Notes under the pieces: model-generated | The model's database searches: none | What the model was told of the DNA's origin: nothing | The model's input: the letters and a program-made list of their open reading frames with translations, nothing else | Part shown: in pieces, positions 1 to 37,419 of the stretch | Position numbering within the stretch: the first letter of the stretch is position 1 | How the letters are laid out: every line of letters begins with the position of its first letter | Assembly: GCA_964361105.1 (NCBI GenBank) | Contig: CAYHZG010000003.1 | Coordinates: forward strand, 1 to 37,419 | DNA from: an uncultured Candidatus Saccharibacteria bacterium | GTDB taxonomy: Bacteria; Patescibacteriota; Minisyncoccia; 2-02-FULL-40-12 | Reading direction: 5' to 3' | DNA: 37,419 nucleotides | Position numbers and translations under genes: made by a program

Positions 1-3000
1 ACTCAATTCACGGGTCTTGAACTAGCCGGGTTTGCCTCAATCTCTGCTACCGGAGCTAACAACTTTAATCTTAATCTGACCGGCACCGGGGATTTCTTAG
101 TCCAAGACAATGGCACCACCTTCTTAACCTTGTCTGATACCGGGGCCTTTACTCTGACTCTTGATTCAACTGATAACCCGGCCATGACCATCACCAACAA
201 TGGTTCTTCAAATGTGATCTACAATCTGGCTGGGACCGGGGACTTCACCATCCAGGATAATGGCACTGATATCTTGTTTGTCTCTGATCTTGGCCGAGTC
301 GGAGTCAACACCAATGCTCCCCAGACTTTATTTGAGGTCCAAGGCACTGCCTCGGCTTCTTACTTCTTAACTGGTAATACTTTACAGGTGGGTGGTTTTG
401 CTTCAGCCGCTTATTCCAGGTTTGGCGTCGGCACCGCCACCTCGGCTGAAATCAATACGATTGATGACCTCTTAATTGTCGGGGCCCTGGAAGTCGACGC
501 CAATGCCTTCTTTGACGCTAAAGCCAGTATCTCGGGTAATTTCCAGACGGCTGGCCGTTTCATCTTTGGTGATTCAGGTGATACTGGTGAAATTAATACC
601 TCGGACTGGGATATTGATGCGACCGGAGTTTTAACCGGTATCTCGGGCATCACCACTAACGGCACCTACACTCAATCCGGCACCGGGGCCAACACCTTTA
701 CCGGTCTTTCTTCCTTCTCCGGCGGAGTCTCGGTTTCGACCAACTTTGAGATTACCGGTAATAACCGATTGGGCATTAATGCTGGTGGAGCAACCACCAC
801 CTCTTTAGAGGTGGGCGGGAGCGCCTCCATATCAGCTGACATTGCTTTCTTTGGCGAGCTCCTGCCTGACGGCCTGACTTGTTCTAACGGCCAGATCCTT
901 AAGAAGACCGGAGCCAATGATTGGGACTGCGGGGCGGATCTAACTACTGCAGGAAGTGGGGTTACGTCTAACTCCCTTGACTTTGATGAATTCGTGAACT
1001 CAATGACTACTGACCAAGACACGACCATCACTGCTTCATCTTCTCTGACTTTTAACTTGACCACCACTGATGACATTATCTTTCAAGATAATGGCACTGC
1101 CTTCCTAACCCTCTCTGATACTGGTACCTTCATTTTTGCCGGCACCGGCTCTAATACTGCTACCGGCGAATGGAACTTTGATTCCAACACCTTGGTCATT
1201 GATTCCGGGACCAATAGAGTCGGCATCGGCACCACTGATTTAGCCCAGGCCCTTGAAGTAGCCGGCACGGCTAGTATCAGTGCTGACGTCGCTTTCTTTG
1301 GCGAGCTCCTGCCTGATGGAGCCACCTGTTCTAACGGCCAGATTCTTAAGAAGACTGGAGCCAATGATTGGGACTGTGCGGCTGACGCCGGCGGTTCGGT
1401 TACTTCCAACTCTCTTGACTTTGACGAGTTCGTGAACTCAATGACTACTGACCAAGATACGACCATTACTGTTTCAAGCTCTTTGACTTTTAATCTGACT
1501 ACTGCTGATGACTTAATTTTCCAAGACAATGGCGTTACCCGTTTCATCTTCACTGATGGCGGTTTAGTGGGTATCAATACCAGTACCCCTCAAACCATCT
1601 TTGAGGTTCAAGGTACTGCCTCAGCCTCATACCTCCTAACCGGCAACACATTACAAGTGGGAGGCTATTCAACGGTCGCTTATTCAAGGTTCGGAACAGA
1701 CGCAACCGGCTACTCGAACTTTATTACTACCACAAATGATCTTCTTATCTCCGGCGACTTAGAAGTCAACGCCACGTCTCAATTCGATTCGTTTGTCAGA
1801 ATAAGCAAGAATGATGCCAAAGCATTTAGAGTAACAGACGTCGGTGGGGTTTATCAGGATATATTCGTGGTTGATACGACAAGTTCGGCAAGCAATGCTG
1901 GTATAGAAATAACCGGAGGAGTATCACAAACTGGCGATCTTTTCAAAATACAAAATTCAGCCGAGACAGCACTTTTGAGAGTCCAGCCAGATGGCGCCTT
2001 AATTATAGTGAATGCCGACCTAACTATCGGTGGTGCATCTTCGTTGAGCGCACCGCTTTACTTTGATGAGGATAGGGGGACGCTGATTACGAGACAGCTT
2101 CTTAGGTCAGAATTCAATCTAAGAGAGGATTTTTCTGCTTCGAGGGCAGATCTCACAGTTGACGCAATTATCGGCGGTGAAACCGAATCATTTATTTTTG
2201 ACGAGATAGGCAGCCTTACAGGGGACTATGTTGATGATACAACTGGTGGAGTATTTAGATGTAATACGGATGCTGCTGCTGACGGATGCTCAATTGTTAA
2301 CGGCGGAATAGCAAGTACGGTGGATCTGATATTTAACGCCAGTAATTTCCCAACGGGATTATTCAAGGTAAAACCTGGCGGCTCTAATGGCACCACAGAA
2401 ATAGAAGTCGGATTTGATGCCAATTTTTCAAACGGAGGCACTGCTTCTGGCAGTTCTGGGTTTTTCTTTAGCAATAACAACGGTACTACCTGGATCGGAG
2501 CGGCAAAATCTTCTAATTCGGATATAGCCACCGTTAGTTGCGGAGTGACAGTTTCTACCACCCAGTACGCTCTGCTTATGGTTCAAGTGCTGTCTACCAC
2601 TCAAGCCAGATTTTTAGTCGATGGGGACGTGTCTGACGGGATTTCATTTACCGATTGTGGCGTTGCAACTACGTCTTCTGCGCAAAGCGGCAATATGTCG
2701 GCCCATATTTTCTATCTTATTCAAACAGGCGGAACCAGTACGGATATGGATATTGATTTTATTGATCTAACCCAAGACGATCCGGTTGGCGGTTCTCCAG
2801 TTTCAGATCAAAGTCAGGCGATGCAACAGCAAAAAGCGTTCAATTCGGTTACGTCGGCTGACATAGCAGAGGCATACTTAGCAGACGACGCCTCGAGTTT
2901 ACTGCCGGGAACTATTTTGAGTATAAGCGCCAGTCGATCATATACCCCTACCACGAGCAGCCTCACGGCTTCGGGAAGTTTAGAATTCACGACGGCGTCG

Positions 3001-4860
3001 GCAAGTATTAAGGTTGCGCCTAGTCAGAAAAGCTACGATAAAAAGGTTATCGGGGTAGTGGCTGCAAATCCATACTTGGTTTTAGGCGATGTTAGAGAAG
3101 ACACAGTCAAAGTGGCAATGGCCGGGAGAGTACCGGTCAAAGTCAATCTTGAAGGAGGGCCGATTATACCTGGAGATTATCTGACTACTTCATCTGTGCC
3201 CGGTGAAGCCATGAAAGCCACTAAAGCTGGTTCGGTTATAGGAAAGGCGCTTGAAGCTTGGAACGGGCCGAAAATAAATCCGCAGATTGACGAGATGATA
3301 AATGAAATATACCCGGGAACAGATACTTCAAATATGATTATGATGTTTGTGTCGCCCAGCAGTTATACCGGAGAATTTATTAGTGAAACGGAGGCAATGA
3401 ATAGCAGAGAGATTTTGTCCGAACTTTTGGCCAGAAATGCCGGTTTGCCAAAAGGGTTGGAAACACCGATTGAGAGTCAAATATATACTGACCGAATAAT
3501 TGCTCAAAGAGAAATAGTAGCTCCGAAGATTACCGCCGAAGAAATATTTGTCGGAAAGCTCGCCGGTTTAGAGGGCAGGGATTTGGAAGTAAATCTTAAT
3601 GACCAGTCAAAATTAAAAGTAACTGATGGAAGGAACGCGACTCCAATGGTTACCATAGATAACAAAGGAAATGCTTATTTTGCCGGAGAAATTACGGCGA
3701 ATAAGATAAATGCAGCCCAGGTTTCCGGACTGGAGATGATCACAGAAAAGCTGACATTATTACAAGATCAAATAGCAAGCAGCTCGACGCCAAGCGATTC
3801 AATTAACCTTTCGTATGCTACAGTAGGCGGGTTGTTGGTTCAGGGAGATAGCAGATTTACGGGATCGGCGTCGTTTGAAAACTTAAGAGCCTTCAATATA
3901 GTCGCCGATACCATAAAAAGTCCGATGCTGACTACTATTAACGATCGGTTGTCGCTATTATCCAGTAGAGATACCCAGTTCGAAAACCAATTAGCATTAA
4001 TAAACGGTCAATTGGCATCTTTGACAGATTCAGCGGGTTCACTATTGGCGAGTTCTTCGTTTAATCCTAATAAAGATTTGGCCCTTAACGCTGGTCTGTC
4101 CGTTGCAGGTTCAGCAATACTTAATGGGGGATTAATAGTTAATCAAATCGGTTCTGGAGGAGAATCAGTTCTATTTAATAGCGATGTTAATTTCTTTGGT
4201 CGGCCGTACTTTAATTCAGATACAGGAGGGTTTATTGTAATGACCGAAGGGTCCAACTACGCAAGCATTTCGTTTGAAAGAGAGTACCTAAGCCAGCCGG
4301 TAGTTAATGTAACCATCTCGCTTAATGCCGCATCGGCAAGCGCGGAAGACGAGGAGAGATTATTTAATGAAGACATAAGGTATATTGTGACGCAAAAGAA
4401 TACAAAAGGATTTGCTATCAGGCTTAATAAACCGGCGCCATTTGACTTGCAGTTCAGCTGGGTAACCTTGGCAATTAAGGATGCGAAGACCGTATTTTCG
4501 CCTCGTCCTTCTACGATATTAACGGGTCCATCTCCAATACCAGACGCCGGGAATACAGCCTCGAGCACGCCCGATTTACCAGCTTCATCTTCTGGTTTGG
4601 GGCCAATCGTGACAACACCGACTCCAACGCCAACGCTTGAGCCCACGCCAGGAGCAACTTCCCAGGAGGGAGCAGCCAGTCCTACGCCTCCAGCTTCGGC
4701 TGGCACAGCAGAACCGACGCCCGAACTCACACCCGAGCCTACTCCGGCACCAAGTTTAACACCGGAAACAACCCCAACCCCGACCCCAACCCAGACACCG
4801 GCACCAACACCTGTGCCAGAGCCAACACCTGTGCCAGAAGAGCCAGCCCCAACGCCATAA
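1..4860 (+). CDS. Giant repetitive Ser/Thr/Gly-rich surface (fibre/adhesin-like) protein, 5'-truncated by the window edge; Peptidase_G2/IMC-like domain and Pro/Thr-rich C-terminal tail
   Basis: Frame 1 is open from base 1 (the ORF track starts at TTG 130). Internal repeats; tail-fibre-like VGI(N/G)T motifs; SADIAEAY...VIGVV...VAMAGRVPVKV...IIPGDYLTTSSVPGEAMKA...IGKALE block; TPEP/TPTP tail. Confidence 0.75.
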   Translation, partial: TQFTGLELAGFASISATGANNFNLNLTGTGDFLVQDNGTTFLTLSDTGAFTLTLDSTDNPAMTITNNGSSNVIYNLAGTGDFTIQDNGTDILFVSDLGRVGVNTNAPQTLFEVQGTASASYFLTGNTLQVGGFASAAYSRFGVGTATSAEINTIDDLLIVGALEVDANAFFDAKASISGNFQTAGRFIFGDSGDTGEINTSDWDIDATGVLTGISGITTNGTYTQSGTGANTFTGLSSFSGGVSVSTNFEITGNNRLGINAGGATTTSLEVGGSASISADIAFFGELLPDGLTCSNGQILKKTGANDWDCGADLTTAGSGVTSNSLDFDEFVNSMTTDQDTTITASSSLTFNLTTTDDIIFQDNGTAFLTLSDTGTFIFAGTGSNTATGEWNFDSNTLVIDSGTNRVGIGTTDLAQALEVAGTASISADVAFFGELLPDGATCSNGQILKKTGANDWDCAADAGGSVTSNSLDFDEFVNSMTTDQDTTITVSSSLTFNLTTADDLIFQDNGVTRFIFTDGGLVGINTSTPQTIFEVQGTASASYLLTGNTLQVGGYSTVAYSRFGTDATGYSNFITTTNDLLISGDLEVNATSQFDSFVRISKNDAKAFRVTDVGGVYQDIFVVDTTSSASNAGIEITGGVSQTGDLFKIQNSAETALLRVQPDGALIIVNADLTIGGASSLSAPLYFDEDRGTLITRQLLRSEFNLREDFSASRADLTVDAIIGGETESFIFDEIGSLTGDYVDDTTGGVFRCNTDAAADGCSIVNGGIASTVDLIFNASNFPTGLFKVKPGGSNGTTEIEVGFDANFSNGGTASGSSGFFFSNNNGTTWIGAAKSSNSDIATVSCGVTVSTTQYALLMVQVLSTTQARFLVDGDVSDGISFTDCGVATTSSAQSGNMSAHIFYLIQTGGTSTDMDIDFIDLTQDDPVGGSPVSDQSQAMQQQKAFNSVTSADIAEAYLADDASSLLPGTILSISASRSYTPTTSSLTASGSLEFTTASASIKVAPSQKSYDKKVIGVVAANPYLVLGDVREDTVKVAMAGRVPVKVNLEGGPIIPGDYLTTSSVPGEAMKATKAGSVIGKALEAWNGPKINPQIDEMINEIYPGTDTSNMIMMFVSPSSYTGEFISETEAMNSREILSELLARNAGLPKGLETPIESQIYTDRIIAQREIVAPKITAEEIFVGKLAGLEGRDLEVNLNDQSKLKVTDGRNATPMVTIDNKGNAYFAGEITANKINAAQVSGLEMITEKLTLLQDQIASSSTPSDSINLSYATVGGLLVQGDSRFTGSASFENLRAFNIVADTIKSPMLTTINDRLSLLSSRDTQFENQLALINGQLASLTDSAGSLLASSSFNPNKDLALNAGLSVAGSAILNGGLIVNQIGSGGESVLFNSDVNFFGRPYFNSDTGGFIVMTEGSNYASISFEREYLSQPVVNVTISLNAASASAEDEERLFNEDIRYIVTQKNTKGFAIRLNKPAPFDLQFSWVTLAIKDAKTVFSPRPSTILTGPSPIPDAGNTASSTPDLPASSSGLGPIVTTPTPTPTLEPTPGATSQEGAASPTPPASAGTAEPTPELTPEPTPAPSLTPETTPTPTPTQTPAPTPVPEPTPVPEEPAPTP
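805..1563 (+). repeat. Duplicated ~100-aa module in the giant protein (~805-1126 and ~1252-1563)
   Basis: ASISAD(I/V)AFFGELLPDGxTCSNGQILKKTGANDWDC...VTSNSLDFDEFVNSMTTDQDTTIT..SSLTFNLTT.DD.IFQDNG occurs twice with near-identical DNA. A second module (FEVQGTASASY.LTGNTLQVGG...AYSRFG) occurs at ~298-500 and ~1567-1770. Confidence 0.95.
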
Positions 4861-4878
4861 TGCCTTAAATATTTAAAA

Positions 4879-6678
4879 ATGAGATTAATCTTAAAATCTA
4901 AAGTCGGCATAGCGGTATTACTTTTAATCCTTAGTTTTATATTATACGGCAATACTATTAAGGGTGAGCCAGTATATGATGATCAGCTTTTTTTCTATCG
5001 CCAGGATCTAAGAAAATTATCGTCGGTGGGTAATTTATTAGTAGAACGTTATCTGCCAGATAATAGAATGCTAAACGTTTACCGTCCGTTACTGACGATG
5101 TCTTTTGCTTTTAATTTTATTTTTGGTGATTCTCCGGTTAGTTTTCATCTGACAAATATTATCCTTCATGCATTGGCGAGTTTTCTGGTTTTCGTCCTTG
5201 GGTTAAAGCTTTTTGCAAGATTTGATTTTGCCGTATTAAGCAGTTTGATTTTTGTTATTTTGCCTATTCACTCTGAAGCAGTAGCTTCTATTAAAGCCCG
5301 AGACGACATATTTCTCGCCATTTTTAGCATTTTAACACTCTTAATGTTTGTGAAAGTTATGGATGCAAAAAACACCATAAAATATTATTTTTTAGGTTCA
5401 TTTTTCTTTTTCTTGGCTCTTTTGTCAAAAGAGTTCGGTGTCATATTACCTTTGGTAATCTCAGGGGTTAGTTACATGGGTTTAAAGGTAAAAGCATCGG
5501 CAATTCTTAAAAAAATACATTTTTTTGTGACACCCATGGTTATTTATATGATTCTGAGATATAAAGCGTTAGGCAGTTTTTTGTATAATAGAGAGGACGT
5601 GTATTTTATAATAAATCCTTTAGGTTATCTCGATTTTTTCAAAAGAATTTCAACTGCATTCAAAATAGCATTTATTTATATATCCAAATCATTTGTTCCG
5701 TATAGTTTATCTGCCACTTATCACTATAATCAAGTCAAAATAATTACCAATCCCTTTACGGATATTGAAGCTGTTGCCGGAATGATTTTACTCTTAACCG
5801 GGCTATATTTTGTGGTATCAAAAAAATGGAAAAACACGCCTTTGGGGATCGGGTCATTTACTTTTCTGTCATCTTATATTATTTTTTCCAAATTTATTTT
5901 TAAACAAGGAGACACAGCCGCTGAGCGCTGGCTATACCTGCCCACAATCGGAATCTCCTTTATACTCGCTCATTTATTATTAAAGATTAAAGATAAAAAA
6001 ATCTTATTTATAATTCTTTTGCTCTCTTTGCTGACTACATATGGGTGGGTGTTGATTGGCAGAAATCGTGTTTGGAGGTCTCGGGAGTCCCTCTATAAAA
6101 GCATGATACTTTCAGCACCTCGGAGCGCTCAGGGATATATCAGTTGGGCCCAGTTTAACTTTGACAATCAAAACACAAAAGAAGCCAAAAAATATGCAGA
6201 AATGGGATACGGCATATATCAAAATCACCCCCCTTTATTAAATTTGATGGGAGAAATTGCCATGGAAGAGGGAAGTTATAAGAAAGCTTATGAATATTTT
6301 GTTAAAACAATAAAAATAAATCCTAAGTATACGCCGGCCTATTCTAATTTAGCCTTATTATTTTACAAAACAAAAGATTACGATAACTCAATTAAGTTGC
6401 TGGATAAATTAGTCAGCAATAACGACCTCAGAACAGAAAAAAACGTTGAACTATATGCCCGCGCTCTTACAAAAAAAGAGTTGTATCAGAAAAGCAATGA
6501 AGTTATTGTCAAGTATTTAACAGAAAATACAAATCGCAAATCGGCTAAATTGATTTTGGCCCTAAATCACTATAAGTTAGGGGACTATAATAAGGCCATA
6601 AGCTATATCGACTGGCCCCTTGATATAAGTTACGATCAAAAGATTAAAGTTCTGGATGGCCTAATTGATTTAGAATAA
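4879..6678 (+). CDS. TMTC-like GT-C membrane glycosyltransferase with C-terminal TPRs (putative protein O-glycosyltransferase)
   Basis: Multiple TM helices; motifs YDD, YRPL, HSEAVASIKARDD, LLSKE, AERWLYLP, RNRVW; TPR-like C-terminus. Confidence 0.8.
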   Translation: MRLILKSKVGIAVLLLILSFILYGNTIKGEPVYDDQLFFYRQDLRKLSSVGNLLVERYLPDNRMLNVYRPLLTMSFAFNFIFGDSPVSFHLTNIILHALASFLVFVLGLKLFARFDFAVLSSLIFVILPIHSEAVASIKARDDIFLAIFSILTLLMFVKVMDAKNTIKYYFLGSFFFFLALLSKEFGVILPLVISGVSYMGLKVKASAILKKIHFFVTPMVIYMILRYKALGSFLYNREDVYFIINPLGYLDFFKRISTAFKIAFIYISKSFVPYSLSATYHYNQVKIITNPFTDIEAVAGMILLLTGLYFVVSKKWKNTPLGIGSFTFLSSYIIFSKFIFKQGDTAAERWLYLPTIGISFILAHLLLKIKDKKILFIILLLSLLTTYGWVLIGRNRVWRSRESLYKSMILSAPRSAQGYISWAQFNFDNQNTKEAKKYAEMGYGIYQNHPPLLNLMGEIAMEEGSYKKAYEYFVKTIKINPKYTPAYSNLALLFYKTKDYDNSIKLLDKLVSNNDLRTEKNVELYARALTKKELYQKSNEVIVKYLTENTNRKSAKLILALNHYKLGDYNKAISYIDWPLDISYDQKIKVLDGLIDLE

Positions 6679-6690
6679 AATATTATATTT

Positions 6691-7236
6691 ATGCTTGATG
6701 AACTACTTCGATATCTAAGAATTCGGAAAGTTAAACCCTTTATTTTTAAAGATGTCACTTTATGTGATATGGGCTGTGGAGCTTATCCAAAACTGTTATT
6801 GGACGTCAGCCACCATATTAAATACGGCATTGGCATTGATAAAAACATAGAGCCGGGTTGTCAAAAGAACCTTCTTTTTAAAAAGGAGCATATAAACGGA
6901 ACAATCAACTTGCCCGATAAAAGCATTGATATCGTAACTGCTCTTGCTTTTTTGGAGCATCTTGAATACCCGGAAAAGATAATTCCAGACGTAAACAGAA
7001 TCCTTAAAAAGAACGGCCTACTCATTGTTACGATACCCTCCCGATATAATAAGCCTATCGGAGAGTTCTTAAGCTTAAAACTGAAACTGATTGATCCGGA
7101 AGCGTATAGAGACCATAAGCATTACTATACGAAAGATCACTGGGAAAGAATTATCGGCAATAGCGGCTTTCGGGTGATCAGATCTCATTATTGGGAGCTA
7201 ATGCTTAATATTTTCATTCTGGCTAAAAAGGCCTGA
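6691..7236 (+). CDS. Class I SAM-dependent methyltransferase
   Basis: DMGCG motif I, GID, DIVTALAFLEHL, RILKKNGLLIVTIP. Confidence 0.9.
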   Translation: MLDELLRYLRIRKVKPFIFKDVTLCDMGCGAYPKLLLDVSHHIKYGIGIDKNIEPGCQKNLLFKKEHINGTINLPDKSIDIVTALAFLEHLEYPEKIIPDVNRILKKNGLLIVTIPSRYNKPIGEFLSLKLKLIDPEAYRDHKHYYTKDHWERIIGNSGFRVIRSHYWELMLNIFILAKKA

Positions 7237-7256
7237 TTATCATGGATATAATTAAC

Positions 7257-7265
7257 TTATCCACA
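7257..7265 (+). promoter_or_regulatory. Perfect DnaA box
   Basis: TTATCCACA in an intergenic region. Confidence 0.5.
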
Positions 7266-7358
7266 CGCGTGGTATAGATTCATCTAAGATATAGAGATAT
7301 AGATATATAATAGTAAAGGTCGAAATAAAATAAAAATAAACTCTAAATTAAACTTAAA

Positions 7359-7898
7359 ATGTTTAAAAAATCATCTAACCTATACCTAATTATCGTGTTG
7401 CTGTCCGTTATATTATTGGTAAACTATGTAAACGCAATTACCTCTAGTGTTATTAAATCCACTGTCAGGGCTGATAGGTATCGCGTTACTTTTACGGATG
7501 TTATAAATGGCACCAGTATTCCTTTTCCTGGTGGTGGTGTCGGTTTTTGCAAAAAGATAACCCTCTATACAATGGGCTTACAGGATCAGATCGTTAGTTT
7601 TGTTAGTAATTTAACTACCCGGTTTAGAGTGCCTAATCCCAATTCTAATGTTTATGTAAACTCAATCAGACCGGAGCGGGCCGGGGTAGATCTTACCGGT
7701 TTAGATATCGCTATGCCGCCGCAACTGAATGATGTTATAAACATACCTAATCTTGAAACCAGATTCGGCAACGCTGCCCAGTATTCATTTTTTAGCGAAG
7801 GCCTTACTACTGATGTAGTATTGACTGTCTGTGGTGACGAGAGTCTAGCGACCTTAACTCAGGGCCAGATCGACTTCTATGTTCTTAAAGTCGAGTAG
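7359..7898 (+). CDS. Hypothetical secreted protein
   Basis: 179-aa ORF with an N-terminal signal-peptide-like hydrophobic segment. Confidence 0.65.
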   Translation: MFKKSSNLYLIIVLLSVILLVNYVNAITSSVIKSTVRADRYRVTFTDVINGTSIPFPGGGVGFCKKITLYTMGLQDQIVSFVSNLTTRFRVPNPNSNVYVNSIRPERAGVDLTGLDIAMPPQLNDVINIPNLETRFGNAAQYSFFSEGLTTDVVLTVCGDESLATLTQGQIDFYVLKVE

Positions 7899-7913
7899 TA
7901 AAATTACACAACT

Positions 7914-8258
7914 ATGTTAAACGAAAATAGAAAGTTTGTTATAGTATTGATTCTCTTAGTAGTTATAGTAGTTCTTAATTTGTTTGATTTGTTGTGGAGC
8001 GAAGTTGAAGGTGTCGTGGGCCAAGAAAATTATAAAGCAAAACCCGTGGCAACTGACGATCCATCCTTAAGACAACCGGGCGGCTATCATTATGGCTGGG
8101 TTAAATTACTGGCTACCGGAGCCCAGAAAAAAATTAACACTGATAATCCGAATTTAGATCTGAAAGAATGTGAGGATGCATACTGGAAGTATTATTCAAG
8201 GCAAACTGAAGAAGAAGCACAAAAAGCATTACTTACCATCCATAATTGTGAAAAATAA
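7914..8258 (+). CDS. Hypothetical membrane-anchored protein
   Basis: 114-aa ORF, N-terminal TM helix, followed by a terminator. Confidence 0.6.
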   Translation: MLNENRKFVIVLILLVVIVVLNLFDLLWSEVEGVVGQENYKAKPVATDDPSLRQPGGYHYGWVKLLATGAQKKINTDNPNLDLKECEDAYWKYYSRQTEEEAQKALLTIHNCEK

Positions 8259-8305
8259 ACTTGGTAAGGACCGTTCTGGCCAGTAAATAAATCAAATCTA
8301 AATTG

Positions 8306-8340
8306 TAAACACCCGGCATTTTAATGCCGGGTGTTTATTT
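8306..8340. terminator. Intrinsic terminator-like hairpin
   Basis: TAAACACCCGGCATT-TT-AATGCCGGGTGTTTA perfect 15-bp stem followed by T residues. Confidence 0.75.
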
Positions 8341-8398
8341 GTATAATTAAAATTGAAGTTATGGCCCTAATAGGACTTACGTGGAAGCCCTACAAAAG

Positions 8399-10201
8399 AT
8401 GAGAAAGCTTATCACTTTTACTATTCTTATTCCCCTCACCATCTTCGGCTATTTTGTCTTCCAAAAACTCGGCATGTCCGAAAACTCTAATAATCAAGCC
8501 TCCCTATTCGATAATTTCGCCAACCAAGATGCTGATTTTAAGGTAATCCCCCTCATTTTAGACAATAATCAGACCATCGAATTCCCTCACACCGATGATA
8601 ATAATAACGAAAGTCTCATCATCAAAAGTGACAAGGATATATACACAAGCTTTGCCGGCTCTGATGTCTATTTCAGCGTCACCAACCTCTCTGACATAGA
8701 AGAAGACGGTATCTTATTATTCCACTTTGACCAGAACTTCAAGAGATCAGAAGATGATCCCAGCGGGATTACCAAACCAGGGGTCCGGCTTCTTGAACAA
8801 AGATCAGATAACAATTGGTCTAAGCATAAACTTATCTACAACAACATCAGCATAAACGTCTTCAAACTAGCGAAAGCCTTAGAAAAGAAAAAAGAAATAC
8901 CCGATACCTTTGATGTTTCAGCCGGTACCCAATTTAAATTAGCTTCTAAACAAACCGCCTATTTTAAAGCAAAAATATCTTATCCTCCTGGCAGTGAAGG
9001 CGAGTTTTGGATTGAAACCCTGGGTGAAAACGGAGGCTATGGATTATTAGATCCTTGGTACAGTTCCCAATGGACATACAGAAGAAAAATAACCATAAGT
9101 GGGGGTATGGTTCCGGATTCTGCCGGTAATTTGTCTAATTTCCCTCTTCTTTTTTCTGAAACCAATGGTGATTTTAAGCATACTTCCTTTGGCGGCAGAG
9201 TTGCTTCAGCTTCAGCTGGCGTTACTGGAGGAGGAGGGGATTTTGTATTTACCTCATCCGACGGCACAACCAAGCTTGACCATGAAATAGAAAAATATGC
9301 TTCCTCATCAGGCCAACTCATAGCTTGGATAGAAGTACCCACCCTTAATGCTACTTCTGATACGGAAATATATATATATTACGGAGGACCTTCTACTGGA
9401 GCGACCAATCAGAATAAGACGGGAGTCTGGGCCACGGTTAATAACTGGCAAGGGGTGTGGCATTTAAACGAAAATACAGGCACTACCAACAAAGACTCAA
9501 CCTCTAACGCAAATAACGGAACAAAGCTTTCTGCCACTGAACCAAATCCGGTAACCGGCAAGATAGGCGGCGCGCAAGATTTTGACGGAAGTAATGATAA
9601 AATTTCAGTCACTCAGAATGCCTCCATAAATGATCTGACTACAATGACGCTCTCTGCTTGGATTAATGGGGCATCTTTTCCTGGCGCTACGCCACCCCGC
9701 ATTATAGATAAGCGTAATGTAAATAATAATGGAGCATTCCTGTTTTATATGAATGGTGCGCCTGTAGCTTTTGAGCCACGTCGCTGGAGTACAACAGCTG
9801 GCATTTGGCAAACTACAGTCGGTCTTTCTACAAACACTTGGTATTATGTGGCTGTAACTTATGACTATGGGTCAACGGCCAATGATCCGATAATCTATGT
9901 AAATGGCGTTTCGCAGACTATAACAGAAACATCGGCTCCAGCTGGAACGCTTCTCTCTGAAACAGAGACCCTCAATATTGGCAATAGGGATGGCGGTGAT
10001 CGTCCTTTTTATGATTTTATTGATGAAGTTAGAGTTTCTAACTCTATTCGCTCTGATGGCTGGATTAAGACTGAATATAATAATCAATACCAGCCGACTG
10101 CTTTTGTAAGATTAGGAATGGATGAAAAAGAAATCAGAACTGCACCGAGCGCAAAATTTAAGGGCGGCGTTAAAATCAAAGGCGGTGTTAAAGTGAAGTA
10201 G
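8399..10201 (+). CDS. Membrane-anchored DUF2341 + LamG/concanavalin-like domain protein
   Basis: N-terminal TM; WYSSQWTYRRKITI, DFVFTSSDGTTKLDHEIE, AWIEVP, IYIYYG (DUF2341-like); GVWHLNE, FDGSND, WYYVAVTYD, IYVNG, IDEVRVSN (LamG). ATG 8399 preferred over GTG 8381. Confidence 0.8.
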   Translation: MRKLITFTILIPLTIFGYFVFQKLGMSENSNNQASLFDNFANQDADFKVIPLILDNNQTIEFPHTDDNNNESLIIKSDKDIYTSFAGSDVYFSVTNLSDIEEDGILLFHFDQNFKRSEDDPSGITKPGVRLLEQRSDNNWSKHKLIYNNISINVFKLAKALEKKKEIPDTFDVSAGTQFKLASKQTAYFKAKISYPPGSEGEFWIETLGENGGYGLLDPWYSSQWTYRRKITISGGMVPDSAGNLSNFPLLFSETNGDFKHTSFGGRVASASAGVTGGGGDFVFTSSDGTTKLDHEIEKYASSSGQLIAWIEVPTLNATSDTEIYIYYGGPSTGATNQNKTGVWATVNNWQGVWHLNENTGTTNKDSTSNANNGTKLSATEPNPVTGKIGGAQDFDGSNDKISVTQNASINDLTTMTLSAWINGASFPGATPPRIIDKRNVNNNGAFLFYMNGAPVAFEPRRWSTTAGIWQTTVGLSTNTWYYVAVTYDYGSTANDPIIYVNGVSQTITETSAPAGTLLSETETLNIGNRDGGDRPFYDFIDEVRVSNSIRSDGWIKTEYNNQYQPTAFVRLGMDEKEIRTAPSAKFKGGVKIKGGVKVK

Positions 10202-10205
10202 GAAT

Positions 10206-10246
10206 TTATCCACAGTTTTGACTTTTACAGATTTGCAGATTATGCT
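10206..10246 (+). promoter_or_regulatory. DnaA box directly upstream of a sigma70-like promoter
   Basis: TTATCCACA 10206-10214; TTGACT 10218-10223, 17-nt spacer, TATGCT 10241-10246. Confidence 0.6.
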
Positions 10247-10263
10247 TAGATGATAATTGGATT

Positions 10264-10740
10264 ATGAATGAAGATTTTGAAATAAATCAATTTGAGCCAA
10301 AACCGGCTTCGCCGAAGAAAAAACTGAAGCAACCGGAGGACTTGAAAGGTGCGCTCGGACAGGCAATTAAAGAAAGGACAACAAAACTGGTTCCTTATGT
10401 TTTAATAGGAGTAGTTTTGGTGGCCGCCGGATTCTCTTTCTATTTCTGGAATGAGGCTCGGGCCTTGAGAAAGAATCCGCAAAAAGCGGCCCAGGCAGAA
10501 ACGCAGAAATTACTGTCTGACATTTCTAAACTTATTGTTTTACCGGAAGGAGAGACGCCGACCGTTGCCACGGTCACCGACCCGGAAATATTGAGAAGCC
10601 AGCCATTTTTCGCCAAGGCCCAGACCGGAGATAAGGTACTGATTTATACTAATGCCAGAAAAGCGATTCTTTACAGTGCAAATTTAAACAAAATTGTTGA
10701 AGTTGCGCCAATTAACATTGGCAATCCGCAACAACAGTAG
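10264..10740 (+). CDS. Hypothetical single-TM protein
   Basis: 158 aa; central TM; LIVLPEGETPTVATV...FFAKAQTGDKVLIY. Confidence 0.75.
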   Translation: MNEDFEINQFEPKPASPKKKLKQPEDLKGALGQAIKERTTKLVPYVLIGVVLVAAGFSFYFWNEARALRKNPQKAAQAETQKLLSDISKLIVLPEGETPTVATVTDPEILRSQPFFAKAQTGDKVLIYTNARKAILYSANLNKIVEVAPINIGNPQQQ

Positions 10741-10747
10741 AATATAG

Positions 10748-10804
10748 TCCCGATTTTCATTTATGAAAATCGAGGATCCTCGATTCTGCAAAGCAGAATC
10801 GGGA
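10748..10804. repeat. Family B double-hairpin element, copy 1 (intergenic)
   Basis: TCCCGATT[TTCAT-TT-ATGAA]AATCGAGGATCCTCGATT[CTGC-AAA-GCAG]AATCGGGA. Confidence 0.85.
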
Positions 10805-10873
10805 AATTTAGAAAAGAGGAGATAAAAGGCACGAGATTGATTACGGCCTTTTTTTGTTCTAACTTGATAGCAA

Positions 10874-12172
10874 ATGTTCAAAGAGTTAGGTTTATTAGCC
10901 AGGACCTTAGATTTAGGAAGAAAAATAATCCCTCGGTCGGTTTTTGAATTTTTTCAGCCCTGGTATCATGGTCTTTTGGCTTTGTCCGGGGCGGTTATCT
11001 ACGGCTGGCCGTCAAAAAAATTAAAAGTAATCGGCGTGACCGGAAGCAAAGGCAAATCAACTACGGTTTATTTGATAAGCAGATTCTTAGAGGAAGCCGG
11101 ATATGGTGTAGCTTCTATAGGTTCTCTTGGTTTTAGGATTGTGGGGGAGGCAGGGAGCGAAGCGACCGTCGGAAGGGGGCGGAGCCCCCTCCGAGTATTA
11201 TTGGAATGGCCGAACAATTTGAAAATGACAATGCTGGGTCGGTGGAAAATTCAGAAATTTTTAGCCGAAGCGGTCAGAGCCGGTTGTCAGTTTGCGATTT
11301 TGGAAGTTACTTCAGAAGGAATTAAACAGAAAAGACACTGGGGCATAAAGTTTGATACCGCGGTTTTTACCAATCTTGAAAAAGAGCATATTGAAGCTCA
11401 CAAGTCGTTTGAAAATTATTTTAAGGCCAAGCAGCAACTTTTTAAAATAACCAAAAATACCCACATTCTTAATGCCGATTCGCCTTATATTGATTTATTT
11501 TCCAAATTCCCGGCTCAAAAGAAAATTTTCTACAGTTTACGAAATTATAATTTTAGAAGTAATCTTCAAGGCGAGTTTAACAAACTAAATATTTTAGCCG
11601 CGGCCGAAACAGTGAAAAATTATGGTGTTAGTCCGGGAATAATTCAGAAAGCACTGGATAAAATAAAAAACATTCCTGGTCGGTTTGAGTTTATCGATAG
11701 GGGACAAGATTTTAAAATTGTGATTGATTATGCTCATACGCCAGGATCCCTGGAGGCCGTGTATAAAACGTTAAAGGGTCTAATGTCTAAAGACCAGGGG
11801 CTAAAGCAAAGATTGATTTGTGTCTTGGGGGCCGCCGGGGGAGGAAGAGATAAATGGAAGAGACCAATTTTCGGTCAACTGGCTGAAGATTATTGCGACC
11901 GGATAATTCTTACCAATGAAGATCCTTATGATGAATCACCAGAAAAAATTGTTGATGAGGTGAATTCGGGAATAAAAAACAAAAAGAAGGTTGAAAAAAT
12001 TATGGATAGAAAGATGGCAATTAAGAAGGCCTTAACTTTAGCCGGAAAAAGCGATATAGTGGTGATAACCGGAAAGGGTTCGGAAATATCGATGGCCGTA
12101 GCCCAAGGTAAAAAAATTCCATGGTCTGAAAAGGATGTAGTTTTAGAAGTTTTAGAAGAGATAAAAAAATGA
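10874..12172 (+). CDS. murE: UDP-N-acetylmuramoyl-tripeptide synthetase (Mur ligase)
   Basis: IGVTGSKGKSTT P-loop, LEVTSEG, FTNLEKEHIEAH, PGRFE, DYAHTP, GGGRDKWKRP, NEDPYDE, GKGSE. Confidence 0.9.
   Translation: MFKELGLLARTLDLGRKIIPRSVFEFFQPWYHGLLALSGAVIYGWPSKKLKVIGVTGSKGKSTTVYLISRFLEEAGYGVASIGSLGFRIVGEAGSEATVGRGRSPLRVLLEWPNNLKMTMLGRWKIQKFLAEAVRAGCQFAILEVTSEGIKQKRHWGIKFDTAVFTNLEKEHIEAHKSFENYFKAKQQLFKITKNTHILNADSPYIDLFSKFPAQKKIFYSLRNYNFRSNLQGEFNKLNILAAAETVKNYGVSPGIIQKALDKIKNIPGRFEFIDRGQDFKIVIDYAHTPGSLEAVYKTLKGLMSKDQGLKQRLICVLGAAGGGRDKWKRPIFGQLAEDYCDRIILTNEDPYDESPEKIVDEVNSGIKNKKKVEKIMDRKMAIKKALTLAGKSDIVVITGKGSEISMAVAQGKKIPWSEKDVVLEVLEEIKK
11141..11197. repeat. GC-rich palindromic in-frame insertion in murE
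   Basis: GAGCGAAGCGA plus hairpin TCGGA(A)GGGGGC-GGA-GCCCCCTCCGA in an otherwise AT-rich gene; boundaries approximate. Confidence 0.7.
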
Positions 12173-12657
12173 AACCTAAATTGCTATTGCCTAAGTATAT
12201 AAAAAAAGAAAAACAAAAAAGATTTGAGATTTTAGAGCGGGCGGCTGATTTGGGGTTTAAGATTTTTGGTTCTTCGGCCAAAGAGCTTTTTAAAAATGCC
12301 GTTTACGCGATGGGTTATGCCCAAAAACCGGAAATTGTTGAACAATCGGCGGTCGGGGCATTAATCGGTCGGCTGAGGGGAAGGCGAATAAGCGAGGATT
12401 TTTTAATTGAGTCAATGGATTATAACACTCTCTTGGTTGATTTTTTAAGTGAGATATTGTCCCGTTCTGACAATCAGAACGCCGTTTTTTTTGATGTCAA
12501 GTTTAACAAATTCTCAGAACTTAAAATCGGCGGCCGAATTTATGGCGTTAAAGTTGATGATTTCAGTAAAAATATAAAGGCCGTGACTTATCACGAAGTC
12601 GACGTGAAAGAAAGTGAACCGGGGAAATGGGAGAGCCAATTGGTTTTTGACATCTAG
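12169..12657 (+). CDS. Archease family protein
   Basis: FEILERAADLGFKIFG, LLVDFLSEIL, IKAVTYH, C-terminal FDI. Confidence 0.85.
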   Translation: MKPKLLLPKYIKKEKQKRFEILERAADLGFKIFGSSAKELFKNAVYAMGYAQKPEIVEQSAVGALIGRLRGRRISEDFLIESMDYNTLLVDFLSEILSRSDNQNAVFFDVKFNKFSELKIGGRIYGVKVDDFSKNIKAVTYHEVDVKESEPGKWESQLVFDI

Positions 12658-12683
12658 TCAATAATAATTATATTTTAAATTTA

Positions 12684-13100
12684 ATGGACCACGAAAAAAA
12701 TCAACAACTTTTTTGGTTTTTAATAATATTTTTCTTGGTTCTTTTTGCCGGAGCAGTTTTCTTTTTTAATAAGGACTTGCCGAAAAATCAGGAGGCCAGT
12801 TTAAACGAACCAAAAAATAATAACGGCCGGGTCTATACGGTTTATTACACCAGCGGGGTTTTCAGCCCGACCAATTTACAAATTAACATCGGCGACACGG
12901 TCAGATTCGTTAATGATGGCCTTTTGCCGATAAGGGTTGTTTCTGATCCGCATCCCACCCATGACGCTCTTCCGGGCTTTGACAGCATTTCTGATATTCC
13001 GACCCAGAGCGTTTTTACCTTTACTTTTACTACTCGGGGTATTTTTGATTACCACAATGAAAGAAAAATTGAGCAAAAGGGGACTATAATAGTTAAATGA
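12684..13100 (+). CDS. Membrane-anchored cupredoxin-fold protein
   Basis: FSPTNLQINIGDTVRFVN, SDPHPTH, FTFTF, YHNE, GTIIVK. Confidence 0.8.
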   Translation: MDHEKNQQLFWFLIIFFLVLFAGAVFFFNKDLPKNQEASLNEPKNNNGRVYTVYYTSGVFSPTNLQINIGDTVRFVNDGLLPIRVVSDPHPTHDALPGFDSISDIPTQSVFTFTFTTRGIFDYHNERKIEQKGTIIVK

Positions 13101-13915
13101 TCTTTCTTTTTATTCAGGAACTCATACTTTTTGCCCTGGCTCAGCTGATTGGAATTTTCGTGGCTTTGAAAAGCCGGACTTTGATTCAGGGGCAGAATAT
13201 TACTATCGATTTTACGGCTGGCGAAATAATTATATTCCTGATTTTATTTGTCGCTTTTATTTATTTTTTAAGCCGGTTTTCTCATAAGTCAAAGATATTT
13301 TTCAGGTTGGTTTTAGGGCTGGTGGTATTTATCGGCAGTCAGACGGTTTTTTCTCTGTTTTTTGGCGAAGTGATTGTCTCGACCATTATTGCCATCGGAC
13401 TCGCCGTTTTGGTCTTGAAAGCAAAAATAATTTTACTCCATAATATCGGAATGATTTTGGCTTTAGCCGGGATTGGGGCGGTCCTTGGTCTATCCCTTAC
13501 TCCAATTTCGGTTGTTTTTCTTTTATTGATTTTGTCCTTCTACGACATTATTGCCGTTTATAAAACCGGGCATATGGTAAAGATAGCCGAGGAGATGATT
13601 AAAGCCAGGGCAATTTCCGGGATTGTTTTGCCTCAAACGATAAAGGATTGGTTTGGAAGTCTTGAGAATGTCCAGCCCGGCGGCCGTTTTATGATTTTGG
13701 GCTCTGGCGATGTTGTGATGCCTTTGATTCTAGTTGCTTCGGTTATTGGCTTTTACGGCCTATCCCGGGGGCTCGTTGTAATGCTTTTTTCAATGTTCGG
13801 CCTCTTTTTGACTTTTTATCTTTTTATAACCCAGAAAACGAGACGGCCAATGGCCGCTCTGCCGCCGATTGCGGCGATGTCAATAATCGGATATTTGGTT
13901 TCAATTGTTTTGTAG
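13097..13915 (+). CDS. Presenilin/SPP-like GxGD intramembrane aspartyl protease
   Basis: Multi-TM; FYDIIAVYKTGHM, LGSGD, AALPP (PAL-like motif). Confidence 0.85.
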   Translation: MIFLFIQELILFALAQLIGIFVALKSRTLIQGQNITIDFTAGEIIIFLILFVAFIYFLSRFSHKSKIFFRLVLGLVVFIGSQTVFSLFFGEVIVSTIIAIGLAVLVLKAKIILLHNIGMILALAGIGAVLGLSLTPISVVFLLLILSFYDIIAVYKTGHMVKIAEEMIKARAISGIVLPQTIKDWFGSLENVQPGGRFMILGSGDVVMPLILVASVIGFYGLSRGLVVMLFSMFGLFLTFYLFITQKTRRPMAALPPIAAMSIIGYLVSIVL

Positions 13916-13923
13916 TTTAGTTC

Positions 13924-14264
13924 GCAGCGTGGGAGTATCCAATTCGCGAAAAGCCTCTCTCGGCCGAAACCCTGTATCGACAACACCAATTTCTTCTCTT
14001 GAGACAATTCTTGGAAATGGCACGCCACTTTACTTGAATTGCCGACAAAATCGGCTCCTCCACCAATTTTGTCCTTTCGGCAATTTGGCTTACGCCATCC
14101 CAGTTCGTCTCTGTGGAGACTCGCATGGGGACTGCGTAAAGATGGCGGCCATTTCACAAGACACCCTCAGGTTCAGAAATCGGTGTTGTCTCATGGGTTT
14201 CGCGAACGGTTCTGAAATGGCTATACCCGAGAGGATTTCTGCAGTTTACTTTTCCCTCACTCGC
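13924..14264. ncRNA. Unidentified ~340-nt highly base-paired intergenic element (candidate ncRNA or palindromic mobile element)
   Basis: Nested complementary segments, e.g. GACAACACCAATTTCT 13979-13994 / AGAAATCGGTGTTGTC 14175-14190 and CGAAACCC / GGGTTTCG. Confidence 0.45.
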
Positions 14265-14280
14265 AATTATAATTTAAATA

Positions 14281-14865
14281 ATGAGATATAAATTTGCCGT
14301 TTCCGGAGCAGCCGATACGGGCATGTGCGAGATAGACGCCCCGACTAAAGCCGAAGAAGTGGGCCGGGAGGTGGTTCGTCAGGGCGGGATATTGGTTACC
14401 GGCGCCACCAATGGCATCCCTGATTTTGCGGCCAAAGGAGCCAAAGACGAAGGCGGAGTTGTGATTGGCATGAGCCCGGCCGCCTCTTATCAGCATCACG
14501 TTAAAACCTATAAACTGCCAACTGATTACTATGACACCATAATTTTCACTGGATTTGATTACTCGGGCCGTAATTTGTTATTGACAAAGTCAGCCGATGC
14601 CGTTATTATTATATGCGGTGGCTTTGGAACTTTGAACGAATTTACGATTGCCTTGGAAGACAATAAGCCGATCGGCGTTTTAACTGGAACCGGCGGCACC
14701 GCCGAAGAGATTGCCGGACTTTTAACCGAAATTGAGGATCCCCATCGGCATGGTGCCGGAAAAGTTATTTTTAATGAAAACCCAAAAGAGTTGATTTCAG
14801 AGCTGGTTAAATTAATTGAAAAAGACCAAAAAGAATTAAAAATTTCTCCGCCAATCGGAGAATAG
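14281..14865 (+). CDS. LOG/TIGR00725-like Rossmann-fold nucleotide-binding protein
   Basis: LVTGATNG, GRNLLL, ADAVIIICGGFGTLNEF, GTGG. Confidence 0.85.
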   Translation: MRYKFAVSGAADTGMCEIDAPTKAEEVGREVVRQGGILVTGATNGIPDFAAKGAKDEGGVVIGMSPAASYQHHVKTYKLPTDYYDTIIFTGFDYSGRNLLLTKSADAVIIICGGFGTLNEFTIALEDNKPIGVLTGTGGTAEEIAGLLTEIEDPHRHGAGKVIFNENPKELISELVKLIEKDQKELKISPPIGE

Positions 14866-14872
14866 TGGTCGA

Positions 14873-14985
14873 TCCCGTTAGAAGTTAACCCTAACGGGAG
14901 TAAACATGAATTATCTTATTATAAAGTTTTATAATCTTTGCCACTGGTTTAAGGCGGTGGATGATCTGTAAAACTTCTAACGGGA
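14873..14985 (+). mobile_element. Family A element, copy 1 (113 nt), ending on the A of the downstream ATG
   Basis: TCCCGTTAGAAGTT...AACTTCTAACGGGA terminal inverted repeat; internal CCCTAACGGG. Confidence 0.8.
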
Positions 14986-15236
14986 TGGCTGAAGAAAAAC
15001 TTGTCGGAAAAATAACCCACTATTATAATGCTATCGGAGTCGGAATTATTGAGTTATCTGGTGCTTTGAAAGTAGGGGACGCAGTCCATATTAAAGGCAA
15101 AGCGACTGATTTTGAACAAATGGTTGATTCTTTGCAGATTGAGCATAAAGAGGTTCAAAGCGCCAAAAAAGGTGACGTGATTGGGATTAAGACGAAGCAG
15201 AAGGTAAAAGAAGGGGACGAAGTCTATCTAAAATAA
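14985..15236 (+). CDS. Small translation-factor-like beta-barrel protein (U32 C-terminal-like)
   Basis: MAEEKLVGKITHYY...LKVGD.VHIKG..TDFEQ.VDSLQIEH...GIK...VKEGDEVY. The ORF-track extension MICKTSNG lies inside the repeat. Confidence 0.8.
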   Translation: MAEEKLVGKITHYYNAIGVGIIELSGALKVGDAVHIKGKATDFEQMVDSLQIEHKEVQSAKKGDVIGIKTKQKVKEGDEVYLK

Positions 15237-15257
15237 AAAATTTTATTTCAATAAAAA

Positions 15258-17657
15258 ATGAGCGAATTCAAGATCAATAATTTTACCGTTAAAGACGAAC
15301 TCCCGGTAATTGCTTTAAAGGAGGTAGTTTTATTTCCGACCTTAATCGTTCCAAATATAATCATTGGCCGGCCTAAAACCATGGCCGCTTTGGGCAAAGC
15401 CATGATTGAAGATAAGCTGGTTATCTTTGTCGCTCAGAAAAATCTATCAGAAGAGGTCAGTCCGGAAAATCTTTATTCGGTCGGAACCCTGGGCCGGATT
15501 AATCTGGTTTTAAAGGCCAATGGCGGCACCGCCAGAATTGAAGTCGAAGGTCTTAAAAGAGTCAGAATTTTGAATTTTCCGAAAACCGAGCCGTATCTAG
15601 CGGCCAAAATTGAACCGCTTGATATTCAGAAAGGAGATAATCTTGAAGTTGAGGCCTTGGTTAGATCGGTTTTGGAGAATTTTGACAAGGTTTCAGAAGT
15701 GGTTAGGCCGCTCCCGCCGACCTTTTTTAATTTAATTAAAAGCATCAAAGACCCGGAGCAGGTTTTATCGCTGATTGTTTATCACTTGGGCTTCAATGTT
15801 GTTGACCAGCAAAGAATTTTGGAAACAACCGATATCAGAGAGGTGCTTAGAGAAATTAATAAACATTTGGTTAAAGAATTGGAAATTTTGGAAACCGAGA
15901 AAAAGTTGGCCAAGGAAACCAGAAAGCAGCTTGGTAAGATGCAAAAGGAGGTTTATCTGCGGGAACAGCTTCGGAGTATTGAAAAGGAATTGGGCTTGGC
16001 TGGAGAAAAAACCGAGTTTGAAATGCTTCGCAAAAAAATAAAAGATGCCAAAATGCCCAAAGAAGTCGAGGCCAAAGCAACCAAAGAACTTGAACGGATG
16101 GAAAAAATGCCTTCATTCAGCCCAGAAGTCGCCTATATCAGGACTTATCTTGATTGGCTGGTTGAACTGCCTTGGTCTAATTCGACCAAAAACAAGATAG
16201 ACATTAAAAAGGCAGCCAAAATTTTGGAGGAGGACCATTTTGGCCTTGAAAAAGCTAAGGAAAGAATTCTGGAGTATCTGGCCGTCCAAAAACAAGTTGG
16301 TAAGATTAAAGGCCCAATTCTTTGTTTTATGGGGCCGCCCGGAACCGGCAAAACCTCAATCGGCCAGTCAATCGCAAGGGCTCTCGGCCGGAAGTTTTTA
16401 AGAATTTCTCTTGGCGGCATCAGGGATGAAGCCGAGATAAGGGGCCACCGCCGAACTTATGTTGGTGCTTTGCCCGGCCGGATTATTCAAGGGATTCATA
16501 GCGTCAAGGTCAATAATCCGGTTTTTATGCTGGATGAGATTGATAAAATCGGCTATGACTTCCGGGGCGACCCGTCAGCCGCTTTGCTTGAGGCCTTGGA
16601 TCCTCAGCAAAACAATTCATTCTCTGACCACTACCTTGAGACACCCTTTGACTTATCCAATGTTTTCTTCATCACCACGGCCAATATCTTAGATACCGTT
16701 CCGCCGGCCCTGCGCGACCGTTTGGAAATAATTGAGTTTCCGGGTTACACCGAGCATGAAAAATTCCATATTGCCAAAGGATTTTTGATTCCTAAGCTTT
16801 TAAAAGAGCATGGTGTTGAAAAAATGGTCAGTTTTAATGATGAAGCAACCAAAGAAGTGGTCAGACGTTATACCCGCGAGGCCGGAGTGAGGGATCTTGA
16901 AAGGCAATTAGCCAAGGTGGCCAGGAAGAATGTCCGGAATTTAGTTGAATCAGGCAAAAGGGCCGGAAAAATTTCGGTTGATATTTCCTCATTAAGAAAA
17001 TTTTTAGGTCCAGAAAGATATATTTCTCAGCTCGCCGAAAAAAGAGATGAAGTTGGCGTGGCCACGGGCCTGGCCTGGACCTCAGTTGGAGGAGAAGTTT
17101 TGTCGGTTGAGGTGACTAAGATGCCGGGCAAGGGAAAACTGGAACTGACCGGTCACTTGGGCAATGTCATGAGAGAATCGGCCAAGGCAGCTTTGTCCTT
17201 TTCGAGAGCCTATGCCTCAAAAGCCAGCGACATTCTGAAAGATTTTTATAGCTACGATATTCATATTCATGTTCCTTCGGGCGCGATTCCCAAAGACGGC
17301 CCATCAGCCGGGATAACCATTTCTACGGCTTTGATTTCGCTTTTTACCGGAGCCAAAGTTAGAAAAGACGTGGCCATGACCGGCGAGGTAACATTGCGCG
17401 GCAAGGTTTTGGAAATCGGCGGGATTAAAGAAAAAGTTTTGGCGGCTCACCGAGCCGGCATTAAAAATGTGATTTTGCCCAAAGACAATGAAAAGGACTT
17501 AGACGACATACCCAAAGAAATAAATAAAGAAATGAAATTCATTTTTGTCGAGCATATGGGTGATGTTCTGAAGGCGGCTTTAAAGTGGCCCAAGGCGCCA
17601 AAAGGTGAGGTTATCCAACCGCGAAGCTTAATCGCTCAAATTCCGCGCATCTCATGA
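15258..17657 (+). CDS. lon: ATP-dependent protease La
   Basis: GPPGTGKTS Walker [27 protein letters not shown] catalytic Ser, IGGIKEK. Confidence 0.98.
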
Positions 17658-17658
17658 A

Positions 17659-17828
17659 TCCCGTTAGAAGTCGCCCTAACGGGTTAAACGAATAAAACAT
17701 CAAATGAATAAGAAAAGTAGCTCTGCGCATAAAACTAACAATGCAGACTGCGCAGTCCCGTTAGAAGCCGCGAGGGCCCGCAGCGTGCCTCTGCTTCTAA
17801 CGGGACGAAGCAGCGACTTCTAACTGGA
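17659..17828 (+). mobile_element. Family A element, copy 2, with a nested short copy; flanked by TGAA/TGAA
   Basis: TCCCGTTAGAAGTCGC...GCGACTTCTAACTGGA; TGAA at 17655-17658 and 17829-17832. Confidence 0.85.
17756..17805 (+). mobile_element. Family A short (50-nt) element nested in copy 2
   Basis: TCCCGTTAGAAG-CCGCGAGGGCCCGCAGCGTGCCTCTG-CTTCTAACGGGA. Confidence 0.85.
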
Positions 17829-18034
17829 TGAATCCCCCGAATAATGAATACATAGTTTTTCCCTCAGCCAAGTCACTTTTGACTATTGGCCTTGTTTCCG
17901 CGATTCTGGCGCCCATTGTCGGCATAATTCTGGGACTTTATTTTTTAAGAAGGCCGCAATTGGTCAAAGAAGGGAGAAGCATTATTTTGGTCGCTTTCAT
18001 TTGGTTAGCCGTCATTTTTATCATTGCTTTCTAA
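17828..18034 (+). CDS. Small two-TM membrane protein
   Basis: 68 aa; two hydrophobic helices; PIVGIILG. Confidence 0.65.
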   Translation: MNPPNNEYIVFPSAKSLLTIGLVSAILAPIVGIILGLYFLRRPQLVKEGRSIILVAFIWLAVIFIIAF

Positions 18035-19163
18035 TAAGAACTTTCTTTACTCGGCCTCTATTTTAATCGGAACAATCGTCGGGGTCGGGATTTTCGGAAT
18101 TCCTTTTTCCTTTGCCAAAGCCGGATTTTTGACCGGTTTTTTGTTTTTAGTTTTCGTCGGTTTATTGAGTTTGGCAGTTAATCTGATTTTCGGTGAAATT
18201 GTCTTAAGGACAAAAGAGGTCCACCAATTTACCGGCTATGCCAGGATTTATTTGAATAAGGGTTTTAGAATCTTAGCTTCTTTTGCCTGGTTTTTGGGTA
18301 TTTACGCCGCCTTACTCGCCTATATAATTTTGAGCGGCAATTTTTTATTCAATCTTTTTATTTCCCAGTTTTACGGCGAACCATTTGTTTTTAGCATCTG
18401 GTTTTTTGCCTTTGCGGCCTTGGTGGTTTTAGCCGGACTTAAAACTGTAGTCCAGTTTGAGTTTTTCATGGTTCTCTTTTTCACCTTGATTGTATTTTTA
18501 ATTTTTGGATTTGGAGTTCCGAAAATTGAGCTTCAAAACCTGGCCACGTTGTTTAATCAAGAATTCTGGTTCTTGCCTTACGGCATCTTGCTTTTTGCTT
18601 ATGCCGGTTTTTCGGCTATTCCGATTCAAAGGGAGTTAATCAAAAATAAAACTGGGGTCTTGAAAAAAGCGATTTTGTGGGGCAGCTTGGTGCCAGTAGT
18701 TCTTTATCTAGTTTTTACGCTGTCAATAGTTGGTATTTCCGGGGATACGACCTCACCAGATGTGGTTAGCGGCCTGCGCGAGTTTTTTGATTATAGAATT
18801 ATTTCTTTGGTTTCGCTTTTCGGGCTTTTAGCCATTACTACTTCGTTTATGGCTTTGTCAGTGGCTTTGATTGAGACCTTTCGGCTTGATTATGGTTTTA
18901 AGCGTTTTAACGCCTGGGCCTTGACGGTTTTCTTGCCCTTTATCTTATTTTGGTTTGGGATCAGGAATTTTATTGAGGTGATTTCTTTGGCCGGCTCGGT
19001 GGCTATTGGTATTGAGGGGATTATTTTGATTTTTATGTATAAGGCAGCTAAAAAATCCGGCAGCCGGGAGCCAGAGTATTCTTTAAACTTGCCGAATTTG
19101 GTACTAAATGGAATAATGATTCTGTTTGCTCTAGGCGCGGTTTATGCGTTGTTCTTTGAATAA
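18024..19163 (+). CDS. Amino acid permease (aromatic amino acid/HAAAP-like, APC superfamily)
   Basis: GTIVGVGIFGIPF in TM1; about 11 TM helices; LLAITTSF. Confidence 0.85.
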   Translation: MLSNKNFLYSASILIGTIVGVGIFGIPFSFAKAGFLTGFLFLVFVGLLSLAVNLIFGEIVLRTKEVHQFTGYARIYLNKGFRILASFAWFLGIYAALLAYIILSGNFLFNLFISQFYGEPFVFSIWFFAFAALVVLAGLKTVVQFEFFMVLFFTLIVFLIFGFGVPKIELQNLATLFNQEFWFLPYGILLFAYAGFSAIPIQRELIKNKTGVLKKAILWGSLVPVVLYLVFTLSIVGISGDTTSPDVVSGLREFFDYRIISLVSLFGLLAITTSFMALSVALIETFRLDYGFKRFNAWALTVFLPFILFWFGIRNFIEVISLAGSVAIGIEGIILIFMYKAAKKSGSREPEYSLNLPNLVLNGIMILFALGAVYALFFE

Positions 19164-19164
19164 T

Positions 19165-19716
19165 ATGAAAACATTTTTACTTGTTGTAATTTTACTGGCT
19201 GTTTTTGCAGGAATTATTTGGTTTTCAGGTAAAAGAAAAGAAGAAGTAAGTTTTCCGCAGCCAACCTTGACTCCAACAGTACCCGTTGTTTGTACGCGGG
19301 AAGTTAAGCTATGTCCTGATGGTTCTACTGTTGGCAGAACAGGACCGAACTGTGAATTTGCTCCTTGTCCAACACCAACATCGATTTCAACTCCAACCCC
19401 TAAAGCAACTATTAGTCCCAAGATCACTACCATTAATATGACTGATAGCGGTTTTGTGCCAAGTAATATCACAATAAATATTGGCGAGACGGTGAAGTTT
19501 GTAAATCAAAGCAATCTAGCTCGTTGGCCGGCCTCGGGCATCCATCCGACTCACGATTTGTATCCGGAGAAAGGCGGCTGTATTTCGAGTGCCTTTGACG
19601 CCTGCCATGGTTTGGCAAAGGGCGAGATTTTTTCTTTTACCTTTACTTTTAAAGGAACCTGGCCGTATCATGATCATTTAGCCCCGTCTCTTAAAGGCAC
19701 AATAATTGTTCAATAA
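19165..19716 (+). CDS. Membrane-anchored cupredoxin-fold protein with a small Cys motif
   Basis: CTREVKLCPDGSTVGRTGPNCEFAPCP; FVPSNITINIGETVKFVN, HPTH, WPYHDHL, GTIIVQ. Confidence 0.8.
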   Translation: MKTFLLVVILLAVFAGIIWFSGKRKEEVSFPQPTLTPTVPVVCTREVKLCPDGSTVGRTGPNCEFAPCPTPTSISTPTPKATISPKITTINMTDSGFVPSNITINIGETVKFVNQSNLARWPASGIHPTHDLYPEKGGCISSAFDACHGLAKGEIFSFTFTFKGTWPYHDHLAPSLKGTIIVQ

Positions 19717-19728
19717 TTTTTGAATCCG

Positions 19729-21168
19729 ATGAATAAAAAATCATTGTTTTTTATTCCTTTGATTTTTTTCCCGATTTTGTCCACCGCTTTGCGGTGGCTA
19801 CAAAATCGAGGATCCTCGATTAGTAAACAAAAACTTTTAGTTTTTGTACTAATCGGGACTTTTTCTTTTTTTACTTTTAATTTTTCAAGGGCCGACGTTC
19901 AACAGGATATTTCAGAAAGAGAAAGGCAAATTCAAGAACTGGAAAGGCAGAAAGAAGAGTATCAAAAACAAATTACTGAAAAACAGAGTGAAGCTCGAAC
20001 TTTGGAGGGCGAGATTTTTATTTTTGATACCGAAATCAAGAAACTTAAGCTGGAAATAAAGGCCTTGGACTTGGCTATTCAACAAACCGGCTTTGAAATT
20101 GACGAGACCATAAAAAATATAGACGAAACCCTTTCCAGAATCGAGAGAATCAAACAGAGCTTGGCTCAATTCATAAAGTTAGTCCATCAGAGCGACCAGG
20201 AAACCCTTCTTGAAATTTTACTGAAAAATCGTGACCTTTCTGACTTTTTCGGCAATCTTGAAAGTATCCGAGCTTCCCAAGAAAAAGCTCAAGTCACGAT
20301 CAAAGAATTAAAACAGTTAAGAGTGGAACTTGAACAAAAGCAGGACGAACTGGAACAAAGAAAAACCGAACAAATCGGCCTGAGAAACATTCAACAAATC
20401 CAGAAAAAAGAGGTTGACTCAAAGAAAAAAGAGAAAAACGACATTTTAAAAGTGACCAAGGGTGAAGAGAAAAAGTTTCAGGAACTGGTCAAAAAAACAA
20501 ACCAGGACATAGAGCGGCTAAGAGGCCAGGTAAGGTTTTTACTTGAGCAGGGGATTACTCTTGAAGAGGCCATAAAGTACGGGCAATTAGCCGCCACCCG
20601 AGTCGGCATCAGGCCTTCATTCCTTTTGGCAATTTTAGATGTTGAATCGGGCATTGGAAGAAATGTTGGTACCGGCAATTGGCTGGATGATATGTATAAT
20701 TGTTATTTGCGGCTTGGCAAGCCAACCAGGGCCGAAACCGAAAAGAACGCGTTTTTTGCGATAATCGGAAAGCTTGGCTTGGATGCCAATTCGGTAAAAG
20801 TTTCAAGGGCGCCTAGTTACGGCTGCGGCGGAGCGCTTGGCCCAGCCCAGTTTATTCCTTCAACCTGGCTTTTATATGAATCCGACGTGGCTCGTTTGAC
20901 TGGGCATGGTTTGCCTAACCCTTGGAGTATTGAAGATGCTTTTATGGCGGCGGCGATATATCTTTCCAATGCCGGAGCCACTAATCAAACCCGAGCGGCC
21001 GAGATAAGAGCCGCCAATATTTATTTGAGCGGAAAGGCCAATTGCCGTAAGAGTGTCTGCCGGTATTACTCAAATCTGGTTTTGCAAAAAGCAGCAGAGA
21101 TAGAAAAAGATTTGCCCCAAATAAGTAGCGGAGTTATCAACAGTTTTATTTTGTCCCTTTTTGAATAA
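19729..21168 (+). CDS. Coiled-coil (PcsB/CwlO-like) protein with C-terminal lytic transglycosylase (MltB/SLT_2-like) domain
   Basis: Long heptad region; LLAILDVES, GALGPAQFIPSTW, NPWSIEDAFMAAAIYL. Confidence 0.85.
   Translation: MNKKSLFFIPLIFFPILSTALRWLQNRGSSISKQKLLVFVLIGTFSFFTFNFSRADVQQDISERERQIQELERQKEEYQKQITEKQSEARTLEGEIFIFDTEIKKLKLEIKALDLAIQQTGFEIDETIKNIDETLSRIERIKQSLAQFIKLVHQSDQETLLEILLKNRDLSDFFGNLESIRASQEKAQVTIKELKQLRVELEQKQDELEQRKTEQIGLRNIQQIQKKEVDSKKKEKNDILKVTKGEEKKFQELVKKTNQDIERLRGQVRFLLEQGITLEEAIKYGQLAATRVGIRPSFLLAILDVESGIGRNVGTGNWLDDMYNCYLRLGKPTRAETEKNAFFAIIGKLGLDANSVKVSRAPSYGCGGALGPAQFIPSTWLLYESDVARLTGHGLPNPWSIEDAFMAAAIYLSNAGATNQTRAAEIRAANIYLSGKANCRKSVCRYYSNLVLQKAAEIEKDLPQISSGVINSFILSLFE
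19769..19858. repeat. Family B element, copy 2 (90 nt, in frame in the N-terminal region of the transglycosylase)
   Basis: TCCCGATTTTGT...ACAAAATCGAGGATCCTCGATTAGTA...TACTAATCGGGA. Confidence 0.85.
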
Positions 21169-21264
21169 AATATATATAGATATGAATCTATATAATTATT
21201 TCGCTTGGTTGAAGTGAATAAATAACTATTCACTTCTCCCTCGCTTATAATTATAATTTTGGTA

Positions 21265-21462
21265 ATGGTAAGGGATGGTTTTATGAACCTGATTACCGTG
21301 ATTGCAATTGTCGTAGTTGCTTTAGTTGCTGGATACTTTTTGGGTTTTAGTATAGGAAAGAAACAAGGAAGTCAGGTTCTTCAAATTTCAACTCCGACCC
21401 CAGGTGTAGATACTGGTTATCAGAATCCCTTTGAAGGAGTGAGACTCAACCCATTTAGATAA
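21265..21462 (+). CDS. Small single-TM hypothetical protein
   Basis: Hydrophobic N-terminus; NPF motifs; stop overlaps the next ATG; start uncertain. Confidence 0.6.
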   Translation: MVRDGFMNLITVIAIVVVALVAGYFLGFSIGKKQGSQVLQISTPTPGVDTGYQNPFEGVRLNPFR

Positions 21463-23021
21463 TGAAGCAAAGCTTCACAACTTTCCATATTTTATTTTTC
21501 AGCGGCCTTGTCGCTGTTTTTGTTTTATTTAGTTTTGTCTTGGCTCAGGAAATAGATAAAGAAAGAATTATTCAAATTGTGCAAACCCAAGGCGGTCCGG
21601 GCGGATGTCGAGATGAAGCAAGTTGCCGGACTTTTTGCGACAATCCCAATAATGTTGAGACCTGCCTTAATTGGGCTCACCAAAACGGTTTAATTTCTTC
21701 TGAAGAGGCAGACAGAGCCGAGAGGTTGTCAAAAGTAGGCAGAGAATTTTCTGGTCCGGGCGGATGCCGGAGCCATGAGGAATGCGAGAGATTTTGTCGC
21801 CAGCCAGAAAATCAGGATGTTTGTTTGGATTTTGCCGTTCAGCAAGGGTTTTTAACTGCTAGCGAAGCCGAAAGGATTAAAGAGTTTAGAAGGCAAGCCG
21901 AAGGAGCCAGAGAAGAATTTGAAGTAGAAATTGACCCAGATTTTGATGAAGATAGGGCAGCCCAAATTTTAGAGACCCAAGGCGGTCCGGGTGGATGTCG
22001 GACTTTTGAGGAGTGCGAGGAATTTTGTGAAGAACCGCAAAATCAAGAGGCCTGCTTTACCTTTGCCGAAAGGCACGGTTTATTTAATAACCAGGAAGCC
22101 GCAAGGAAAATCAAAAGGATTATAGAGGAAGGCGGTCCCGGGGGATGTCGAGGCGAAAGACAATGTCGGGAGTTTTGCGAAAATCCCGATAATTTTGAGG
22201 TTTGTATTGAGTTTGCCCAGAGACACGAATTTATAAAACCGGAAGAAGTGGAAAGGGCAAGGCGGGGGATAAGAGCTTTGAGAGAAGGCGGTCCAGGCGG
22301 CTGTAGAGGACCAAGAGAGTGCGAGGCCTTTTGTTCTAATCCGGCTAATCAGGAAATATGTTTTGAGTGGGCAAAAAAACACGGTTTTGTTTCAGAAGAG
22401 CAGATAAGAATGATGGAAGAATTTAGGCAAAGAAGAGAAGAAATTGAGAGAAAACATGAAAGAAGGGGCGGCGAGTTTAGACCGTCGGAGGGTTTTCATC
22501 CACCGGGTGAGTTTTTAGGGCCGGGCGGGTGTGTTGGGGCTGATCAATGCCGAAGGTATTGTGAAGACCCGGCGCATAAGGAAGAATGTGAGAGATTTAG
22601 GACTTCAAGCGGTCAGCAACCACCCGGTTTTGGAGGAACGCCGCCGCCGGGTGGGATAACGCCACATATCTGTCCGATGATGCCGACAGTTGATTCGTGC
22701 CCTCCTGGCCACCGAAAAGAAGTGTCTTTCAGTTCGCCGGAATGCGGCACTTACTACCAATGTGTTTTAGAAGATTCTCCTTTACCCGGCTACAGTCCTT
22801 CTCCTACACCAACGTATACGGAAAGCCCATCTCCATATCCAACTTATTCGCCATCACCCACGGTCTCTCCTACTTACGAAGATCCGGCCACTCGCTGCGC
22901 TAAAGAAGGCGGCACCTGGAATTCCCAAACCTCGACCTGTGTCTTTGAAAAAAGCGGCTCAATCCTTCTAAACACCGGTGCTTATATAAAAGGCGCCTTT
23001 AGAGACTTCTTCTTTAGATAG
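21462..23021 (+). CDS. Secreted Cys-rich repeat protein (6 x GPGGC-x5-C-x3-C-x8-C)
   Basis: Signal peptide; six repeats; Pro/Ser/Thr linker; C-terminal CxxxGGxW motif. Confidence 0.85.
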   Translation: MKQSFTTFHILFFSGLVAVFVLFSFVLAQEIDKERIIQIVQTQGGPGGCRDEASCRTFCDNPNNVETCLNWAHQNGLISSEEADRAERLSKVGREFSGPGGCRSHEECERFCRQPENQDVCLDFAVQQGFLTASEAERIKEFRRQAEGAREEFEVEIDPDFDEDRAAQILETQGGPGGCRTFEECEEFCEEPQNQEACFTFAERHGLFNNQEAARKIKRIIEEGGPGGCRGERQCREFCENPDNFEVCIEFAQRHEFIKPEEVERARRGIRALREGGPGGCRGPRECEAFCSNPANQEICFEWAKKHGFVSEEQIRMMEEFRQRREEIERKHERRGGEFRPSEGFHPPGEFLGPGGCVGADQCRRYCEDPAHKEECERFRTSSGQQPPGFGGTPPPGGITPHICPMMPTVDSCPPGHRKEVSFSSPECGTYYQCVLEDSPLPGYSPSPTPTYTESPSPYPTYSPSPTVSPTYEDPATRCAKEGGTWNSQTSTCVFEKSGSILLNTGAYIKGAFRDFFFR

Positions 23022-23090
23022 CATAGATTTAGCTTAGAATTATTTTCTCGGCAGTTTGCCGATTTTTAATTTTTATGGCAGAGTATTTTA

Positions 23091-24167
23091 ATGGTTAATA
23101 AAGTTTTCGTAGCTATGTCCGGCGGCGTTGATTCTTCGGTGGCCGCAGCTCTTTTGAAGAAACAGGGCTACAATGTAGTCGGAGTTTTTATGCGTCCATG
23201 GCAACCAGAGACAGTTAACATTGATTGTTTGTGGAGAGAGGACAGAGAAGACGCTTTAAGGGTAGCCGCAAAATTGGGTATTCCTTTACTGACTTGGGAT
23301 TTTTCAAAAGAATATGAAAAATATGTGGTCGAATACATGATTGAAGGATACAGGCAGGGGAGGACACCAAATCCAGACGTGATGTGCAACAAATTCATCA
23401 AGTTTGGATTATTTTTGGATAAAGCATTGAAACTTGGTGCCGATTATATTGCAACAGGACATTATGCCCGTCTAAATACGGCCTCCGAATCCGTTCGCCG
23501 AACAACTCCCGTGCGGCTCGATTACAAATTACTAAAGGCTAAGGACTTAAACAAAGATCAGTCGTATTTTTTGTATACTCTTAATCAAGGACAGTTGAAA
23601 CACTGCTTATTTCCGATAGGAGATTATACCAAGACCGAGGTCAGAAAGATGGCCAAGAAATTCAGGTTGCCTAATTGGGATAAAAAAGACAGCCAGGGTG
23701 TTTGTTTTGTCGGGCCGCTTGAAGTCAAAGAGTTTTTAAAAAGACATATTCAGCCAAAAAGAGGTTTGGCTTTAAGAAAAAGCGATGGTAAAATTTTGGG
23801 AGAACATGACGGTGCCTGGTTTTATACCATTGGCCAGAGGCATGGATTGAATTTAAGCGCTGGTAAGCCCTATTATGTAGTAGATAAAGATATTAAGAAA
23901 AATATTATTTTTGTTGATGAAAAAGCCGGAAGCAGCAAGTCAGAACTTCAAATAAGCGATTTTAATTGGGTGAATAAAAAAAAGCTGCCTTTGGATTGCA
24001 AAGTTAAGACTAGATACAGGCAAAAAGATTTGGATTGCACGATTATAAAAAACGGCTCTGGCAGAGCTTCGGTAAAAATAAAAGAAAATAATATCCCGGT
24101 TGCGCCGGGTCAGGCAGCCGTTTTCTATAAAGGAAGTCAAGTATTAGGAGGTGGAATAATATCATAA
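23091..24167 (+). CDS. mnmA: tRNA 2-thiouridine(34) synthase
   Basis: AMSGGVDSSV, TPNPDVMCN, ATGHYA, KDQSYFL, DSQGVCF, TIGQR, PGQAAVFY. Confidence 0.97.
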   Translation: MVNKVFVAMSGGVDSSVAAALLKKQGYNVVGVFMRPWQPETVNIDCLWREDREDALRVAAKLGIPLLTWDFSKEYEKYVVEYMIEGYRQGRTPNPDVMCNKFIKFGLFLDKALKLGADYIATGHYARLNTASESVRRTTPVRLDYKLLKAKDLNKDQSYFLYTLNQGQLKHCLFPIGDYTKTEVRKMAKKFRLPNWDKKDSQGVCFVGPLEVKEFLKRHIQPKRGLALRKSDGKILGEHDGAWFYTIGQRHGLNLSAGKPYYVVDKDIKKNIIFVDEKAGSSKSELQISDFNWVNKKKLPLDCKVKTRYRQKDLDCTIIKNGSGRASVKIKENNIPVAPGQAAVFYKGSQVLGGGIIS

Positions 24168-24177
24168 TTTCTAATCT

Positions 24178-25464
24178 TTGAATCACCAGGAAATCCGCAG
24201 AAAATTCTTGGACTTTTTTGAGAAGCACGGCCATAAAATTGTGCCGTCTTCTTCTTTAATTCCCGATGACCCATCAGTTCTTTTCACTACGGCCGGGATG
24301 CAGCAATTTAAAAAATATTATTTGGACAGTGATTCACCCTTCGGAGCTAAAATGGCATCAATCCAAAAATGTATAAGAACCACCGACATTGACGAAGTCG
24401 GTGACGAGAGTCATCTGACTTTTTTTGAGATGCTCGGCAATTTTTCATTCAAATTTCCTGAGGCCGAGGGTTCTTACTTTAAAGAAGAGGTAATAAAATT
24501 GGGCTACGATTTAATAATTGATGAGTTAAAAGTTCCATTAGATCGGATAAAAATCTCAATTTTTAAGGGCGATTTCAAAAATAATATTCCTGAAGACAGA
24601 GAATCTCTGGAAATTTGGAAGTCAGCGGGAATTCCAGAAGACAAAATAATTTTTGGTTCAAGAGAAGATAATTTTTGGGGGCCGACTGGAGAAGAAGGAC
24701 CATGCGGGCCGACTACTGAAATTCACATTGACGGAATTGAAGTTTGGAATATCGTTTTCAATGAATACTATTGCGATAAAGAAAAGCACCTAGTTTCTTT
24801 ACAAAGAAAAGGCGTTGATACCGGAATGGGTTTGGAAAGATTGGCCATGGTCATGCATGGTGAAAAATCCGTCTTTGAGACTGATTTATTTACGCCATTA
24901 ATAACTGAAATACACGGGAAAAGTTTATACCATGATGAAAAGAGTATTAAATCCGAAAGAATAGTCGCCGACCACTTAAAGGCAAGCATATTTATAATTT
25001 CTGACGGGGTGAGTCCTTCAAATTTCGGCCGAGGATATGTTTTAAGAAAATTAATCAGAAAAATAATGAGACACTCAAAAAAGTTGAGTTTGCCGGATGA
25101 CTTTTTACAACGTTCTTTGGAAACAATCATAAACATTTATAAAGAATATTATCTTGAGTTAAAGAAAAATAAAGAAAAAATTCTCGGTATATTTAAAGAA
25201 GAGTTCCAAAAATTTGGAACCGCTCTTGACAAAGGACTTAAGGAATTTGAAAAAATAAAACAGTCTGCTTTAAAAAACAAGCAAAAATCGATTTCCGGCG
25301 CTGAGGCCTTTGGTCTTTACCAGAATTTCGGCTTTCCAGTAGAATTTACGAACGAGCTTGCCAATGAAAATGGATTGGGAGTTGACTTTAATGGTTTTAA
25401 AAAGGAAGAAGATAGGCATAAGGAAATTTCAAGAATGAGTCAAGAGAAAAAGTTTAGGAAGTAA
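24178..25464 (+). CDS. alaS: Alanine--tRNA ligase, aminoacylation domain only
   Basis: LFTTAGMQQFK, HLTFFEMLGNFS, GPCGP, DTGMGLERL, ADH, GRGYVLR; ends at 428 aa. Confidence 0.9.
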   Translation: MNHQEIRRKFLDFFEKHGHKIVPSSSLIPDDPSVLFTTAGMQQFKKYYLDSDSPFGAKMASIQKCIRTTDIDEVGDESHLTFFEMLGNFSFKFPEAEGSYFKEEVIKLGYDLIIDELKVPLDRIKISIFKGDFKNNIPEDRESLEIWKSAGIPEDKIIFGSREDNFWGPTGEEGPCGPTTEIHIDGIEVWNIVFNEYYCDKEKHLVSLQRKGVDTGMGLERLAMVMHGEKSVFETDLFTPLITEIHGKSLYHDEKSIKSERIVADHLKASIFIISDGVSPSNFGRGYVLRKLIRKIMRHSKKLSLPDDFLQRSLETIINIYKEYYLELKKNKEKILGIFKEEFQKFGTALDKGLKEFEKIKQSALKNKQKSISGAEAFGLYQNFGFPVEFTNELANENGLGVDFNGFKKEEDRHKEISRMSQEKKFRK

Positions 25465-25491
25465 TTTAAACTTTTATTAAAGTTTTACTTG

Positions 25492-25602
25492 CCCCGTTAG
25501 AAGTAGCCCTAACGGGTCAGTAAATTAAACAGTTATTAATTAAAGTATTTTCAGAGACACATTGGTCACTCCTATGTGTTGCTGTTACTACTTCTAACGG
25601 GG
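25492..25602 (+). mobile_element. Family A element, copy 3 (111 nt), ending on the G of the GTG start
   Basis: CCCCGTTAGAAGTAG...CTACTTCTAACGGGG 15-bp inverted repeat; internal CCCTAACGGG. Confidence 0.8.
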
Positions 25603-27092
25603 TGAAGATAATTAATATTGCTTCAAGCGATAACTTTGAAGACATTTTAGAAGCAGTCCGAACCTCTGAATCAGCCGGCCTGATTTTGATTGTTCCAAAA
25701 TCAAACCGGGTTTTTAAAAGTGGGGCCAGGGTTAATAAACTAAAAGATTACTTTGATAAATTAGGCAAAGACGTTTCTATAATTTCATCCAGCGACGAGA
25801 TTATTAAAAATGCTAACTTAGCTGGCTTTAATATTCTTCAAGAAACCAAGATGGCCGATAAAAAAGACGAGGAGATTGTTTCTCTGTATTCAGAAGAGCC
25901 GCCTCAAGAAAAAGAGATTAAGAGTATTCCCCATCCCGTCAGAGTCAGAGCTAGAATCAGTAATAAAAAGATTATTTTTATCTTTTTAGCCGTGGCCCTG
26001 CTTTCACTTGGTTTTATTGCTTTTATTTCAGTTAGCCAGGCAAAAATAAAAATAACTCCCGGCAAAAAAGATTTTTCCGTGAATATTCCAGTAATGGTTT
26101 CTAGTAGTATCACTAGGCCTGATGAGGTCTATGGAATGATACCCGGCGAATTGATTCAGGTTGAAAAAGTTGTATCAAAGACATTTACAGCTAGTGGCGA
26201 TAAAGAAGTTTTTCAGAAAGCCGAAGGCGAGATAATTATTTATAATAACTTTAGCGCGGTTCCACAGGTATTAGTGGCCACAACCAGATTCCAGACACCC
26301 GAAGGTTTGGTTTTTAGGATCTTAAAGACGGTCACGGTTCCAGGAAAAGTAAAGGTTGGCAACGAACTTAAGCCAGGCGAGATTAAGGCAAAAGTTATCG
26401 CTGACCGGGCTGGCGAAGAATACAATATTGAACCGACCGAATTCAAAATCCCCGGTTTTTTAGGGGGCCCGAAATATCAAGCATTTTACGCCAAGTCGTT
26501 CAGTAGTTTTTCTGGCGGTTTTGTGGGTCGGTCCAGTTTCGTAACCAAAGATGACTTGAAAAAAGCAGAAGAGCAAGTTCGGCAGGAAGCGATAAGCGAT
26601 GTAAAAAATGAATTGGCTTTACTAAAGGATTTTAAAATTTTAGAAGAGGCCCTGGAAATAGAAACGGAAAAAATGCCTGACTCAGCCAAGGATGGCGATT
26701 TGGTCAAAGAATTTAAGGTAAGTTTAAAGGCAAGAGCAAAAGCACTAGCTTTCAAAGAAAGCGATGTTATGGATTTTATCTCTCAATACATAAGCAATTC
26801 GCAGGGTCTCATGATTATTAGAAACGGACTGAGTATAAATTATAACGAGCCGAAGCTGGACAAAGCGAAAATGGAACTTTCTTTTAAGCTGGTTTCTCGG
26901 GGCAAGACCGCTGAAAATGTAGATAAGGAAAGGATAATCACCGAGATTTTAGGTAAAAAGGCACCCGAAGTTAAAAAGTATCTTGGCAATCTGAAAGAAA
27001 TTGAATCAGCCCAGGTTCTTCTTTCGCCCTTTTGGATCAAGGCAGTCCCTAAAAACAGGGATAAAATCAGAGTGGAGATCATAATTGAATAG
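25602..27092 (+). CDS. Single-TM protein with baseplate J-like domain
   Basis: KAEGEIIIYN, LVATTRF, VIADRAGEEYNI, FSGG, LSPFW. Confidence 0.65.
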   Translation: MKIINIASSDNFEDILEAVRTSESAGLILIVPKSNRVFKSGARVNKLKDYFDKLGKDVSIISSSDEIIKNANLAGFNILQETKMADKKDEEIVSLYSEEPPQEKEIKSIPHPVRVRARISNKKIIFIFLAVALLSLGFIAFISVSQAKIKITPGKKDFSVNIPVMVSSSITRPDEVYGMIPGELIQVEKVVSKTFTASGDKEVFQKAEGEIIIYNNFSAVPQVLVATTRFQTPEGLVFRILKTVTVPGKVKVGNELKPGEIKAKVIADRAGEEYNIEPTEFKIPGFLGGPKYQAFYAKSFSSFSGGFVGRSSFVTKDDLKKAEEQVRQEAISDVKNELALLKDFKILEEALEIETEKMPDSAKDGDLVKEFKVSLKARAKALAFKESDVMDFISQYISNSQGLMIIRNGLSINYNEPKLDKAKMELSFKLVSRGKTAENVDKERIITEILGKKAPEVKKYLGNLKEIESAQVLLSPFWIKAVPKNRDKIRVEIIIE

Positions 27093-27148
27093 GCCTTGCT
27101 TTTTTACTCCGCTTATAATATATTCATTAAGCACCATAGCACCATATA

Positions 27149-27361
27149 TTGAATAATAAGCAAAAGAACACAAAATCCGGTCAAGTTGTAGAAAGCCTCC
27201 CCAATGCTTATTTTAGGGTCAAGCTGGAAGACGGCAAAGTAGTTTTAGCCCATATTTCAGGAAAGATGCGGCTTTTTTATATTAAGGTGATGGTGGGCGA
27301 TAGGGTTTTAGTTGAGTTGAGCCCGGATGAGGAGAGAGGCCGGATCGTGAAAAGGTTATAG
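27149..27361 (+). CDS. infA: Translation initiation factor IF-1
   Basis: [35 protein letters not shown]. Confidence 0.97.
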
Positions 27362-27540
27362 AAAATTTATTCTTGTCTTTGCTGAATGGGAATATTTGGT
27401 TCGCTCATTCTCGGGCATTCCAGCGATGCCCTCCGAGGTCGTCGGCCGTTTTGCCTCGCTATTGCTCGGACCAAGCCAAAACGGCCTCCGAATCCGCTTA
27501 CCAAACATTCCCATTCAGCTTTCCTAAAATTTTCTATAAC
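27355..27540. repeat. Nested inverted-repeat structure after infA
   Basis: GTTATAGAAAATTT / AAATTTTCTATAAC (14 bp), GCTGAATGGGAATATTTGGT / ACCAAACATTCCCATTCAGC, GGCCGTTTTG / CAAAACGGCC. Confidence 0.8.
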
Positions 27541-27726
27541 GAAAAGCCCGCAGGGTATGGTTGTTGAGGAACCTCGTGAACCGAGCCGTTTTGAGGAGAT
27601 ATGCTTTATAGCGAGGCGAACGAGGAGTGAGGGTTTATTCTGATAAACAGGAGATAAGATAATTATATAAGATGTATGAGGCCGAACGTTTCCGAAACAA
27701 CTATACCCGAGAGGCCTTTCGTTATA
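27535..27726 (+). repeat. Family C element, copy 1 (conserved core 27567-27693 inside a long closing stem)
   Basis: Core aligns to the reverse complement of 37232-37359. Confidence 0.85.
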
Positions 27727-27730
27727 CACA

Positions 27731-27844
27731 ATGAGAATTCGTTCAGCAGTCAAAAAAATGTGCCGGAATTGTAAAATTGTCCGAAGAAAAGGACGGCTAT
27801 ATTGCATTTGCAGGAATCCGAAGCATAAGCAGAGACAGAAGTAA
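27731..27844 (+). CDS. rpmJ: 50S ribosomal protein L36 (Zn-binding form; below the ORF-track cutoff)
   Basis: [37 protein letters not shown], in canonical position. Confidence 0.97.
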
Positions 27845-28017
27845 GTTTTTGTCCAAGAGCGAAGCGATTGGTAACAAAAAGTTACCGAGCACATAAGGCG
27901 TTATGTGCTCGGTGTCAGAGCACACAATAAAATTGTGTGCTCGATCGAGCACTTAACAGAGTTAAGTGCTCTGACTCAATGTTGTAGCTATTCGCTTCGC
28001 TCATAGACAACATTGGC
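27845..28017 (+). promoter_or_regulatory. Structured rpsM leader (family D, copy 1) with three GAGCAC...GTGCTC hairpins
   Basis: GAGCGAAGCGA 27857-27867 pairs with TCGCTTCGCTC 27992-28002; three internal hairpins. Confidence 0.6.
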
Positions 28018-28404
28018 ATGGCTAGAATTTCAGGGGTCAATATTCCAGACAACAAGCGAATAGAAGTTGCCTTAACCTATATTTATGGAATAGGTTCGAC
28101 TTTAAGTAAGCTAGTTTTAAAAACAACCGGCGTGAATCCAGACAAAAGGGCTAAGGATTTAACCAGCGATGAAATTAACAAAATTCAAAACGTTATAGAA
28201 AAAAATTATCAGGTGGAGGGCGATTTGAGAAGGGAAGTATTGGATAATATAAAACACATGAAAGAATCTGGAACCTGGCGGGGGATGAGACATTCTAAAA
28301 AACTGCCTCTTCATGGCCGGACCAAAACTAATTCAAGAACTTTAAGGGGGAACCTTAGAAAGACAATGGGTTCGGGCAGAAGGCCGCCGGCGACGCCGAC
28401 TTAA
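28018..28404 (+). CDS. rpsM: 30S ribosomal protein S13
   Basis: MARISGVNIP, ALTYIYGIG, VEGDLRR, RTKTNSRT. Confidence 0.98.
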   Translation: MARISGVNIPDNKRIEVALTYIYGIGSTLSKLVLKTTGVNPDKRAKDLTSDEINKIQNVIEKNYQVEGDLRREVLDNIKHMKESGTWRGMRHSKKLPLHGRTKTNSRTLRGNLRKTMGSGRRPPATPT

Positions 28405-28526
28405 GGAATAGCTCTCCTTCGCTAAAGCTCTCTCCTTCAGTAAACTTTCGGAGAGCAGGTCGGAATAGCACTTCGACTTGTCCTCTGAAGTTTTAACGAA
28501 AGAGGAAGCTCCGAAGGAGCGAAGAA
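28405..28526. repeat. Palindromic REP-like cluster between rpsM and rpsK
   Basis: CTCCTTCG.....AGCT at the left matches AGCT.CGAAGGAG at the right; internal CTCTCC/GGAGAG, AGGTCG(G)A/TCGACTT and TCCTCT/AGAGGA stems. Confidence 0.65.
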
Positions 28527-28997
28527 GTGGGTAAAAAAAGAATTGTGGTAAAACCTGGTGATGAGACATTGACCATTGAAAAAGGGGTTGAGGTTAAGGT
28601 TTCCCCGCTACATAAAGTAGCGGGGCAGGCAAAAAAAGCTGTCAAAAAACAAGTGATCAGGGGCAATGTTTTTATTCACGCCAGTTTTAATAACACGATT
28701 GTTACCGTTACTGATGAAAAAGGAAATGTGATAACTTGGGCTTCGGCCGGAAACCTTGGTTTTAAAGGCACGAAAAAATCAACGCCTTTTGCGGCGACGT
28801 TGGTTGGAAAAGCCGCCGCTGAAAAAGCAAGAAAATTCGGTTTTACCGAAGCCGAGGTTTACGTAAAAGGAGTCGGGCCTGGTCGGGAGGCGGCCATTCG
28901 AGGTTTATTTTCGGCCGGCATAGATATTAAAGGAATAATTGATAATACGCCGATTCCGCATGGCGGGGTCAAGCCGCCGAAACCTAGGAGGGTTTAG
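28527..28997 (+). CDS. rpsK: 30S ribosomal protein S11
   Basis: ASFNNTIVTVTD, GFKGTKKSTPFAA, GPGRE, TPIPHGG. Confidence 0.98.
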   Translation: MGKKRIVVKPGDETLTIEKGVEVKVSPLHKVAGQAKKAVKKQVIRGNVFIHASFNNTIVTVTDEKGNVITWASAGNLGFKGTKKSTPFAATLVGKAAAEKARKFGFTEAEVYVKGVGPGREAAIRGLFSAGIDIKGIIDNTPIPHGGVKPPKPRRV

Positions 28998-29127
28998 TTT
29001 TTGTCTAAGAGCGAAGCGATTAGCAACAAAATCTAAACCGAGCACTCAGCAAGGAAAATTATTTACATTTCTGAGTGCTCGGTGCTGAAATTTATAGTTG
29101 CTCGCCGAGCTCGCAAATAAATTTCGC
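28996..29127 (+). promoter_or_regulatory. Structured rpsD leader (family D, copy 2)
   Basis: Same 5' block as the rpsM leader; hairpin ACCGAGCACTCAG / CTGAGTGCTCGGT. Confidence 0.6.
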
Positions 29128-29766
29128 ATGGCAAGATACACTGGTCCAAAAGAAAAAATTGAAAGACGACTGGGTGAGAAACTTTTTTTGAAAGGGGAGC
29201 GTTCTTATTCTCCAAAAGCAGCCATGGTTCGTAAGCCCTATCCGCCAGGGGTCCATGGTCGTCGCCTAAAAAACAGAAAATTTTCCGAGTACGGCCTTCA
29301 ACTTATCGCCAAGCAAAAAGTCAGAAATATTTATCGCATTTTGGAGAGACAGTTCAGAAGATATACCGATGAAGCGGTGAAATCTAGGGGTGATTCGGGT
29401 GAGGCCTTGGTCCAAGGTTTAGAAAGACGGCTGGATAATGTAGTTTTTCGATTAGGATTTTCTGATGCCAGAGACACGGCGAGACAACTGGTTAGCCACA
29501 GTCATTTTTTGGTCAACGATAAGCATATCAACATTCCTTCTTTCAAGGTCAGAGTTGGCGATGTCGTAAAAGTAAAACCGCAAAATTTAAAGAACAAATA
29601 TTTTTCTTCTTTTCTGCCTCGATACTTGAAAAAGTACCAGCCTCCTAGCTGGCTTGAGGTTGATAAAGAAACATTTATCGGCAAGGTTAAGAATTTGCCA
29701 AGTTTAGCCGAAAGCGGCGTTCAGCATAAAGATGTTCAGGCGATAATTGAGTTTTATTCGAGGTAG
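29128..29766 (+). CDS. rpsD: 30S ribosomal protein S4
   Basis: MARYTGP, PPGVHG, SEYGLQL, LERRLDNVVFRLG, ARQLVSH, IIEFYSR. Confidence 0.98.
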   Translation: MARYTGPKEKIERRLGEKLFLKGERSYSPKAAMVRKPYPPGVHGRRLKNRKFSEYGLQLIAKQKVRNIYRILERQFRRYTDEAVKSRGDSGEALVQGLERRLDNVVFRLGFSDARDTARQLVSHSHFLVNDKHINIPSFKVRVGDVVKVKPQNLKNKYFSSFLPRYLKKYQPPSWLEVDKETFIGKVKNLPSLAESGVQHKDVQAIIEFYSR

Positions 29767-29781
29767 GCAAAGCCATATGGA

Positions 29782-29896
29782 TCCCGAACGAAATAGCCCT
29801 GTCGGGTTCGGGATATAAGTAAAATTTTAATTAAATAGCATGATGGGCAATTATAGACTTATGTATATAACTGCGCAGCAGCTATTTCGTACGGGA
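29782..29896 (+). mobile_element. Family A divergent copy 4 (115 nt) before rpoA; flanked by TGGA/TGGA
   Basis: TCCCGAACGAAATAGC...GCTATTTCGTACGGGA; shares ACTGCG(C/A)AGCAGC with copy 5 and, split by the nested insert, copy 2. Confidence 0.75.
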
Positions 29897-30657
29897 TGGA
29901 AATTTTAGTCGGAGAGCCAAAAATTGTCAGCAAAGAAAACAACAGAACGGTTTTTGAAATTAGCCCGCTCTATACAGGATATGGGATAACAATCGGAAAC
30001 TCCCTCCGGAGGGTTTTACTTTCTTCAATGCCCGGGGCCGCGGCCGTGAAAATCAAGATTGAAGGCGTGCCTCACGAATTCACGACCATTCCTGGCGTTT
30101 TAGAAGATGTGGTAGACATAATTTTAAATTTAAAGAAAGTAAGGTTTAAACTTTCAGGAGTTGATTCGGCCAAAGCCATTTTGAATGCCAAAGGAGAGAA
30201 AGAAATCACGGCCGGCGATTTAAGTTTGCCGACTGGTGTGGAGGTGGTAAATCCGGACCAAAAAATCTTAACTTTAAGCGACAAAAAAGCCGAGGTTAAT
30301 ATGGAGATAGAAATTGAAAAGGGCATTGGTTATGGGCCGGTTGAGCAAAGGCAGAAAGAGAAACTTTCGGTCGGGGAAATAGCCATTGACGCAATTTTTA
30401 GTCCGGTTCGGAGGGTCAGTTTTCGAGTTGAGAATATCAGAGTGGGGGAGAGGACTGATTTTAATAAACTTTTCATTGACGTTGAAACCGACGGCAGCGT
30501 TACTCCCGAAGAAGCCATGAAAAAAGCAGTTGGAATTTTAATTGAGCAGTTTAAGGTAATGGGCGAGAGTCCAAATTTAGAGGTTAAAGTAAAAGAGCCA
30601 GCCGAAGACAAACCAAAAAAGAAAAGAGGAAGACCCAGAAAAGTAGTCGGTAGTTAA
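29896..30657 (+). CDS. rpoA: RNA polymerase alpha subunit lacking the alpha-CTD
   Basis: GYGITIGNSLRRVLLSS, HEFTTIPGVLEDV, IDAIFSPV, RVGERTDF, ETDGS; ends KKKRGRPRKVVGS at 253 aa. Confidence 0.97.
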   Translation: MEILVGEPKIVSKENNRTVFEISPLYTGYGITIGNSLRRVLLSSMPGAAAVKIKIEGVPHEFTTIPGVLEDVVDIILNLKKVRFKLSGVDSAKAILNAKGEKEITAGDLSLPTGVEVVNPDQKILTLSDKKAEVNMEIEIEKGIGYGPVEQRQKEKLSVGEIAIDAIFSPVRRVSFRVENIRVGERTDFNKLFIDVETDGSVTPEEAMKKAVGILIEQFKVMGESPNLEVKVKEPAEDKPKKKRGRPRKVVGS

Positions 30658-30671
30658 AAATTAGAAAAATC

Positions 30672-31019
30672 ATGAGAAAACGGAAAAAGGGGAAAAAATT
30701 TGGAAGAGTCAAAGAACAGAGAAGAGCTTTAATGAATAGCTTGGTTTCTGCATTGGTCTTGCATAAAAAGATAAAGACCACCGAGGCGAAAGCCAAAGAG
30801 TTGAGGCGTTTTATAGAGCCCTTGATTACCAAAGCCAGAGTCGGCGATTTGGCCAAAAGGCGTCAGGTCAGAAAATTTTTGTCTGACTCAATTACCAAGA
30901 AACTGTTTGATGAAATAGGACCGTTGTATAAAGAAAGGCCCGGCGGCTATACCAGAATCATCAAACTGGCGCCACGGGAATCGGACGGAGCGCGAATGGC
31001 CCAGATAGAATTTGTATAA
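30672..31019 (+). CDS. rplQ: 50S ribosomal protein L17
   Basis: IKTTEAKAKELR, ERPGGYTRIIKL. Confidence 0.98.
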   Translation: MRKRKKGKKFGRVKEQRRALMNSLVSALVLHKKIKTTEAKAKELRRFIEPLITKARVGDLAKRRQVRKFLSDSITKKLFDEIGPLYKERPGGYTRIIKLAPRESDGARMAQIEFV

Positions 31020-31354
31020 TGATTGAGATTGATGCTTCAAACCAACCATTAGGACGCTTGGCTTCAAAAATAGCCCAGTTTTTGCGAGGGAAGCAAAGTC
31101 CTAGCTTTCAGCCGTATATTCTTTCTAAAGAAAAAGTTATGGTGAGCAATGCCGGAAAGATGAAATTTACCGGTAGGAAAATGGAGCAAAAAAAGTATTA
31201 TCATTATTCGGGTTATCCAGGCGGGCTTAAAGAAAAGAAAATGAAAGATGTTTTTGAGAAGAACCCGAATGAGGTTTTAAGGAGAGCGGTCTGGGGAATG
31301 CTTCCCAAAAACCGTTTGAGAAAGGAAATGATAAAAAATCTACAATTTAAATGA
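31019..31354 (+). CDS. rplM: 50S ribosomal protein L13 (short form)
   Basis: IDA..LGRLAS, LRGK, HYSGYPGGLK, AVWGMLPKNRL. Confidence 0.96.
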   Translation: MIEIDASNQPLGRLASKIAQFLRGKQSPSFQPYILSKEKVMVSNAGKMKFTGRKMEQKKYYHYSGYPGGLKEKKMKDVFEKNPNEVLRRAVWGMLPKNRLRKEMIKNLQFK

Positions 31355-31887
31355 TGGTTAAAAAAACTGCAAAAAAAACAAAAGAGCCAGCTCCAAAAAA
31401 GAAAGTAGTCGTCGAAGGCGAGCCTGGCCAAGGGCGGGAGATAAAAGTTGAGGTTAAAGCTGTAGAAAGTCCAGAAAGATATCTTGAGGCAGTTGGCCGG
31501 AGAAAAGAATCCATTGCCAGAGTCCGGCTTTTCACCAAAAAAGCAAGCGATAAATTCCCGGAAGACAAGGGCTTGATTTCGGTCAATCAGAAATCATATC
31601 AAGAGTATTTTAAGGATCCATTTTTGCAAAATACGGTTGAAGCGCCTCTTAGAAAGTTAAAATCATTGGACAGGTTTAAGGGCTCGGTTATGGTCAAGGG
31701 CGGGGGGCTCTCCGGCCAGGCTGATGCTATAAAACTAGGCGTGGCTCGGGCTTTGGTTTTGTTTGACGCCAACTACCGCAAGAAACTCAAAAAATTCGGC
31801 TACCTGACCCAGGATTCCCGCATCAAAGAAAGACGGAAATACGGACTAAAGAAAGCACGAAAAGCGCCGCAATGGGCGAAGAGGTAA
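31351..31887 (+). CDS. rpsI: 30S ribosomal protein S9 with Lys-rich N-terminal extension
   Basis: GRRKESIARV, GGGLSGQADAI, KERRKYGLKKARKAPQWAKR. Confidence 0.98.
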   Translation: MMVKKTAKKTKEPAPKKKVVVEGEPGQGREIKVEVKAVESPERYLEAVGRRKESIARVRLFTKKASDKFPEDKGLISVNQKSYQEYFKDPFLQNTVEAPLRKLKSLDRFKGSVMVKGGGLSGQADAIKLGVARALVLFDANYRKKLKKFGYLTQDSRIKERRKYGLKKARKAPQWAKR

Positions 31888-31925
31888 TGTCAAAATTTAC
31901 GATGCCGCATTGGGCAAAACGATAA

Positions 31926-31995
31926 GGAGTCATAACTCGGTTGCTTCATCTGCTATAAGTTATGACTCCAGTTTCGGCGGGTTTTCTGTTTTTAT
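31926..31995 (+). terminator. Hairpin after rpsI, possible operon terminator
   Basis: GGAGTCATAACT...AGTTATGACTCC 12-bp stem, then T-rich sequence. Confidence 0.45.
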
Positions 31996-32049
31996 TTGAC
32001 TCCATTTCTTCTTTTAAATACGATTAAGCCAGCACTTAGGAGGGAGGTG
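31996..32049 (+). promoter_or_regulatory. Sigma70-like promoter and strong Shine-Dalgarno for the orphan gene
   Basis: TTGACT 31996-32001, 17 nt, TACGAT 32019-32024; GGAGGTG 32043-32049. Confidence 0.6.
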
Positions 32050-32053
32050 AGTG

Positions 32054-32632
32054 ATGCGATTAGTTACTCCAGTCTTTTTGACGGTGTTGCTGTTTTTTTC
32101 GTGGCCGGCGACCGCGAGTCAAGCAGTCCAAAGGCAAAAACTCTGTTCAGAAATGGACGAGAAAGAAAGGCGCAAGACCGAGCGCTGTAAAACTGACCAG
32201 GAGCGGCGCGAAGACGAGCAAAAACGCCATCTGGCTGAAATCGCCGAGAAAGAGAAGCCGACCAAGAGTTCCTTTATGAAATGGGTCCATTTGGACGGCT
32301 ACTGGATTCAGAGCGCAAGCTCAAATATGTTTCAGGGTCTTGCCGGAATGCATGTTGTAGTTTTTGAGGAAGGCCGTCTCCAGCTCTACGGTCCGCCCGG
32401 CATTATCCTTGTCCGCCAGCAGGTCAGCAAAGAGGAGCATCAGCTCCACTTTGGCATTACTTGGGGATTTAGTTTTCGTTTATTCGATATTCGTGTTCCG
32501 GGTACAGACAATGAGGTCAGGGTCTTTGGCAATTTGGCCAAGGTTTGGCTCCAGGGCGTCAATCAGGATATTCCCGGAGCGAGCATTTCAGCAATAGACA
32601 TGGTTGGCCTTTCGGTCACTTTTGCCAAGTAG
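32054..32632 (+). CDS. Hypothetical secreted protein, probably horizontally acquired
   Basis: Signal peptide (ATA-SQA); visibly GC-richer codons; own promoter, SD and terminator. Confidence 0.7.
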   Translation: MRLVTPVFLTVLLFFSWPATASQAVQRQKLCSEMDEKERRKTERCKTDQERREDEQKRHLAEIAEKEKPTKSSFMKWVHLDGYWIQSASSNMFQGLAGMHVVVFEEGRLQLYGPPGIILVRQQVSKEEHQLHFGITWGFSFRLFDIRVPGTDNEVRVFGNLAKVWLQGVNQDIPGASISAIDMVGLSVTFAK

Positions 32633-32644
32633 GTCCGCCAAGCG

Positions 32645-32698
32645 GCCCCGCCACCAAGAAAGAAAGGCCTTGTCCTTCCAGCTTGGCGGGGCTTTTCT
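32645..32698. terminator. Terminator between convergent genes
   Basis: GCCCCGCCA...TGGCGGGGC followed by TTTT. Confidence 0.65.
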
Positions 32699-32701
32699 AA
32701 T

Positions 32702-33580
32702 TCAGATAATTAAGTCGTTCCTCCCGCCACTTGGGTCTACTTCCACGAAATTAGTTTTGCCGCTTTCGGTCAGATAAATCAGATGCCAGCTTGTTTTAAA
32801 CCATAAGACCCGCTCTATTTTTTCACTGGTTTTTAAAATCACTTCTTTGTGGCTTTTTTCAAAATACGGCGGCTCATTTTCATTTTTAAGCCAGAGGATG
32901 CTTATCTCATTTTGGCCGACAACGGCCAGTTTTTTGTTGTCCGGCGACAGGACTAAATCGTTTGCAGACGAAGAATGAATATTTTCCCAATTGCCATCTG
33001 AACTTAATAAGAACACACCGGGCGCCTTGAGGTCTTTTGAGGCCAAGTAGATCTCCTTCTCCAAAACTTTTAATTCAAAGTTCTTAATGTACACCGATTC
33101 GGAAGATATTTTTTCTATTTTTTCATCTTCGGTTTTTCGATAAAGCAAGCCGTCTTTTTTATTTATGAAATAACTGGGGTTTTCTTTTACTGGTTCTGAA
33201 CTTTCAATGAAATCATTTATCTCTCCCTGGTCCGGCAAGTAAAGATGAGTCAATTGGTTGGCTTCGCCGGATTTAATTTCAATAGTTTTGCTGATTTTTG
33301 GAAATCCTTCTTTTGAAAATTTTAAGTCATATTTCCCGGGCAGAAGATTTTTTTCAATGAAAGTATTGGAAAAGAACGAGGTTTTTCCCTTGAGGTGGCC
33401 GTTAATGTAAACCTCAACGCCATCCAGATTTGCCTTTGTAAAAAGACCGCCGGTTTCCACCCATTTTAAATTAGCGAAATTAAATTGATAGCCGTAAGCG
33501 TATGAAATTATAAAATAACTCAAAACAAAAAAAGCCAGAAACGAAGTGATTAAAATTGCGGTCTTCGTACGTTTACTCAT
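32702..33580 (-). CDS. Membrane-anchored PEGA-domain protein
   Basis: N-terminal TM, YAYGY, TGGL, VYING, NLLPGKYDLKFSKEGF, LSPDNKKLA. Confidence 0.8.
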   Translation of the reverse strand: MSKRTKTAILITSFLAFFVLSYFIISYAYGYQFNFANLKWVETGGLFTKANLDGVEVYINGHLKGKTSFFSNTFIEKNLLPGKYDLKFSKEGFPKISKTIEIKSGEANQLTHLYLPDQGEINDFIESSEPVKENPSYFINKKDGLLYRKTEDEKIEKISSESVYIKNFELKVLEKEIYLASKDLKAPGVFLLSSDGNWENIHSSSANDLVLSPDNKKLAVVGQNEISILWLKNENEPPYFEKSHKEVILKTSEKIERVLWFKTSWHLIYLTESGKTNFVEVDPSGGRNDLII

Positions 33581-33662
33581 GAGAGTTTTTATTTTATACT
33601 TCTATTAATAAATCGTCAATTTGACTTCCGGCTGTTTTTTGATACTTTTTTAATACTTTGAA

Positions 33663-33778
33663 CCCCGTTAGAAGTAGCCCTAGCGGGTGAAACACTCGGG
33701 GTATTAAATATATAACAATAGTAGTTCTGCGTGCATAACCGATTATTACGGACTGCGAAGCAGCTACTTCTAACGGGG
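33663..33778 (+). mobile_element. Family A element, copy 5 (116 nt) before mreB; flanked by TGAA/TGAA
   Basis: CCCCGTTAGAAGTAGC...GCTACTTCTAACGGGG 16-bp inverted repeat; TGAA at 33659-33662 and 33779-33782. Confidence 0.85.
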
Positions 33779-34779
33779 TGAATAAAATTGGCATTGACTT
33801 AGGCACAACCAATACTCTGGTTTTTGTTCCGGGTAACGGAATCAGAATTAATGAACCCTCGGTGGTCGCTGTTTCTTTGTTCGATAATCGGATTTTAGCG
33901 GTCGGGAACGCAGCCAAAGAAATGGTCGGCCGGACGCCGGATACGATTTCGGTAATCAAGCCCCTGAAGGATGGAGTCATTGCCGACTATAAAGTGACTC
34001 AGGCGATGATCAGGTATTTTATCAAAAAAGCGTTCAGCCGATTCAATTTTTTCAAAAAAGAGGTTTTGATTTCGGTGCCGGTGTCCATAAATTCCACCGA
34101 AAGAAGGGCGGTAATCGAAGCCGGAATGAATGCCGGGGTCAAGACGGTTTATCTGGTCAAGGAACCGGTGCTTGCGGCGATCGGTGCCGGCATCCCGATT
34201 AATTCTTCTTACGGCCACATGGTGGTTAATATCGGCGGCGGCATGACCGAGGTGGCGATAATCAGTTTGGGCGGAGTGGTGGTAAGCGCCGGCATAAGAT
34301 GCGGCGGCAATAAAATTGACCAGGCCATCATTGATTATGTTAAAAAAAAGCACAACTTGGCCATCGGCGAGAGAACGGCGGAGTTAATTAAGATGAATAT
34401 CGGAACGGCAGTTAGGATTTCCGGTGAAGAGAAAATTTCAATAAGGGGCCGCGACTTGATTTCGGGCCTGCCAAAAACAATTGATTTGACTTCCAATGAA
34501 GTCAATGAAGCCATCCATGACCAGCTCAAAGAAATCAGTCAGGTTATAAAAAGAGTTTTGCAGGAAACCCCGCCCGAACTCTGTGCCGACGTGATCGAGC
34601 AGGGAATTATTTTAACCGGCGGCGGGGCCCTGCTTAAGAATATTGATACTTTTGTAACCAGAGTAATCGGCGTCCCGGCTCATCTGGCCGAAGAACCATT
34701 ACTTTGCGTGGCCAAAGGCGCCGGAGTAGTGTTGGATAACTTAGACATTTATAAGAGGAATATAATCACTAGGAGATGA
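33778..34779 (+). CDS. mreB: MreB/Mbl actin-like protein
   Basis: IGIDLGTTNT, EPSVVA, PLKDGVIADY, AAIGAG, GRDLISGLPK, TPPEL, LTGGGALL. Confidence 0.95.
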   Translation: MNKIGIDLGTTNTLVFVPGNGIRINEPSVVAVSLFDNRILAVGNAAKEMVGRTPDTISVIKPLKDGVIADYKVTQAMIRYFIKKAFSRFNFFKKEVLISVPVSINSTERRAVIEAGMNAGVKTVYLVKEPVLAAIGAGIPINSSYGHMVVNIGGGMTEVAIISLGGVVVSAGIRCGGNKIDQAIIDYVKKKHNLAIGERTAELIKMNIGTAVRISGEEKISIRGRDLISGLPKTIDLTSNEVNEAIHDQLKEISQVIKRVLQETPPELCADVIEQGIILTGGGALLKNIDTFVTRVIGVPAHLAEEPLLCVAKGAGVVLDNLDIYKRNIITRR

Positions 34780-36005
34780 AAATTGCTCTTATCCACGACT
34801 GGCTGACTCGGCTTGGCGGAGCCGAGAGAGTGTTGATTGCTTTACATAAGATTTTTCCCGAAGCTCCGATCTACACTCTTTTTCATGACCAAAAATTTAC
34901 CTCAGAATATCTGCCTCGAGCAAAAATAATTCCTTCTTTTCTCCAAAAAATCCCAAATATCAAAAAACTGCACCCCTGGTTTAAGATTTTAATGCCTTCG
35001 GCAGTGGAATCTTTGGATTTATCCGGTTTTGATTTGATTATTTCTTCAAGCCATGAGTTTAGCCACGGCGTTTTAGTAAAGCAAAAAACCAGCCACATCT
35101 GCTTTTATCACAGTCCTTCCCGGATTATCTGGGACCGGGCTCACGAATATTTAAGTGATTTTAAAGAAAGGGGACGGGGAAGATTTAAATTGTCGCTAAT
35201 AAAACTGGGCCAGCATTTTTTACGGCTGTGGGACTACACCTCTAGTCAAAGGCCGGACATTATTTTAGCAAACTCTAGACATGTGGCTGAAAGGATAAAA
35301 AAATACTATGGCAGAGAAGCAAAAGTGGTATATCCTCCGATTTCGTTCCCGATGGATTCATTGGGATTACGAAATCGAGAGTCCTCGATTTTCCAACCAA
35401 ATCAGATTGATTTGGGGAAAATCGGGACGCCATACTTTCTGATTGTTTCCCAGCTTTACCCGCACAAGAACATTGATTTAGCGATTGAAGCATTTAAAAA
35501 CTTGCCAAACCTTAATTTACTGACAATAGGGGACGGACCGAAAAAAAAGAATTTAGAATCACGAATCAAAAATTATGGGAATGTAAAATTATTAGGATTT
35601 GTGCCGGATTCGGAACTGCCTTATTATTATCAAAACTGCTTAGCTTATCTTATTTGTAACGAAGAGGACTTTGGCCTTTCGCCGGTTGAAGCAATGTCTT
35701 TTGGCAAACCAGTTCTGGCTTTAAGGCGAGGCGGTGCAATTGAGACAGTTTTGGAGGGTATAACTGGAGAATTCTTTGACCCCATTAGAGGTAAAAACAC
35801 GCTGCGGGCCCTCGCGGCCTCTAACGGGGTAAATGAACTTGTAAAAGCTGTTCAAAATATTAGTGAAAAAATTAAAAATGGCCGCTACGATTCCAAGACC
35901 ATAAAAAAACATTCCGAAAAATTTAGCTTTGAACGGTTTAAAAAAAGGATTCTGGATTTAGTAGATAATTTGGATTATACTGGAAAAACAAGAAAAACAA
36001 TATGA
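34776..36005 (+). CDS. Glycosyltransferase family 4 carrying two palindromic in-frame insertions
   Basis: MKIALIHDWL..GGAERVL, ANS, YPP, GDGP, EEDFGLSPVEAM.FGKPVLA. Confidence 0.93.
   Translation: MKIALIHDWLTRLGGAERVLIALHKIFPEAPIYTLFHDQKFTSEYLPRAKIIPSFLQKIPNIKKLHPWFKILMPSAVESLDLSGFDLIISSSHEFSHGVLVKQKTSHICFYHSPSRIIWDRAHEYLSDFKERGRGRFKLSLIKLGQHFLRLWDYTSSQRPDIILANSRHVAERIKKYYGREAKVVYPPISFPMDSLGLRNRESSIFQPNQIDLGKIGTPYFLIVSQLYPHKNIDLAIEAFKNLPNLNLLTIGDGPKKKNLESRIKNYGNVKLLGFVPDSELPYYYQNCLAYLICNEEDFGLSPVEAMSFGKPVLALRRGGAIETVLEGITGEFFDPIRGKNTLRALAASNGVNELVKAVQNISEKIKNGRYDSKTIKKHSEKFSFERFKKRILDLVDNLDYTGKTRKTI
35335..35427. repeat. Family B element, copy 3 (in frame in GT4)
   Basis: CTCCGATTTCGT...ACGAAATCGAGAGTCCTCGATTTTCC...GGAAAATCGGGA. 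Confidence 0.8.
35780..35829 (-). mobile_element. Family A short (50-nt) element in frame in GT4
   Basis: Reverse complement reads CCCCGTTAGAGG-CCGCGAGGGCCCGCAGCGTG-TTTTTA-CCTCTAATGGGG; same length and core as 17756-17805. Confidence 0.85.
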
Positions 36006-37207
36006 AAAATAAATCACTCATTCTGGTAATAATTATTTCTTTGGCTTTGGGTTTTTTTGCCGGCACGGAATTTCAGAAAACCAAAGTGTCGGACGGCGGA
36101 TTAAGAGAGCTGATTAACCGTGGCTCGGGTCAGCCAGCCGCAGTTGATTTTGGCCTATTTTGGGACGCTTGGAACCTGATTCATGAAAAATATGTTGGCC
36201 GTTCTGAGCTGGATACCCAAGAAATGGTTTTTGGAGCGATTGAAGGAATGGTTAAAAGCATCGGCGATCCGTTTACTGTATTTTTAAAAGAAGAACAAAG
36301 CAAACGGCTGCAAGAAGACATTAGTGGGGAATTTGCCGGGGTCGGAATAGAGATCGGTTTAAGAGATGATATTTTGATGGTGATAGCGCCTTTAAAAGAT
36401 ACGCCGGCTGACCGGGCTGGAGTGCTTGCCGGTGATAAAATTATAAAAATCGATGGCGAATCAACGGCTGGGATTACTTTGGAGGAGGCGGTTTCAAAAA
36501 TAAGAGGCAGAAGGGGAACAGAAGTTGTTTTAACGATTTCCCGGAAAAAAGACGGCAAAGAAGAAACAAGTGATTTTAGTATAATCAGAGACAAAATTAA
36601 AATCCCAACGGTCAAATGGGAAGTAAAGGAGCTAGACATTGGCTATATCCAGCTTTTCAGCTTTAACCAGATAGCTAAAGGTGAATTTGATAAAGCCCTC
36701 GTTGAATTAAAAAAGCAAGGGGCGGATAAGAAATTGATTCTCGATTTAAGAAATAACCCCGGTGGGCTTCTTGACTTAGCCATTGATATCTCAAGCTATT
36801 TTCTGGAGCCGGGCCAGGTGGTGGTGATAGAGGATTTTGGCAACGGTCAAAAAGACGAATTAAAAACAAGATCAAACGGCCGGCTAAAGAATGCCAAGAT
36901 TGTGATTTTGATAAATAAAGGCTCGGCTTCGGCTTCGGAAATTGTGGCCGGCGCTTTGCATGATAATCGTGGAGTTAAGCTGATAGGGGAGAAGACCTTT
37001 GGGAAGGGTTCGGTCCAGCAGGTTGAAGAATTGAGGTTTAAAACGGCTTTAAAGATTACCGTAGCCAAGTGGTTGACGCCGAAAGGTCGGTCAATTACTG
37101 ATGAAGGGATTGAGCCGGATATTAAAGTGGAAAGGAAAGAAGAGGATATAAAAGAGGGGAGAGACCCGCAATTAGATAAGGCGATTGAAGTTATCCGCTC
37201 GCTATAG
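36002..37207 (+). CDS. ctpA: Carboxy-terminal processing protease, S41 family with PDZ domain
   Basis: GDPFT, GVGIEIG, LDLRNNPGG, GSASASEIVAGAL, GEKTFGKGSVQ, GIEPD, DPQLDKA. Confidence 0.93.
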   Translation: MKNKSLILVIIISLALGFFAGTEFQKTKVSDGGLRELINRGSGQPAAVDFGLFWDAWNLIHEKYVGRSELDTQEMVFGAIEGMVKSIGDPFTVFLKEEQSKRLQEDISGEFAGVGIEIGLRDDILMVIAPLKDTPADRAGVLAGDKIIKIDGESTAGITLEEAVSKIRGRRGTEVVLTISRKKDGKEETSDFSIIRDKIKIPTVKWEVKELDIGYIQLFSFNQIAKGEFDKALVELKKQGADKKLILDLRNNPGGLLDLAIDISSYFLEPGQVVVIEDFGNGQKDELKTRSNGRLKNAKIVILINKGSASASEIVAGALHDNRGVKLIGEKTFGKGSVQQVEELRFKTALKITVAKWLTPKGRSITDEGIEPDIKVERKEEDIKEGRDPQLDKAIEVIRSL

Positions 37208-37386
37208 CCCTACCTTTGGCAATGCCTTTCAGGAAACGTTCGGCCACGTACAACTTTAATAATTAGTTTGGTTCTCTGTTTATCAGAATAAACCCTCGCT
37301 CCTCGCTCGCCTCGCTACATATCTTATCTTCTCTTAACGGCTCGGCTCATGAGGTTCCTGAGAAGGCATCGCCAAACGGGCTATAG
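37202..37386 (-). repeat. Family C element, copy 2 (inverted; core 37232-37359)
   Basis: Core matches 27567-27693; closing stem CTATAGCCC/GGGCTATAG, TTTGGC/GCCAAA, ATGCCTT/AAGGCAT. Confidence 0.85.
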
Positions 37387-37419
37387 TTCGCTAAAAACAA
37401 CGAAGCCACCATTGCTTAC

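Follow-up and report, generated by a model that had tools for sequence, protein, structure and literature searches.

Double-hairpin insertions in a Candidatus Saccharibacteria genome share their stem with an element carrying a small GIY-YIG nuclease and tRNA genes

Introduction

The closest described relatives of the repeats reported here, termed family B, are the Ssn nucleases with their hairpin repeats and the Rickettsia palindromic elements (RPEs). Ssn proteins (family cd10448) are single-domain GIY-YIG enzymes that cut single-stranded DNA beside the hairpin repeats (NTS/SRM) flanking their gene, and a mobile origin was raised by the authors (Chenal et al. 2025, PMC11893778). Each SRM is a lone, oriented hairpin of conserved sequence and rarely lies in a gene (2% in N. 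meningitidis), and the main text of that paper mentions neither tRNA nor Patescibacteria (PMC11893778). Family B likewise combines a small gene for a single-domain GIY-YIG protein with a bracketing hairpin repeat that recurs across the genome, but its unit consists of two abutting free-armed hairpins with two-fold symmetry and a different sequence, the gene sits within one of the arms, 10 of the 21 copies in the source genome lie in genes, and tRNA genes are carried as cargo. RPEs are palindromes of ~150 bp that encode a conserved peptide and lie in frame in unrelated genes, as reviewed in PMC10969869. Short palindromes inserted in frame into unrelated genes are common to both; family B differs in its length (36–93 nt), its use of three frames, the lack of a conserved peptide beyond the core and the existence of a nuclease-carrying form.

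REP/REPIN sequences with their RAYT enzymes and the ends of IS200/IS605 elements form bulged hairpins, produce no target duplication and spread non-autonomously. Family B shares all three features, but no link to an HUH transposase was found (the core occurs at 0/8 Y1 loci), and 10/21 of its copies in the source genome lie in long ORFs, whereas REP sequences are extragenic. With MITEs it has terminal inverted repeats in common (6-bp ends), but it generates no target duplication, and GIY-YIG rather than a transposase was the only protein detected between its ends, in arms of 262–292 nt and up to 450 nt. Fungal mobile ORFs carry replacement gene ends. SegB of phage T4 is a free-standing GIY-YIG homing endonuclease tied to tRNA genes, with a 27-bp double-stranded site as its target (PMC2330249). 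SegB and the fungal ORFs resemble family B in the link between GIY-YIG and tRNA genes and in taking a target copy along as they spread; SegB, however, lacks hairpin ends and short derivatives, and the B nuclease lacks a separate DNA-binding domain. Double-hairpin elements (DHEs) of fungal mitochondria are organellar, have a GC content above 75%, consist of two adjacent hairpins, lie between genes or in RNA genes and are inferred to be mobile; the relevant passages of two accounts name no mobiliser (PMC10085805, PMC3787672). Family B is similarly short with two adjacent hairpins, but it is bacterial, has AT-rich arms and carries nuclease and tRNA cargo.

For palindromic repeats that go in frame into genes (RPE-like) and for double hairpins, no mobiliser is known in the literature searched; that search also found no description of the present element.

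Three copies in the window

The window is the whole analysed stretch of 37,419 nt. An earlier note, made from its sequence alone, had described three family B copies, all of which were recovered at the same positions and with the same architecture (Table 1). Copy 1 is flanked by ORF 10264–10740 on one side and a Mur ligase gene on the other. Copy 2 forms a 30-codon in-frame insertion within the predicted signal peptide of its host protein, which has orthologues in 38/40 relatives, and copy 3 supplies the inter-domain linker of the glycosyltransferase (29/31 residues encoded by the copy). Both intragenic copies indeed keep the frame open, with the predicted peptides NRGSSI and NRESSI. Copy 3, previously called slightly diverged, is diverged to a greater extent: its left end CTCCGA and inner partner TCGAGAG are each changed at two positions, and the changed end still pairs with the changed partner. 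On either strand, all three copies form a pair of abutting hairpins (z = -6.5 to -12, 200 dinucleotide shuffles).

Table 1. Family B copies, their host genes and a family A hairpin in the window
Feature	Position	Length (nt)	Strand	Description
Copy 1	10748..10804	57		Short form, two short arms without bulges; intergenic, preceded by G
Copy 1 central core	10770..10783	14		Junction between its two hairpins
Copy 2	19769..19858	90		Two long arms with a 2-nt inner bulge in each
Copy 2 central core	19806..19819			
Copy 2 host gene	19720..21168		+	Coiled-coil protein, SLT_2 transglycosylase domain (Pfam PF13406)
Copy 3	35335..35427	93		Two long arms; inside ORF 34776-36005
Copy 3 central core	35375..35388			Variant
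Copy 3 host gene	34776..36005		+	Family 4 glycosyltransferase (Pfam PF00534/PF13439)
Family A single hairpin	35781..35828	48		Second in-frame insertion in glycosyltransferase ORF 34776-36005; not family B

Copy number and distribution

A genome search for the 14-nt core, with no more than 1 mismatch allowed, gave 19 matches versus 0–1 in each of 10 shuffles, so the repeats are not due to chance. Allowing up to 3 mismatches, the genome-wide search that the earlier note had suggested returned 21 copies, 10 of them in long ORFs. Across 105 genomes the element is patchy, being present in 41 at 1 to ~40 copies each, and its hosts are ultra-small groundwater bacteria and Bacteroidales. In the family of the window organism, short copies were found in 6/8 genomes. 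Viral contigs gave 4 core matches, none with arms. Some copies are clearly passengers of larger repeats, with three near-identical copies at one site of such a repeat in the source genome (G000) and about ten in another genome (G016). Several copies lie within low-complexity heptamer tracts.

Evidence for insertion

The window copies had been interpreted as insertions, with ancestral peptides and an absence of further copies as the opposite outcome. When the host proteins were aligned with their orthologues, as the earlier note had proposed, for both host genes the inserted peptides proved absent from 19/19 orthologues, and further copies turned out to be numerous. The MAFFT alignment of copy 2 opened no gap and was left out of this evidence. 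Copy 1 is missing from a relative's contigs, which show the joint 10737>10805 (short side 24–27 nt); the gene upstream of it had no match in 5 relatives, and genomes therefore provided no orthologous empty site.

One repeat in the source genome, with three filled and five empty copies, defines the exact ends of the element. A G adjoins the insertion in 141/144 cases versus about 38% expected, and both this rule and the exact ends hold in two phyla. Target site duplication amounted to 0–1 nt in 130/144 cases, near the shuffle level, and the empty sites are exact; junction repeats of 5–8 nt were present in 10/144 cases, and those inspected sat in tandem tracts. The contigs contained neither read-level excision nor a same-strain empty allele, and for copy 3 those of four runs yielded no clean empty allele.

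Length is a multiple of 3 in 32/37 in-ORF copies compared with 46/107 outside ORFs, and the in-ORF copies use all three reading frames (16, 14, 6). Since the frame is kept while all three frames are used, the inserted peptides look tolerated rather than selected.

Fold and covariation

Each hairpin consists of 3 bp, a 1-nt inner bulge, 9 bp, an optional 2-nt inner bulge and a loop of mostly 3 nt, and the two hairpins abut with zero spacer. The ends and inner bulges are fixed, while the AT-rich arms are free in sequence yet covary almost perfectly, which bears out the earlier statement that structure rather than sequence is conserved: the arms differ and stay self-complementary. Stem position 1 is paired in 161/164 arms versus 69 after shuffling. 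The 6-bp ends are complementary in 148/168 complete elements, and variant ends covary with their inner partners and not with each other. The fold is symmetric and forms on both strands, and G-T pairs on the coding strand are no commoner than A-C pairs (4 vs. 3 of 373, small numbers).

A cloverleaf fold, in which the outer ends pair and the core forms its own hairpin, was rejected by the pairing in variant units: end-to-inner pairing was kept in 10/28, versus 1/21 for end-to-end pairing and 0/17 for core self-pairing, in a partner search that scored pairing and thus leans to end-to-inner; two other covariation tests are free of this bias. Copying of the arms from local flanks gave no signal and was also rejected (short-arm/flank likeness of 6.36 vs. 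6.34 for shuffled pairs). Loops carry a pyrimidine in 53/83 of the 5′ hairpins and a purine in 55/83 of the 3′ hairpins, a pattern that is unchanged by reverse complementation and shows no strand polarity. An Rfam search of the window and four loci at the gathering threshold returned tRNA matches only.

A full-length form with a GIY-YIG nuclease and tRNA cargo

Full-length elements were found in relatives at 23 distinct loci, with a ~82-aa GIY-YIG gene inside one arm. In copies 2 and 3 the long arms have the same 9-bp-plus-bulge stem that encloses this gene, and the first and last codons of the gene are mostly part of the stem. The full-length form with its nuclease and tRNA cargo is not visible from the window sequence alone.

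The protein comprises the nuclease domain only (PF01541, 49.3 bits with a cut-off of 22.6, 83 aa), and residues Y5, Y16, G18, R26, H30 and E62 are shared by all 17 sequences compared (mean column identity 63%). A DNA-only search for arms of 262–292 nt in 105 genomes yielded 26 matches, in which a GIY-YIG gene was present in 9/10 with a real stem versus 0/16 without a stem. It was the sole protein cargo of true long arms, in a search covering arms of 262–292 nt and up to 450 nt. Of the 17 best nuclease matches in 401 genomes, 12 are enclosed by an arm and another 3 adjoin a copy; with profile A3, the top 10 of 14 matches were all inside an arm, 3 of these coming from outside the training set. 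The B-bracketed nucleases, most of which were found through similarity to one another, cluster but do not form one clade (6–8 changes vs. 16 shuffled). The closest solved structures are the UPF0213 proteins 1ywl and 1zg2 and the SLX1 homolog 7wme, and NCBIfam gave a weak TIGR01453 match in 1/3 nuclease proteins. Searches with the nuclease returned no match in plasmids and one weak match in phages. Three nuclease copies (L215, L223 and L289) are broken by stops.

The source assembly yielded no B-type nuclease (best match 69.6 bits vs. 106–132 for bracketed ones), nor did 8 genomes of the window organism's family. A bracketed nuclease was detected in only 3/11 genomes with at least 8 copies, in assemblies that are incomplete and often lack tRNA loci. 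Co-occurrence of nuclease and short copies is weak (9/14 vs. 32/91 genomes, p = 0.045), with kin not independent and some matches being the element's own arm, and is not used as support.

An intact tRNA gene is carried by 14 of the 23 full-length nuclease elements and sits in the other arm. Removal in silico restored a host tRNA with the same anticodon in 9/18 tRNA-carrying elements, including the tRNA-Cys copy of the source genome (G000 C8:416-580); the test failed in 9/18, mostly with the outer tRNA decayed or an element end missing. A tRNA-Ala-plus-end pattern, which was too strict, matched nothing in 105 genomes. Elements disrupt tRNA genes and also nest inside each other.

A motif scan found no Ssn-like proteins near NTS, while an HMM search found 3 in 133 loci. 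These three GIY-YIG proteins share 29–38% identity with the B nucleases, group in a separate clade on a long branch (support 100) and score 41–56 bits on the B profile versus 106–132 for members. Judging from sequence, the B nucleases probably do not belong to the clade of these NTS-adjacent proteins, which serve as stand-ins for cd10448.

Proposed mechanism and alternatives

Copies 1–3 are probably inserted gene-less short forms of the two-hairpin nuclease/tRNA element, spread by a nuclease predicted to bind folded single-stranded hairpins and to nick beside them. This reading starts from the observed anatomy, the precise G-adjacent insertion without duplication, the presence or absence in relatives, the nuclease and tRNA cargo and the common stem. 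Family B is thus probably selfish, and its spread would be the work of an enzyme type new to the mobilisation of DNA. The nuclease would act in trans on short copies, binding folded hairpins in single-stranded DNA and nicking beside them. GIY-YIG enzymes only hydrolyse, and the remaining steps of insertion would therefore fall to repair synthesis and ligation by the host, in the simplest case through copying of the element into a nicked empty strand. Arm complementarity would be kept in two ways: copies that cannot fold would go unrecognised, and one stem strand would be re-copied from the other. A spare tRNA would let the element occupy an essential tRNA gene, and in protein genes the survivors would be in-frame insertions at tolerant places. 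The homologous Ssn family, which cuts single-stranded DNA beside the hairpin repeats around its gene, also speaks for this reading. Against it count the lack of a detected cognate nuclease in the source assembly and in 8/11 high-copy genomes, the failure of the B-bracketed nucleases to form one clade, the copies that spread as passengers of larger repeats, the absence of excision or a same-strain empty allele from the contigs and the 9/18 tRNA-carrying elements that failed the same-anticodon test.

More tentatively, and with some doubt on our side, family B may represent a new class of bacterial mobile element built on a ~82-residue GIY-YIG nuclease and no transposase. The element strand would pair with the empty strand, so that two hairpins and two flanks form a perfect four-way junction, which the nuclease would resolve on the empty strand beside G; host repair would then copy in the element. 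The arms would serve as open cargo bays for the nuclease gene, a replacement tRNA and nested copies, each nuclease type would have its own hairpin family (A, B and others), and stranded copies would give rise to new protein segments such as the glycosyltransferase linker.

HUH chemistry accounts for bulged single-strand hairpins and for insertion without duplication, and the short copies could accordingly be REPIN-like and moved by an HUH (Y1/RAYT-type) tyrosine transposase, with the GIY-YIG gene and tRNA as caught cargo. PF01797 genes are present in 3/5 high-copy genomes tested, most of the high-copy genomes being without a detected B nuclease. However, no PF01797 match was found in G000, G005 and G006 (10–18 copies), 2/5 genomes without copies have four PF01797 genes each, the core occurs at 0/8 Y1 loci (within 1.9–3.2 kb), and true long arms hold no protein cargo but GIY-YIG (9/10); we consider this explanation unlikely. 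It is also improbable that no dedicated enzyme operates today and that the copies spread as passengers of larger repeats and through host template switching and recombination, the nuclease form being either a fossil of the ancestor or a homing cassette in its own right. The copies repeated at one larger-repeat site in G000 and G016, those in heptamer tracts and the lack of a detected B nuclease in the window organism's family are consistent with such passive spread, but 258/288 arms are distinct with mostly unique flanks, the G rule and exact ends extend across two phyla, and short arms resemble their flanks no more than shuffled pairs do.

A domesticated system like SsnA/NTS in Neisseria would cut incoming single-stranded DNA and limit recombination at marked loci, as shown for SsnA (PMC11893778), and the predicted active site of the B nuclease is conserved. 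Its patchy presence, the broken nuclease copies, the disrupted tRNA genes and the nested elements make domestication very unlikely here. We give hardly any credence to a role as structured RNA, be it a terminator, a stabiliser or a small intron, with selection keeping the peptides or the RNA fold: the folds are very stable and about half of the copies are intergenic, but the element has no Rfam match, its fold is symmetric on both strands with the few G-T and A-C pairs balanced, three frames are in use, the in-frame bias shows that splicing does not remove it, and split tRNAs are accompanied by a replacement.

The same ends now link the short element to the nuclease-carrying form, and the insertion rule (beside G, no duplication) and the conserved shape define exact substrates, so that an 82-residue protein and a handful of oligonucleotides are enough to test how the element moves. 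Spread by the B nuclease, the reading we favour, would carry the Ssn idea over to another GIY-YIG group and account for split and duplicated tRNA genes, as well as for odd peptide inserts, in both Patescibacteria and Bacteroidales; it would also offer very small structure-guided DNA nickases.

Relation to family A

The earlier note had matched the termini of families A and B and hinted at a shared mobiliser. The CCCG...CGGG termini are common to both, but the preceding T is not, the base before CCCG in 24 family A copies being T in 12 and C in 12. A shared mobiliser found no support: family A ends bracket a small GIY-YIG gene in 2/3 pattern matches, and it is of a different type. The A-bracketed proteins and all 19 B-bracketed nucleases fall on opposite sides of a weak branch, and the B-type C-terminal motif is present in 18/19 B-bracketed versus 0/2 A-bracketed proteins. 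Given this separate position in the tree and the absence of the motif, the enzymes of the two families are probably of one kind yet distinct, as far as protein sequences indicate. The family A insert in the glycosyltransferase adds 13 residues that are absent from 19/19 orthologues.

Family B Copies Are Insertions

The three family B copies proposed in the earlier note were all found where it had placed them. The genome assembly of the window, G000 (524 kb, 87.6% complete), contains 21 copies, and shuffled genomes gave only 0–1 family B core matches each. Ten of these copies lie inside long ORFs, all ten with a length that is a multiple of three.

Locations of family B copies and of related or neighboring features
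Feature	Location	Context
Family B copy 1	window 10748–10804	intergenic
Family B copy 2	window 19769–19858	first 50 codons of SLT-domain protein gene
Family B copy 3	window 35335–35427	inside family 4 glycosyltransferase gene
Compound family A element	window 17657–17842	
Repeat family with ends as in the C21 GIY-YIG bracket	near window 27885–27914	
Long ORF	window 130–4860	no Pfam match
Long ORF	window 21462–23021	no Pfam match; repeated cysteine-containing units
Long ORF	window 25602–27092	no Pfam match
Element with tRNA cargo only	G000 C8:416–580	splits tRNA-Cys gene in anticodon
Small GIY-YIG gene	G000 C2:1474–1674	in own inverted repeat
Small GIY-YIG gene	G000 C1:24430–24627	in own inverted repeat
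Small GIY-YIG gene	G000 C21:2375–2554	in own inverted repeat

The copies in the window are insertions. The peptides of copies 2 and 3 were absent from all 19 best orthologue loci examined per host gene (19 of the 40 and 19 of the 38 genomes with a match for the two genes), and in silico removal of copy 2 left a signal-peptide-like start similar to that of the orthologues. The alternative that these peptides are ancestral and that no further copies exist is contradicted by such orthologues and by the copy number in G000. A larger repeat in G000 occurs three times with a family B element and five times without it; comparison of the filled and empty forms shows that the insert runs precisely from TCCCGA to TCGGGA and is not accompanied by a duplication, and tRNA copies agree with these ends. 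Copy 1 is missing from contigs of a relative (two runs of one study), which is weak evidence because its short side is under 30 nt. Immediately outside one end, a G was present in 141 of 144 complete short elements. The compound element of family A, a separate single-hairpin family, was missing from a relative's contigs in three of four runs, with sides of 41–132 nt.

The frame was kept by 32 of 37 copies in ORFs, a count that is in part a product of the definition, because any long ORF must run across the element, and all three frames were used. Selection on these copies therefore acts on the open frame and not on the peptide. In orthologues of the glycosyltransferase, the inter-domain linker measures 15–86 residues; copy 3 encodes 29 of the 31 linker residues in the window, so the element has taken the place of the host linker, which was lost. 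The linker is an insertion hotspot (L139, L140 and L148 in relatives): other inserts reach 86 residues, one derives from the larger repeat in which family B also sits, and there are several low-complexity tracts.

Hairpin Anatomy and Arm Covariation

Every family B copy consists of two hairpins without a spacer. Unit 1 reads TCC-CGA, arm, TCG, a single bulged base and GGA, and unit 2 is its mirror image. End variants covary with their inner partners rather than end with end; in copy 3, the left end overlaps host Pro-Pro codons and the inner partner is altered to match. Across 278 distinct units, arm lengths peak at 11–16 and 29–31 nt, and most loops measure 3 nt. The inner strand carried a net 2-nt bulge in 81 of 135 long arms (after base pair 9 in 71 of the 81), and none of the 135 had such a bulge on the outer strand.

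In 24 long elements, both sides had changed at 25 of 36 predicted pairs, with one-sided changes rare. The first free arm position was paired in 161 of 164 arms, chosen without any stem filter, versus 69 in shuffles. The central proposal of the earlier note, that structure is conserved rather than sequence, is borne out by this covariation and pairing. Among the short elements, whichever strand is read, hairpin 1 tends to have a pyrimidine loop (53/83) and hairpin 2 a purine loop (55/83).

A Full-Length Form Carries a Nuclease and Often a tRNA

Following small GIY-YIG genes near family B copies led us to the full-length form. At loci L170 and L171, a tRNA-Ala gene is interrupted at its anticodon by the element, whose arm 1 contains a GIY-YIG gene of ~82 aa and whose arm 2 contains an intact tRNA-Ala; this arrangement occurs at 3 of 36 loci, two of the three being identical. 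A profile search of 401 genomes returned 17 loci, with the gene inside an arm at 12, beside a copy at three and unrelated at two. The unbiased figure comes from a DNA-only search: a GIY-YIG gene in 9 of 10 true long arms versus 0 of 16 chance pairings. With duplicates counted once, 23 distinct elements carry the nuclease, 14 with a tRNA and nine with a short second arm. Family B is a real mobile double-hairpin family whose parent form carries a nuclease and a tRNA.

The stem around the nuclease gene, which usually includes its first and last codons, has 9 bp and a 2-nt bulge. Copies 2 and 3 share these features in their long arms, which therefore resemble nuclease arms that have lost the gene. 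Some elements carry a tRNA as their sole cargo; one of these, in G000, holds in its arm an intact tRNA-Cys that differs from the one it splits. In silico removal of the element restored a tRNA with the anticodon of the cargo in 9 of 18 cases. Spare or split tRNAs had been struck again by further copies in nested insertions (L079, L213, L017, L210). Nuclease-carrying elements in protein genes (L218, L283, L295, L220), presumably including a triosephosphate isomerase-like start and a UvrA-like end, adjoin a second copy of the gene's start or end, which would preserve the function of the host gene.

Nuclease Identity and Candidate Mobilisers

The B nuclease has a match to PF01541, its active-site residues are invariant, and the structures nearest in sequence are UPF0213 and SLX1-like. 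Three Ssn-like proteins adjacent to NTS hairpins are homologues of the B nuclease but stand apart from it. One study describes SsnA as binding a hairpin in single-stranded DNA and cutting within a few bases of it (PMC11893778). The B nuclease would, by analogy, likely nick at the hairpins of its own element, with the insertion then completed, we infer, by host repair; we consider this mechanism reasonably probable. Several observations argue against the nuclease as mobiliser: no B-type nuclease was found in the window's assembly or in the other seven genomes from its family, such a gene is present in only 3 of the 11 genomes with high copy numbers, the B-bracketed proteins do not form one clean clade, and some copies travel within larger repeats. 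In principle, the chemistry would be better explained by an HUH transposase, but no association between such an enzyme and family B was seen.

The mobiliser that the earlier note proposed as common to families A and B is not supported. Family A has 24 copies in G000, and of its three long-spaced end pairs across 105 genomes, two have a GIY-YIG gene between them (L314, L315); these nucleases group apart from the B nucleases and have another C-terminal motif. Each of the three small GIY-YIG genes of G000 lies in its own inverted repeat. The overall pattern is one of several hairpin families, each probably with its own small nuclease.

Distribution and Relation to Known Systems

Family B works like Ssn/SRM (PMC11893778) combined with in-frame insertion of the RPE type (PMC10969869). 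It fails membership of these, of DHE (PMC10085805, PMC3787672) and of SegB (PMC2330249) on at least one feature each. A search of the open-access literature found no description of the element.

Among 105 genomes from the order, 41 carry the element, and a wider scan gave at least 110 stretches, with many Patescibacteria and Bacteroidales records. Viral matches were attributable to chance. The highest number seen was ~40 copies in one genome (G455), which also has two bracketed nuclease genes, and another (G016) holds about ten near-identical copies within one larger repeat (L236–L239, L241, L242, L244, L247–L249). The bracket of the C21 GIY-YIG gene of G000 has the ends of a repeat family that occurs in the window as well, near 27885–27914. 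At L458–L461, tRNA-Ser halves lie next to another GIY-YIG subtype, accompanied by a GC-rich hairpin family of a different kind.

Follow-up and report, generated by a model that had tools for sequence, protein, structure and literature searches.

Results

The window, by which we mean the whole 37,419-nucleotide stretch of DNA, comes from the genome (G000; 524 kb, assembly 87.6% complete) of a tiny groundwater bacterium of the Patescibacteria and carries, next to lon, rpoA, mreB and a glycosyltransferase gene, five long copies of a palindromic element, all of them where an earlier note had placed them, together with a nested and a separate short copy (Table 1). The sequence CCCGTTAGAAG occurs nine times exactly and twice more with one mismatch; at up to two mismatches, 19 matches are found against 9.0 ± 2.5 in shuffles, a number reached by 0 of 100 shuffles. 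The note's observation that the final purine of every long copy is the first base of an ATG or GTG holds for all five, and reading frames start on it at 17828–18034, 25602–27092, 29896–30657 (RpoA) and 33778–34779 (MreB). The copy at 14873, which precedes an 83-aa EF-Tu-domain-2-like ORF, contains a further in-frame ATG at 14961, so that the start of this ORF is ambiguous. The three exact 4-bp duplications that had been listed are present as well.

Table 1. Copies of the element in the window
Feature	Coordinates	Strand	Remarks
Long copy, GTTAAC-loop subfamily	14873–14985	+	Final A is base 1 of ATG 14985; duplication absent
Long copy with nested short copy	17659–17828	+	TGAA duplicated, 17655–17658 / 17829–17832
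Nested short element	17756–17805	.	48-nt core 17757–17804, within long copy 17659–17828
Long copy	25492–25602	+	Final G is base 1 of GTG 25602; duplication absent
Long copy	29782–29896	+	Final A is base 1 of rpoA ATG; TGGA duplicated, 29778–29781 / 29897–29900
Long copy	33663–33778	+	Final G is base 1 of mreB GTG; TGAA duplicated, 33659–33662 / 33779–33782
Short copy	35780–35829	.	48-nt core in frame within glycosyltransferase ORF 34776–36005

The insertion site of the copy at 17659, whose right arm has one mismatch (CTAACTGG), is an ATGA stop/start overlap between lon (stop TGA at 17655–17657) and a 68-aa ORF. A 428-aa ORF with an AlaRS catalytic domain has its stop 27 nt ahead of the copy at 25492, and the 496-aa ORF downstream of this copy has no Pfam or PDB match. 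The rpoA copy has variant arms that match each other (CCCGAACGAAAT / ATTTCGTACGGG), which bears out the compensatory changes read there before. Upstream of mreB the former TTG start is still present at 33658–33660; the MreB N-termini of relatives align with the GTG start at 33778, and the upstream regions of five relatives are empty. The short copy at 35780 encodes PIRGKNTLRALAASNG.

Each element is closed by a Y...R base pair, inside which 13 bases of one end are complementary to those of the other (YCCCGTTAGAnnnn...nnnnTCTAACGGGR), an arrangement found with few mismatches in all 65 gene-abutting copies examined. Arm positions 9–12 covary in several combinations, again with few mismatches, and internal hairpins show compensatory changes; the search demanded intact arms, which makes decayed copies invisible and arm conservation partly a matter of ascertainment. 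Core lengths run from 28 to 168 nt, 38 copies are listed in G000, and no ORF lies within the element. A second family (B) has ends that differ from those described above (family A), with GTAG in its arms, and another duplication register (TATG versus TGRR); both families land on ATG. Family ends are conserved across the phylum, with elements in 27 of 401 sampled Patescibacteria genomes and neither pattern in 23 of 41 related genomes, and a tRNA-Ala gene of genome G031 and another tRNA in G234/G250 lie between the same arms. Rfam gave no match at gathering score in the window, and in a search of five loci at E ≤ 1 this score was passed by tRNAs only. A conserved sigma-70-like promoter was not found within the elements, where promoter-like signal is not above chance. 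The features by which MITEs are known were found together: terminal inverted repeats, target-site duplication, small size, lack of a transposase ORF, many copies and insertion polymorphism.

Genome-wide collection of arm pairs, a check that the earlier note had proposed, gave 12 of 13 long copies in G000 abutting an ORF of at least about 62–64 aa, and the five family B copies there all adjoin ORFs of ≥62 aa. Among loci fetched from relatives, 48 of 59 long copies abut ORFs of this size; RTG directly follows 64 of 75 long copies in the 41 related genomes, and 58 of 77 long pairs are in start-codon position. The genes downstream are full-length and essential (RpoA, MreB, NusG, TIM, YidC, PBPs, YceG). 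An upstream gene's stop lies within −6 to +7 of the element in 19/58 copies and 7–25 nt upstream in 18/58, such that 37/58 are at co-directional junctions with a spacing of ≤25 nt. The base preceding the left duplication is A in 46/58, and within each sequence cluster the same end points toward the gene in all 47 gene-abutting copies.

Short forms (45, 48, 69 or 75 nt when in frame) are found at starts in 7 of 34 cases only, many of them occupying TTGA/TCAA sites inside ORFs. The length added by each of the 14 in-ORF copies is divisible by three, and for 13 the frame is one in which the arm's TAG is not a codon; these copies may be translated, as putative coding inserts like those of Rickettsia palindromic elements (RPEs). 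Only two in-ORF pairs reach 100 nt, both 135-nt composites of stop-free short forms, and the typical stop-containing long form is not among the 14. The earlier note had missed these in-frame copies, as well as the second family, the phylum-wide spread and the frequent intra-operon stop/start junction position.

Several observations show that the elements are mobile. Of the 58 gene-abutting long copies, 35 lie between exact 4-bp duplications and seven more between duplications with one mismatch, and 15/34 short copies have an exact one; nested insertions occur. The copy at 17659 matches one at an unrelated locus of the same genome (C5:9966–10133) at 166 of 168 positions, nested insert included, and near-identical copies at unrelated loci are also found in G014 (110/110) and G009 (121/123). 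Empty sites, likewise suggested earlier as a check, exist: contigs of a related strain (three runs, two studies) run directly from 17657 to 17842, and the glycosyltransferase (GT4) insert is missing from a 93%-identical homologue (P0001). For some copies insertion by a staggered cut alone fails, since copy L071, which is 110/110 identical and hence recent, has no duplication; that of its sibling is imperfect. Two species whose flanking proteins are 78% identical have an element at an orthologous site; the two elements agree at 96/112 positions, with unchanged arms and an interior ~86% identical, which hints at function or re-insertion.

No enrichment of Shine-Dalgarno sequences is seen in the genome (62 of 524 upstream regions against a background of 9.7%), in keeping with the scarcity noted earlier, and an anti-SD motif is described as missing in some Parcubacteria (PMC9297842). 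Folding predicts that the element adds a strongly structured leader, as had been proposed: the terminal stem has p > 0.5 in 91% of 56 copies, for which the median predicted probability of an unpaired start codon is 0.33. The former start is kept in 39 of 58 copies, and all 39 resulting uORFs terminate within the element, two of them only 4 nt short of the new start and the other 37 at 33–132 nt upstream of it. The stem foot carries the former start or the upstream stop in 46/58.

The earlier note's description of the element as non-autonomous agrees with the lack of an internal ORF and with a profile search of the 87.6%-complete G000 assembly in which none of 11 transposase or recombinase families was found (Y1_Tnp, TnpB, RT, rve, Phage_integrase, DDE_Tnp_1, IS1380, DDE_Tnp_1_7, DDE_Tnp_4, DDE_3, Transposase_mut). 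The autonomous copy with the same ends that it had suggested looking for did not turn up in G000: no pair of arms 260–6000 nt apart encloses a candidate, and no contig ends in an arm. The CC(C) ends and 4-bp duplication presumably resemble those of IS1380 and piggyBac, and derivation from such an element was rejected, the cognate DDE transposase not being found: PF01609 and IS1380 (NF033539) are absent from all 41 genomes, and the piggyBac-type domain (DDE_Tnp_1_7, PF13843) from the one genome searched, G000, with a profile whose control matched nowhere. GTTAG/CTAAC presumably resembles attC core sites; an integron attC-like recombination site was set aside, as no tyrosine recombinase (IntI; PF00589) was found in G000. 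As the elements seem to have moved recently although no transposase is recognisable in these genomes, an as yet unrecognised mobilising enzyme is implied.

Discussion

We think it probable that these are non-autonomous foldback (MITE-like) transposable elements that regenerate start codons, are then sorted by selection and are expressed by coupling. Insertion would usually duplicate 4 bp of target, mostly TGAA, TGAG, TGGA or TTGA. With the target TG in a start codon, the former start would be left upstream, and the element's last purine and the duplicated TG would make up a new ATG or GTG flush with the element; by this rebuilding, which the earlier note had already proposed, the gene would stay whole, and at an ATGA stop/start overlap the upstream duplicate would also preserve the neighbour's TGA stop. 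Selection would then sort the copies: long forms, which carry stops, would survive at start codons and gene junctions and hardly anywhere else, and short forms without stops would survive in frame within genes where the length they add is divisible by three. In a streamlined genome, copies in essential genes would be lost by precise excision only and may thus be trapped. In RNA, the arms may pair over ~15 bp and so hide the new start codon in a stem; ribosomes coming from the former start through a 6–40-codon uORF (beginning M-N/D/S-P-V-R) or, alternatively, ribosomes ending the upstream gene at the stem foot would melt the 5′ arm and so free the new start. This would correspond to the 'RNA unfolding' form of translational coupling, as described in PMC12548453.

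A plain survival filter predicts most long copies in intergenic DNA, with 0.14–0.33 of them at starts against 0.92 observed, so targeting or positive selection may act as well. The uniform orientation also counts against the simple model, since a symmetric-ended cut-and-paste element would need selection to produce it. Active targeting is possible, although we rate it below an even chance; here an enzyme would read a longer target such as ATGRR / TATG, or some property of gene starts or junctions, and insert directionally, so that the start bias would be built in. Start positions are far commoner than under the site-count null (p 1.3 × 10⁻⁵ to 4.6 × 10⁻¹⁰ for family A, the former value becoming 1.4 × 10⁻³ if half of the intergenic sites are non-neutral, and 0.002 for family B), under a null that takes intergenic insertions as neutral and undeleted. 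The convergence of both families on ATG, despite different ends and duplication registers, and the directionality within clusters argue for targeting too; the A before the left duplication does so less clearly, being what any start codon gives, and the same-ended short forms, mostly off starts and often within ORFs, argue against it.

It is unlikely that the long forms are instead kept as a host-beneficial module, an RNA processing site, stabilising stem or translation insulator at operon junctions whose arms host selection maintains. The closely spaced co-directional junctions, the covarying arms and compensated internal hairpins, the unchanged arms at the orthologous site, the phylum-wide conservation of the ends and the arms placed like a processing stem around tRNA genes would suit such a role. 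Close relatives nevertheless do without the elements, as the empty mreB upstream regions and the genomes with neither pattern show, neither a conserved promoter nor an Rfam match was found in them, and arm conservation is in part ascertained by the search.

More ambitious, and improbable, is a Patescibacteria-wide transposition system without a recognised transposase family that needs complementary hairpin ends, is directed to starts and stop/start junctions and can carry cargo (tRNA), with the stem setting the former stop or start beside the new start so that ribosomes cross the hairpin foot, a bacterial counterpart of ribosome shunting. If true, essential genes of an organism that lacks Shine-Dalgarno pairing could harbour selfish DNA right at their points of initiation.

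A stable hairpin flanked by direct repeats is known from phage T4 gene 60 bypassing and from mitochondrial 'byps'. That the elements are cut out of the RNA like introns, or that ribosomes skip them by translational bypass from a take-off sequence to a landing sequence that duplicates it, is very improbable: direct repeats do flank a hairpin predicted to be stable, and the predicted stem puts the former stop or start beside the new one, but RNA removal would tolerate stop-containing long forms in ORFs, where there are none, the 14 in-ORF copies are all stop-free and a multiple of 3 nt as expected if translated, and RT was not found in G000.

The closest precedent is that of the MIRUs (mycobacterial interspersed repetitive units), whose original account is reportedly that of Supply et al. 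1997, and the elements here may be a variant of that kind, widespread in Patescibacteria. MIRUs occur as tandem units, are not known to have terminal inverted repeats or to be foldbacks, and carry an ORF with a 4-nt overlap of the gene start, whereas here single foldback units have such repeats, the uORF mostly ends well before the new start, the start is rebuilt from the element's last base and a 4-bp duplication, and the host belongs to the Patescibacteria. They are described as small, dispersed, mobile repeats that insert at start codons, with a short ORF coupled to the host gene so that expression is little disturbed (PMC12548453). The likeness lies in the position at start codons and intra-operon junctions.

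RPEs are 105–146 nt long and, to our knowledge, are not reported to rebuild start codons. RPEs and other gene-fused repeats (BOX, BRE) are described as palindromic, in frame within genes and apparently translated (PMC3184786), as the short forms are here, including the GT4 insert absent from a close homologue; in contrast, the long forms avoid ORF interiors. In the same account, Neisseria REP2 and Borrelia IR repeats lie just upstream of genes, and bring an ATG and two internal stem-loops (PMC3184786). Those repeats carry a promoter and ribosome-binding site and lack terminal inverted repeats, while here neither promoter-like signal above chance nor SD is seen and the element contributes no more of the start than its first base. 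With Correia and ERIC MITEs the elements share shortness, terminal inverted repeats, target duplication, lack of an ORF and presumed co-transcription with neighbours; from classical MITEs and IS1380/piggyBac they differ in arms that covary rather than keep one fixed sequence, and in their position on start codons. REPs are extragenic and are not known to make a target duplication. Hairpin-forming, long-kept palindromes with maintained arm complementarity and the GTAG of family B recall REP/REPINs, yet a REP/REPIN-RAYT origin was rejected, Y1_Tnp (PF01797) being absent from G000 and copies lying on starts and inside ORFs, with duplications.

The MIRU idea of mobile DNA hiding at start codons is extended here to another mechanism and another phylum. 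In genomes of ~0.5 Mb, rpoA, mreB, nusG, tpiA, yidC and penicillin-binding-protein genes have an element on their initiation site and need to be expressed through a predicted 15-bp start-burying stem in a lineage without Shine-Dalgarno signal. The copies are natural constructs for SD-less initiation and translational coupling in Patescibacteria, which are not yet easily cultured. The family also matters for the annotation of these genomes, where 'hypothetical' N-terminal extensions, 18–25-aa protein inserts and start sites are often element-derived.

Results and Discussion

Reading the sequence bore out the five long palindromic elements that the earlier note had placed in the window and added a sixth, short copy (see the table below). 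The elements are laid out as a pyrimidine followed by CCCGTTAGA, an interior, and TCTAACGGG followed by a purine, and one long element holds a nested element with a 48-nt core. The 11-mer CCCGTTAGAAG occurs nine times exactly and twice with one mismatch; at up to two mismatches the window holds 19 matches versus 9.0 ± 2.5 in shuffles. The claim that the final purine is the first base of the start codon stands for the ORFs beginning at 17828, 25602, 29896 (RpoA) and 33778 (MreB) and is ambiguous for the copy at 14873, where the element itself holds a second possible start, an in-frame ATG at 14961. The three reported 4-bp duplications (TGAA, TGGA and TGAA) are exact; copies 14873 and 25492 are without one. 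At 17659 the insertion has split an ATGA overlap, the upstream TGAA keeping the lon stop codon and the new ATG being composed of the element's A and the downstream TGAA.

Coordinates of elements and neighbouring features (window positions unless a contig or locus is named; G000 is the host assembly) and copies catalogued by type of end
Feature	Position or number	Remark
Long element	14873-14985	
Long element	17659-17828	composite with nested insert
Long element	25492-25602	before 496-aa ORF
Long element	29782-29896	before rpoA
Long element	33663-33778	before mreB
Short element	35780-35829	read from sequence
AlaRS ORF	24178-25464	only 428 aa; catalytic domain, profile positions 1-435 of 552
496-aa ORF	25602-27092	3' of AlaRS ORF and element
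~180-nt repeat	27540-27725	between infA and rpsM
~180-nt repeat	37227-37359	
Three GAGCAC...GTGCTC hairpins	27840-28020	immediately 5' of rpsM
66-nt copy	G000:C2:18294-18359	on ATGGAT start
66-nt copy	G000:C2:23349-23414	on ATGGAT start
Similar CCCAGTTAAAT ends	G000:C33:4277-4326	
Large serine recombinase	G000:C12:349-1902	locus L083
tRNA-Ala(CGC)	L034:1501-1607 (G031:C11:45122-45228)	Rfam 67.5 bits
G000 copies, CCCGTTAGA-type ends	27	
G000 copies, CCCG(A/T)ACGA-type ends	6	arms matching
G000 copies, second family (family B)	5	CCCRGTAGT...ACTACYGGG

Association with start codons

The host assembly (524,235 bases, 59 contigs, 87.6% complete, with the window as contig C3; MreB relatives are MAGs of the Patescibacteria/Parcubacteria group) holds 38 catalogued copies. 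Genome-wide the start-codon bias persists: 12 of the 13 long copies (at least 100 nt, first two end types) adjoin an ORF of 64-697 aa starting on the terminal purine, C20:1487 being the sole exception, and all five family B copies adjoin ORFs of 62-264 aa whose ATG lies within a duplicated TATG or ATGA. The ORFs 3' of the elements include class A and B PBPs, an AI-2E transporter, TIM (profile position 1 at residue 3), YceG, YidC, NusG and Hsp20; as full-length housekeeping genes, these are not broken-gene fragments. Among 41 related genomes the short pattern was found in 17 (79 elements) and the long pattern in 15 (75 elements), and RTG follows 64 of these 75 long elements on one side (65 matches in all, since one element matches on both strands) compared with about 12% by chance. 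In the fetched loci of relatives (40 regions and the search loci; ORFs of 60 aa or more, or of 30 aa or more where they run off the locus) 48 of 59 long copies adjoin an ORF, and over all 111 catalogued arm pairs ORF starts hold 58 of the 77 long copies and 7 of the 34 short ones. Family B occurs in five of the 41 genomes, with seven of nine copies at ORF starts. In a sample of 401 genomes of the phylum, the long pattern followed by RTG recurs in 27; these belong to more than one class, and the element interiors differ considerably. IMG/VR contigs contain six stretches with the short pattern. All 47 gene-abutting members of three sequence clusters (18, 17 and 14 long copies) present the same end to the gene; an unclustered copy (L056) appears by eye to have the opposite orientation. 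The observation made in the window is confirmed and generalises, and the interpretation attached to it, its phrase "targets or survives" left aside, is supported.

As a null for survival we took coding insertions to be lethal and intergenic ones neutral. Crude ORF calling gave 534 genes in the host assembly, with 54.6 kb of DNA between them. Starts hold 233 TGRR and 164 ATGRR sites, and intergenic DNA holds 1479 and 339, respectively; the null then puts 14-33% of long copies at starts, where 12 of 13 are seen (p 4.6e-10 to 1.3e-5, rising to 1.4e-3 when half of the intergenic sites are treated as non-neutral). Given this excess, one of three further factors is likely at work: the machinery has a preference for starts, copies between genes are soon deleted from a streamlined genome, or copies at starts are favoured. 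Strict targeting is spoken against by the short forms, which have the same ends and lie mostly off starts. Fourteen copies lie inside ORFs: 12 short forms and two 135-nt composites built from short forms that lack stops. Each lengthens the ORF by a multiple of 3 nt (core + 2 + 4), 13 are in the frame xxY CCC GTT AGA that avoids the arm's TAG, and none of the 14 is of the typical long stop-containing form. Retention in the mRNA followed by translation would leave such a pattern, which argues against removal of the elements at the RNA level; inside host proteins they would encode peptides of the form PVRG...SNG.

Mobility

Exact duplications surround 35 of the 58 gene-abutting long copies; the gene-side duplicated words are TGAA (32), TGAG (10) and TGGA (10), and TTGA/TCAA are common at non-start sites. 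Elements are found inserted within elements. Counting its nested insert, the 17659 composite is identical to G000:C5:9966-10133 at 166 of 168 positions, with unrelated flanks. Two relatives hold similar pairs, one at different genes (110/110 identical, G014) and one 121/123 identical (G009). Empty sites in relatives also came to light. In Logan contigs from three DNA runs of two studies, which carry variant letters at 17606 and 17627, a related strain joins 17657 to 17842 with one G between, lon being followed directly by ATGAGTAATGAATAC; at mreB the upstream element is absent in five relatives. The 35780 insert is missing from a 93% identical glycosyltransferase (P0001), and near its position the homologue P0002 has an independent PVRGRGVLRALAASNG insert. 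Other long, low-complexity inserts occur in the interdomain linker of P0002, P0009, P0011 and P0018 (homologues of 34776-36005) and may be translated repeats of other families. One 100% identical, hence recent, copy (L071) is without duplication, so a simple staggered cut does not fully capture the insertion chemistry; recombination between copies may be an alternative.

The proposal that the elements are non-autonomous agrees with the domain searches. PF01797, PF07282, PF00078, PF00665, PF00589 (Phage_integrase, XerC/D-type), PF13359, PF13358 and PF00872 were not found in the host assembly; of the 11 transposase and recombinase families searched in it, ten were without match and DDE_Tnp_1_7 (PF13843) gave none with its control also silent. 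The element ends and the 4-bp duplication presumably resemble those of IS1380/piggyBac; NF033539 (IS1380) and PF01609 were absent from the 41 genomes, bar one sub-threshold PF01609 match (G033). The search for an autonomous copy was negative, arm pairs 260-6000 nt apart in the host assembly all being separate small elements, and none of its contig ends stops in element arms. The only recombinase type found in the host is a single large serine recombinase. Its kind is present in 29 of the 41 genomes, in multiple copies (up to eight per genome), with homologues in about 13 of 18 element-bearing versus 16 of 23 element-free genomes; it does not track the elements and was rejected as mobiliser.

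Junctions, structure and expression

Counting co-directional upstream ORFs of at least 80 codons, 19 of the 58 gene-abutting long copies have an upstream stop within -6 to +7 of the element, provided by the TGA of a duplicated TGAA/TGAG (12), a flush TAA/TAG (5) or the arm's TAG (2), and in 18 further copies the stop lies 7-25 nt before it. In 39 of the 58 the old start is retained 6 nt before the core and opens a short upstream ORF (uORF) of 6-40 codons (M-N/D/S-P-V-R...), which always stops inside the element, 33-132 nt from its 3' end in 37 copies and 4 nt in two. In all, 46 of the 58 have such a uORF or an upstream gene that ends at the stem foot.

The arms pair through the Y/R pair and 13 bases, and usually the pairing extends one step further, to the left duplication's final base and the T of the start codon. 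Arm positions 9-12 are variable yet matched (position 9: AT 42, GC 19), and the internal hairpin shows compensatory changes too. Mismatches within the arms amount to only six G-T and six A-C in all, so that a strand test (G-U versus A-C) does not separate RNA from DNA structure; an apparent A-C excess of 47 versus 10 was due to unpaired positions outside the arms. RNA folding of 56 copies, each with 30 nt of flank, is in line with the proposed structured 5' leader, the terminal stem being predicted at p>0.5 in 91% and the start codon unpaired with a median probability of 0.33. We infer that the downstream genes may be expressed by translational coupling: a ribosome moving along the 5' arm would melt the stem, leaving the rebuilt start accessible, as in the "RNA unfolding" model of coupling reviewed in PMC12548453. 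A decoy role, with the right arm's internal copy holding the start open, is not supported thermodynamically: the 5' arm is predicted to pair internally (p>0.5) in only 9% of copies, and the internal inverted arm copy would not compete at equilibrium. A promoter function was likewise dismissed, with 36 sigma-70-like sites versus 33.5 ± 6.3 in shuffles and one weak site inside an element.

The genome shows no enrichment of SD sequences, in line with the few that had been supposed: in crude ORF calls, SD-like motifs lie 5' of 62 of 524 genes, the background being 9.7%, and upstream regions show no conspicuous purine-rich position. The 16S rRNA, which would hold the anti-SD, is not in the 87.6% complete assembly. 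The anti-SD motif was found in just 48% of Parcubacteria according to Tsurumaki et al. (PMC9297842).

Comparison with known repeats

The nearest concept is that of the mycobacterial MIRUs, which are described as inserting at start codons (PMC12548453). According to Delihas (2011, PMC3184786), Neisseria REP2 and Borrelia IR repeats supply a promoter, an RBS and an ATG, and RPE and BOX repeats form in-frame fusions with genes. Unlike these, the present family is a foldback TIR element with target duplication, rebuilds the start from one element base and the duplicated TG, has in-frame short forms that are probably translated, and is spread through an SD-poor phylum. Among the papers listed, none describes the family in Patescibacteria as far as titles and abstract starts show; supplements possibly hold repeat catalogues. 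Rfam gave no match in the window at gathering score and, for five loci at E<=1, only tRNAs and sub-threshold chance matches.

Neighbouring features and variant ends

The two ORFs at 24178 and 25602 may represent a truncated or split alaS arrangement; a split is unsupported, the 496-aa ORF being without PDB or Pfam match. The different, ~180-nt repeat recurs on host contigs in 12 or more copies, some full and some partial and several at contig ends, and has a summed contig depth 10-30x that of neighbouring bins in four of four metagenome runs; it has no Rfam match, and an overlapping 175-aa minus-strand ORF has no Pfam match. The GAGCAC...GTGCTC hairpins, which recur on contigs C10, C45, C6, C20 and C56, make up another small repeat family. 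The two 66-nt copies on contig C2, 65/66 identical, lie 5 kb apart in opposite orientation. The genes that they adjoin are divergently oriented, and the frame of the old start runs open through each copy, making 24-aa N-terminal extensions possible.

About 110 nt upstream of mreB in a Patescibacteria KR13 MAG (L016) lies a palindrome, CCCCGTTAAATGG...TTATTTAACAGGG, with related but different ends, and together with the C33 ends it suggests that the elements may belong to a wider superfamily. The tRNA-Ala(CGC) of L034 is bona fide and sits exactly between 14-nt arms, and another tRNA is flanked by arms in genomes G234 and G250; either the tRNA is cargo or the arms are a processing stem.

What the first reader, a model, noticed from the sequence alone, without database searches (positions are those of the whole stretch)
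14873..14985. Family A long copies encode a two-state fold at the start codon
The 5' arm CCCGTTAG can pair with a nearby CTAACGGG (14891 here; also copies 2 and 3; CTAGCGGG with a G-U pair in copy 5), or with the distal arm that includes the first bases of the start codon. The rpoA copy keeps both options using different sequence (ATCCCGAAC / GTTCGGGAT at 29806). The 50-nt copies, which are not at starts, lack the proximal partner. Inference: an anti-sequestration hairpin or translational switch. Alternatively CCC-TNNC-GGG is just a conserved mini-hairpin.
Basis: partly seen in the sequence, partly recalled or inferred. Interest (0 to 1): 0.75.

Follow-up and report, generated by a model that had tools for sequence, protein, structure and literature searches.

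The report
Decoy hairpin in start-codon mobile elements
A tiny mobile DNA element that sits exactly on gene start codons in ultra-small groundwater bacteria carries a spare hairpin that can stop its two ends from folding together and hiding the start codon.

Summary
In window 14873-14985 and four sister copies, the 5' end CCCGTTAG can pair with a partner 9 nt downstream or with the 3' end that abuts the start codon.

What it is: a gene-less derivative of a 266-289 bp cassette that has the same termini and encodes only an ~85-residue GIY-YIG nuclease. It makes a 4-bp target duplication (TGAA, TGGA, TGAG), and its last base rebuilds the ATG or GTG.

In a sample chosen without regard to the proximal motif:
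- 62 of 72 long copies abut a gene start.
- 53 of those 62 carry the proximal partner, always at the gene-distal end. None of the 72 has it at the other end.
- 0 of 13 nuclease-coding parents has it.

At equilibrium the long terminal stem wins. It raises the cost of opening the start region to 15.5 kcal/mol, against 5.6 for ordinary genes and 5.4 when the 5' arm is occupied.

Best reading (about 0.45): a built-in kinetic decoy that keeps the start codon open. It is not a ligand switch.

Main rival: ribosomes arriving from upstream, which reach the 5' arm in 57 of 62 copies, do the opening.

There are no RNA data. Sibling elements were already noted elsewhere in this scan.

The parts
14873..14985 (+). 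Focal long copy of the element. Terminal T at 14873 and terminal A at 14985; the A is the first base of the ATG of an 83-residue EF-Tu-domain-2-like protein.
   Evidence: (nhmmer E 2.7e-17). In relatives a 30-36 nt AT-rich spacer stands in its place.
14874..14886 (+). 5' arm, CCCGTTAGAAGTT. It can pair either with 14891-14898 (its first 8 nt) or with 14972-14984.
14891..14898 (+). Proximal partner CTAACGGG (the decoy). With the 5' arm it forms an 8-9 bp hairpin with a 9-nt loop.
   Evidence: prefix fold -15.3 kcal/mol.
14972..14987 (+). Distal (3') arm AACTTCTAACGGG plus the start codon ATG (14985-14987). A and T of the ATG pair with 14872-14873 in the terminal stem.
   Evidence: start codon paired in the minimum-energy fold.
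14961..14963 (+). In-frame ATG inside the element. It would add MICKTSNG to the protein. It lies outside the terminal stem and is a possible alternative start.
   Evidence: ORF 14961..15236. Not conserved in the sister copies I read (listing).
17659..17828 (+). Long copy 2, after lon. The left ATG (17654-17656) overlaps the lon stop TGA. Proximal partner at 17676-17683. The right ATG at 17828 starts a 68-residue membrane protein. Flanks are ATGAAT on both sides.
17757..17804 (+). 48-nt hairpin-only copy nested inside copy 2. The same composite also lies at G000 C5:9966-10133.
   Evidence: (I2).
25492..25602 (+). Long copy 3 (termini C...G). Proximal partner at 25509-25516. It ends on the GTG of a 496-residue ORF.
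29782..29896 (+). Long copy 4 at rpoA, of the variant subfamily. 5' arm ATCCCGAAC 29781-29789, proximal partner GTTCGGGAT 29806-29814, distal arm ATTTCGTACGGG. The left ATG 29777-29779 is the old start and the right ATG is at 29896. Target duplication TGGA.
   Evidence: (empty sites in five relatives).
33663..33778 (+). Long copy 5 at mreB (termini C...G). Proximal partner CTAGCGGG at 33680-33687. GTG start at 33778.
   Evidence: the MreB profile matches from residue 2.
35781..35828 (+). 48-nt hairpin-only copy inside a GT4 glycosyltransferase ORF, read in frame as PIRGKNTLRALAASNG. It has no proximal partner.

Best explanation
Shown here.
- Family A long copies are gene-less derivatives of a very small mobile cassette. 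The parent is 266-289 bp, has the same termini, and carries only a GIY-YIG nuclease gene.
- The element inserts into a 4-bp target, mostly TGAA, TGGA or TGAG. In practice this is the TG of a start codon plus two bases.
- Its last base (A or G) rebuilds an ATG or GTG in front of the gene. The old start codon is left on the far side.

Inferred.
- On the mRNA the two termini are complementary over 13-20 bp. At equilibrium they would bury the rebuilt start codon.
- In the nuclease-coding parent, ribosomes read through the whole element. They stop on the TGA of the host's ATGA overlap, so the stem is kept open.
- The gene-less copies have stops inside. Instead they carry, right behind the 5' terminus, a second copy of the 3'-terminal sequence.
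- This partner is transcribed about 85 nt before the real 3' arm. It folds with the 5' arm into an 8-9 bp hairpin and so occupies it.
- That leaves the 3' arm and the start codon as open as in an ordinary gene for seconds to minutes.
- Each ribosome that runs into the 5' arm, from the upstream gene or from the orphaned old start codon, probably resets this state.

Overall it is a passive, built-in insulator that makes start-codon insertions tolerable. It is not a ligand-sensing switch.
For: Mobile element.
- The termini and the 4-bp duplication are exact in 41 of 62 start-adjacent copies.
- Termini T...A go with ATG (55) and C...G with GTG (7), without exception.
- The rpoA site is empty (ATGGAAAT) in five relatives. 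It is filled in G000 and G005 by two different subfamilies.
- Long copies with perfect 11-nt termini occur in 41 of 105 genomes of the order.
- The exact 24-mer was found in 47 stretches of genome contigs. All but one carry Patescibacteria-type MAG titles.

Parent cassette.
- Elements of 263-293 bp with the same termini occur in 17 of 105 genomes.
- All 13 analysed encode PF01541 GIY-YIG (E 1e-9 to 4e-19).
- 11 of the 13 sit at a host start. In all 11 the nuclease stop is the TGA of the host ATGA.

Need for relief.
- The full-length minimum-energy fold is the terminal stem in 11 of 12 G000 copies (-37.6 to -75.5 kcal/mol).
- Opening energy of the start region is 15.5 (full), 5.4 (5' arm blocked) and 5.6 (80 ordinary genes).
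- Shine-Dalgarno use is near background: 9.3% against 7.8%.

Decoy.
- The proximal partner forms at least 7 of 8 pairs in 53 of 62 start-adjacent copies. It is never at the gene-proximal end (0 of 72).
- When the 5' half is folded alone, the 5' arm is paired in 47 of 62. When the 3' half is folded alone, the 3' arm is paired in 0 of 62.
- 0 of 13 nuclease-coding parents have the partner. The in-frame short copies lack it too.

Pairing is kept.
- Compensated pairs seen: CCCGTCAG/CTGACGGG, CCCGCTAG/CTAGCGGG, CCCGTAGG/CTTACGGG (4 copies) and ATCCCGAAC/GTTCGGGAT. In several of these the distal arm is not compensated.
- On 100 aligned copies the covariation score is 0.080 against 0.064 shuffled (2 of 500 shuffles reach it). 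Slid controls pair 28-55% against 80%.
- With arm TTAG, the partner variants are mostly wobble-compatible transitions: CTAG about 22, CTGA about 8, CTAAT 3, against 1-2 disruptive transitions. This is my hand tally of the listing.

Kinetics.
- The estimated barrier from the proximal to the distal state is 11.3-20 kcal/mol.
Against: - 9 of 62 start-adjacent copies have no proximal partner, so it is not obligatory.
- The CCCGAACG and CCCGTACG subfamilies (at least 14 listed copies each) keep CTAACGGG uncompensated. Many, but not all, of the 17 I fetched have a second, weaker partner (CGGGAT or CGGGGT) about 12 nt further on.
- 4 of 10 copies away from starts still carry the motif. It is therefore inherited with the element, and the association (Fisher p 0.004) is confounded by family.
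- Covariation of the proximal helix is modest: 2 pairs and 6 cells with double changes. It is far weaker than for the terminal stem, which has 119 such cells. That sample was, however, chosen for good termini.
- In the enforced proximal state, the minimum-energy fold still pairs part of the start codon with weak partners in 11 of 12 copies.
- Equilibrium favours the distal stem by 0.7-21.5 kcal/mol in 11 of 12 copies.
- The barrier and kinetic figures come from direct-path heuristics without pseudoknots or ribosomes. The result is not monotonic at the lowest threshold.
- Ribosomes from upstream reach the 5' arm in 57 of 62 copies and could be sufficient by themselves.
- No RNA data exist for this organism in the runs offered.
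- The copies are related, so counts overstate independence.
Confidence: 0.45

Rival explanations
1. Ribosome-driven unmasking (hairpin-bridged translational coupling). The terminal stem is opened by ribosomes that terminate at the upstream gene's stop, or that translate the short frame from the orphaned old start codon. The stem also holds that stop next to the rebuilt start. The proximal hairpin is an incidental remnant, for example of a nested mini-hairpin copy.
For: - 57 of 62 start-adjacent copies have one or both of two features: a kept left start codon (42), or an upstream open frame of at least 50 codons whose stop lies 4-12 nt before the element or inside it (34).
- All 9 copies without the proximal partner have such traffic.
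- The parent cassette works this way: in 11 of 11 the nuclease stop is the TGA of the host ATGA.
- The terminal arms are highly conserved (93.8% paired).
- A solitary 28-nt mini-hairpin copy exists at G000 C35:437.
Against: - 5 of 62 copies have neither kind of upstream translation. All five have a perfect proximal partner. The numbers are too small to test.
- This reading does not explain why the partner is kept through compensatory and wobble changes.
- It does not explain why the partner is always gene-distal.
- It does not explain why only the forms that are not read through have it.
- A ribosome stopped 10-12 nt upstream, as at the focal copy (stop at 14863), would barely reach the arm.
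Confidence: 0.25
2. DNA-level feature. The proximal hairpin is the single-strand DNA hairpin that the element's GIY-YIG nuclease recognises, as NTS/SRM hairpins are for Ssn nucleases. Copies that carry a local mimic of the terminal duplex are mobilised better. Any RNA effect is a by-product.
For: - Ssn GIY-YIG nucleases cut single-stranded DNA next to hairpin repeats that flank their own genes and occur in hundreds of copies (PMC11893778; abstract and sections 6, 7, 10 and 17 read, plus found passages from other sections).
- Family A termini flank GIY-YIG genes in the same way.
- The motif is kept in copies away from starts.
- G-T pairs are also tolerated in DNA hairpins (my knowledge).
Against: - 0 of 13 nuclease-coding elements have the proximal partner, so it is not needed for an element to be a substrate.
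- Strict orientation relative to genes (53 to 0) is not expected from a symmetric-ended element. The few copies away from starts show duplications of both polarities: TTGA in 3 and TCAA in 2. That is a small sample.
- Family A ends do not fit the published SRM search pattern: 2 hits in G000, none on the 12 long copies.
Confidence: 0.12
3. RNA processing or an internal promoter. The long terminal stem is cut (RNase III type), or transcription starts inside the element. Either way the translated mRNA lacks the 5' arm, and the two-state fold is irrelevant to translation.
For: - The terminal stems are 13-20 bp.
- RNase III cuts Correia-element hairpins in Neisseria transcripts (review PMC10969869, passage seen).
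- There is one weak promoter-like match inside the focal copy: TTGCCA-16-GATGAT, 14938-14965.
Against: - Promoter-like sites are not enriched: 35 found against 31 +/- 5.5 expected.
- That match lies on a hairpin motif (GCCACYGG...CGGTGG) whose second hexamer varies among the sister copies that I read by eye in the and 58 outputs.
- This reading does not explain the conserved, oriented proximal partner.
- It cannot be tested with the data on hand.
Confidence: 0.08
4. A true regulated switch (ligand, temperature or trans-factor) that toggles translation of the downstream gene.
For: There are two mutually exclusive helices. In the rpoA and C23 copies the two states are nearly isoenergetic (-36.9 against -37.6, and equal in C23).
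Against: - No Rfam family matches.
- The interiors differ between subfamilies. Mean column identity is 53%, with no consensus in the middle.
- The element is found in front of unrelated genes and moves between sites.
Confidence: 0.05

Closest known systems
Ssn nucleases with NTS/dRS3/SRM hairpin repeats (Chenal et al. 2025, PMC11893778; abstract and sections 6, 7, 10, 17 read, with found passages)
   Same: - A small single-domain GIY-YIG gene is flanked on both sides by copies of a hairpin-forming repeat.
- The repeat is also scattered through the genome in many gene-less copies.
- The authors note that this layout looks like an insertion sequence.
- The repeat core is a CCC...GGG hairpin.
   Different: - Family A ends do not fit the published SRM pattern.
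- The nearest solved relative of the nuclease is UPF0213 (1zg2, E 6e-8). Membership of the Ssn clade (cd10448) could not be tested.
- The paper's main text has no occurrence of 'start codon' or 'Patescibacteria'.
- Here there is a 4-bp target duplication, insertion at start codons, a nuclease stop fused to the host ATGA, and a decoy hairpin in the gene-less copies.
Correia elements (CREE/NEMIS) of Neisseria and other transcribed bacterial MITEs such as ERIC (review PMC10969869, passages seen; details otherwise recalled)
   Same: - Short elements with terminal inverted repeats.
- They are co-transcribed with genes and fold into long hairpins on mRNA.
- They affect the expression of neighbouring genes.
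   Different: - Correia elements duplicate TA and are cut by RNase III (recalled, and from the review passage).
- They are not confined to start codons.
- That review's main text has no occurrence of 'start codon', 'ribosome' or 'orientation'.
- No decoy partner is described there.
Rickettsia palindromic elements (review PMC10969869, passages seen)
   Same: Palindromic elements that insert in frame into ORFs and are translated. The 48-nt Family A copies behave the same way: they are read as P[VI]RG..TLRALAASNG in five ORFs of G000.
   Different: The long copies contain stops and are found at start codons, not inside ORFs.
Fold-back inhibition in IS10/IS50, and alternative-hairpin leaders such as attenuators or ermC-type leaders (recalled; my search found no paper with the phrase)
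   Same: - A sequence near an element's end pairs with the start region of a downstream gene and blocks initiation.
- A competing upstream hairpin or a passing ribosome decides which helix forms.
   Different: - In IS10/IS50 the gene protected is the element's own transposase, and the pairing is the purpose.
- Here the gene is the host's, and the competing hairpin appears to neutralise the pairing.
- No leader-peptide logic or sensing is evident.
REP/REPIN elements with RAYT (Y1) transposases (recalled; cited in PMC11893778 discussion)
   Same: Short hairpin repeats spread by a single small enzyme that acts on hairpins.
   Different: - Y1_Tnp-like genes occur in 53 of 105 genomes of the order. 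They are not flanked by the Family A motif in the 4 loci read.
- They do not track the elements: 25 of 41 element-bearing genomes have one, against 28 of 64 others (overlap counted by hand).

Membership tests
MITE (non-autonomous element with terminal inverted repeats) | Terminal inverted repeats | tested here: met
   The termini are 13-20 nt and complementary. 93.8% of cells are paired over 17 columns in 100 copies.
MITE (non-autonomous element with terminal inverted repeats) | Target-site duplication and empty sites | tested here: met
   An exact 4-bp duplication in 41 of 62 copies. Empty rpoA sites in five relatives. The focal copy itself has no duplication and replaces a spacer.
MITE (non-autonomous element with terminal inverted repeats) | No coding capacity, many copies, and a larger coding relative with the same ends | tested here: met
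   12 long copies in G000. Coding relatives of 266-289 bp with the same termini were analysed in 13 cases.
MITE (non-autonomous element with terminal inverted repeats) | The parent encodes a DDE-type transposase | tested here: not met
   Seven families (PF01609, PF00665, PF13358, PF13359, PF01548, PF07282, PF00872) gave 0 of 5 element-rich genomes. The parent encodes a GIY-YIG nuclease instead.
Ssn / SRM system | A small single-domain GIY-YIG gene flanked on both sides by the repeat | tested here: met
   13 of 13 elements.
Ssn / SRM system | The repeat fits the published SRM search pattern | tested here: not met
   2 matches in G000, none on the 12 long copies.
Ssn / SRM system | The nuclease belongs to clade cd10448 and cuts single-stranded DNA at the hairpin | not testable with these tools
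   No CDD library and no assay are available. The nearest solved sequence is UPF0213 1zg2, E 6e-8.
Riboswitch or other regulated RNA switch | A conserved sensing core shared by all copies | tested here: not met
   No Rfam match at gathering score. The interiors have no consensus across subfamilies.
Kinetic anti-sequestration leader (works-like claim, not a curated family) | An upstream partner that competes with the sequestering arm and is transcribed first | tested here: met
   53 of 62 copies, always 5'. The prefix folds form it.
Kinetic anti-sequestration leader (works-like claim, not a curated family) | The proximal state persists long enough in vivo and raises translation | not testable with these tools
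   Only heuristic barriers are available: 11.3-20 kcal/mol and a heuristic simulation. No RNA runs are listed.
Correia element | TA target duplication | tested here: not met
   The duplications are TGAA 32, TGGA 14, TGAG 8 and others 8.

The most novel reading that the evidence does not exclude
The gene-less copies are a self-insulating mobile leader. A nuclease-borne element rode host start codons by translational coupling. After losing its gene it evolved an RNA device, a 5' decoy hairpin that passing ribosomes reset. The device lets it occupy the start codons of essential genes. It also ties the output of each colonised gene to upstream translation and to the age of the transcript: open while nascent or translated, shut once the terminal stem forms.
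Probability: 0.2. Interest if true: 0.85.

Novelty: new variant of a known kind. Interest (0 to 1): 0.7.

Why it matters
- It would explain how genomes of half a megabase tolerate mobile DNA at the most sensitive position of a gene, including rpoA and mreB in this window.
- It would be a natural case of a transposable element carrying its own RNA insulator.
- It matters for annotation of Patescibacteria. Start codons, GTG starts made by the element, N-terminal extensions and 110-nt structured leaders are easily miscalled.
- The mechanism can be tested with simple reporters, and the hairpin pair could serve as a compact insulator part.

Tried and rejected
- Rfam at gathering score: no match in the window. 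tRNA scan: none.
- Promoter scan: 35 sites against 31 expected, so no support for an element-borne promoter.
- RNA evidence: no RNA holder listed. Only DNA contigs could be laid. They showed related-strain contigs with other letters in place of copies 1 and 2, and many loose ends at 17654/17804, as expected of a multi-copy repeat.
- Autonomous partner in G000 by distant terminal pairs: only chance one-mismatch pairs.
- DDE and related transposase families: 0 of 5 genomes for seven families.
- Y1_Tnp (IS200/RAYT-like): present in 53 of 105 genomes. It is not flanked by the motif and not correlated with the elements, so I rejected it as the mobiliser.
- SRM pattern of the Ssn paper: not met.
- 48-nt copy at C22:3426 as a counter-example 'short copy at a start': rejected, because only 11 codons follow it.
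- Splicing or programmed bypass of the element: rejected by argument. If the element were removed or hopped over, long copies would be tolerated inside ORFs. Only stop-free short copies are found there.
- Element end as a Shine-Dalgarno site: rejected. It abuts the start with no spacing, and the genome hardly uses Shine-Dalgarno sites.
- First constraint attempt was faulty and was redone. The simulation mishandled odd lengths and was redone.
- Literature: searches found no description of start-codon-inserting elements in Patescibacteria. Two MITE papers (PMC10969869, PMC11602168) have no occurrence of 'start codon' in the main text. Supplements were not read.

Full report
**1. The observation**

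The window is contig C3 of a 524-kb, 59-contig genome that is 87.6% complete.

CCCGTTAG occurs 13 times, against 0.66 expected.
- Each copy starts (T/C)CCCG...
- Four carry CT(A/G)(A/G)CGGG 8-9 nt after the 5' arm.
- Each ends ...CTTCTAACGGG directly before ATG or GTG.
- The rpoA copy uses ATCCCGAAC with GTTCGGGAT.

The terminal complementarity includes the first two bases of the start codon.

nhmmer with the aligned copies finds 12 long copies in the genome (E at most 2.3e-14). 11 of the 12 abut an ORF of at least 64 residues. All 11 have the proximal hairpin at the end away from the gene.

**2. What the thing is**

The flanks show a 4-bp direct repeat next to complementary terminal bases...A TGAA [T CCCG ... 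CGGG A] TGAA....

To avoid choosing copies by the feature in question, I searched the 105 genomes of the order with a pattern that demands only perfect 11-nt termini 78-104 nt apart.
- 41 of 105 genomes have matches.
- For the 72 distinct elements whose flanks I could read, 62 abut a start codon with an open frame in exactly one orientation. The 72 come from G000 and from the listed places; 146 further matches were not listed.
- The duplication is exact in 41 of the 62.
- The duplicated sites are TGAA 32, TGGA 14, TGAG 8 and others 8.
- Termini T...A go with ATG (55) and C...G with GTG (7), without exception. The element's last base therefore supplies the first base of the start codon.

Empty sites prove insertion. 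The rpoA start reads ATGGAAAT in five relatives. It is split by two different subfamilies in G000 and G005.

The focal copy is atypical. Relatives have a 30-36 nt AT-rich spacer between GGTCGA and the ATG. G000 has the element instead, with no duplication. G007 has an independent insertion at the same gene.

The exact 24-mer occurs in 47 stretches of the genome collection. All but one bear Patescibacteria-type titles: Candidatus Yanofskybacteria, Paceibacterota, Minisyncoccia and the like.

**3. The parent**

Earlier notes of this scan on other genomes said that similar start-codon hairpin elements have larger relatives with a tiny GIY-YIG gene. I tested that lead here.
- No DDE-type family was found in five element-rich genomes.
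- Y1_Tnp-like genes are common but unlinked.
- Small GIY-YIG ORFs are numerous.
- Elements of 263-293 bp with the Family A termini occur in 17 of 105 genomes.
- All 13 that I analysed encode PF01541 GIY-YIG proteins of 82-100 residues.
- 11 of the 13 sit at a host start codon. In all 11 the nuclease frame ends on the TGA of the host's ATGA.
- In 9 of the 13, that frame is also continuous with the host's old start codon.

The parent is thus translated by host-initiated ribosomes, which then stop on top of the host start.

The closest published system is Ssn/NTS (PMC11893778). There, small GIY-YIG nucleases cut single-stranded DNA beside hairpin repeats that flank their genes. Family A does not fit that paper's SRM pattern, and clade membership could not be tested.

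**4. Is sequestration real?**

The full-length minimum-energy fold is the terminal stem in 11 of 12 G000 copies (-37.6 to -47.1 kcal/mol; -68.7 and -75.5 for the two nested composites). In the twelfth (C23) the proximal state is itself the minimum.

For the 62 start-adjacent elements, the energy needed to open -10..+10 around the start is as follows:

| Condition | Opening energy (kcal/mol) |
|---|---|
| Full leader | 15.5 +/- 4.2 |
| 5' arm blocked | 5.4 +/- 1.6 |
| 80 ordinary genes of G000 | 5.6 +/- 3.1 |

Shine-Dalgarno use is close to background (9.3% against 7.8%), so an open start region should matter. Genes such as rpoA and mreB must be expressed. Something must therefore keep the stem from ruling.

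**5. The proximal partner**

- It forms at least 7 of 8 pairs in 53 of 62 start-adjacent copies. It is never at the other end (0 of 72).
- Folding the halves alone pairs the 5' arm in 47 of 62 and the 3' arm in 0 of 62.
- It is present in 38 of 41 copies with an intact duplication and in 15 of 21 without.
- It is absent from all 13 nuclease-coding parents.
- It is absent from the short copies that are open in frame.

Sequence variation supports pairing.
- CCCGTCAG goes with CTGACGGG, CCCGCTAG with CTAGCGGG, and CCCGTAGG with CTTACGGG (four copies). In these copies the distal arm is not compensated.
- The rpoA/C23/L163 group has the new partner GTTCGGGA(T).
- On an alignment of 100 copies the proximal helix is 80.1% paired, against 28-55% when slid. 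Its covariation score is reached by 2 of 500 shuffles.
- With arm TTAG, the variants are mostly wobble-compatible transitions (my tally).

Three results count against it.
- The CCCGAACG and CCCGTACG subfamilies keep CTAACGGG uncompensated, often with a second partner further on.
- 9 of 62 copies lack any partner.
- 4 of 10 copies away from starts keep it.

The terminal stem covaries much more strongly. Its complementarity is expected of transposon ends, however, and my sample was chosen for it.

**6. Kinetics**

The proximal hairpin is complete after about 25 nt. The competing arm appears about 85 nt later.

Direct-path barriers from the proximal to the distal state are 11.3-20 kcal/mol.

A crude co-transcriptional scheme leaves the following numbers of copies in the local state:

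|---|---|
| 8 | 10 of 12 |
| 10 | 7 of 12 |
| 12 | 3 of 12 |

With my assumed rate prefactors of 1e6-1e7 per second, this corresponds to lifetimes from fractions of a second to minutes. These figures ignore pseudoknots, proteins and ribosomes.

**7. The main rival**

In 57 of 62 copies, ribosomes from upstream should reach the 5' arm.
- 42 keep the old start codon. It opens a frame of 6-37 codons through the arm, most often 13.
- 34 have an upstream open frame of at least 50 codons that ends 4-12 nt before the element or inside it.
- All nine copies without a partner have such traffic.
- All five copies without traffic have a perfect partner.
- These numbers are too small for a test.

I therefore rank 'built-in decoy, reset by ribosomes' first (0.45). 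'Ribosomes alone, partner incidental' comes second (0.25). After these come a DNA-level role in nuclease recognition (0.12), processing or an internal promoter (0.08), and a regulated switch (0.05).

**8. Verdict**

The element family itself has been met several times elsewhere in this scan. I found no published description in the searches, or in the two MITE papers checked.

What this report adds:
- the link between the decoy hairpin and loss of the nuclease gene;
- the strict orientation of the partner;
- the energetic cost of the terminal stem.

Noticed in passing
window 35781-35828; G000 C14:1765, C14:4260, C21:5669, C6:17471: The 45-48 nt hairpin-only copies inside ORFs are always read in the same frame and orientation, as P[VI]RG..TLRALAASNG-like peptides. 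The window copy sits just after the Glycos_transf_1 domain of a GT4 enzyme.
   Followed up: partly
window 17757-17804 within 17659-17828; G000 C5:9966-10133: A 48-nt copy is nested in a long copy. The whole 168-nt composite occurs twice in the genome at two different gene starts, so the composite itself has moved or been copied.
   Followed up: partly
window 27380-28010, 28996-29046, 37232-37359; G000 C21:2300-2640: A second repeat family (arms around CCGAGCACATAAT) is present. It shows very high depth in the DNA runs at 27016-28343. The same ends flank another small GIY-YIG ORF on contig C21.
   Followed up: no
G000 C1:24380-24720 and C2:1380-1830: Two more small GIY-YIG genes. One has its own inverted ends (ATCCCGCACATAAATTGGAC). 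The other has a Family A 3' end (CTTCTAACTGG at 1791-1801) but a decayed 5' end, and is probably a dead parent copy in this genome.
   Followed up: partly
L059, L060, L082 (G014, G049, G047); L025 (G038): Some host genes appear to start at an ATG inside the element. This gives N-terminal extensions such as MKPLKLATILRRWTFGKTSNG on a pilin-like protein and MSTNSNSKPVFSTSNG on GyrA.
   Followed up: partly
L196 (G005) versus window 29782-29896: The same rpoA start site is occupied by two different subfamilies in two genera. This means either a hot spot or replacement of one copy by another.
   Followed up: no
whole genome G000: Shine-Dalgarno-like 4-mers upstream of first start codons are barely above background (9.3% against 7.8%).
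   Followed up: partly
window 130-4860: A 1576-residue ORF with internal direct repeats of 104-171 nt (repeat finder D1, D2, D5).
   Followed up: no
L014 versus L180-L182 (G020): Within one subfamily the two termini are swapped. One form has a 5' TCAG type with a 3' TAGG type, and the other form has the reverse. In each form the proximal partner matches the 5' arm.
   Followed up: partly
order-wide: Y1_Tnp-like ORFs of about 205-290 residues occur in 53 of 105 genomes, often in several copies, with no link to Family A.
   Followed up: partly

Follow-up and report, generated by a model that had tools for sequence, protein, structure and literature searches.

A stretch of 37,419 nucleotides (the window) carries two copies of Family C, a non-coding, hairpin-shaped repeat of ~185 nt (about 182-190 nt) in which a 127-nt core is enclosed by arms of 27 and 28 nt. 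The host genome (524 kb, Parcubacteria) holds 10 full copies and 2 that are cut by contig ends, and the element is confined to one family of Parcubacteria, ultra-small groundwater bacteria. We give roughly an even chance to the reading that Family C is a non-autonomous repeat, similar to MITEs and REPINs, that is recognised as a folded single strand.

The original prediction described two cores that align almost without gaps at roughly 80% identity, each enclosed by a long imperfect stem, and closer analysis agreed on both counts. The cores at 27567-27693 (+) and 37232-37359 (-) are 82.8% identical over 128 nt (E 7e-32, BLAST against the 524-kb genome; a MAFFT alignment was also made), and in a repeat search they appear as two inverted pairs (I1, 84 nt, 87%; I6, 34 nt, 85%). 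The same search recovered the closing stem of copy 1 (arms 27529-27571 and 27690-27732; 43 nt, 77% complementary; inverted pair I4), and a closing stem was seen in the folds of both copies with RNA and DNA parameters (z -4.0 to -6.1). In copy 1, which lies on the + strand, sequence reading and folds place a type a 5' arm (CGAAAAGCCCGCAGGGTATGGTTGTTG) at 27540-27566, pairing with the 3' arm (GAAACAACTATACCCGAGAGGCCTTTCG) at 27694-27721 and weakly on to 27535; the 3' arm ends 9 nt upstream of the rpmJ ATG (27731). Between the arms lies the 127-nt core (AGGAAC...GTTTCC, 27567-27693), within a covariance model match at 27555-27705 (163.8 bits). Copy 2, on the - strand, consists of a type b 5' arm (CTATAGCCCGTTTGGCGATGCCTTCTC, 37360-37386; sequence reading and folds), a 128-nt core (37232-37359; covariance model match 37220-37371, 167.1 bits), and a 3' arm (TGAAAGGCATTGCCAAAGGTAGGGCTATAG, 37202-37231; sequence reading), the outer part of which reads CTATAGCC on the + strand and holds the TAG stop (37205-37207) of the ORF at 36002-37207. 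The predicted core is real, except that its first AGGAA and last UUUCC belong to the closing stem. Both copies had been placed opposite to the + strand genes, which applies to copy 2 but not to copy 1, as the latter is co-directional with infA and rpmJ.

The core forms a junction of a long arm, the P3 hairpin, and conserved purine-rich single strands. According to the pair tables, the long arm of copy 1 (27572-27625, +) is composed of short Watson-Crick helices, P2 (27572-27577 with 27620-27625), P2a (27580-27582 with 27615-27617), and P2b (27585-27586 with 27611-27612), with three tandem sheared G·A motifs between helices in a pyrimidine-GA-purine context. What had been taken for CGAGG-like tandem units are actually the two strands of this one helix, interrupted by the tandem G·A pairs. 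A27580 stands opposite C in copy 1, at a position that is G in the family and in all other metagenome contigs. In P3 (GTTTAT-TCTG-ATAAAC, 27633-27648, +), the middle pair alternates between AU, UA, and CG. In the core alignment, 92.1% of cells are paired compared to 40-50% with slid partners, and the covariation score (0.164 vs 0.079) was reached by none of 500 shuffles. Covariation is also present in a larger alignment, fitted to the model, of 73 distinct sequences, in which 98.0% are paired and both sides have changed in 11 of 25 pairs compared to 5.5±1.0 in shuffles. Variants with G·U occur at 12 core pairs and variants with A·C at 4, favoring the core(+) strand. Across 43 closing stems, single A·C mismatches amount to 8 when the (+) strand is folded and to 40 for the (-) strand, and the (+) fold is the more stable of the two in 36. 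The covariation of core and stem, together with this strand bias, bears out the proposal of a structured element. The kink-turn, an RNA motif in which a three-nucleotide bulge is followed by tandem G·A/A·G pairs, was rejected, as each of the three tandem G·A motifs is a symmetric 2x2 loop that lacks a bulge; no Nop domain was found, and an L7Ae match fell below the cut-off and carries 4 stops.

The covariance model returned 11, 4, 4, 9, 6, 18, 1, and 0 matches in 8 genomes of the same family, with 1-18 copies each in six of the seven genomes other than the host, no copy in the seventh (G003), and no match in 97 genomes from three sister families. Because Family C is absent from G003 and from the 97 sister-family genomes, it has no core cellular function. 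An exact-pattern search of all genome contigs identified 25 loci within 4 Parcubacteria/Patescibacteria MAGs, and no match was found in phages or plasmids. The genome matches and 49 metagenome matches are all compact (≤232 nt). The element has no conserved reading frame. Rfam, with its self-cleaving ribozymes, HEARO/omega RNA, and 6S, yielded no match to the whole window at the gathering score, to the core with E allowed up to 10, or to ten further copies at E up to 5, leaving the candidate outside known Rfam families, and a full-text literature search found no published account of such elements in the phylum. The host genome also carries several other hairpin families.

Comparison of insertion sites revealed polymorphism. 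The infA-rpmJ spacer that holds copy 1 is 370 nt long in the host and 0-216 nt in all seven relatives, none of which has a Family C copy there. In four of the seven, infA and rpmJ overlap stop to start (ATGA in 2, GTGA in 2), and on a relative's metagenome contig infA is joined to rpmJ with the insertion absent. Conversely, the ATGA junction at 34776 of the window is empty here, occupied in G006, and occupied in the opposite orientation in G002. In G006, a further copy lies in frame and stop-free within the linker of a glycosyltransferase whose ortholog is encoded at 34776-36005, adding ~56-60 residues; of 49 copies, it alone has a reading frame that runs on into flanking coding sequence with a match to a known protein. 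Another frame reads through copy 1 of the window on the minus strand; it overlaps rpmJ and was set aside as spurious. Orientation relative to neighboring genes is mixed: among 11 copies with co-directional neighbors, 9 are antisense and 2 sense, so that most copies would be transcribed as the complement. At C9:7812-7998, a copy occupies the whole spacer from stop to next start. No direct repeats were readable at the in-gene copy, the infA/rpmJ site, or the 34776 junction, and no clean alignment of filled with empty sites was obtained. Copies at non-orthologous sites in different genera are identical at 166 of 171 positions, compared to 78% for rpsM and infA of the same two genomes. The filled and empty sites, the multiple copies, the in-gene copy, and this near-identity between genera support the view that the element is mobile DNA, one of several possibilities originally raised. 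The one clearly orthologous pair (C9:7843 and G004 L035) is 89% identical compared to 78% for ribosomal-protein genes, the third codon positions of which are 56-64% identical; these identities suggest that resident copies are either under selection or subject to gene conversion.

Complementary arms of 27-30 nt are present in every full copy and fall into three sequence types, which are distributed over the 12 host copies as a in 8, b in 2, and c in 2. The closing stems of the two window copies are unrelated, as predicted, but they are not private to each copy. Loci L024 and L042 are 98.4% identical between the boundaries GAAAAGCC and GGCTTTTCG and unrelated outside, defining the unit of duplication. 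The cores of L018:726 (type b arms) and L024 (type a arms) are 96% identical within unrelated arms, while at one orthologous site the same arms enclose a Family C core in G004 and other cargo in the host; no arm hairpin without cargo was found. Nesting was also observed, as the P3 loop hosts an 83-nt hairpin element, identical in G001 and G002, whose relatives stand alone at 7 places of the host genome. We interpret this modular exchange as probable reshuffling by recombination, which we infer to be the route by which cores pass between arm types.

The search for a gene that could mobilise Family C found neither a transposase nor a reverse transcriptase, and no nuclease gene linked to the element. 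The host genome, which is 87.6% complete, gave 0 matches to Y1_Tnp (PF01797) at E up to 1 and no match to RVT_1, the TnpB zinc-ribbon domain (PF07282), or rve, and no parent element with the same ends and a transposase gene occurs among the genome matches or the 49 metagenome matches. Small single-domain GIY-YIG genes are present in the host (C2:1474-1674, C1:24430-24627, and C21:2375-2554), where three genes of 74-88 codons lie between inverted repeats, and in all 8 family genomes. Ssn nucleases are reported to cleave single-stranded DNA next to hairpin repeats that number in the hundreds (Chenal et al. 2025, PMC11893778). Among the 15 small genes of the 8 family genomes with flanks read, none adjoins Family C arms or core, and an nhmmer search of 30 GIY-YIG loci with the core profile returned nothing significant (best E 0.26). 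The cassettes have inverted repeats that belong with different and shorter repeat families (e.g., window 27884-27913), and G003 has 5 GIY-YIG matches yet no Family C.

Based on the data presented above, we propose that Family C, as a MITE/REPIN-like repeat, would spread as DNA, with most new copies landing where genes meet, ATGA stop/start overlaps among these places, and only seldom in frame within a gene. The form that is recognised and copied may be single-stranded and folded, with core(+) polarity, as ssDNA or as a transcript. For the arms, pairing would suffice, whereas the core would be the specific part and could act as a docking module for a putative trans-acting protein. Copy number, distribution, covarying structure, strand bias, insertion polymorphism, and modular exchange are shown by the data; that the element works as a single strand, has a protein partner, and is copied in this way is inferred. 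Recombination would then reshuffle the modules, giving the same core in different arms, other cargo in the same arms, and smaller hairpins nested in loops. Several observations weigh against this reading. The 87.6% complete host genome offers no mobilising gene, the flanks of 15 small GIY-YIG genes and the nhmmer search of 30 loci gave no link to Family C, no target-site duplication could be defined, and no cargo-free arm hairpin was found. Moreover, a purely selfish repeat need not show 89% identity in an orthologous pair, and it is the interior that is conserved and not the ends, the reverse of classical MITEs.

It is possible, if doubtful, that Family C is instead a functional structured RNA module, kept by the host at many gene boundaries and spread by duplication and recombination, and not a transposon. 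With similar hesitation, such a module might be taken for a signal in processing or stability, might work as a terminator or insulator, or might dock an RNA-binding protein. Several covarying helices and the bias toward G·U over A·C on one strand are consistent with an RNA, as are the 89% identity of the orthologous pair against about 78% for neighboring coding DNA, the terminator-like GGCUUUUCG found past the stem at both outer ends on either strand, and the frequent filling of the whole stop-to-start spacer, as at C9:7812-7998, up to 9 nt before rpmJ in copy 1, and in copy 2, which supplies the stop of ORF 36002-37207. Harder to reconcile with it are the mixed orientation, with 9 of 11 copies antisense to co-directional neighbors, the copy translated inside a gene, the absence from G003 and the sister families, the failure to find a promoter-like site in the interior of copy 1, and the lack of an Rfam match. 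That the minus strand encodes a small protein is already disfavored and can be almost entirely discounted. A stop-free frame crosses the element on the minus strand in 18 of 34 copies, compared to 6.6% per frame in composition-matched shuffles, and one copy is translated in the minus-strand direction inside a gene; however, the register of the open frame varies (10, 4, and 4 copies), all frames contain stops in 16 of 34 copies, there is no conserved start codon, and substitutions track base-pairing, not codons.

Two further readings address the missing machinery. One of the host's tiny, Ssn-like GIY-YIG nucleases might mobilise or act on Family C in trans as its target repeat, and the small genes between inverted repeats, together with the failure to find another candidate enzyme, argue for this; given the unlinked flanks, the negative core profile search, the occurrence of GIY-YIG matches in G003, and cassette repeats that belong to other families, we consider it unlikely. 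It is very improbable that the core is catalytic, i.e., a self-cleaving or self-ligating ribozyme or DNAzyme-like fold that passes from one hairpin scaffold to another with no dedicated protein. Catalysis would be in keeping with the compact, conserved multi-helix junction and its invariant purine-rich single strands, with near-identical cores within unrelated arms, and with the lack of a mobilising gene, but no Rfam ribozyme family matched even at E up to 10, no reverse transcriptase was found for an RNA route, and recombination between repeats is a simpler account of core exchange. A broader version, which we rate as improbable, holds that the 127-nt core is itself active, a folded RNA or ssDNA copied between hairpin scaffolds without an element-encoded protein, either by its own catalytic fold or by hijacked replication or repair, and also maintained in place by selection.

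The genomes of ultra-small Patescibacteria are regarded as having shed their mobile DNA. The host genome nonetheless holds a single structured repeat in a dozen or more copies, in ribosomal-protein operons and stop/start overlaps, and in G006 even a protein linker has received one. Among bacterial hairpin repeats, Family C is unusual in that its interior covarying fold is better conserved between genera than ribosomal-protein genes, while its ends are interchangeable. A fold that docks a protein or nuclease would point to a single-strand-based mobilisation system not yet described; were Family C an RNA, it would form a new class of structured RNA; and if activity resides in the core itself, the smallest bacterial genomes would harbor a mobile element of a new kind, gene-free and structure-based. 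Either way, it affects the assembly of these genomes, with 5 of 12 host copies at contig ends, and their annotation.

Neisseria Correia/CREE, enterobacterial ERIC, and pneumococcal RUP/BOX elements are bacterial MITEs that fold into long hairpins. Like Family C, they are small, non-coding, multi-copy, located at gene boundaries in either orientation, and co-transcribed with their neighbors, and in both cases the transcript or single strand forms a long hairpin because the ends are complementary. In contrast with these MITEs, Family C is conserved in an interior with its own covarying multi-helix fold and not at its ends, its arms are of three unrelated types, and neither a target-site duplication nor a parent insertion sequence was found. 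REPINs are REP doublets mobilised by RAYT tyrosine transposases and are thought to act as single-stranded DNA. They share with Family C hairpin-forming units, stems that evolve yet stay paired, and dispersal between genes; unlike them, Family C is one stem around a 127-nt structured core and not a doublet of short palindromes, and its host genome (87.6% complete) has no Y1/RAYT match (PF01797).

Ssn systems with NTS/SRM repeats, as described in PMC11893778, resemble Family C genomes in combining small single-domain GIY-YIG genes with many dispersed hairpin repeats; there, SRM repeats are short hairpins without a structured core and flank the nuclease gene, whereas Family C flanks 0 of the 15 small GIY-YIG genes with flanks read. 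Derivation from IS200/IS605 (PATEs, omega-RNA scaffolds) was rejected, as the host genome has no PF01797 or PF07282 match and, in the folds, the ends of Family C pair with each other instead of each forming a separate hairpin. Rickettsia palindromic elements are palindromic repeats able to sit in frame within conserved protein genes and be translated, as is the stop-free copy in the G006 glycosyltransferase; Family C differs in that this is 1 of 49 copies inside a confirmed gene, the rest lying between genes. Finally, E. coli BIMEs (bacterial interspersed mosaic elements) are mosaics of a few module types, a combinatorial build shared by Family C with its arm types a, b, and c, alternative cores, and nested small hairpins, although its modules are unrelated in sequence and much larger.

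Alignment of the two copies in the window with MAFFT confirmed that their cores are closely similar, with nucleotides 27567-27693 on the plus strand matching the reverse complement of 37232-37359 with one single-base gap. In a BLAST search against the entire 524-kb assembly, the cores were 82.8% identical over 128 nt (E 7e-32), and the core pair was also the longest inverted repeat in the window detected by a repeat search (I1, 84 nt, 87%; I6, 34 nt, 85%). Each core is enclosed by a long imperfect closing stem, the sequence of which differs between copy 1 (whole element 27540-27721) and copy 2 (37202-37386), and folding predicted this stem for both copies within structures of ~190-220 nt, with z scores of -4.0 to -6.1 compared to dinucleotide shuffles under both RNA and DNA parameters. 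The original prediction described these closing stems as unrelated, which is accurate for copy 1 compared to copy 2, but they are not private to individual copies, since three arm types recur across the copies in the genome. The predicted limits of the core were likewise too wide, as the first AGGAA and last UUUCC are part of the stem, and the orientation opposite to the local plus-strand genes applies to copy 2 but not to copy 1, which shares the strand of the neighboring infA and rpmJ. Searching Rfam returned neither a gathering-score match nor a match to the core at E values up to 10.

The fold of the core is based on an alignment of 37 sequences (A3). It comprises the inner end of the closing stem P1 (GGAA/UUCC), a long arm made up of P2 (CCUCGU/ACGAGG), P2a (GCC/GGC), and P2b (GC/GC), the hairpin P3 (GUUUAU-UCUG-AUAAAC), and, 3′ of P3, a weak P4 separated from it by a variable, AU-rich linker of ~25-30 nt. 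Three symmetric 2x2 loops are located at the P1/P2, P2/P2a, and P2a/P2b boundaries, each with 5'-GA-3' opposite 5'-GA-3' in the context UGAG/CGAA or CGAG/CGAG, and in this model they are predicted to be tandem G·A motifs, which explain the CGAGG-like units that had been remarked on in the core. In A3, 92.1% of cells are paired, compared to 40-50% when the partners are slid by 1-3 columns, and the covariation score of 0.164 (0.079 in shuffles) was reached by none of 500 shuffles. Alternations were observed in both P2 (CG/AU; GC/AU/CG/UA; UA/GU/CG/UG) and P3 (AU/UA). Across 89 genome and metagenome matches (73 distinct), 98.0% of cells are paired, although fitting of the alignment to the model biases it in the model's favor; in the same model-fitted alignment of 73 distinct sequences, both sides change in 11 of 25 pairs, compared to 5.5±1.0 when shuffled (0/500). 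At position 27580, copy 1 carries an A that disrupts its first P2a pair (A·C), while all other copies, and all metagenome contigs aligned there, have G. A hairpin at core nt 21-42 (AAGAG.../...CTCTT) was left out of the fold because only 58.9% of its cells pair. Closing stems were analyzed for 43 of 49 extracted elements, with 6 excluded due to short flanks or an N, and mostly contain 26-57 cross pairs within 70-nt flanks.

Where only one side of a core pair has changed, the result is nearly always G·U on core(+), the strand on which the core reads AGGAAC...GTTTCC, with G·U variants in 12 pairs versus A·C in 4. For the closing stems, folding the (+) strand leaves 8 single A·C mismatches and folding the (-) strand leaves 40, and the (+) fold is the more stable in 36/43. 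The copies share ancestry, so the events behind these counts are not independent, but their direction is consistent, and the bias says that selection acts on a single strand of (+) polarity, either RNA or ssDNA. A promoter scan revealed no promoter-like site within copy 1. Protein coding on the minus strand of Family C was rejected, and a minus-strand frame of 175 codons that covers copy 1 and overlaps rpmJ was set aside as spurious.

The window is contig C3 of its genome assembly (G000; 59 contigs, 524,235 bases, 87.6% complete), which contains 10 full-length copies of Family C, one of which has a GC-rich expansion of ~80 nt, and 2 copies cut by contig ends. Five of the 12 are at or adjoining contig ends, as expected given that repeats break assemblies. 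Type a arms (GCCCGCAGGGTATGGTTGTTG ... GAAACAACTATACCCGAGAGGC, 5' ... 3') are found in 8 copies, copy 1 among them; type b arms (GCCCGTTTGGCGATGCCTTCTC ... TGAAAGGCATTGCCAAAG..GGGC) in 2, including copy 2; and type c arms (GGGTATATGCCTAATC ... TGGTAGGCATATACCC) in the other 2. A DNA search of 40 relatives detected Family C in 6/7 other genomes of the same family and in 0/33 genomes of three sister families. A covariance model built in this analysis (R1) and run over 105 genomes of the order gave 11, 4, 4, 9, 6, 18, 1, and 0 matches in the eight family genomes and none in the sister families (0/62, 0/26, and 0/9 genomes). With one genome per species (185,579 species), an exact 28-nt pattern was found at 25 loci in 4 records, all of them Parcubacteria or Patescibacteria group MAGs. 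In a metagenome collection, a 20-nt pattern occurred at at least 126 loci; among the matches listed, R1 confirmed 28 within the first 80 loci and a further 21 within the remaining 46, and all of these confirmed copies are compact (≤232 nt). Phage and plasmid collections contained no Family C match, and the single pattern match in viral contigs was not a member by the covariance model. Summed metagenome contig depth, which is not equivalent to copy number, was 27-731 over core bins and far above that of most bins over flanking genes, in keeping with a repeat. Family C is a real, structured, lineage-restricted repeat family.

Comparison with relatives identified both occupied and empty sites, showing that the copies are insertions. 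In the window, infA and rpmJ are 370 nt apart, and their spacer includes a second hairpin element (27381-27519) besides copy 1, the end of which is 9 nt from the rpmJ ATG. In 7/7 relatives this spacer is 0-216 nt long and lacks Family C; the infA stop overlaps the rpmJ start in four of these (ATGA in two, GTGA in two), and infA is directly joined to rpmJ on a relative's metagenome contig. At 34776, the window has an empty ATGA junction that is occupied by Family C in two other genomes of the family, G006 and G002, the G002 copy having the opposite orientation. The TAG stop of the ORF at 36002-37207 lies within copy 2, and a copy on another contig (C9:7843) occupies all 187 nt from a stop codon to the next start. 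A second G006 copy lies inside a glycosyltransferase orthologous to 34776-36005, where it keeps the reading frame open, without stops, and adds ~56-60 residues to the inter-domain linker; this is the only one of 49 copies that is read through with flanking coding sequence and matches a known protein. Orientation relative to neighboring genes is mixed in G000 (~5 sense, 5-6 antisense), and of the 11/49 copies that lie between two long ORFs pointing the same way, 2 are sense and 9 antisense. At the sites compared, no target-site duplication could be discerned. The ORF adjoining the copy on contig C14 had a matching ortholog in 0/5 relatives, and no empty allele was obtained from that site, while at the 19144/19720 junctions the middle gene was not found in G006 and the comparison is not clean.

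Different lineages have repeatedly acquired insertions at the infA/rpmJ junction. G003, which has no Family C, carries an unrelated ~215-nt hairpin insertion there (L089), and G007 and G006 contain small 35-44-nt insertions, palindromic in G007. In the window, the element immediately upstream of copy 1 is a different hairpin, absent from the relatives' spacers, with 30-nt arms at 27381-27410 and 27490-27519 that are 83% complementary. The adjacent rpmJ-rpsM spacer (27849-28010) contains composite palindromic repeats and is 0-15 nt long in relatives except G003 (~100 nt). The arms of a hairpin at 27884-27913 are identical to the inverted repeats bracketing a 74-codon GIY-YIG gene (G000:C21:2375-2554), and the hairpin therefore appears to derive from that cassette by loss of the gene.

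The arms plus the core make up the unit of duplication: two G006 copies (L024 and L042) share 98.4% identity between GAAAAGCC and GGCTTTTCG, both included, and have unrelated flanks. The type b copy L018:726 and the type a copy L024 have cores that are 96% identical and arms that are unrelated, and both of these arm types also occur with the P2 variant CAUCCG/UGGAUG in the two genomes that belong to a single genus. At one orthologous site, type a arms enclose a Family C core in G004 and a different, rod-like cargo of ~190 nt in G000. Arm hairpins without cargo were found neither in the 8 family genomes nor in the 958 kb of sequence searched, and we therefore attribute the exchange of cores between arm types to recombination between repeats rather than to independent movement of the core. 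Genomes of different genera can have copies at non-orthologous sites that match at 166/171 positions, compared to 78% identity between their rpsM and infA genes (56-64% for third codon positions alone); the sole clearly orthologous pair, C9:7843 and L035 of G004, is 89% identical. The high identity between copies could reflect horizontal spread, strong selection on sequence, or gene conversion, and is probably due to a mixture of these.

Further hairpins are found within Family C. GC-rich hairpins replace the long-arm tip in three copies, and an 83-nt hairpin nested in the P3 loop is 100% identical between G001 and G002, which belong to different genera, and 97.6% identical in G006. It is a member of another, ~80-nt family, nested in this loop in three other genomes and with 7 free-standing relatives in G000 (window 21174-21252, C10:11998, C18:8287, C8:9968, C27:3901, C36:564, and C7:4813); this family has its own tandem G·A motif (GYGAGG/CCGARC), is preceded by ...TTAT in 5/7 copies, and ends in ...ATAT. 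Rod-like nested hairpins of 180-250 nt (G000:C19:4964-5207, C7:12722-12945, C19:831-1023, and C52:2237-2416) have the same CCGCAGGG...CCCGAGAG bracket as type a Family C arms with other cargo, and a conserved, asymmetric 4x4 internal loop (CGCA/GAGA). A dispersed CCCGTTAGAAG...CTAACGGG hairpin family, corresponding to repeat-search pairs D4, D9, I2, I5, and I18, occurs in the window at 17655-17689, 25488-25522, 29778-29812, and 33659-33693, and at 17757-17804 with 35781-35828. The 20-nt palindrome AAAATCGAGGATCCTCGATT is present three times (10766-10785, 19802-19821, and 35371-35390) and also within the expansion replacing the long-arm tip of a G005 Family C copy (L037).

No parent element or transposase was found for Family C. 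G000 contained no match to Y1 transposases, reverse transcriptases, the TnpB zinc-ribbon domain, or rve integrases, although at 87.6% completeness such absence is not proof. Three GIY-YIG genes of 74-88 codons (G000:C2:1474-1674, C1:24430-24627, and C21:2375-2554) each lie between 14-20-nt inverted repeats, with TATG on both flanks of the C2 cassette; the closest studied relatives of these cassettes are the Ssn ssDNA nucleases with flanking hairpin repeats (PMC11893778). A link between small GIY-YIG nucleases and Family C was looked for and not found: Family C arms are beside 0/15 of these genes with flanks examined in the 8 family genomes, the core profile detected nothing at GIY-YIG loci (best E 0.26), G003 has small GIY-YIG genes and lacks Family C, and the cassette repeats match other, shorter repeats (e.g., window 27884-27913). 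A TIGR-Tas or kink-turn protein partner was also rejected, with no Nop domain and no valid L7Ae found.

Based on the data presented here, we put at about even the chance that Family C is a non-autonomous mobile and recombining hairpin element, recognized as a folded single strand via its G·A-rich core. Ranked next is a structured RNA module kept by the host, an explanation we consider possible but rather unlikely. The strand bias fits RNA and ssDNA equally. The predicted architecture is the same under RNA and DNA parameters, and tandem G·A in a pyrimidine-GA-purine context is stable in RNA and DNA. A literature search of the main texts of papers turned up no description of such elements in this phylum. 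Returning to the mobile-element reading, hairpin-forming MITEs and REPINs are, like Family C, small, non-coding, dispersed at gene boundaries, and polymorphic between genomes, with complementary ends; in contrast to these, Family C is conserved in its interior and not at its ends. The tandem G·A loops differ from a kink-turn in that they are without a bulge. The copy within a gene is reminiscent of Rickettsia palindromic elements, and the mosaic build of Family C resembles that of BIMEs.

What the first reader, a model, noticed from the sequence alone, without database searches (positions are those of the whole stretch)
30560..30657. RpoA alpha-CTD replaced by an AT-hook
Seen: after the NTD the protein has a short linker then KPKKKRGRPRK and stops at 253 aa, with rplQ 14 nt later, so there is no frameshifted CTD. 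Established: the alpha-CTD binds AT-rich UP elements in the minor groove, and the (K/R)RGRPRK AT-hook of HMGA proteins also binds AT-rich minor grooves. Inference: a minimal peptide substitute for UP-element recognition.
Basis: partly seen in the sequence, partly recalled or inferred. Interest (0 to 1): 0.75.

Follow-up and report, generated by a model that had tools for sequence, protein, structure and literature searches.

The report
RNA polymerase alpha ending in AT-hook
In this tiny-genome (Parcubacteria-type) bacterium the RNA polymerase alpha subunit has lost its usual DNA- and activator-binding end domain and instead ends in a floppy linker tipped with a conserved AT-hook, which probably grips A/T-rich DNA upstream of promoters.

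Summary
rpoA (29896-30657) encodes 253 aa: an alpha N-terminal domain, a 16-residue disordered linker, then PKKKRGRPRK and four more residues. rplQ starts 14 nt later.

No alpha-CTD is encoded elsewhere in this genome. It passes the Pfam cut-off in only 1 of 105 genomes of the order, on a probable contaminant contig.

The tail passes Pfam's AT_hook cut-off. The 10-residue block is nearly invariant in 53 relatives while the linker varies freely, and its codons differ synonymously.

- Most CTD-less relatives, including the other three families of the order, carry plain lysine-rich tails without GRP.
- Hooks and lysine tails interconvert repeatedly on the NTD tree; a single origin is rejected.
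- No binding data exist.

New here: the only other [KR]GRP[KR] motif in the whole genome lies in the very basic N-terminal extension of the primary sigma factor. Several genomes of the same family have sigma hooks too.

My best reading is a minor-groove tether to upstream promoter DNA, comparable to CarD or WhiB7.

CTD loss in Parcubacteria has one sentence in print; I found no paper on the AT-hook. This scan has already reported the same feature in at least 26 other genomes.

The parts
29896..30657 (+). rpoA, the CTD-less RNA polymerase alpha subunit (253 aa plus stop)
   Evidence: ORF list. Pfam PF01000 and PF01193 only. NCBIfam NF003519 290 bits (cut-off 277) and TIGR02027 269 bits (cut-off 227.8), aligned only to model positions 16-246/320 and 2-228/298. 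It is the only rpoA in the genome.
29896..30564 (+). alpha N-terminal (assembly and dimerisation) domain, residues 1-223
   Evidence: The AlphaFold2 model is confident over about residues 9-223, and the last helix spans 204-223. Pfam domains agree.
30565..30612 (+). disordered linker ESPNLEVKVKEPAEDK (residues 224-239), net acidic and variable among relatives
   Evidence: pLDDT 42-52 with no secondary structure. Column entropy is 2.2-3.6 bits across 53 relatives.
30613..30642 (+). AT-hook block PKKKRGRPRK (residues 240-249; core R244-G245-R246-P247)
   Evidence: Translation. Pfam AT_hook 17.9 bits against a cut-off of 17.4. The block is nearly invariant in 53 relatives. P, R and K codons differ synonymously among 9 loci.
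30643..30657 (+). last four residues VVGS plus the TAA stop; variable in sequence and length among relatives
   Evidence: 2-10 residues follow the GRP core in 52 of 53 sequences, and 28 residues in one.
30672..31019 (+). rplQ (ribosomal protein L17), starting 14 nt after the rpoA stop
   Evidence: Pfam Ribosomal_L17, E 8e-35; sequence.
29098..29766 (+). rpsD (ribosomal protein S4), upstream neighbour. The listed ORF starts at a TTG; the MARYTGP start lies 30 nt further in.
   Evidence: Pfam Ribosomal_S4 plus the S4 domain.
29767..29895 (+). rpsD-rpoA spacer with a stable hairpin (ATCCCGAAC...GTTCGGGAT) and a weak promoter-like site
   Evidence: RNA fold -35.4 kcal/mol, z -2.97 against shuffles. 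Promoter-like match listed.

Best explanation
This rpoA encodes an alpha subunit in which the folded C-terminal domain has been replaced. In its place is a short disordered, mildly acidic linker ending in one canonical AT-hook (PKKKRGRPRK).

Shown:
- The CTD is absent from the gene, from the rest of the genome and from the whole order.
- The tail is disordered.
- The hook is under purifying selection as a peptide.
- Such hooks and plain Lys-rich tails have replaced one another repeatedly in CTD-less alphas.

Inferred mechanism: RNA polymerase carries two alpha subunits, so it projects two flexible basic tails from its upstream face. The R-G-R core of each tail lies in the narrow minor groove of A/T tracts just upstream of the -35 element, roughly the region an alpha-CTD would contact. 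This adds activator-independent affinity for promoters with A/T-rich upstream DNA. Lys-rich tails in sister lineages would do the same job by charge, with less sequence preference.

In this family the primary sigma factor's basic N-terminal extension also carries AT-hooks. The holoenzyme may therefore present three or more hooks.
For: CTD loss is real:
- No PF03118 match over the cut-off in this genome. The only weak hit (15.6 bits) lies in a PolX-like HhH/PHP protein.
- PF03118 is over the cut-off in 1 of 105 genomes of the order. That hit is on a 1.5-kb contig of a 330-contig, 4%-contaminated bin and belongs to a second, 42%-identical rpoA.
- The same search found the domain in 263 of 301 genomes of the phylum sample, 256 over the cut-off.

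The hook is real and selected:
- The Pfam AT_hook cut-off is passed.
- The P-K-K-K-R-G-R-P-[KR]-K block is nearly invariant in 53 sequences, next to a linker with 2.2-3.6 bits of entropy.
- Codon differences within the block are synonymous.
- The tail is predicted disordered.
- The hook clade does not differ in GC: 0.39-0.46 against 0.30-0.63 for K-tail loci.

Recurrence:
- The hook occurs in at least five separate places on the NTD tree, with a minimum of 8 changes.
- A single clade is rejected: delta lnL 262, p-AU 1e-56.

Link to nucleic-acid binding:
- RpoA's C-terminus is among the 4 most basic of 481 ORFs.
- Sigma's N-terminus is the most basic of all.
- The only two [KR]GRP[KR] motifs in the genome lie in alpha and sigma.

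Precedents in papers (passages read):
- M. xanthus CarD binds RNAP and uses an acidic segment followed by RGRP hooks to bind an AT-rich site upstream of a promoter. That domain can be swapped for other basic disordered domains (PMC4374960).
- WhiB7, while bound to sigma region 4, uses a C-terminal AT-hook on an AT-rich motif just upstream of -35 (PMC3905903).

Weak support: the 21 nt upstream of 90 predicted -35 hexamers are slightly more AT-rich (0.647 against 0.594) and have longer W-runs (6.3 against 5.4) than control windows.
Against: - There are no binding, footprint or transcription data, and the organism is uncultivated.
- Most CTD-less relatives manage with Lys-rich tails lacking GRP. 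AT-selectivity may therefore not be what is selected.
- Three CTD-less alphas have no basic tail at all (L030, L031, L040), so a tail is not obligatory.
- The promoter test uses unverified promoter predictions. Picking AT-rich hexamers drags in AT-rich surroundings, the controls include some coding flank, and AT-rich upstream DNA is general in bacteria.
- The co-occurrence of sigma hooks and alpha hooks is confined to one family, so it is one evolutionary event. The two independent hook lineages I checked (G253, G238) have no sigma hook.
- The basic sigma extension is also present in class members that keep the CTD, so it is not a response to CTD loss.
Confidence: 0.55

Rival explanations
1. 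The tail is a generic polycation tether. It holds polymerase on any DNA by charge (nucleoid retention, sliding, non-specific upstream wrapping).
For: - Lys-rich tails without GRP are the majority state among CTD-less alphas. They account for 22 of 31 order loci, 22 of 28 in the phylum sample, and 25 against 4 among 150 representatives.
- Hooks and K-tails interconvert often.
- Lysine repeats on sigma HrdB and other DNA-binding proteins are read as general DNA tethers (PMC5714199 passage).
Against: - If only charge mattered, G, P and the exact order K-R-G-R-P-[KR]-K should drift. They are invariant in 53 sequences, with synonymous codon change.
- The same 9-residue spelling reappears in separate lineages.
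- The hook clade uses R at 17% of tail positions against 3% in K-tails, without any GC difference.
Confidence: 0.25
2. The tail binds something other than promoter DNA. Candidates are nascent or ribosomal RNA (AT-hook-like peptides can bind RNA; recalled, not checked here), an acidic protein partner, or the acidic linker itself as an autoinhibitory switch.
For: - The other ORFs with similarly basic termini in this genome include an L2-like ribosomal protein.
- The linker before the hook is acidic.
- rpoA sits in a ribosomal-protein operon.
Against: - Nothing points to a specific RNA or protein partner.
- The position of the tail, at the end of alpha-NTD where the CTD linker normally emerges towards upstream DNA, favours DNA. 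This rests on established RNAP structure and is an inference.
- Sigma, the promoter-recognition subunit, carries the same motif.
Confidence: 0.1
3. The tail is a neutral remnant of genome reduction and has no function. The AT-hook match is a by-product of low-complexity basic sequence.
For: - Three CTD-less alphas have no basic tail (L030, L031, L040).
- Engineered CTD-less alpha supports basal transcription in E. coli, as stated in PMC8321222.
Against: - The 10-residue block is nearly invariant next to a freely varying linker.
- Codon changes are synonymous.
- The motif arises in 0.25% of composition-matched shuffles.
- The hook recurs in separate lineages.
Confidence: 0.03
4. The CTD still exists but is encoded as a separate gene or on unassembled DNA. 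On this view the genome, 87.6% complete, only appears to lack it.
For: - The genome is incomplete.
- A stand-alone 158-aa protein with an alpha-CTD-like end exists in another family of the phylum (G095).
- Family f21 has divergent CTDs that fall under the Pfam cut-off.
Against: - PF03118 is over the cut-off in only 1 of 105 genomes of the order. Of those 105, 74 are at least 90% complete, and the one hit looks like contamination.
- All full-length rpoA frames in the order are 246-301 aa.
- rplQ follows rpoA directly here.
Confidence: 0.03

Closest known systems
Canonical bacterial RpoA with alpha-CTD (Pfam PF03118) binding UP elements (E. coli rrnB P1 paradigm)
   Same: The N-terminal assembly domain, the operon position (rpsK-rpsD-rpoA-rplQ) and a flexible linker leaving the NTD are all the same. 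The proposed target is also the same: the minor groove of A/T-rich DNA upstream of -35. The UP element is described as alternating A- and T-tracts bound by alpha-CTD in PMC12641261 (passage).
   Different: There is no folded helix-hairpin-helix CTD, so there is no surface for class I/II activators. DNA contact, if any, comes from a 10-residue disordered peptide.
Myxococcus xanthus CarD (RNAP-binding domain plus HMGA-like tail)
   Same: Both are RNAP-associated polypeptides with an intrinsically disordered acidic segment followed by RGRP AT-hooks. CarD's tail binds the minor groove of an AT-rich site upstream of a promoter. Both show functional interchange between hooks and other basic disordered (H1-like) domains (PMC4374960 passages). 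That interchange mirrors the hook and K-tail swaps seen here.
   Different: CarD is an accessory factor with four hooks that binds the beta subunit through a Tudor-like domain. Here a single hook is part of a core subunit and stands where the CTD was.
Mycobacterial WhiB7
   Same: [quoted passage not shown]
   Different: WhiB7 is a regulated Fe-S transcription factor bound to sigma region 4 and acts on a regulon. The hook here is constitutive and built into alpha.
Eukaryotic HMGA proteins (AT-hook, Pfam PF02178)
   Same: The same motif passes the Pfam cut-off. It has an RGRP core flanked by K/R, lies in a disordered context and has an acidic stretch nearby.
   Different: HMGA has three hooks per chain and a C-terminal acidic tail (recalled). 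Here there is one hook per chain, so two per polymerase, and the acidic stretch comes before the hook. There is no evidence of common descent.
CTD-less alpha subunits already noted in print (Hodgkinia and Tremblaya endosymbionts; one sentence on Parcubacteria)
   Same: Loss of alpha-CTD in reduced genomes. [quoted passage not shown]
   Different: That paper does not mention a basic tail or an AT-hook in the passages I saw. The paper it cites (PMC4508563) has no occurrence of 'polymerase' in its main text; I did not open its supplements.
Lysine-repeat N-terminal regions of primary sigma factors (Streptomyces HrdB, B. pertussis RpoD)
   Same: A basic, repeat-like extension on the primary sigma factor, read as a DNA-binding aid (PMC5714199 passages). 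It is comparable to the basic N-terminal extension of sigma found across this class.
   Different: In this family the extension carries one to three RGRP hooks. The passages I read do not mention hooks for HrdB.

Membership tests
Bacterial RNA polymerase alpha subunit (RpoA; TIGR02027 / NF003519) | Alpha N-terminal domain (PF01193 dimerisation plus PF01000 insert), scoring over the curated cut-offs | tested here: met
   PF01000 112 bits and PF01193 82 bits. NF003519 290 bits against 277, and TIGR02027 269 bits against 227.8.
Bacterial RNA polymerase alpha subunit (RpoA; TIGR02027 / NF003519) | C-terminal domain (PF03118, helix-hairpin-helix) joined by a flexible linker | tested here: not met
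   There is no PF03118 match in the protein, in the genome or in the order, apart from 1 of 105 genomes on a likely contaminant contig. The rpoA models align only to their first roughly 246 positions.
Bacterial RNA polymerase alpha subunit (RpoA; TIGR02027 / NF003519) | Conserved operon context rpsK-rpsD-rpoA-rplQ and a single copy | tested here: met
   Pfam finds S11, S4 and L17 in the neighbours. The genome has one PF01000 match.
AT-hook motif (Pfam PF02178) | Score at or above Pfam's gathering threshold | tested here: met
   17.9 bits against 17.4, E 0.0025, profile positions 1-11 of 13. The margin is small, as it is for any 13-position model.
AT-hook motif (Pfam PF02178) | R-G-R-P core flanked by Lys/Arg on both sides | tested here: met
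   The sequence is KKKRGRPRK. The flanks are conserved in 53 relatives.
AT-hook motif (Pfam PF02178) | Lies in an intrinsically disordered segment | tested here: met
   AlphaFold2 gives pLDDT 42-52 and no secondary structure for residues 224-253. This is a prediction only.
AT-hook motif (Pfam PF02178) | Binds the minor groove of A/T-rich DNA | not testable with these tools
   This needs EMSA, footprinting or NMR. The promoter-composition test was weak.
HMGA protein family | Several (three) AT-hooks in one small, wholly disordered protein with an acidic C-terminal tail (recalled definition) | tested here: not met
   There is one hook per chain, attached to a folded 223-residue domain, and the acidic stretch precedes the hook.
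CarD_CdnL_TRCF family (CarD-type RNAP-binding proteins with an HMGA-like tail) | N-terminal Tudor-like RNAP-beta-binding domain | tested here: not met
   Pfam finds only the RNA_pol_A_bac and RNA_pol_L domains in this protein.

The most novel reading that the evidence does not exclude
A family of Parcubacteria-type bacteria recognises promoters with a polymerase that has no alpha-CTD. Instead it presents a set of AT-hooks, one on each of the two alpha tails and one to three on the sigma N-terminal extension. Together they would work as a multivalent minor-groove clamp on A/T tracts upstream of -35, like a built-in HMGA. The same solution has arisen several times independently wherever the CTD was lost, which would define a second, peptide-based mode of UP-element-like recognition in bacteria.
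Probability: 0.3. Interest if true: 0.8.

Novelty: new variant of a known kind. Interest (0 to 1): 0.6.

Why it matters
The alpha-CTD is treated as universal in bacteria; a 2025 paper calls it 'ubiquitously present across all Bacteria' (PMC12531629 passage). It is the contact point for UP elements and for most classical activators.

A whole order of Patescibacteria lacks it, and about 28 of the 301 phylum genomes sampled do too. These organisms cannot use class I/II activation through alpha.

The conserved AT-hook, with lysine tails in sister lineages, gives a concrete and testable idea of how a minimal polymerase keeps a grip on upstream DNA. Synthetic peptides and reconstituted enzymes would be enough to test it. 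Its repeated appearance points to convergent evolution under genome reduction.

The co-occurrence of hooks on alpha and sigma in one family may be new. I ran no paper search that paired sigma hooks with these bacteria; one search combined AT-hook with sigma factor only in general terms.

Tried and rejected
- Split or relocated CTD: rejected.
- Frameshifted CTD after the stop: rejected, because rplQ follows after 14 nt.
- Compositional drift (K to R/G/P with rising GC) as the cause of the hook: rejected. Locus GC is 0.39-0.46 for hook loci and 0.30-0.63 for K-tail loci.
- Nucleotide-level constraint, such as a ribosome-binding site for rplQ: unlikely. The block ends 29 nt before the rplQ ATG and its codons vary synonymously.
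- Sigma's basic extension as compensation for CTD loss: rejected. It is present in six CTD-bearing class members too.
- Promoter upstream A/T test: positive but weak and non-specific. I do not count it as real support.
- PDB sequence search with the 31-aa tail: no match, because the query is too short.
- The search for related loci in named genomes: returned 80 loci (62 CTD, 15 K-tail, 3 other) and no hook-bearing ones.
- Rfam and tRNA scans around the repeated element near 21.2 kb: nothing.
- Literature searches that found no paper linking an AT-hook to CPR or Patescibacteria RpoA.
- Using PF03118 absence alone overcounts CTD loss. Of the 45 genomes with no or weak PF03118 matches, 17 keep a divergent CTD-like end.

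Full report
**Observation**

The ORF at window 29896-30657 (+) encodes 253 aa ending ...EPAEDKPKKKRGRPRKVVGS. Its stop is at 30655-30657. The next gene starts at 30672 and is ribosomal protein L17. The genes upstream are S11 and S4.

- Pfam finds only the two alpha-NTD families, PF01000 and PF01193.
- NCBIfam's rpoA models pass their cut-offs but align only to about their first 246 of 320 positions.

**Is the CTD really gone?**

The window lies in a 524-kb, 59-contig genome, 87.6% complete.

- PF03118 (alpha-CTD) finds nothing over its cut-off there. The single 15.6-bit hit lies in a 513-aa PolX-like protein with helix-hairpin-helix repeats.
- There is one rpoA.
- Across the order (105 genomes, 74 of them at least 90% complete), the full-length rpoA frames are 246-301 aa.
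- In the order, PF03118 passes its cut-off in only 1 of 105 genomes. That hit is on a 1.5-kb contig of a 1.4-Mb, 330-contig bin, in a second rpoA only 42% identical to the query. I read it as contamination.

In a phylum-wide sample of 301 genomes the same search finds the CTD in 263, with 256 over the cut-off. That count includes the unpublished genome G154; without it the figure is 262 of 300. The loss is therefore lineage-specific.

Absence of PF03118 overcounts the loss. Of the 45 genomes with no or weak matches, all have an rpoA NTD. Seventeen of them (15 of family f21, plus G149 and G227) keep a divergent CTD-like end of the form ...ILEKNGI.T... (my reading). That leaves 28 that are truly CTD-less.

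**What replaces the CTD**

- Of those 28, 22 end in Lys/Arg-rich tails after an acidic linker.
- Two, from other classes (G253, G238), end in KKKRGRPKK.
- Three have no basic tail (L030, L031, L040).
- One is cut by a contig end (L042).

Within the order I read 31 loci. Seven carry the hook, all of them from the window's own family (7 of its 8 genomes). Twenty-two carry K/R tails, including the eighth family member, G304. Two have a basic cluster followed by an acidic end.

Among the 120 best database homologues, all 157-278 aa and none with PF03118, 44 carry [KR]GRP[KR]. These are 42 of the 46 at 66% identity or more, and 2 of the 74 more distant ones.

Among the best 150 of 9,260 representatives of 50%-identity clusters, a CTD profile I built here flags 94. 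The rest comprise 25 K-tails, 4 hooks and 27 others, several of which look truncated or frameshifted.

**Is the hook selected?**

- The tail passes Pfam's AT_hook cut-off, 17.9 against 17.4 bits.
- Anchored on GRP in 53 hook-bearing sequences, the positions my definition does not force are nearly invariant: P 39/53, K 51/53, K/R 53/53, K 53/53 and, after the core, K 53/53. The 20 linker positions before them have 2.2-3.6 bits of entropy, and the residues after them vary in sequence and number.
- Codons for P, R and K in the block differ synonymously among nine loci.
- Composition-matched shuffles of the 30-aa tail give the motif in 0.25% of trials.
- AlphaFold2, run on a 53-sequence alignment, gives a confident NTD over residues 9-223 and a low-confidence coil (pLDDT 42-52) for residues 224-253.
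- Locus GC does not separate hook lineages from K-tail lineages, so compositional drift does not explain the R/G/P content.

**Evolution**

- A FastTree of 217 NTDs needs at least 7 hook changes.
- An IQ-TREE quick tree of 103 NTDs needs at least 8.
- The hook appears in one main clade (SH-aLRT 98) that contains K-tail reversals (P0045, P0046).
- It also appears separately in P0055, which is nested among K-tails with support 99. The other separate occurrences are L015, L049 with P0158, P0150 and P0157.
- Forcing all 15 hook rows into one clade costs 262 log-likelihood units, p-AU 1e-56. I named that group after seeing the first tree. This is a single-gene tree with some long branches.
- The direction of change (gains against losses) is not resolved. 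What is shown is frequent interchange between hooks and lysine tails.

**A second hook in the holoenzyme**

Scanning all 854 ORFs of at least 80 aa in the genome finds [KR]GRP[KR] only twice. One is RpoA. The other is a 409-aa protein on contig C25.

- Pfam identifies this protein as a primary-type sigma factor, with regions 1.1, 1.2, 2, 3 and 4.
- Its first 55 residues are the most basic N-terminus in the genome, with 20 K/R in the first 30. They contain GRRGRPKK.
- Relatives align from residues 2-12 onward, so the extension is translated and conserved.

I read 29 sigma-type sequences from 27 genomes. Two are fragments or gapped (L130, L121), one has only a short extension of 29 aa (L125), and one is a second, non-primary sigma (L132). 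The other 25 have a basic extension of 53-151 aa. It is present across the class, including six genomes that keep the alpha-CTD, so it is not a response to CTD loss.

GRP motifs occur only in the window's family. G302 has them in two sigma copies, G303 has three hooks, G305 has one, G306 has a weak SGRPL and G307 has none. None of the 23 sequences outside the family has one, and that includes G253 and G238, whose alphas carry hooks. Because this is one clade, it counts as one observation and not as a correlation.

**Promoter DNA**

I predicted promoters crudely, as the best TTGACA-N16-18-TATAAT match in 182 upstream regions. The 21 nt upstream of 90 candidate -35 hexamers have these values against control windows from the same regions:

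| Measure | Upstream of -35 | Controls |
|---|---|---|
| AT fraction | 0.647 | 0.594 |
| Longest W-run | 6.3 | 5.4 |
| A4/T4 tracts | 0.99 | 0.71 |

The one-sided Mann-Whitney p values run from 1e-4 to 5e-3. The predictions are unverified, selecting AT-rich hexamers favours AT-rich surroundings, and such enrichment is general in bacteria. I treat the result as compatible with the idea, not as evidence for it.

**Mechanism**

The shown facts are the CTD loss, a disordered tail, a peptide-level conserved AT-hook, recurrent interchange with lysine tails, and a second hook on sigma.

The rest is inference from established knowledge. The alpha linker leaves the NTD on the upstream face of the polymerase. 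Alpha-CTD contacts the minor groove of A/T tracts upstream of -35. AT-hooks insert R-G-R into narrow A/T minor grooves. These points are partly recalled; the UP-element description is in the PMC12641261 passage.

From this I infer that the two alpha tails, and in this family the sigma extension too, tether the holoenzyme to A/T-rich upstream DNA. That would be an activator-independent substitute for the UP-element contact.

Two bacterial precedents work this way in trans:
- CarD has an acidic segment followed by RGRP hooks and binds an AT-rich site upstream of a promoter. Its hook domain can be exchanged for other basic disordered domains (PMC4374960 passages).
- WhiB7 places an AT-hook on an AT-rich motif next to -35 while bound to sigma region 4 (PMC3905903 abstract and passages).

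The CarD exchange experiment also supports the main rival, in which charge is what matters and A/T reading is not.

**Literature**

- One sentence in PMC8321222 says that alpha-CTD loss 'is also present in Parcubacteria' (passage).
- The paper it cites, PMC4508563, has no occurrence of 'polymerase' in its main text. I did not open its supplements, which might hold the statement.
- PMC12531629 calls the alpha-CTD 'ubiquitously present across all Bacteria' (passage).
- Searches combining AT-hook, alpha subunit/CTD/rpoA and CPR/Patescibacteria/Parcubacteria found no paper describing the hook. The library lacks most subscription journals.

**Earlier findings of this scan**

Earlier notes describe the same AT-hook-tailed alpha in at least 26 other genomes, and lysine-tailed CTD-less alphas in several more. 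One note describes a lysine-rich sigma N-terminus. I looked these up after forming my reading, and they are not independent evidence.

**Verdict**

The replacement of the CTD by a conserved AT-hook is real in this family. The broader rule, however, is 'CTD replaced by a basic disordered tail', and the UP-element function remains an untested inference.

Relative to the literature I could search, this is a new variant of known kinds, namely RNAP alpha and AT-hook-assisted promoter binding. It is of moderate to high interest and directly testable in vitro.

Noticed in passing
G000 contig C25:5756-6985 (+), outside the window: The primary sigma-70 factor (regions 1.1-4) has a 55-residue, extremely basic N-terminal extension containing GRRGRPKK. 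This is the only other [KR]GRP[KR] motif in the genome. Family members G302, G303 and G305 have one to three such hooks in the same place.
   Followed up: yes
window 29767-29895: The rpsD-rpoA spacer folds into a stable hairpin (ATCCCGAAC...GTTCGGGAT; -35.4 kcal/mol, z -2.97). Earlier notes of this scan describe mobile hairpin repeats between ribosomal genes in related genomes.
   Followed up: partly
window about 21172-21260 (+); also G000 C7 near 4857 (-) and C18 near 8330 (-): A conserved element of about 80 nt occurs three times in the genome. It contains two inverted repeats (TATATAGAT..ATCTATATA and GAAGTGAATA..TATTCACTTC) followed by TATAAT-like hexamers. There is no Rfam or tRNA match, so it may be a shared operator/promoter or a small repeat.
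   Followed up: partly
L095:1246-1722 (G095, family f72, another class): A stand-alone 158-aa ORF whose C-terminal half matches alpha-CTD (PF03118, 56.5 bits), next to a ribosome-hibernation-factor-like gene. Two other genomes of that family have CTD-less alphas with acidic ends and no basic tail.
   Followed up: no
loci L025-L029, L034, L036-L038, L043, L045-L048, L050, L051 (family f21): Fifteen genomes of one family keep a divergent alpha-CTD (...ILEKNGI.T...) that falls below or near the Pfam cut-off. Pfam-based surveys will therefore overcount CTD loss in this phylum.
   Followed up: partly
G355:C273:133-1011 (L133): A second rpoA with a normal CTD, only 42% identical to the query, sits on a 1.5-kb contig of a 330-contig bin. 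It is probably contamination from another organism.
   Followed up: no
G000 contig C20:1996-2478 (+): A 160-aa ORF has an N-terminus that reads KKKRGRKRSRKK, hook-like but without the proline. I did not identify the protein.
   Followed up: no
phylum sample: Many Patescibacteria genomes have two or three PF03118 matches (for example families f31, f34 and f62), so extra alpha-CTD-like domains exist outside rpoA in this phylum.
   Followed up: no
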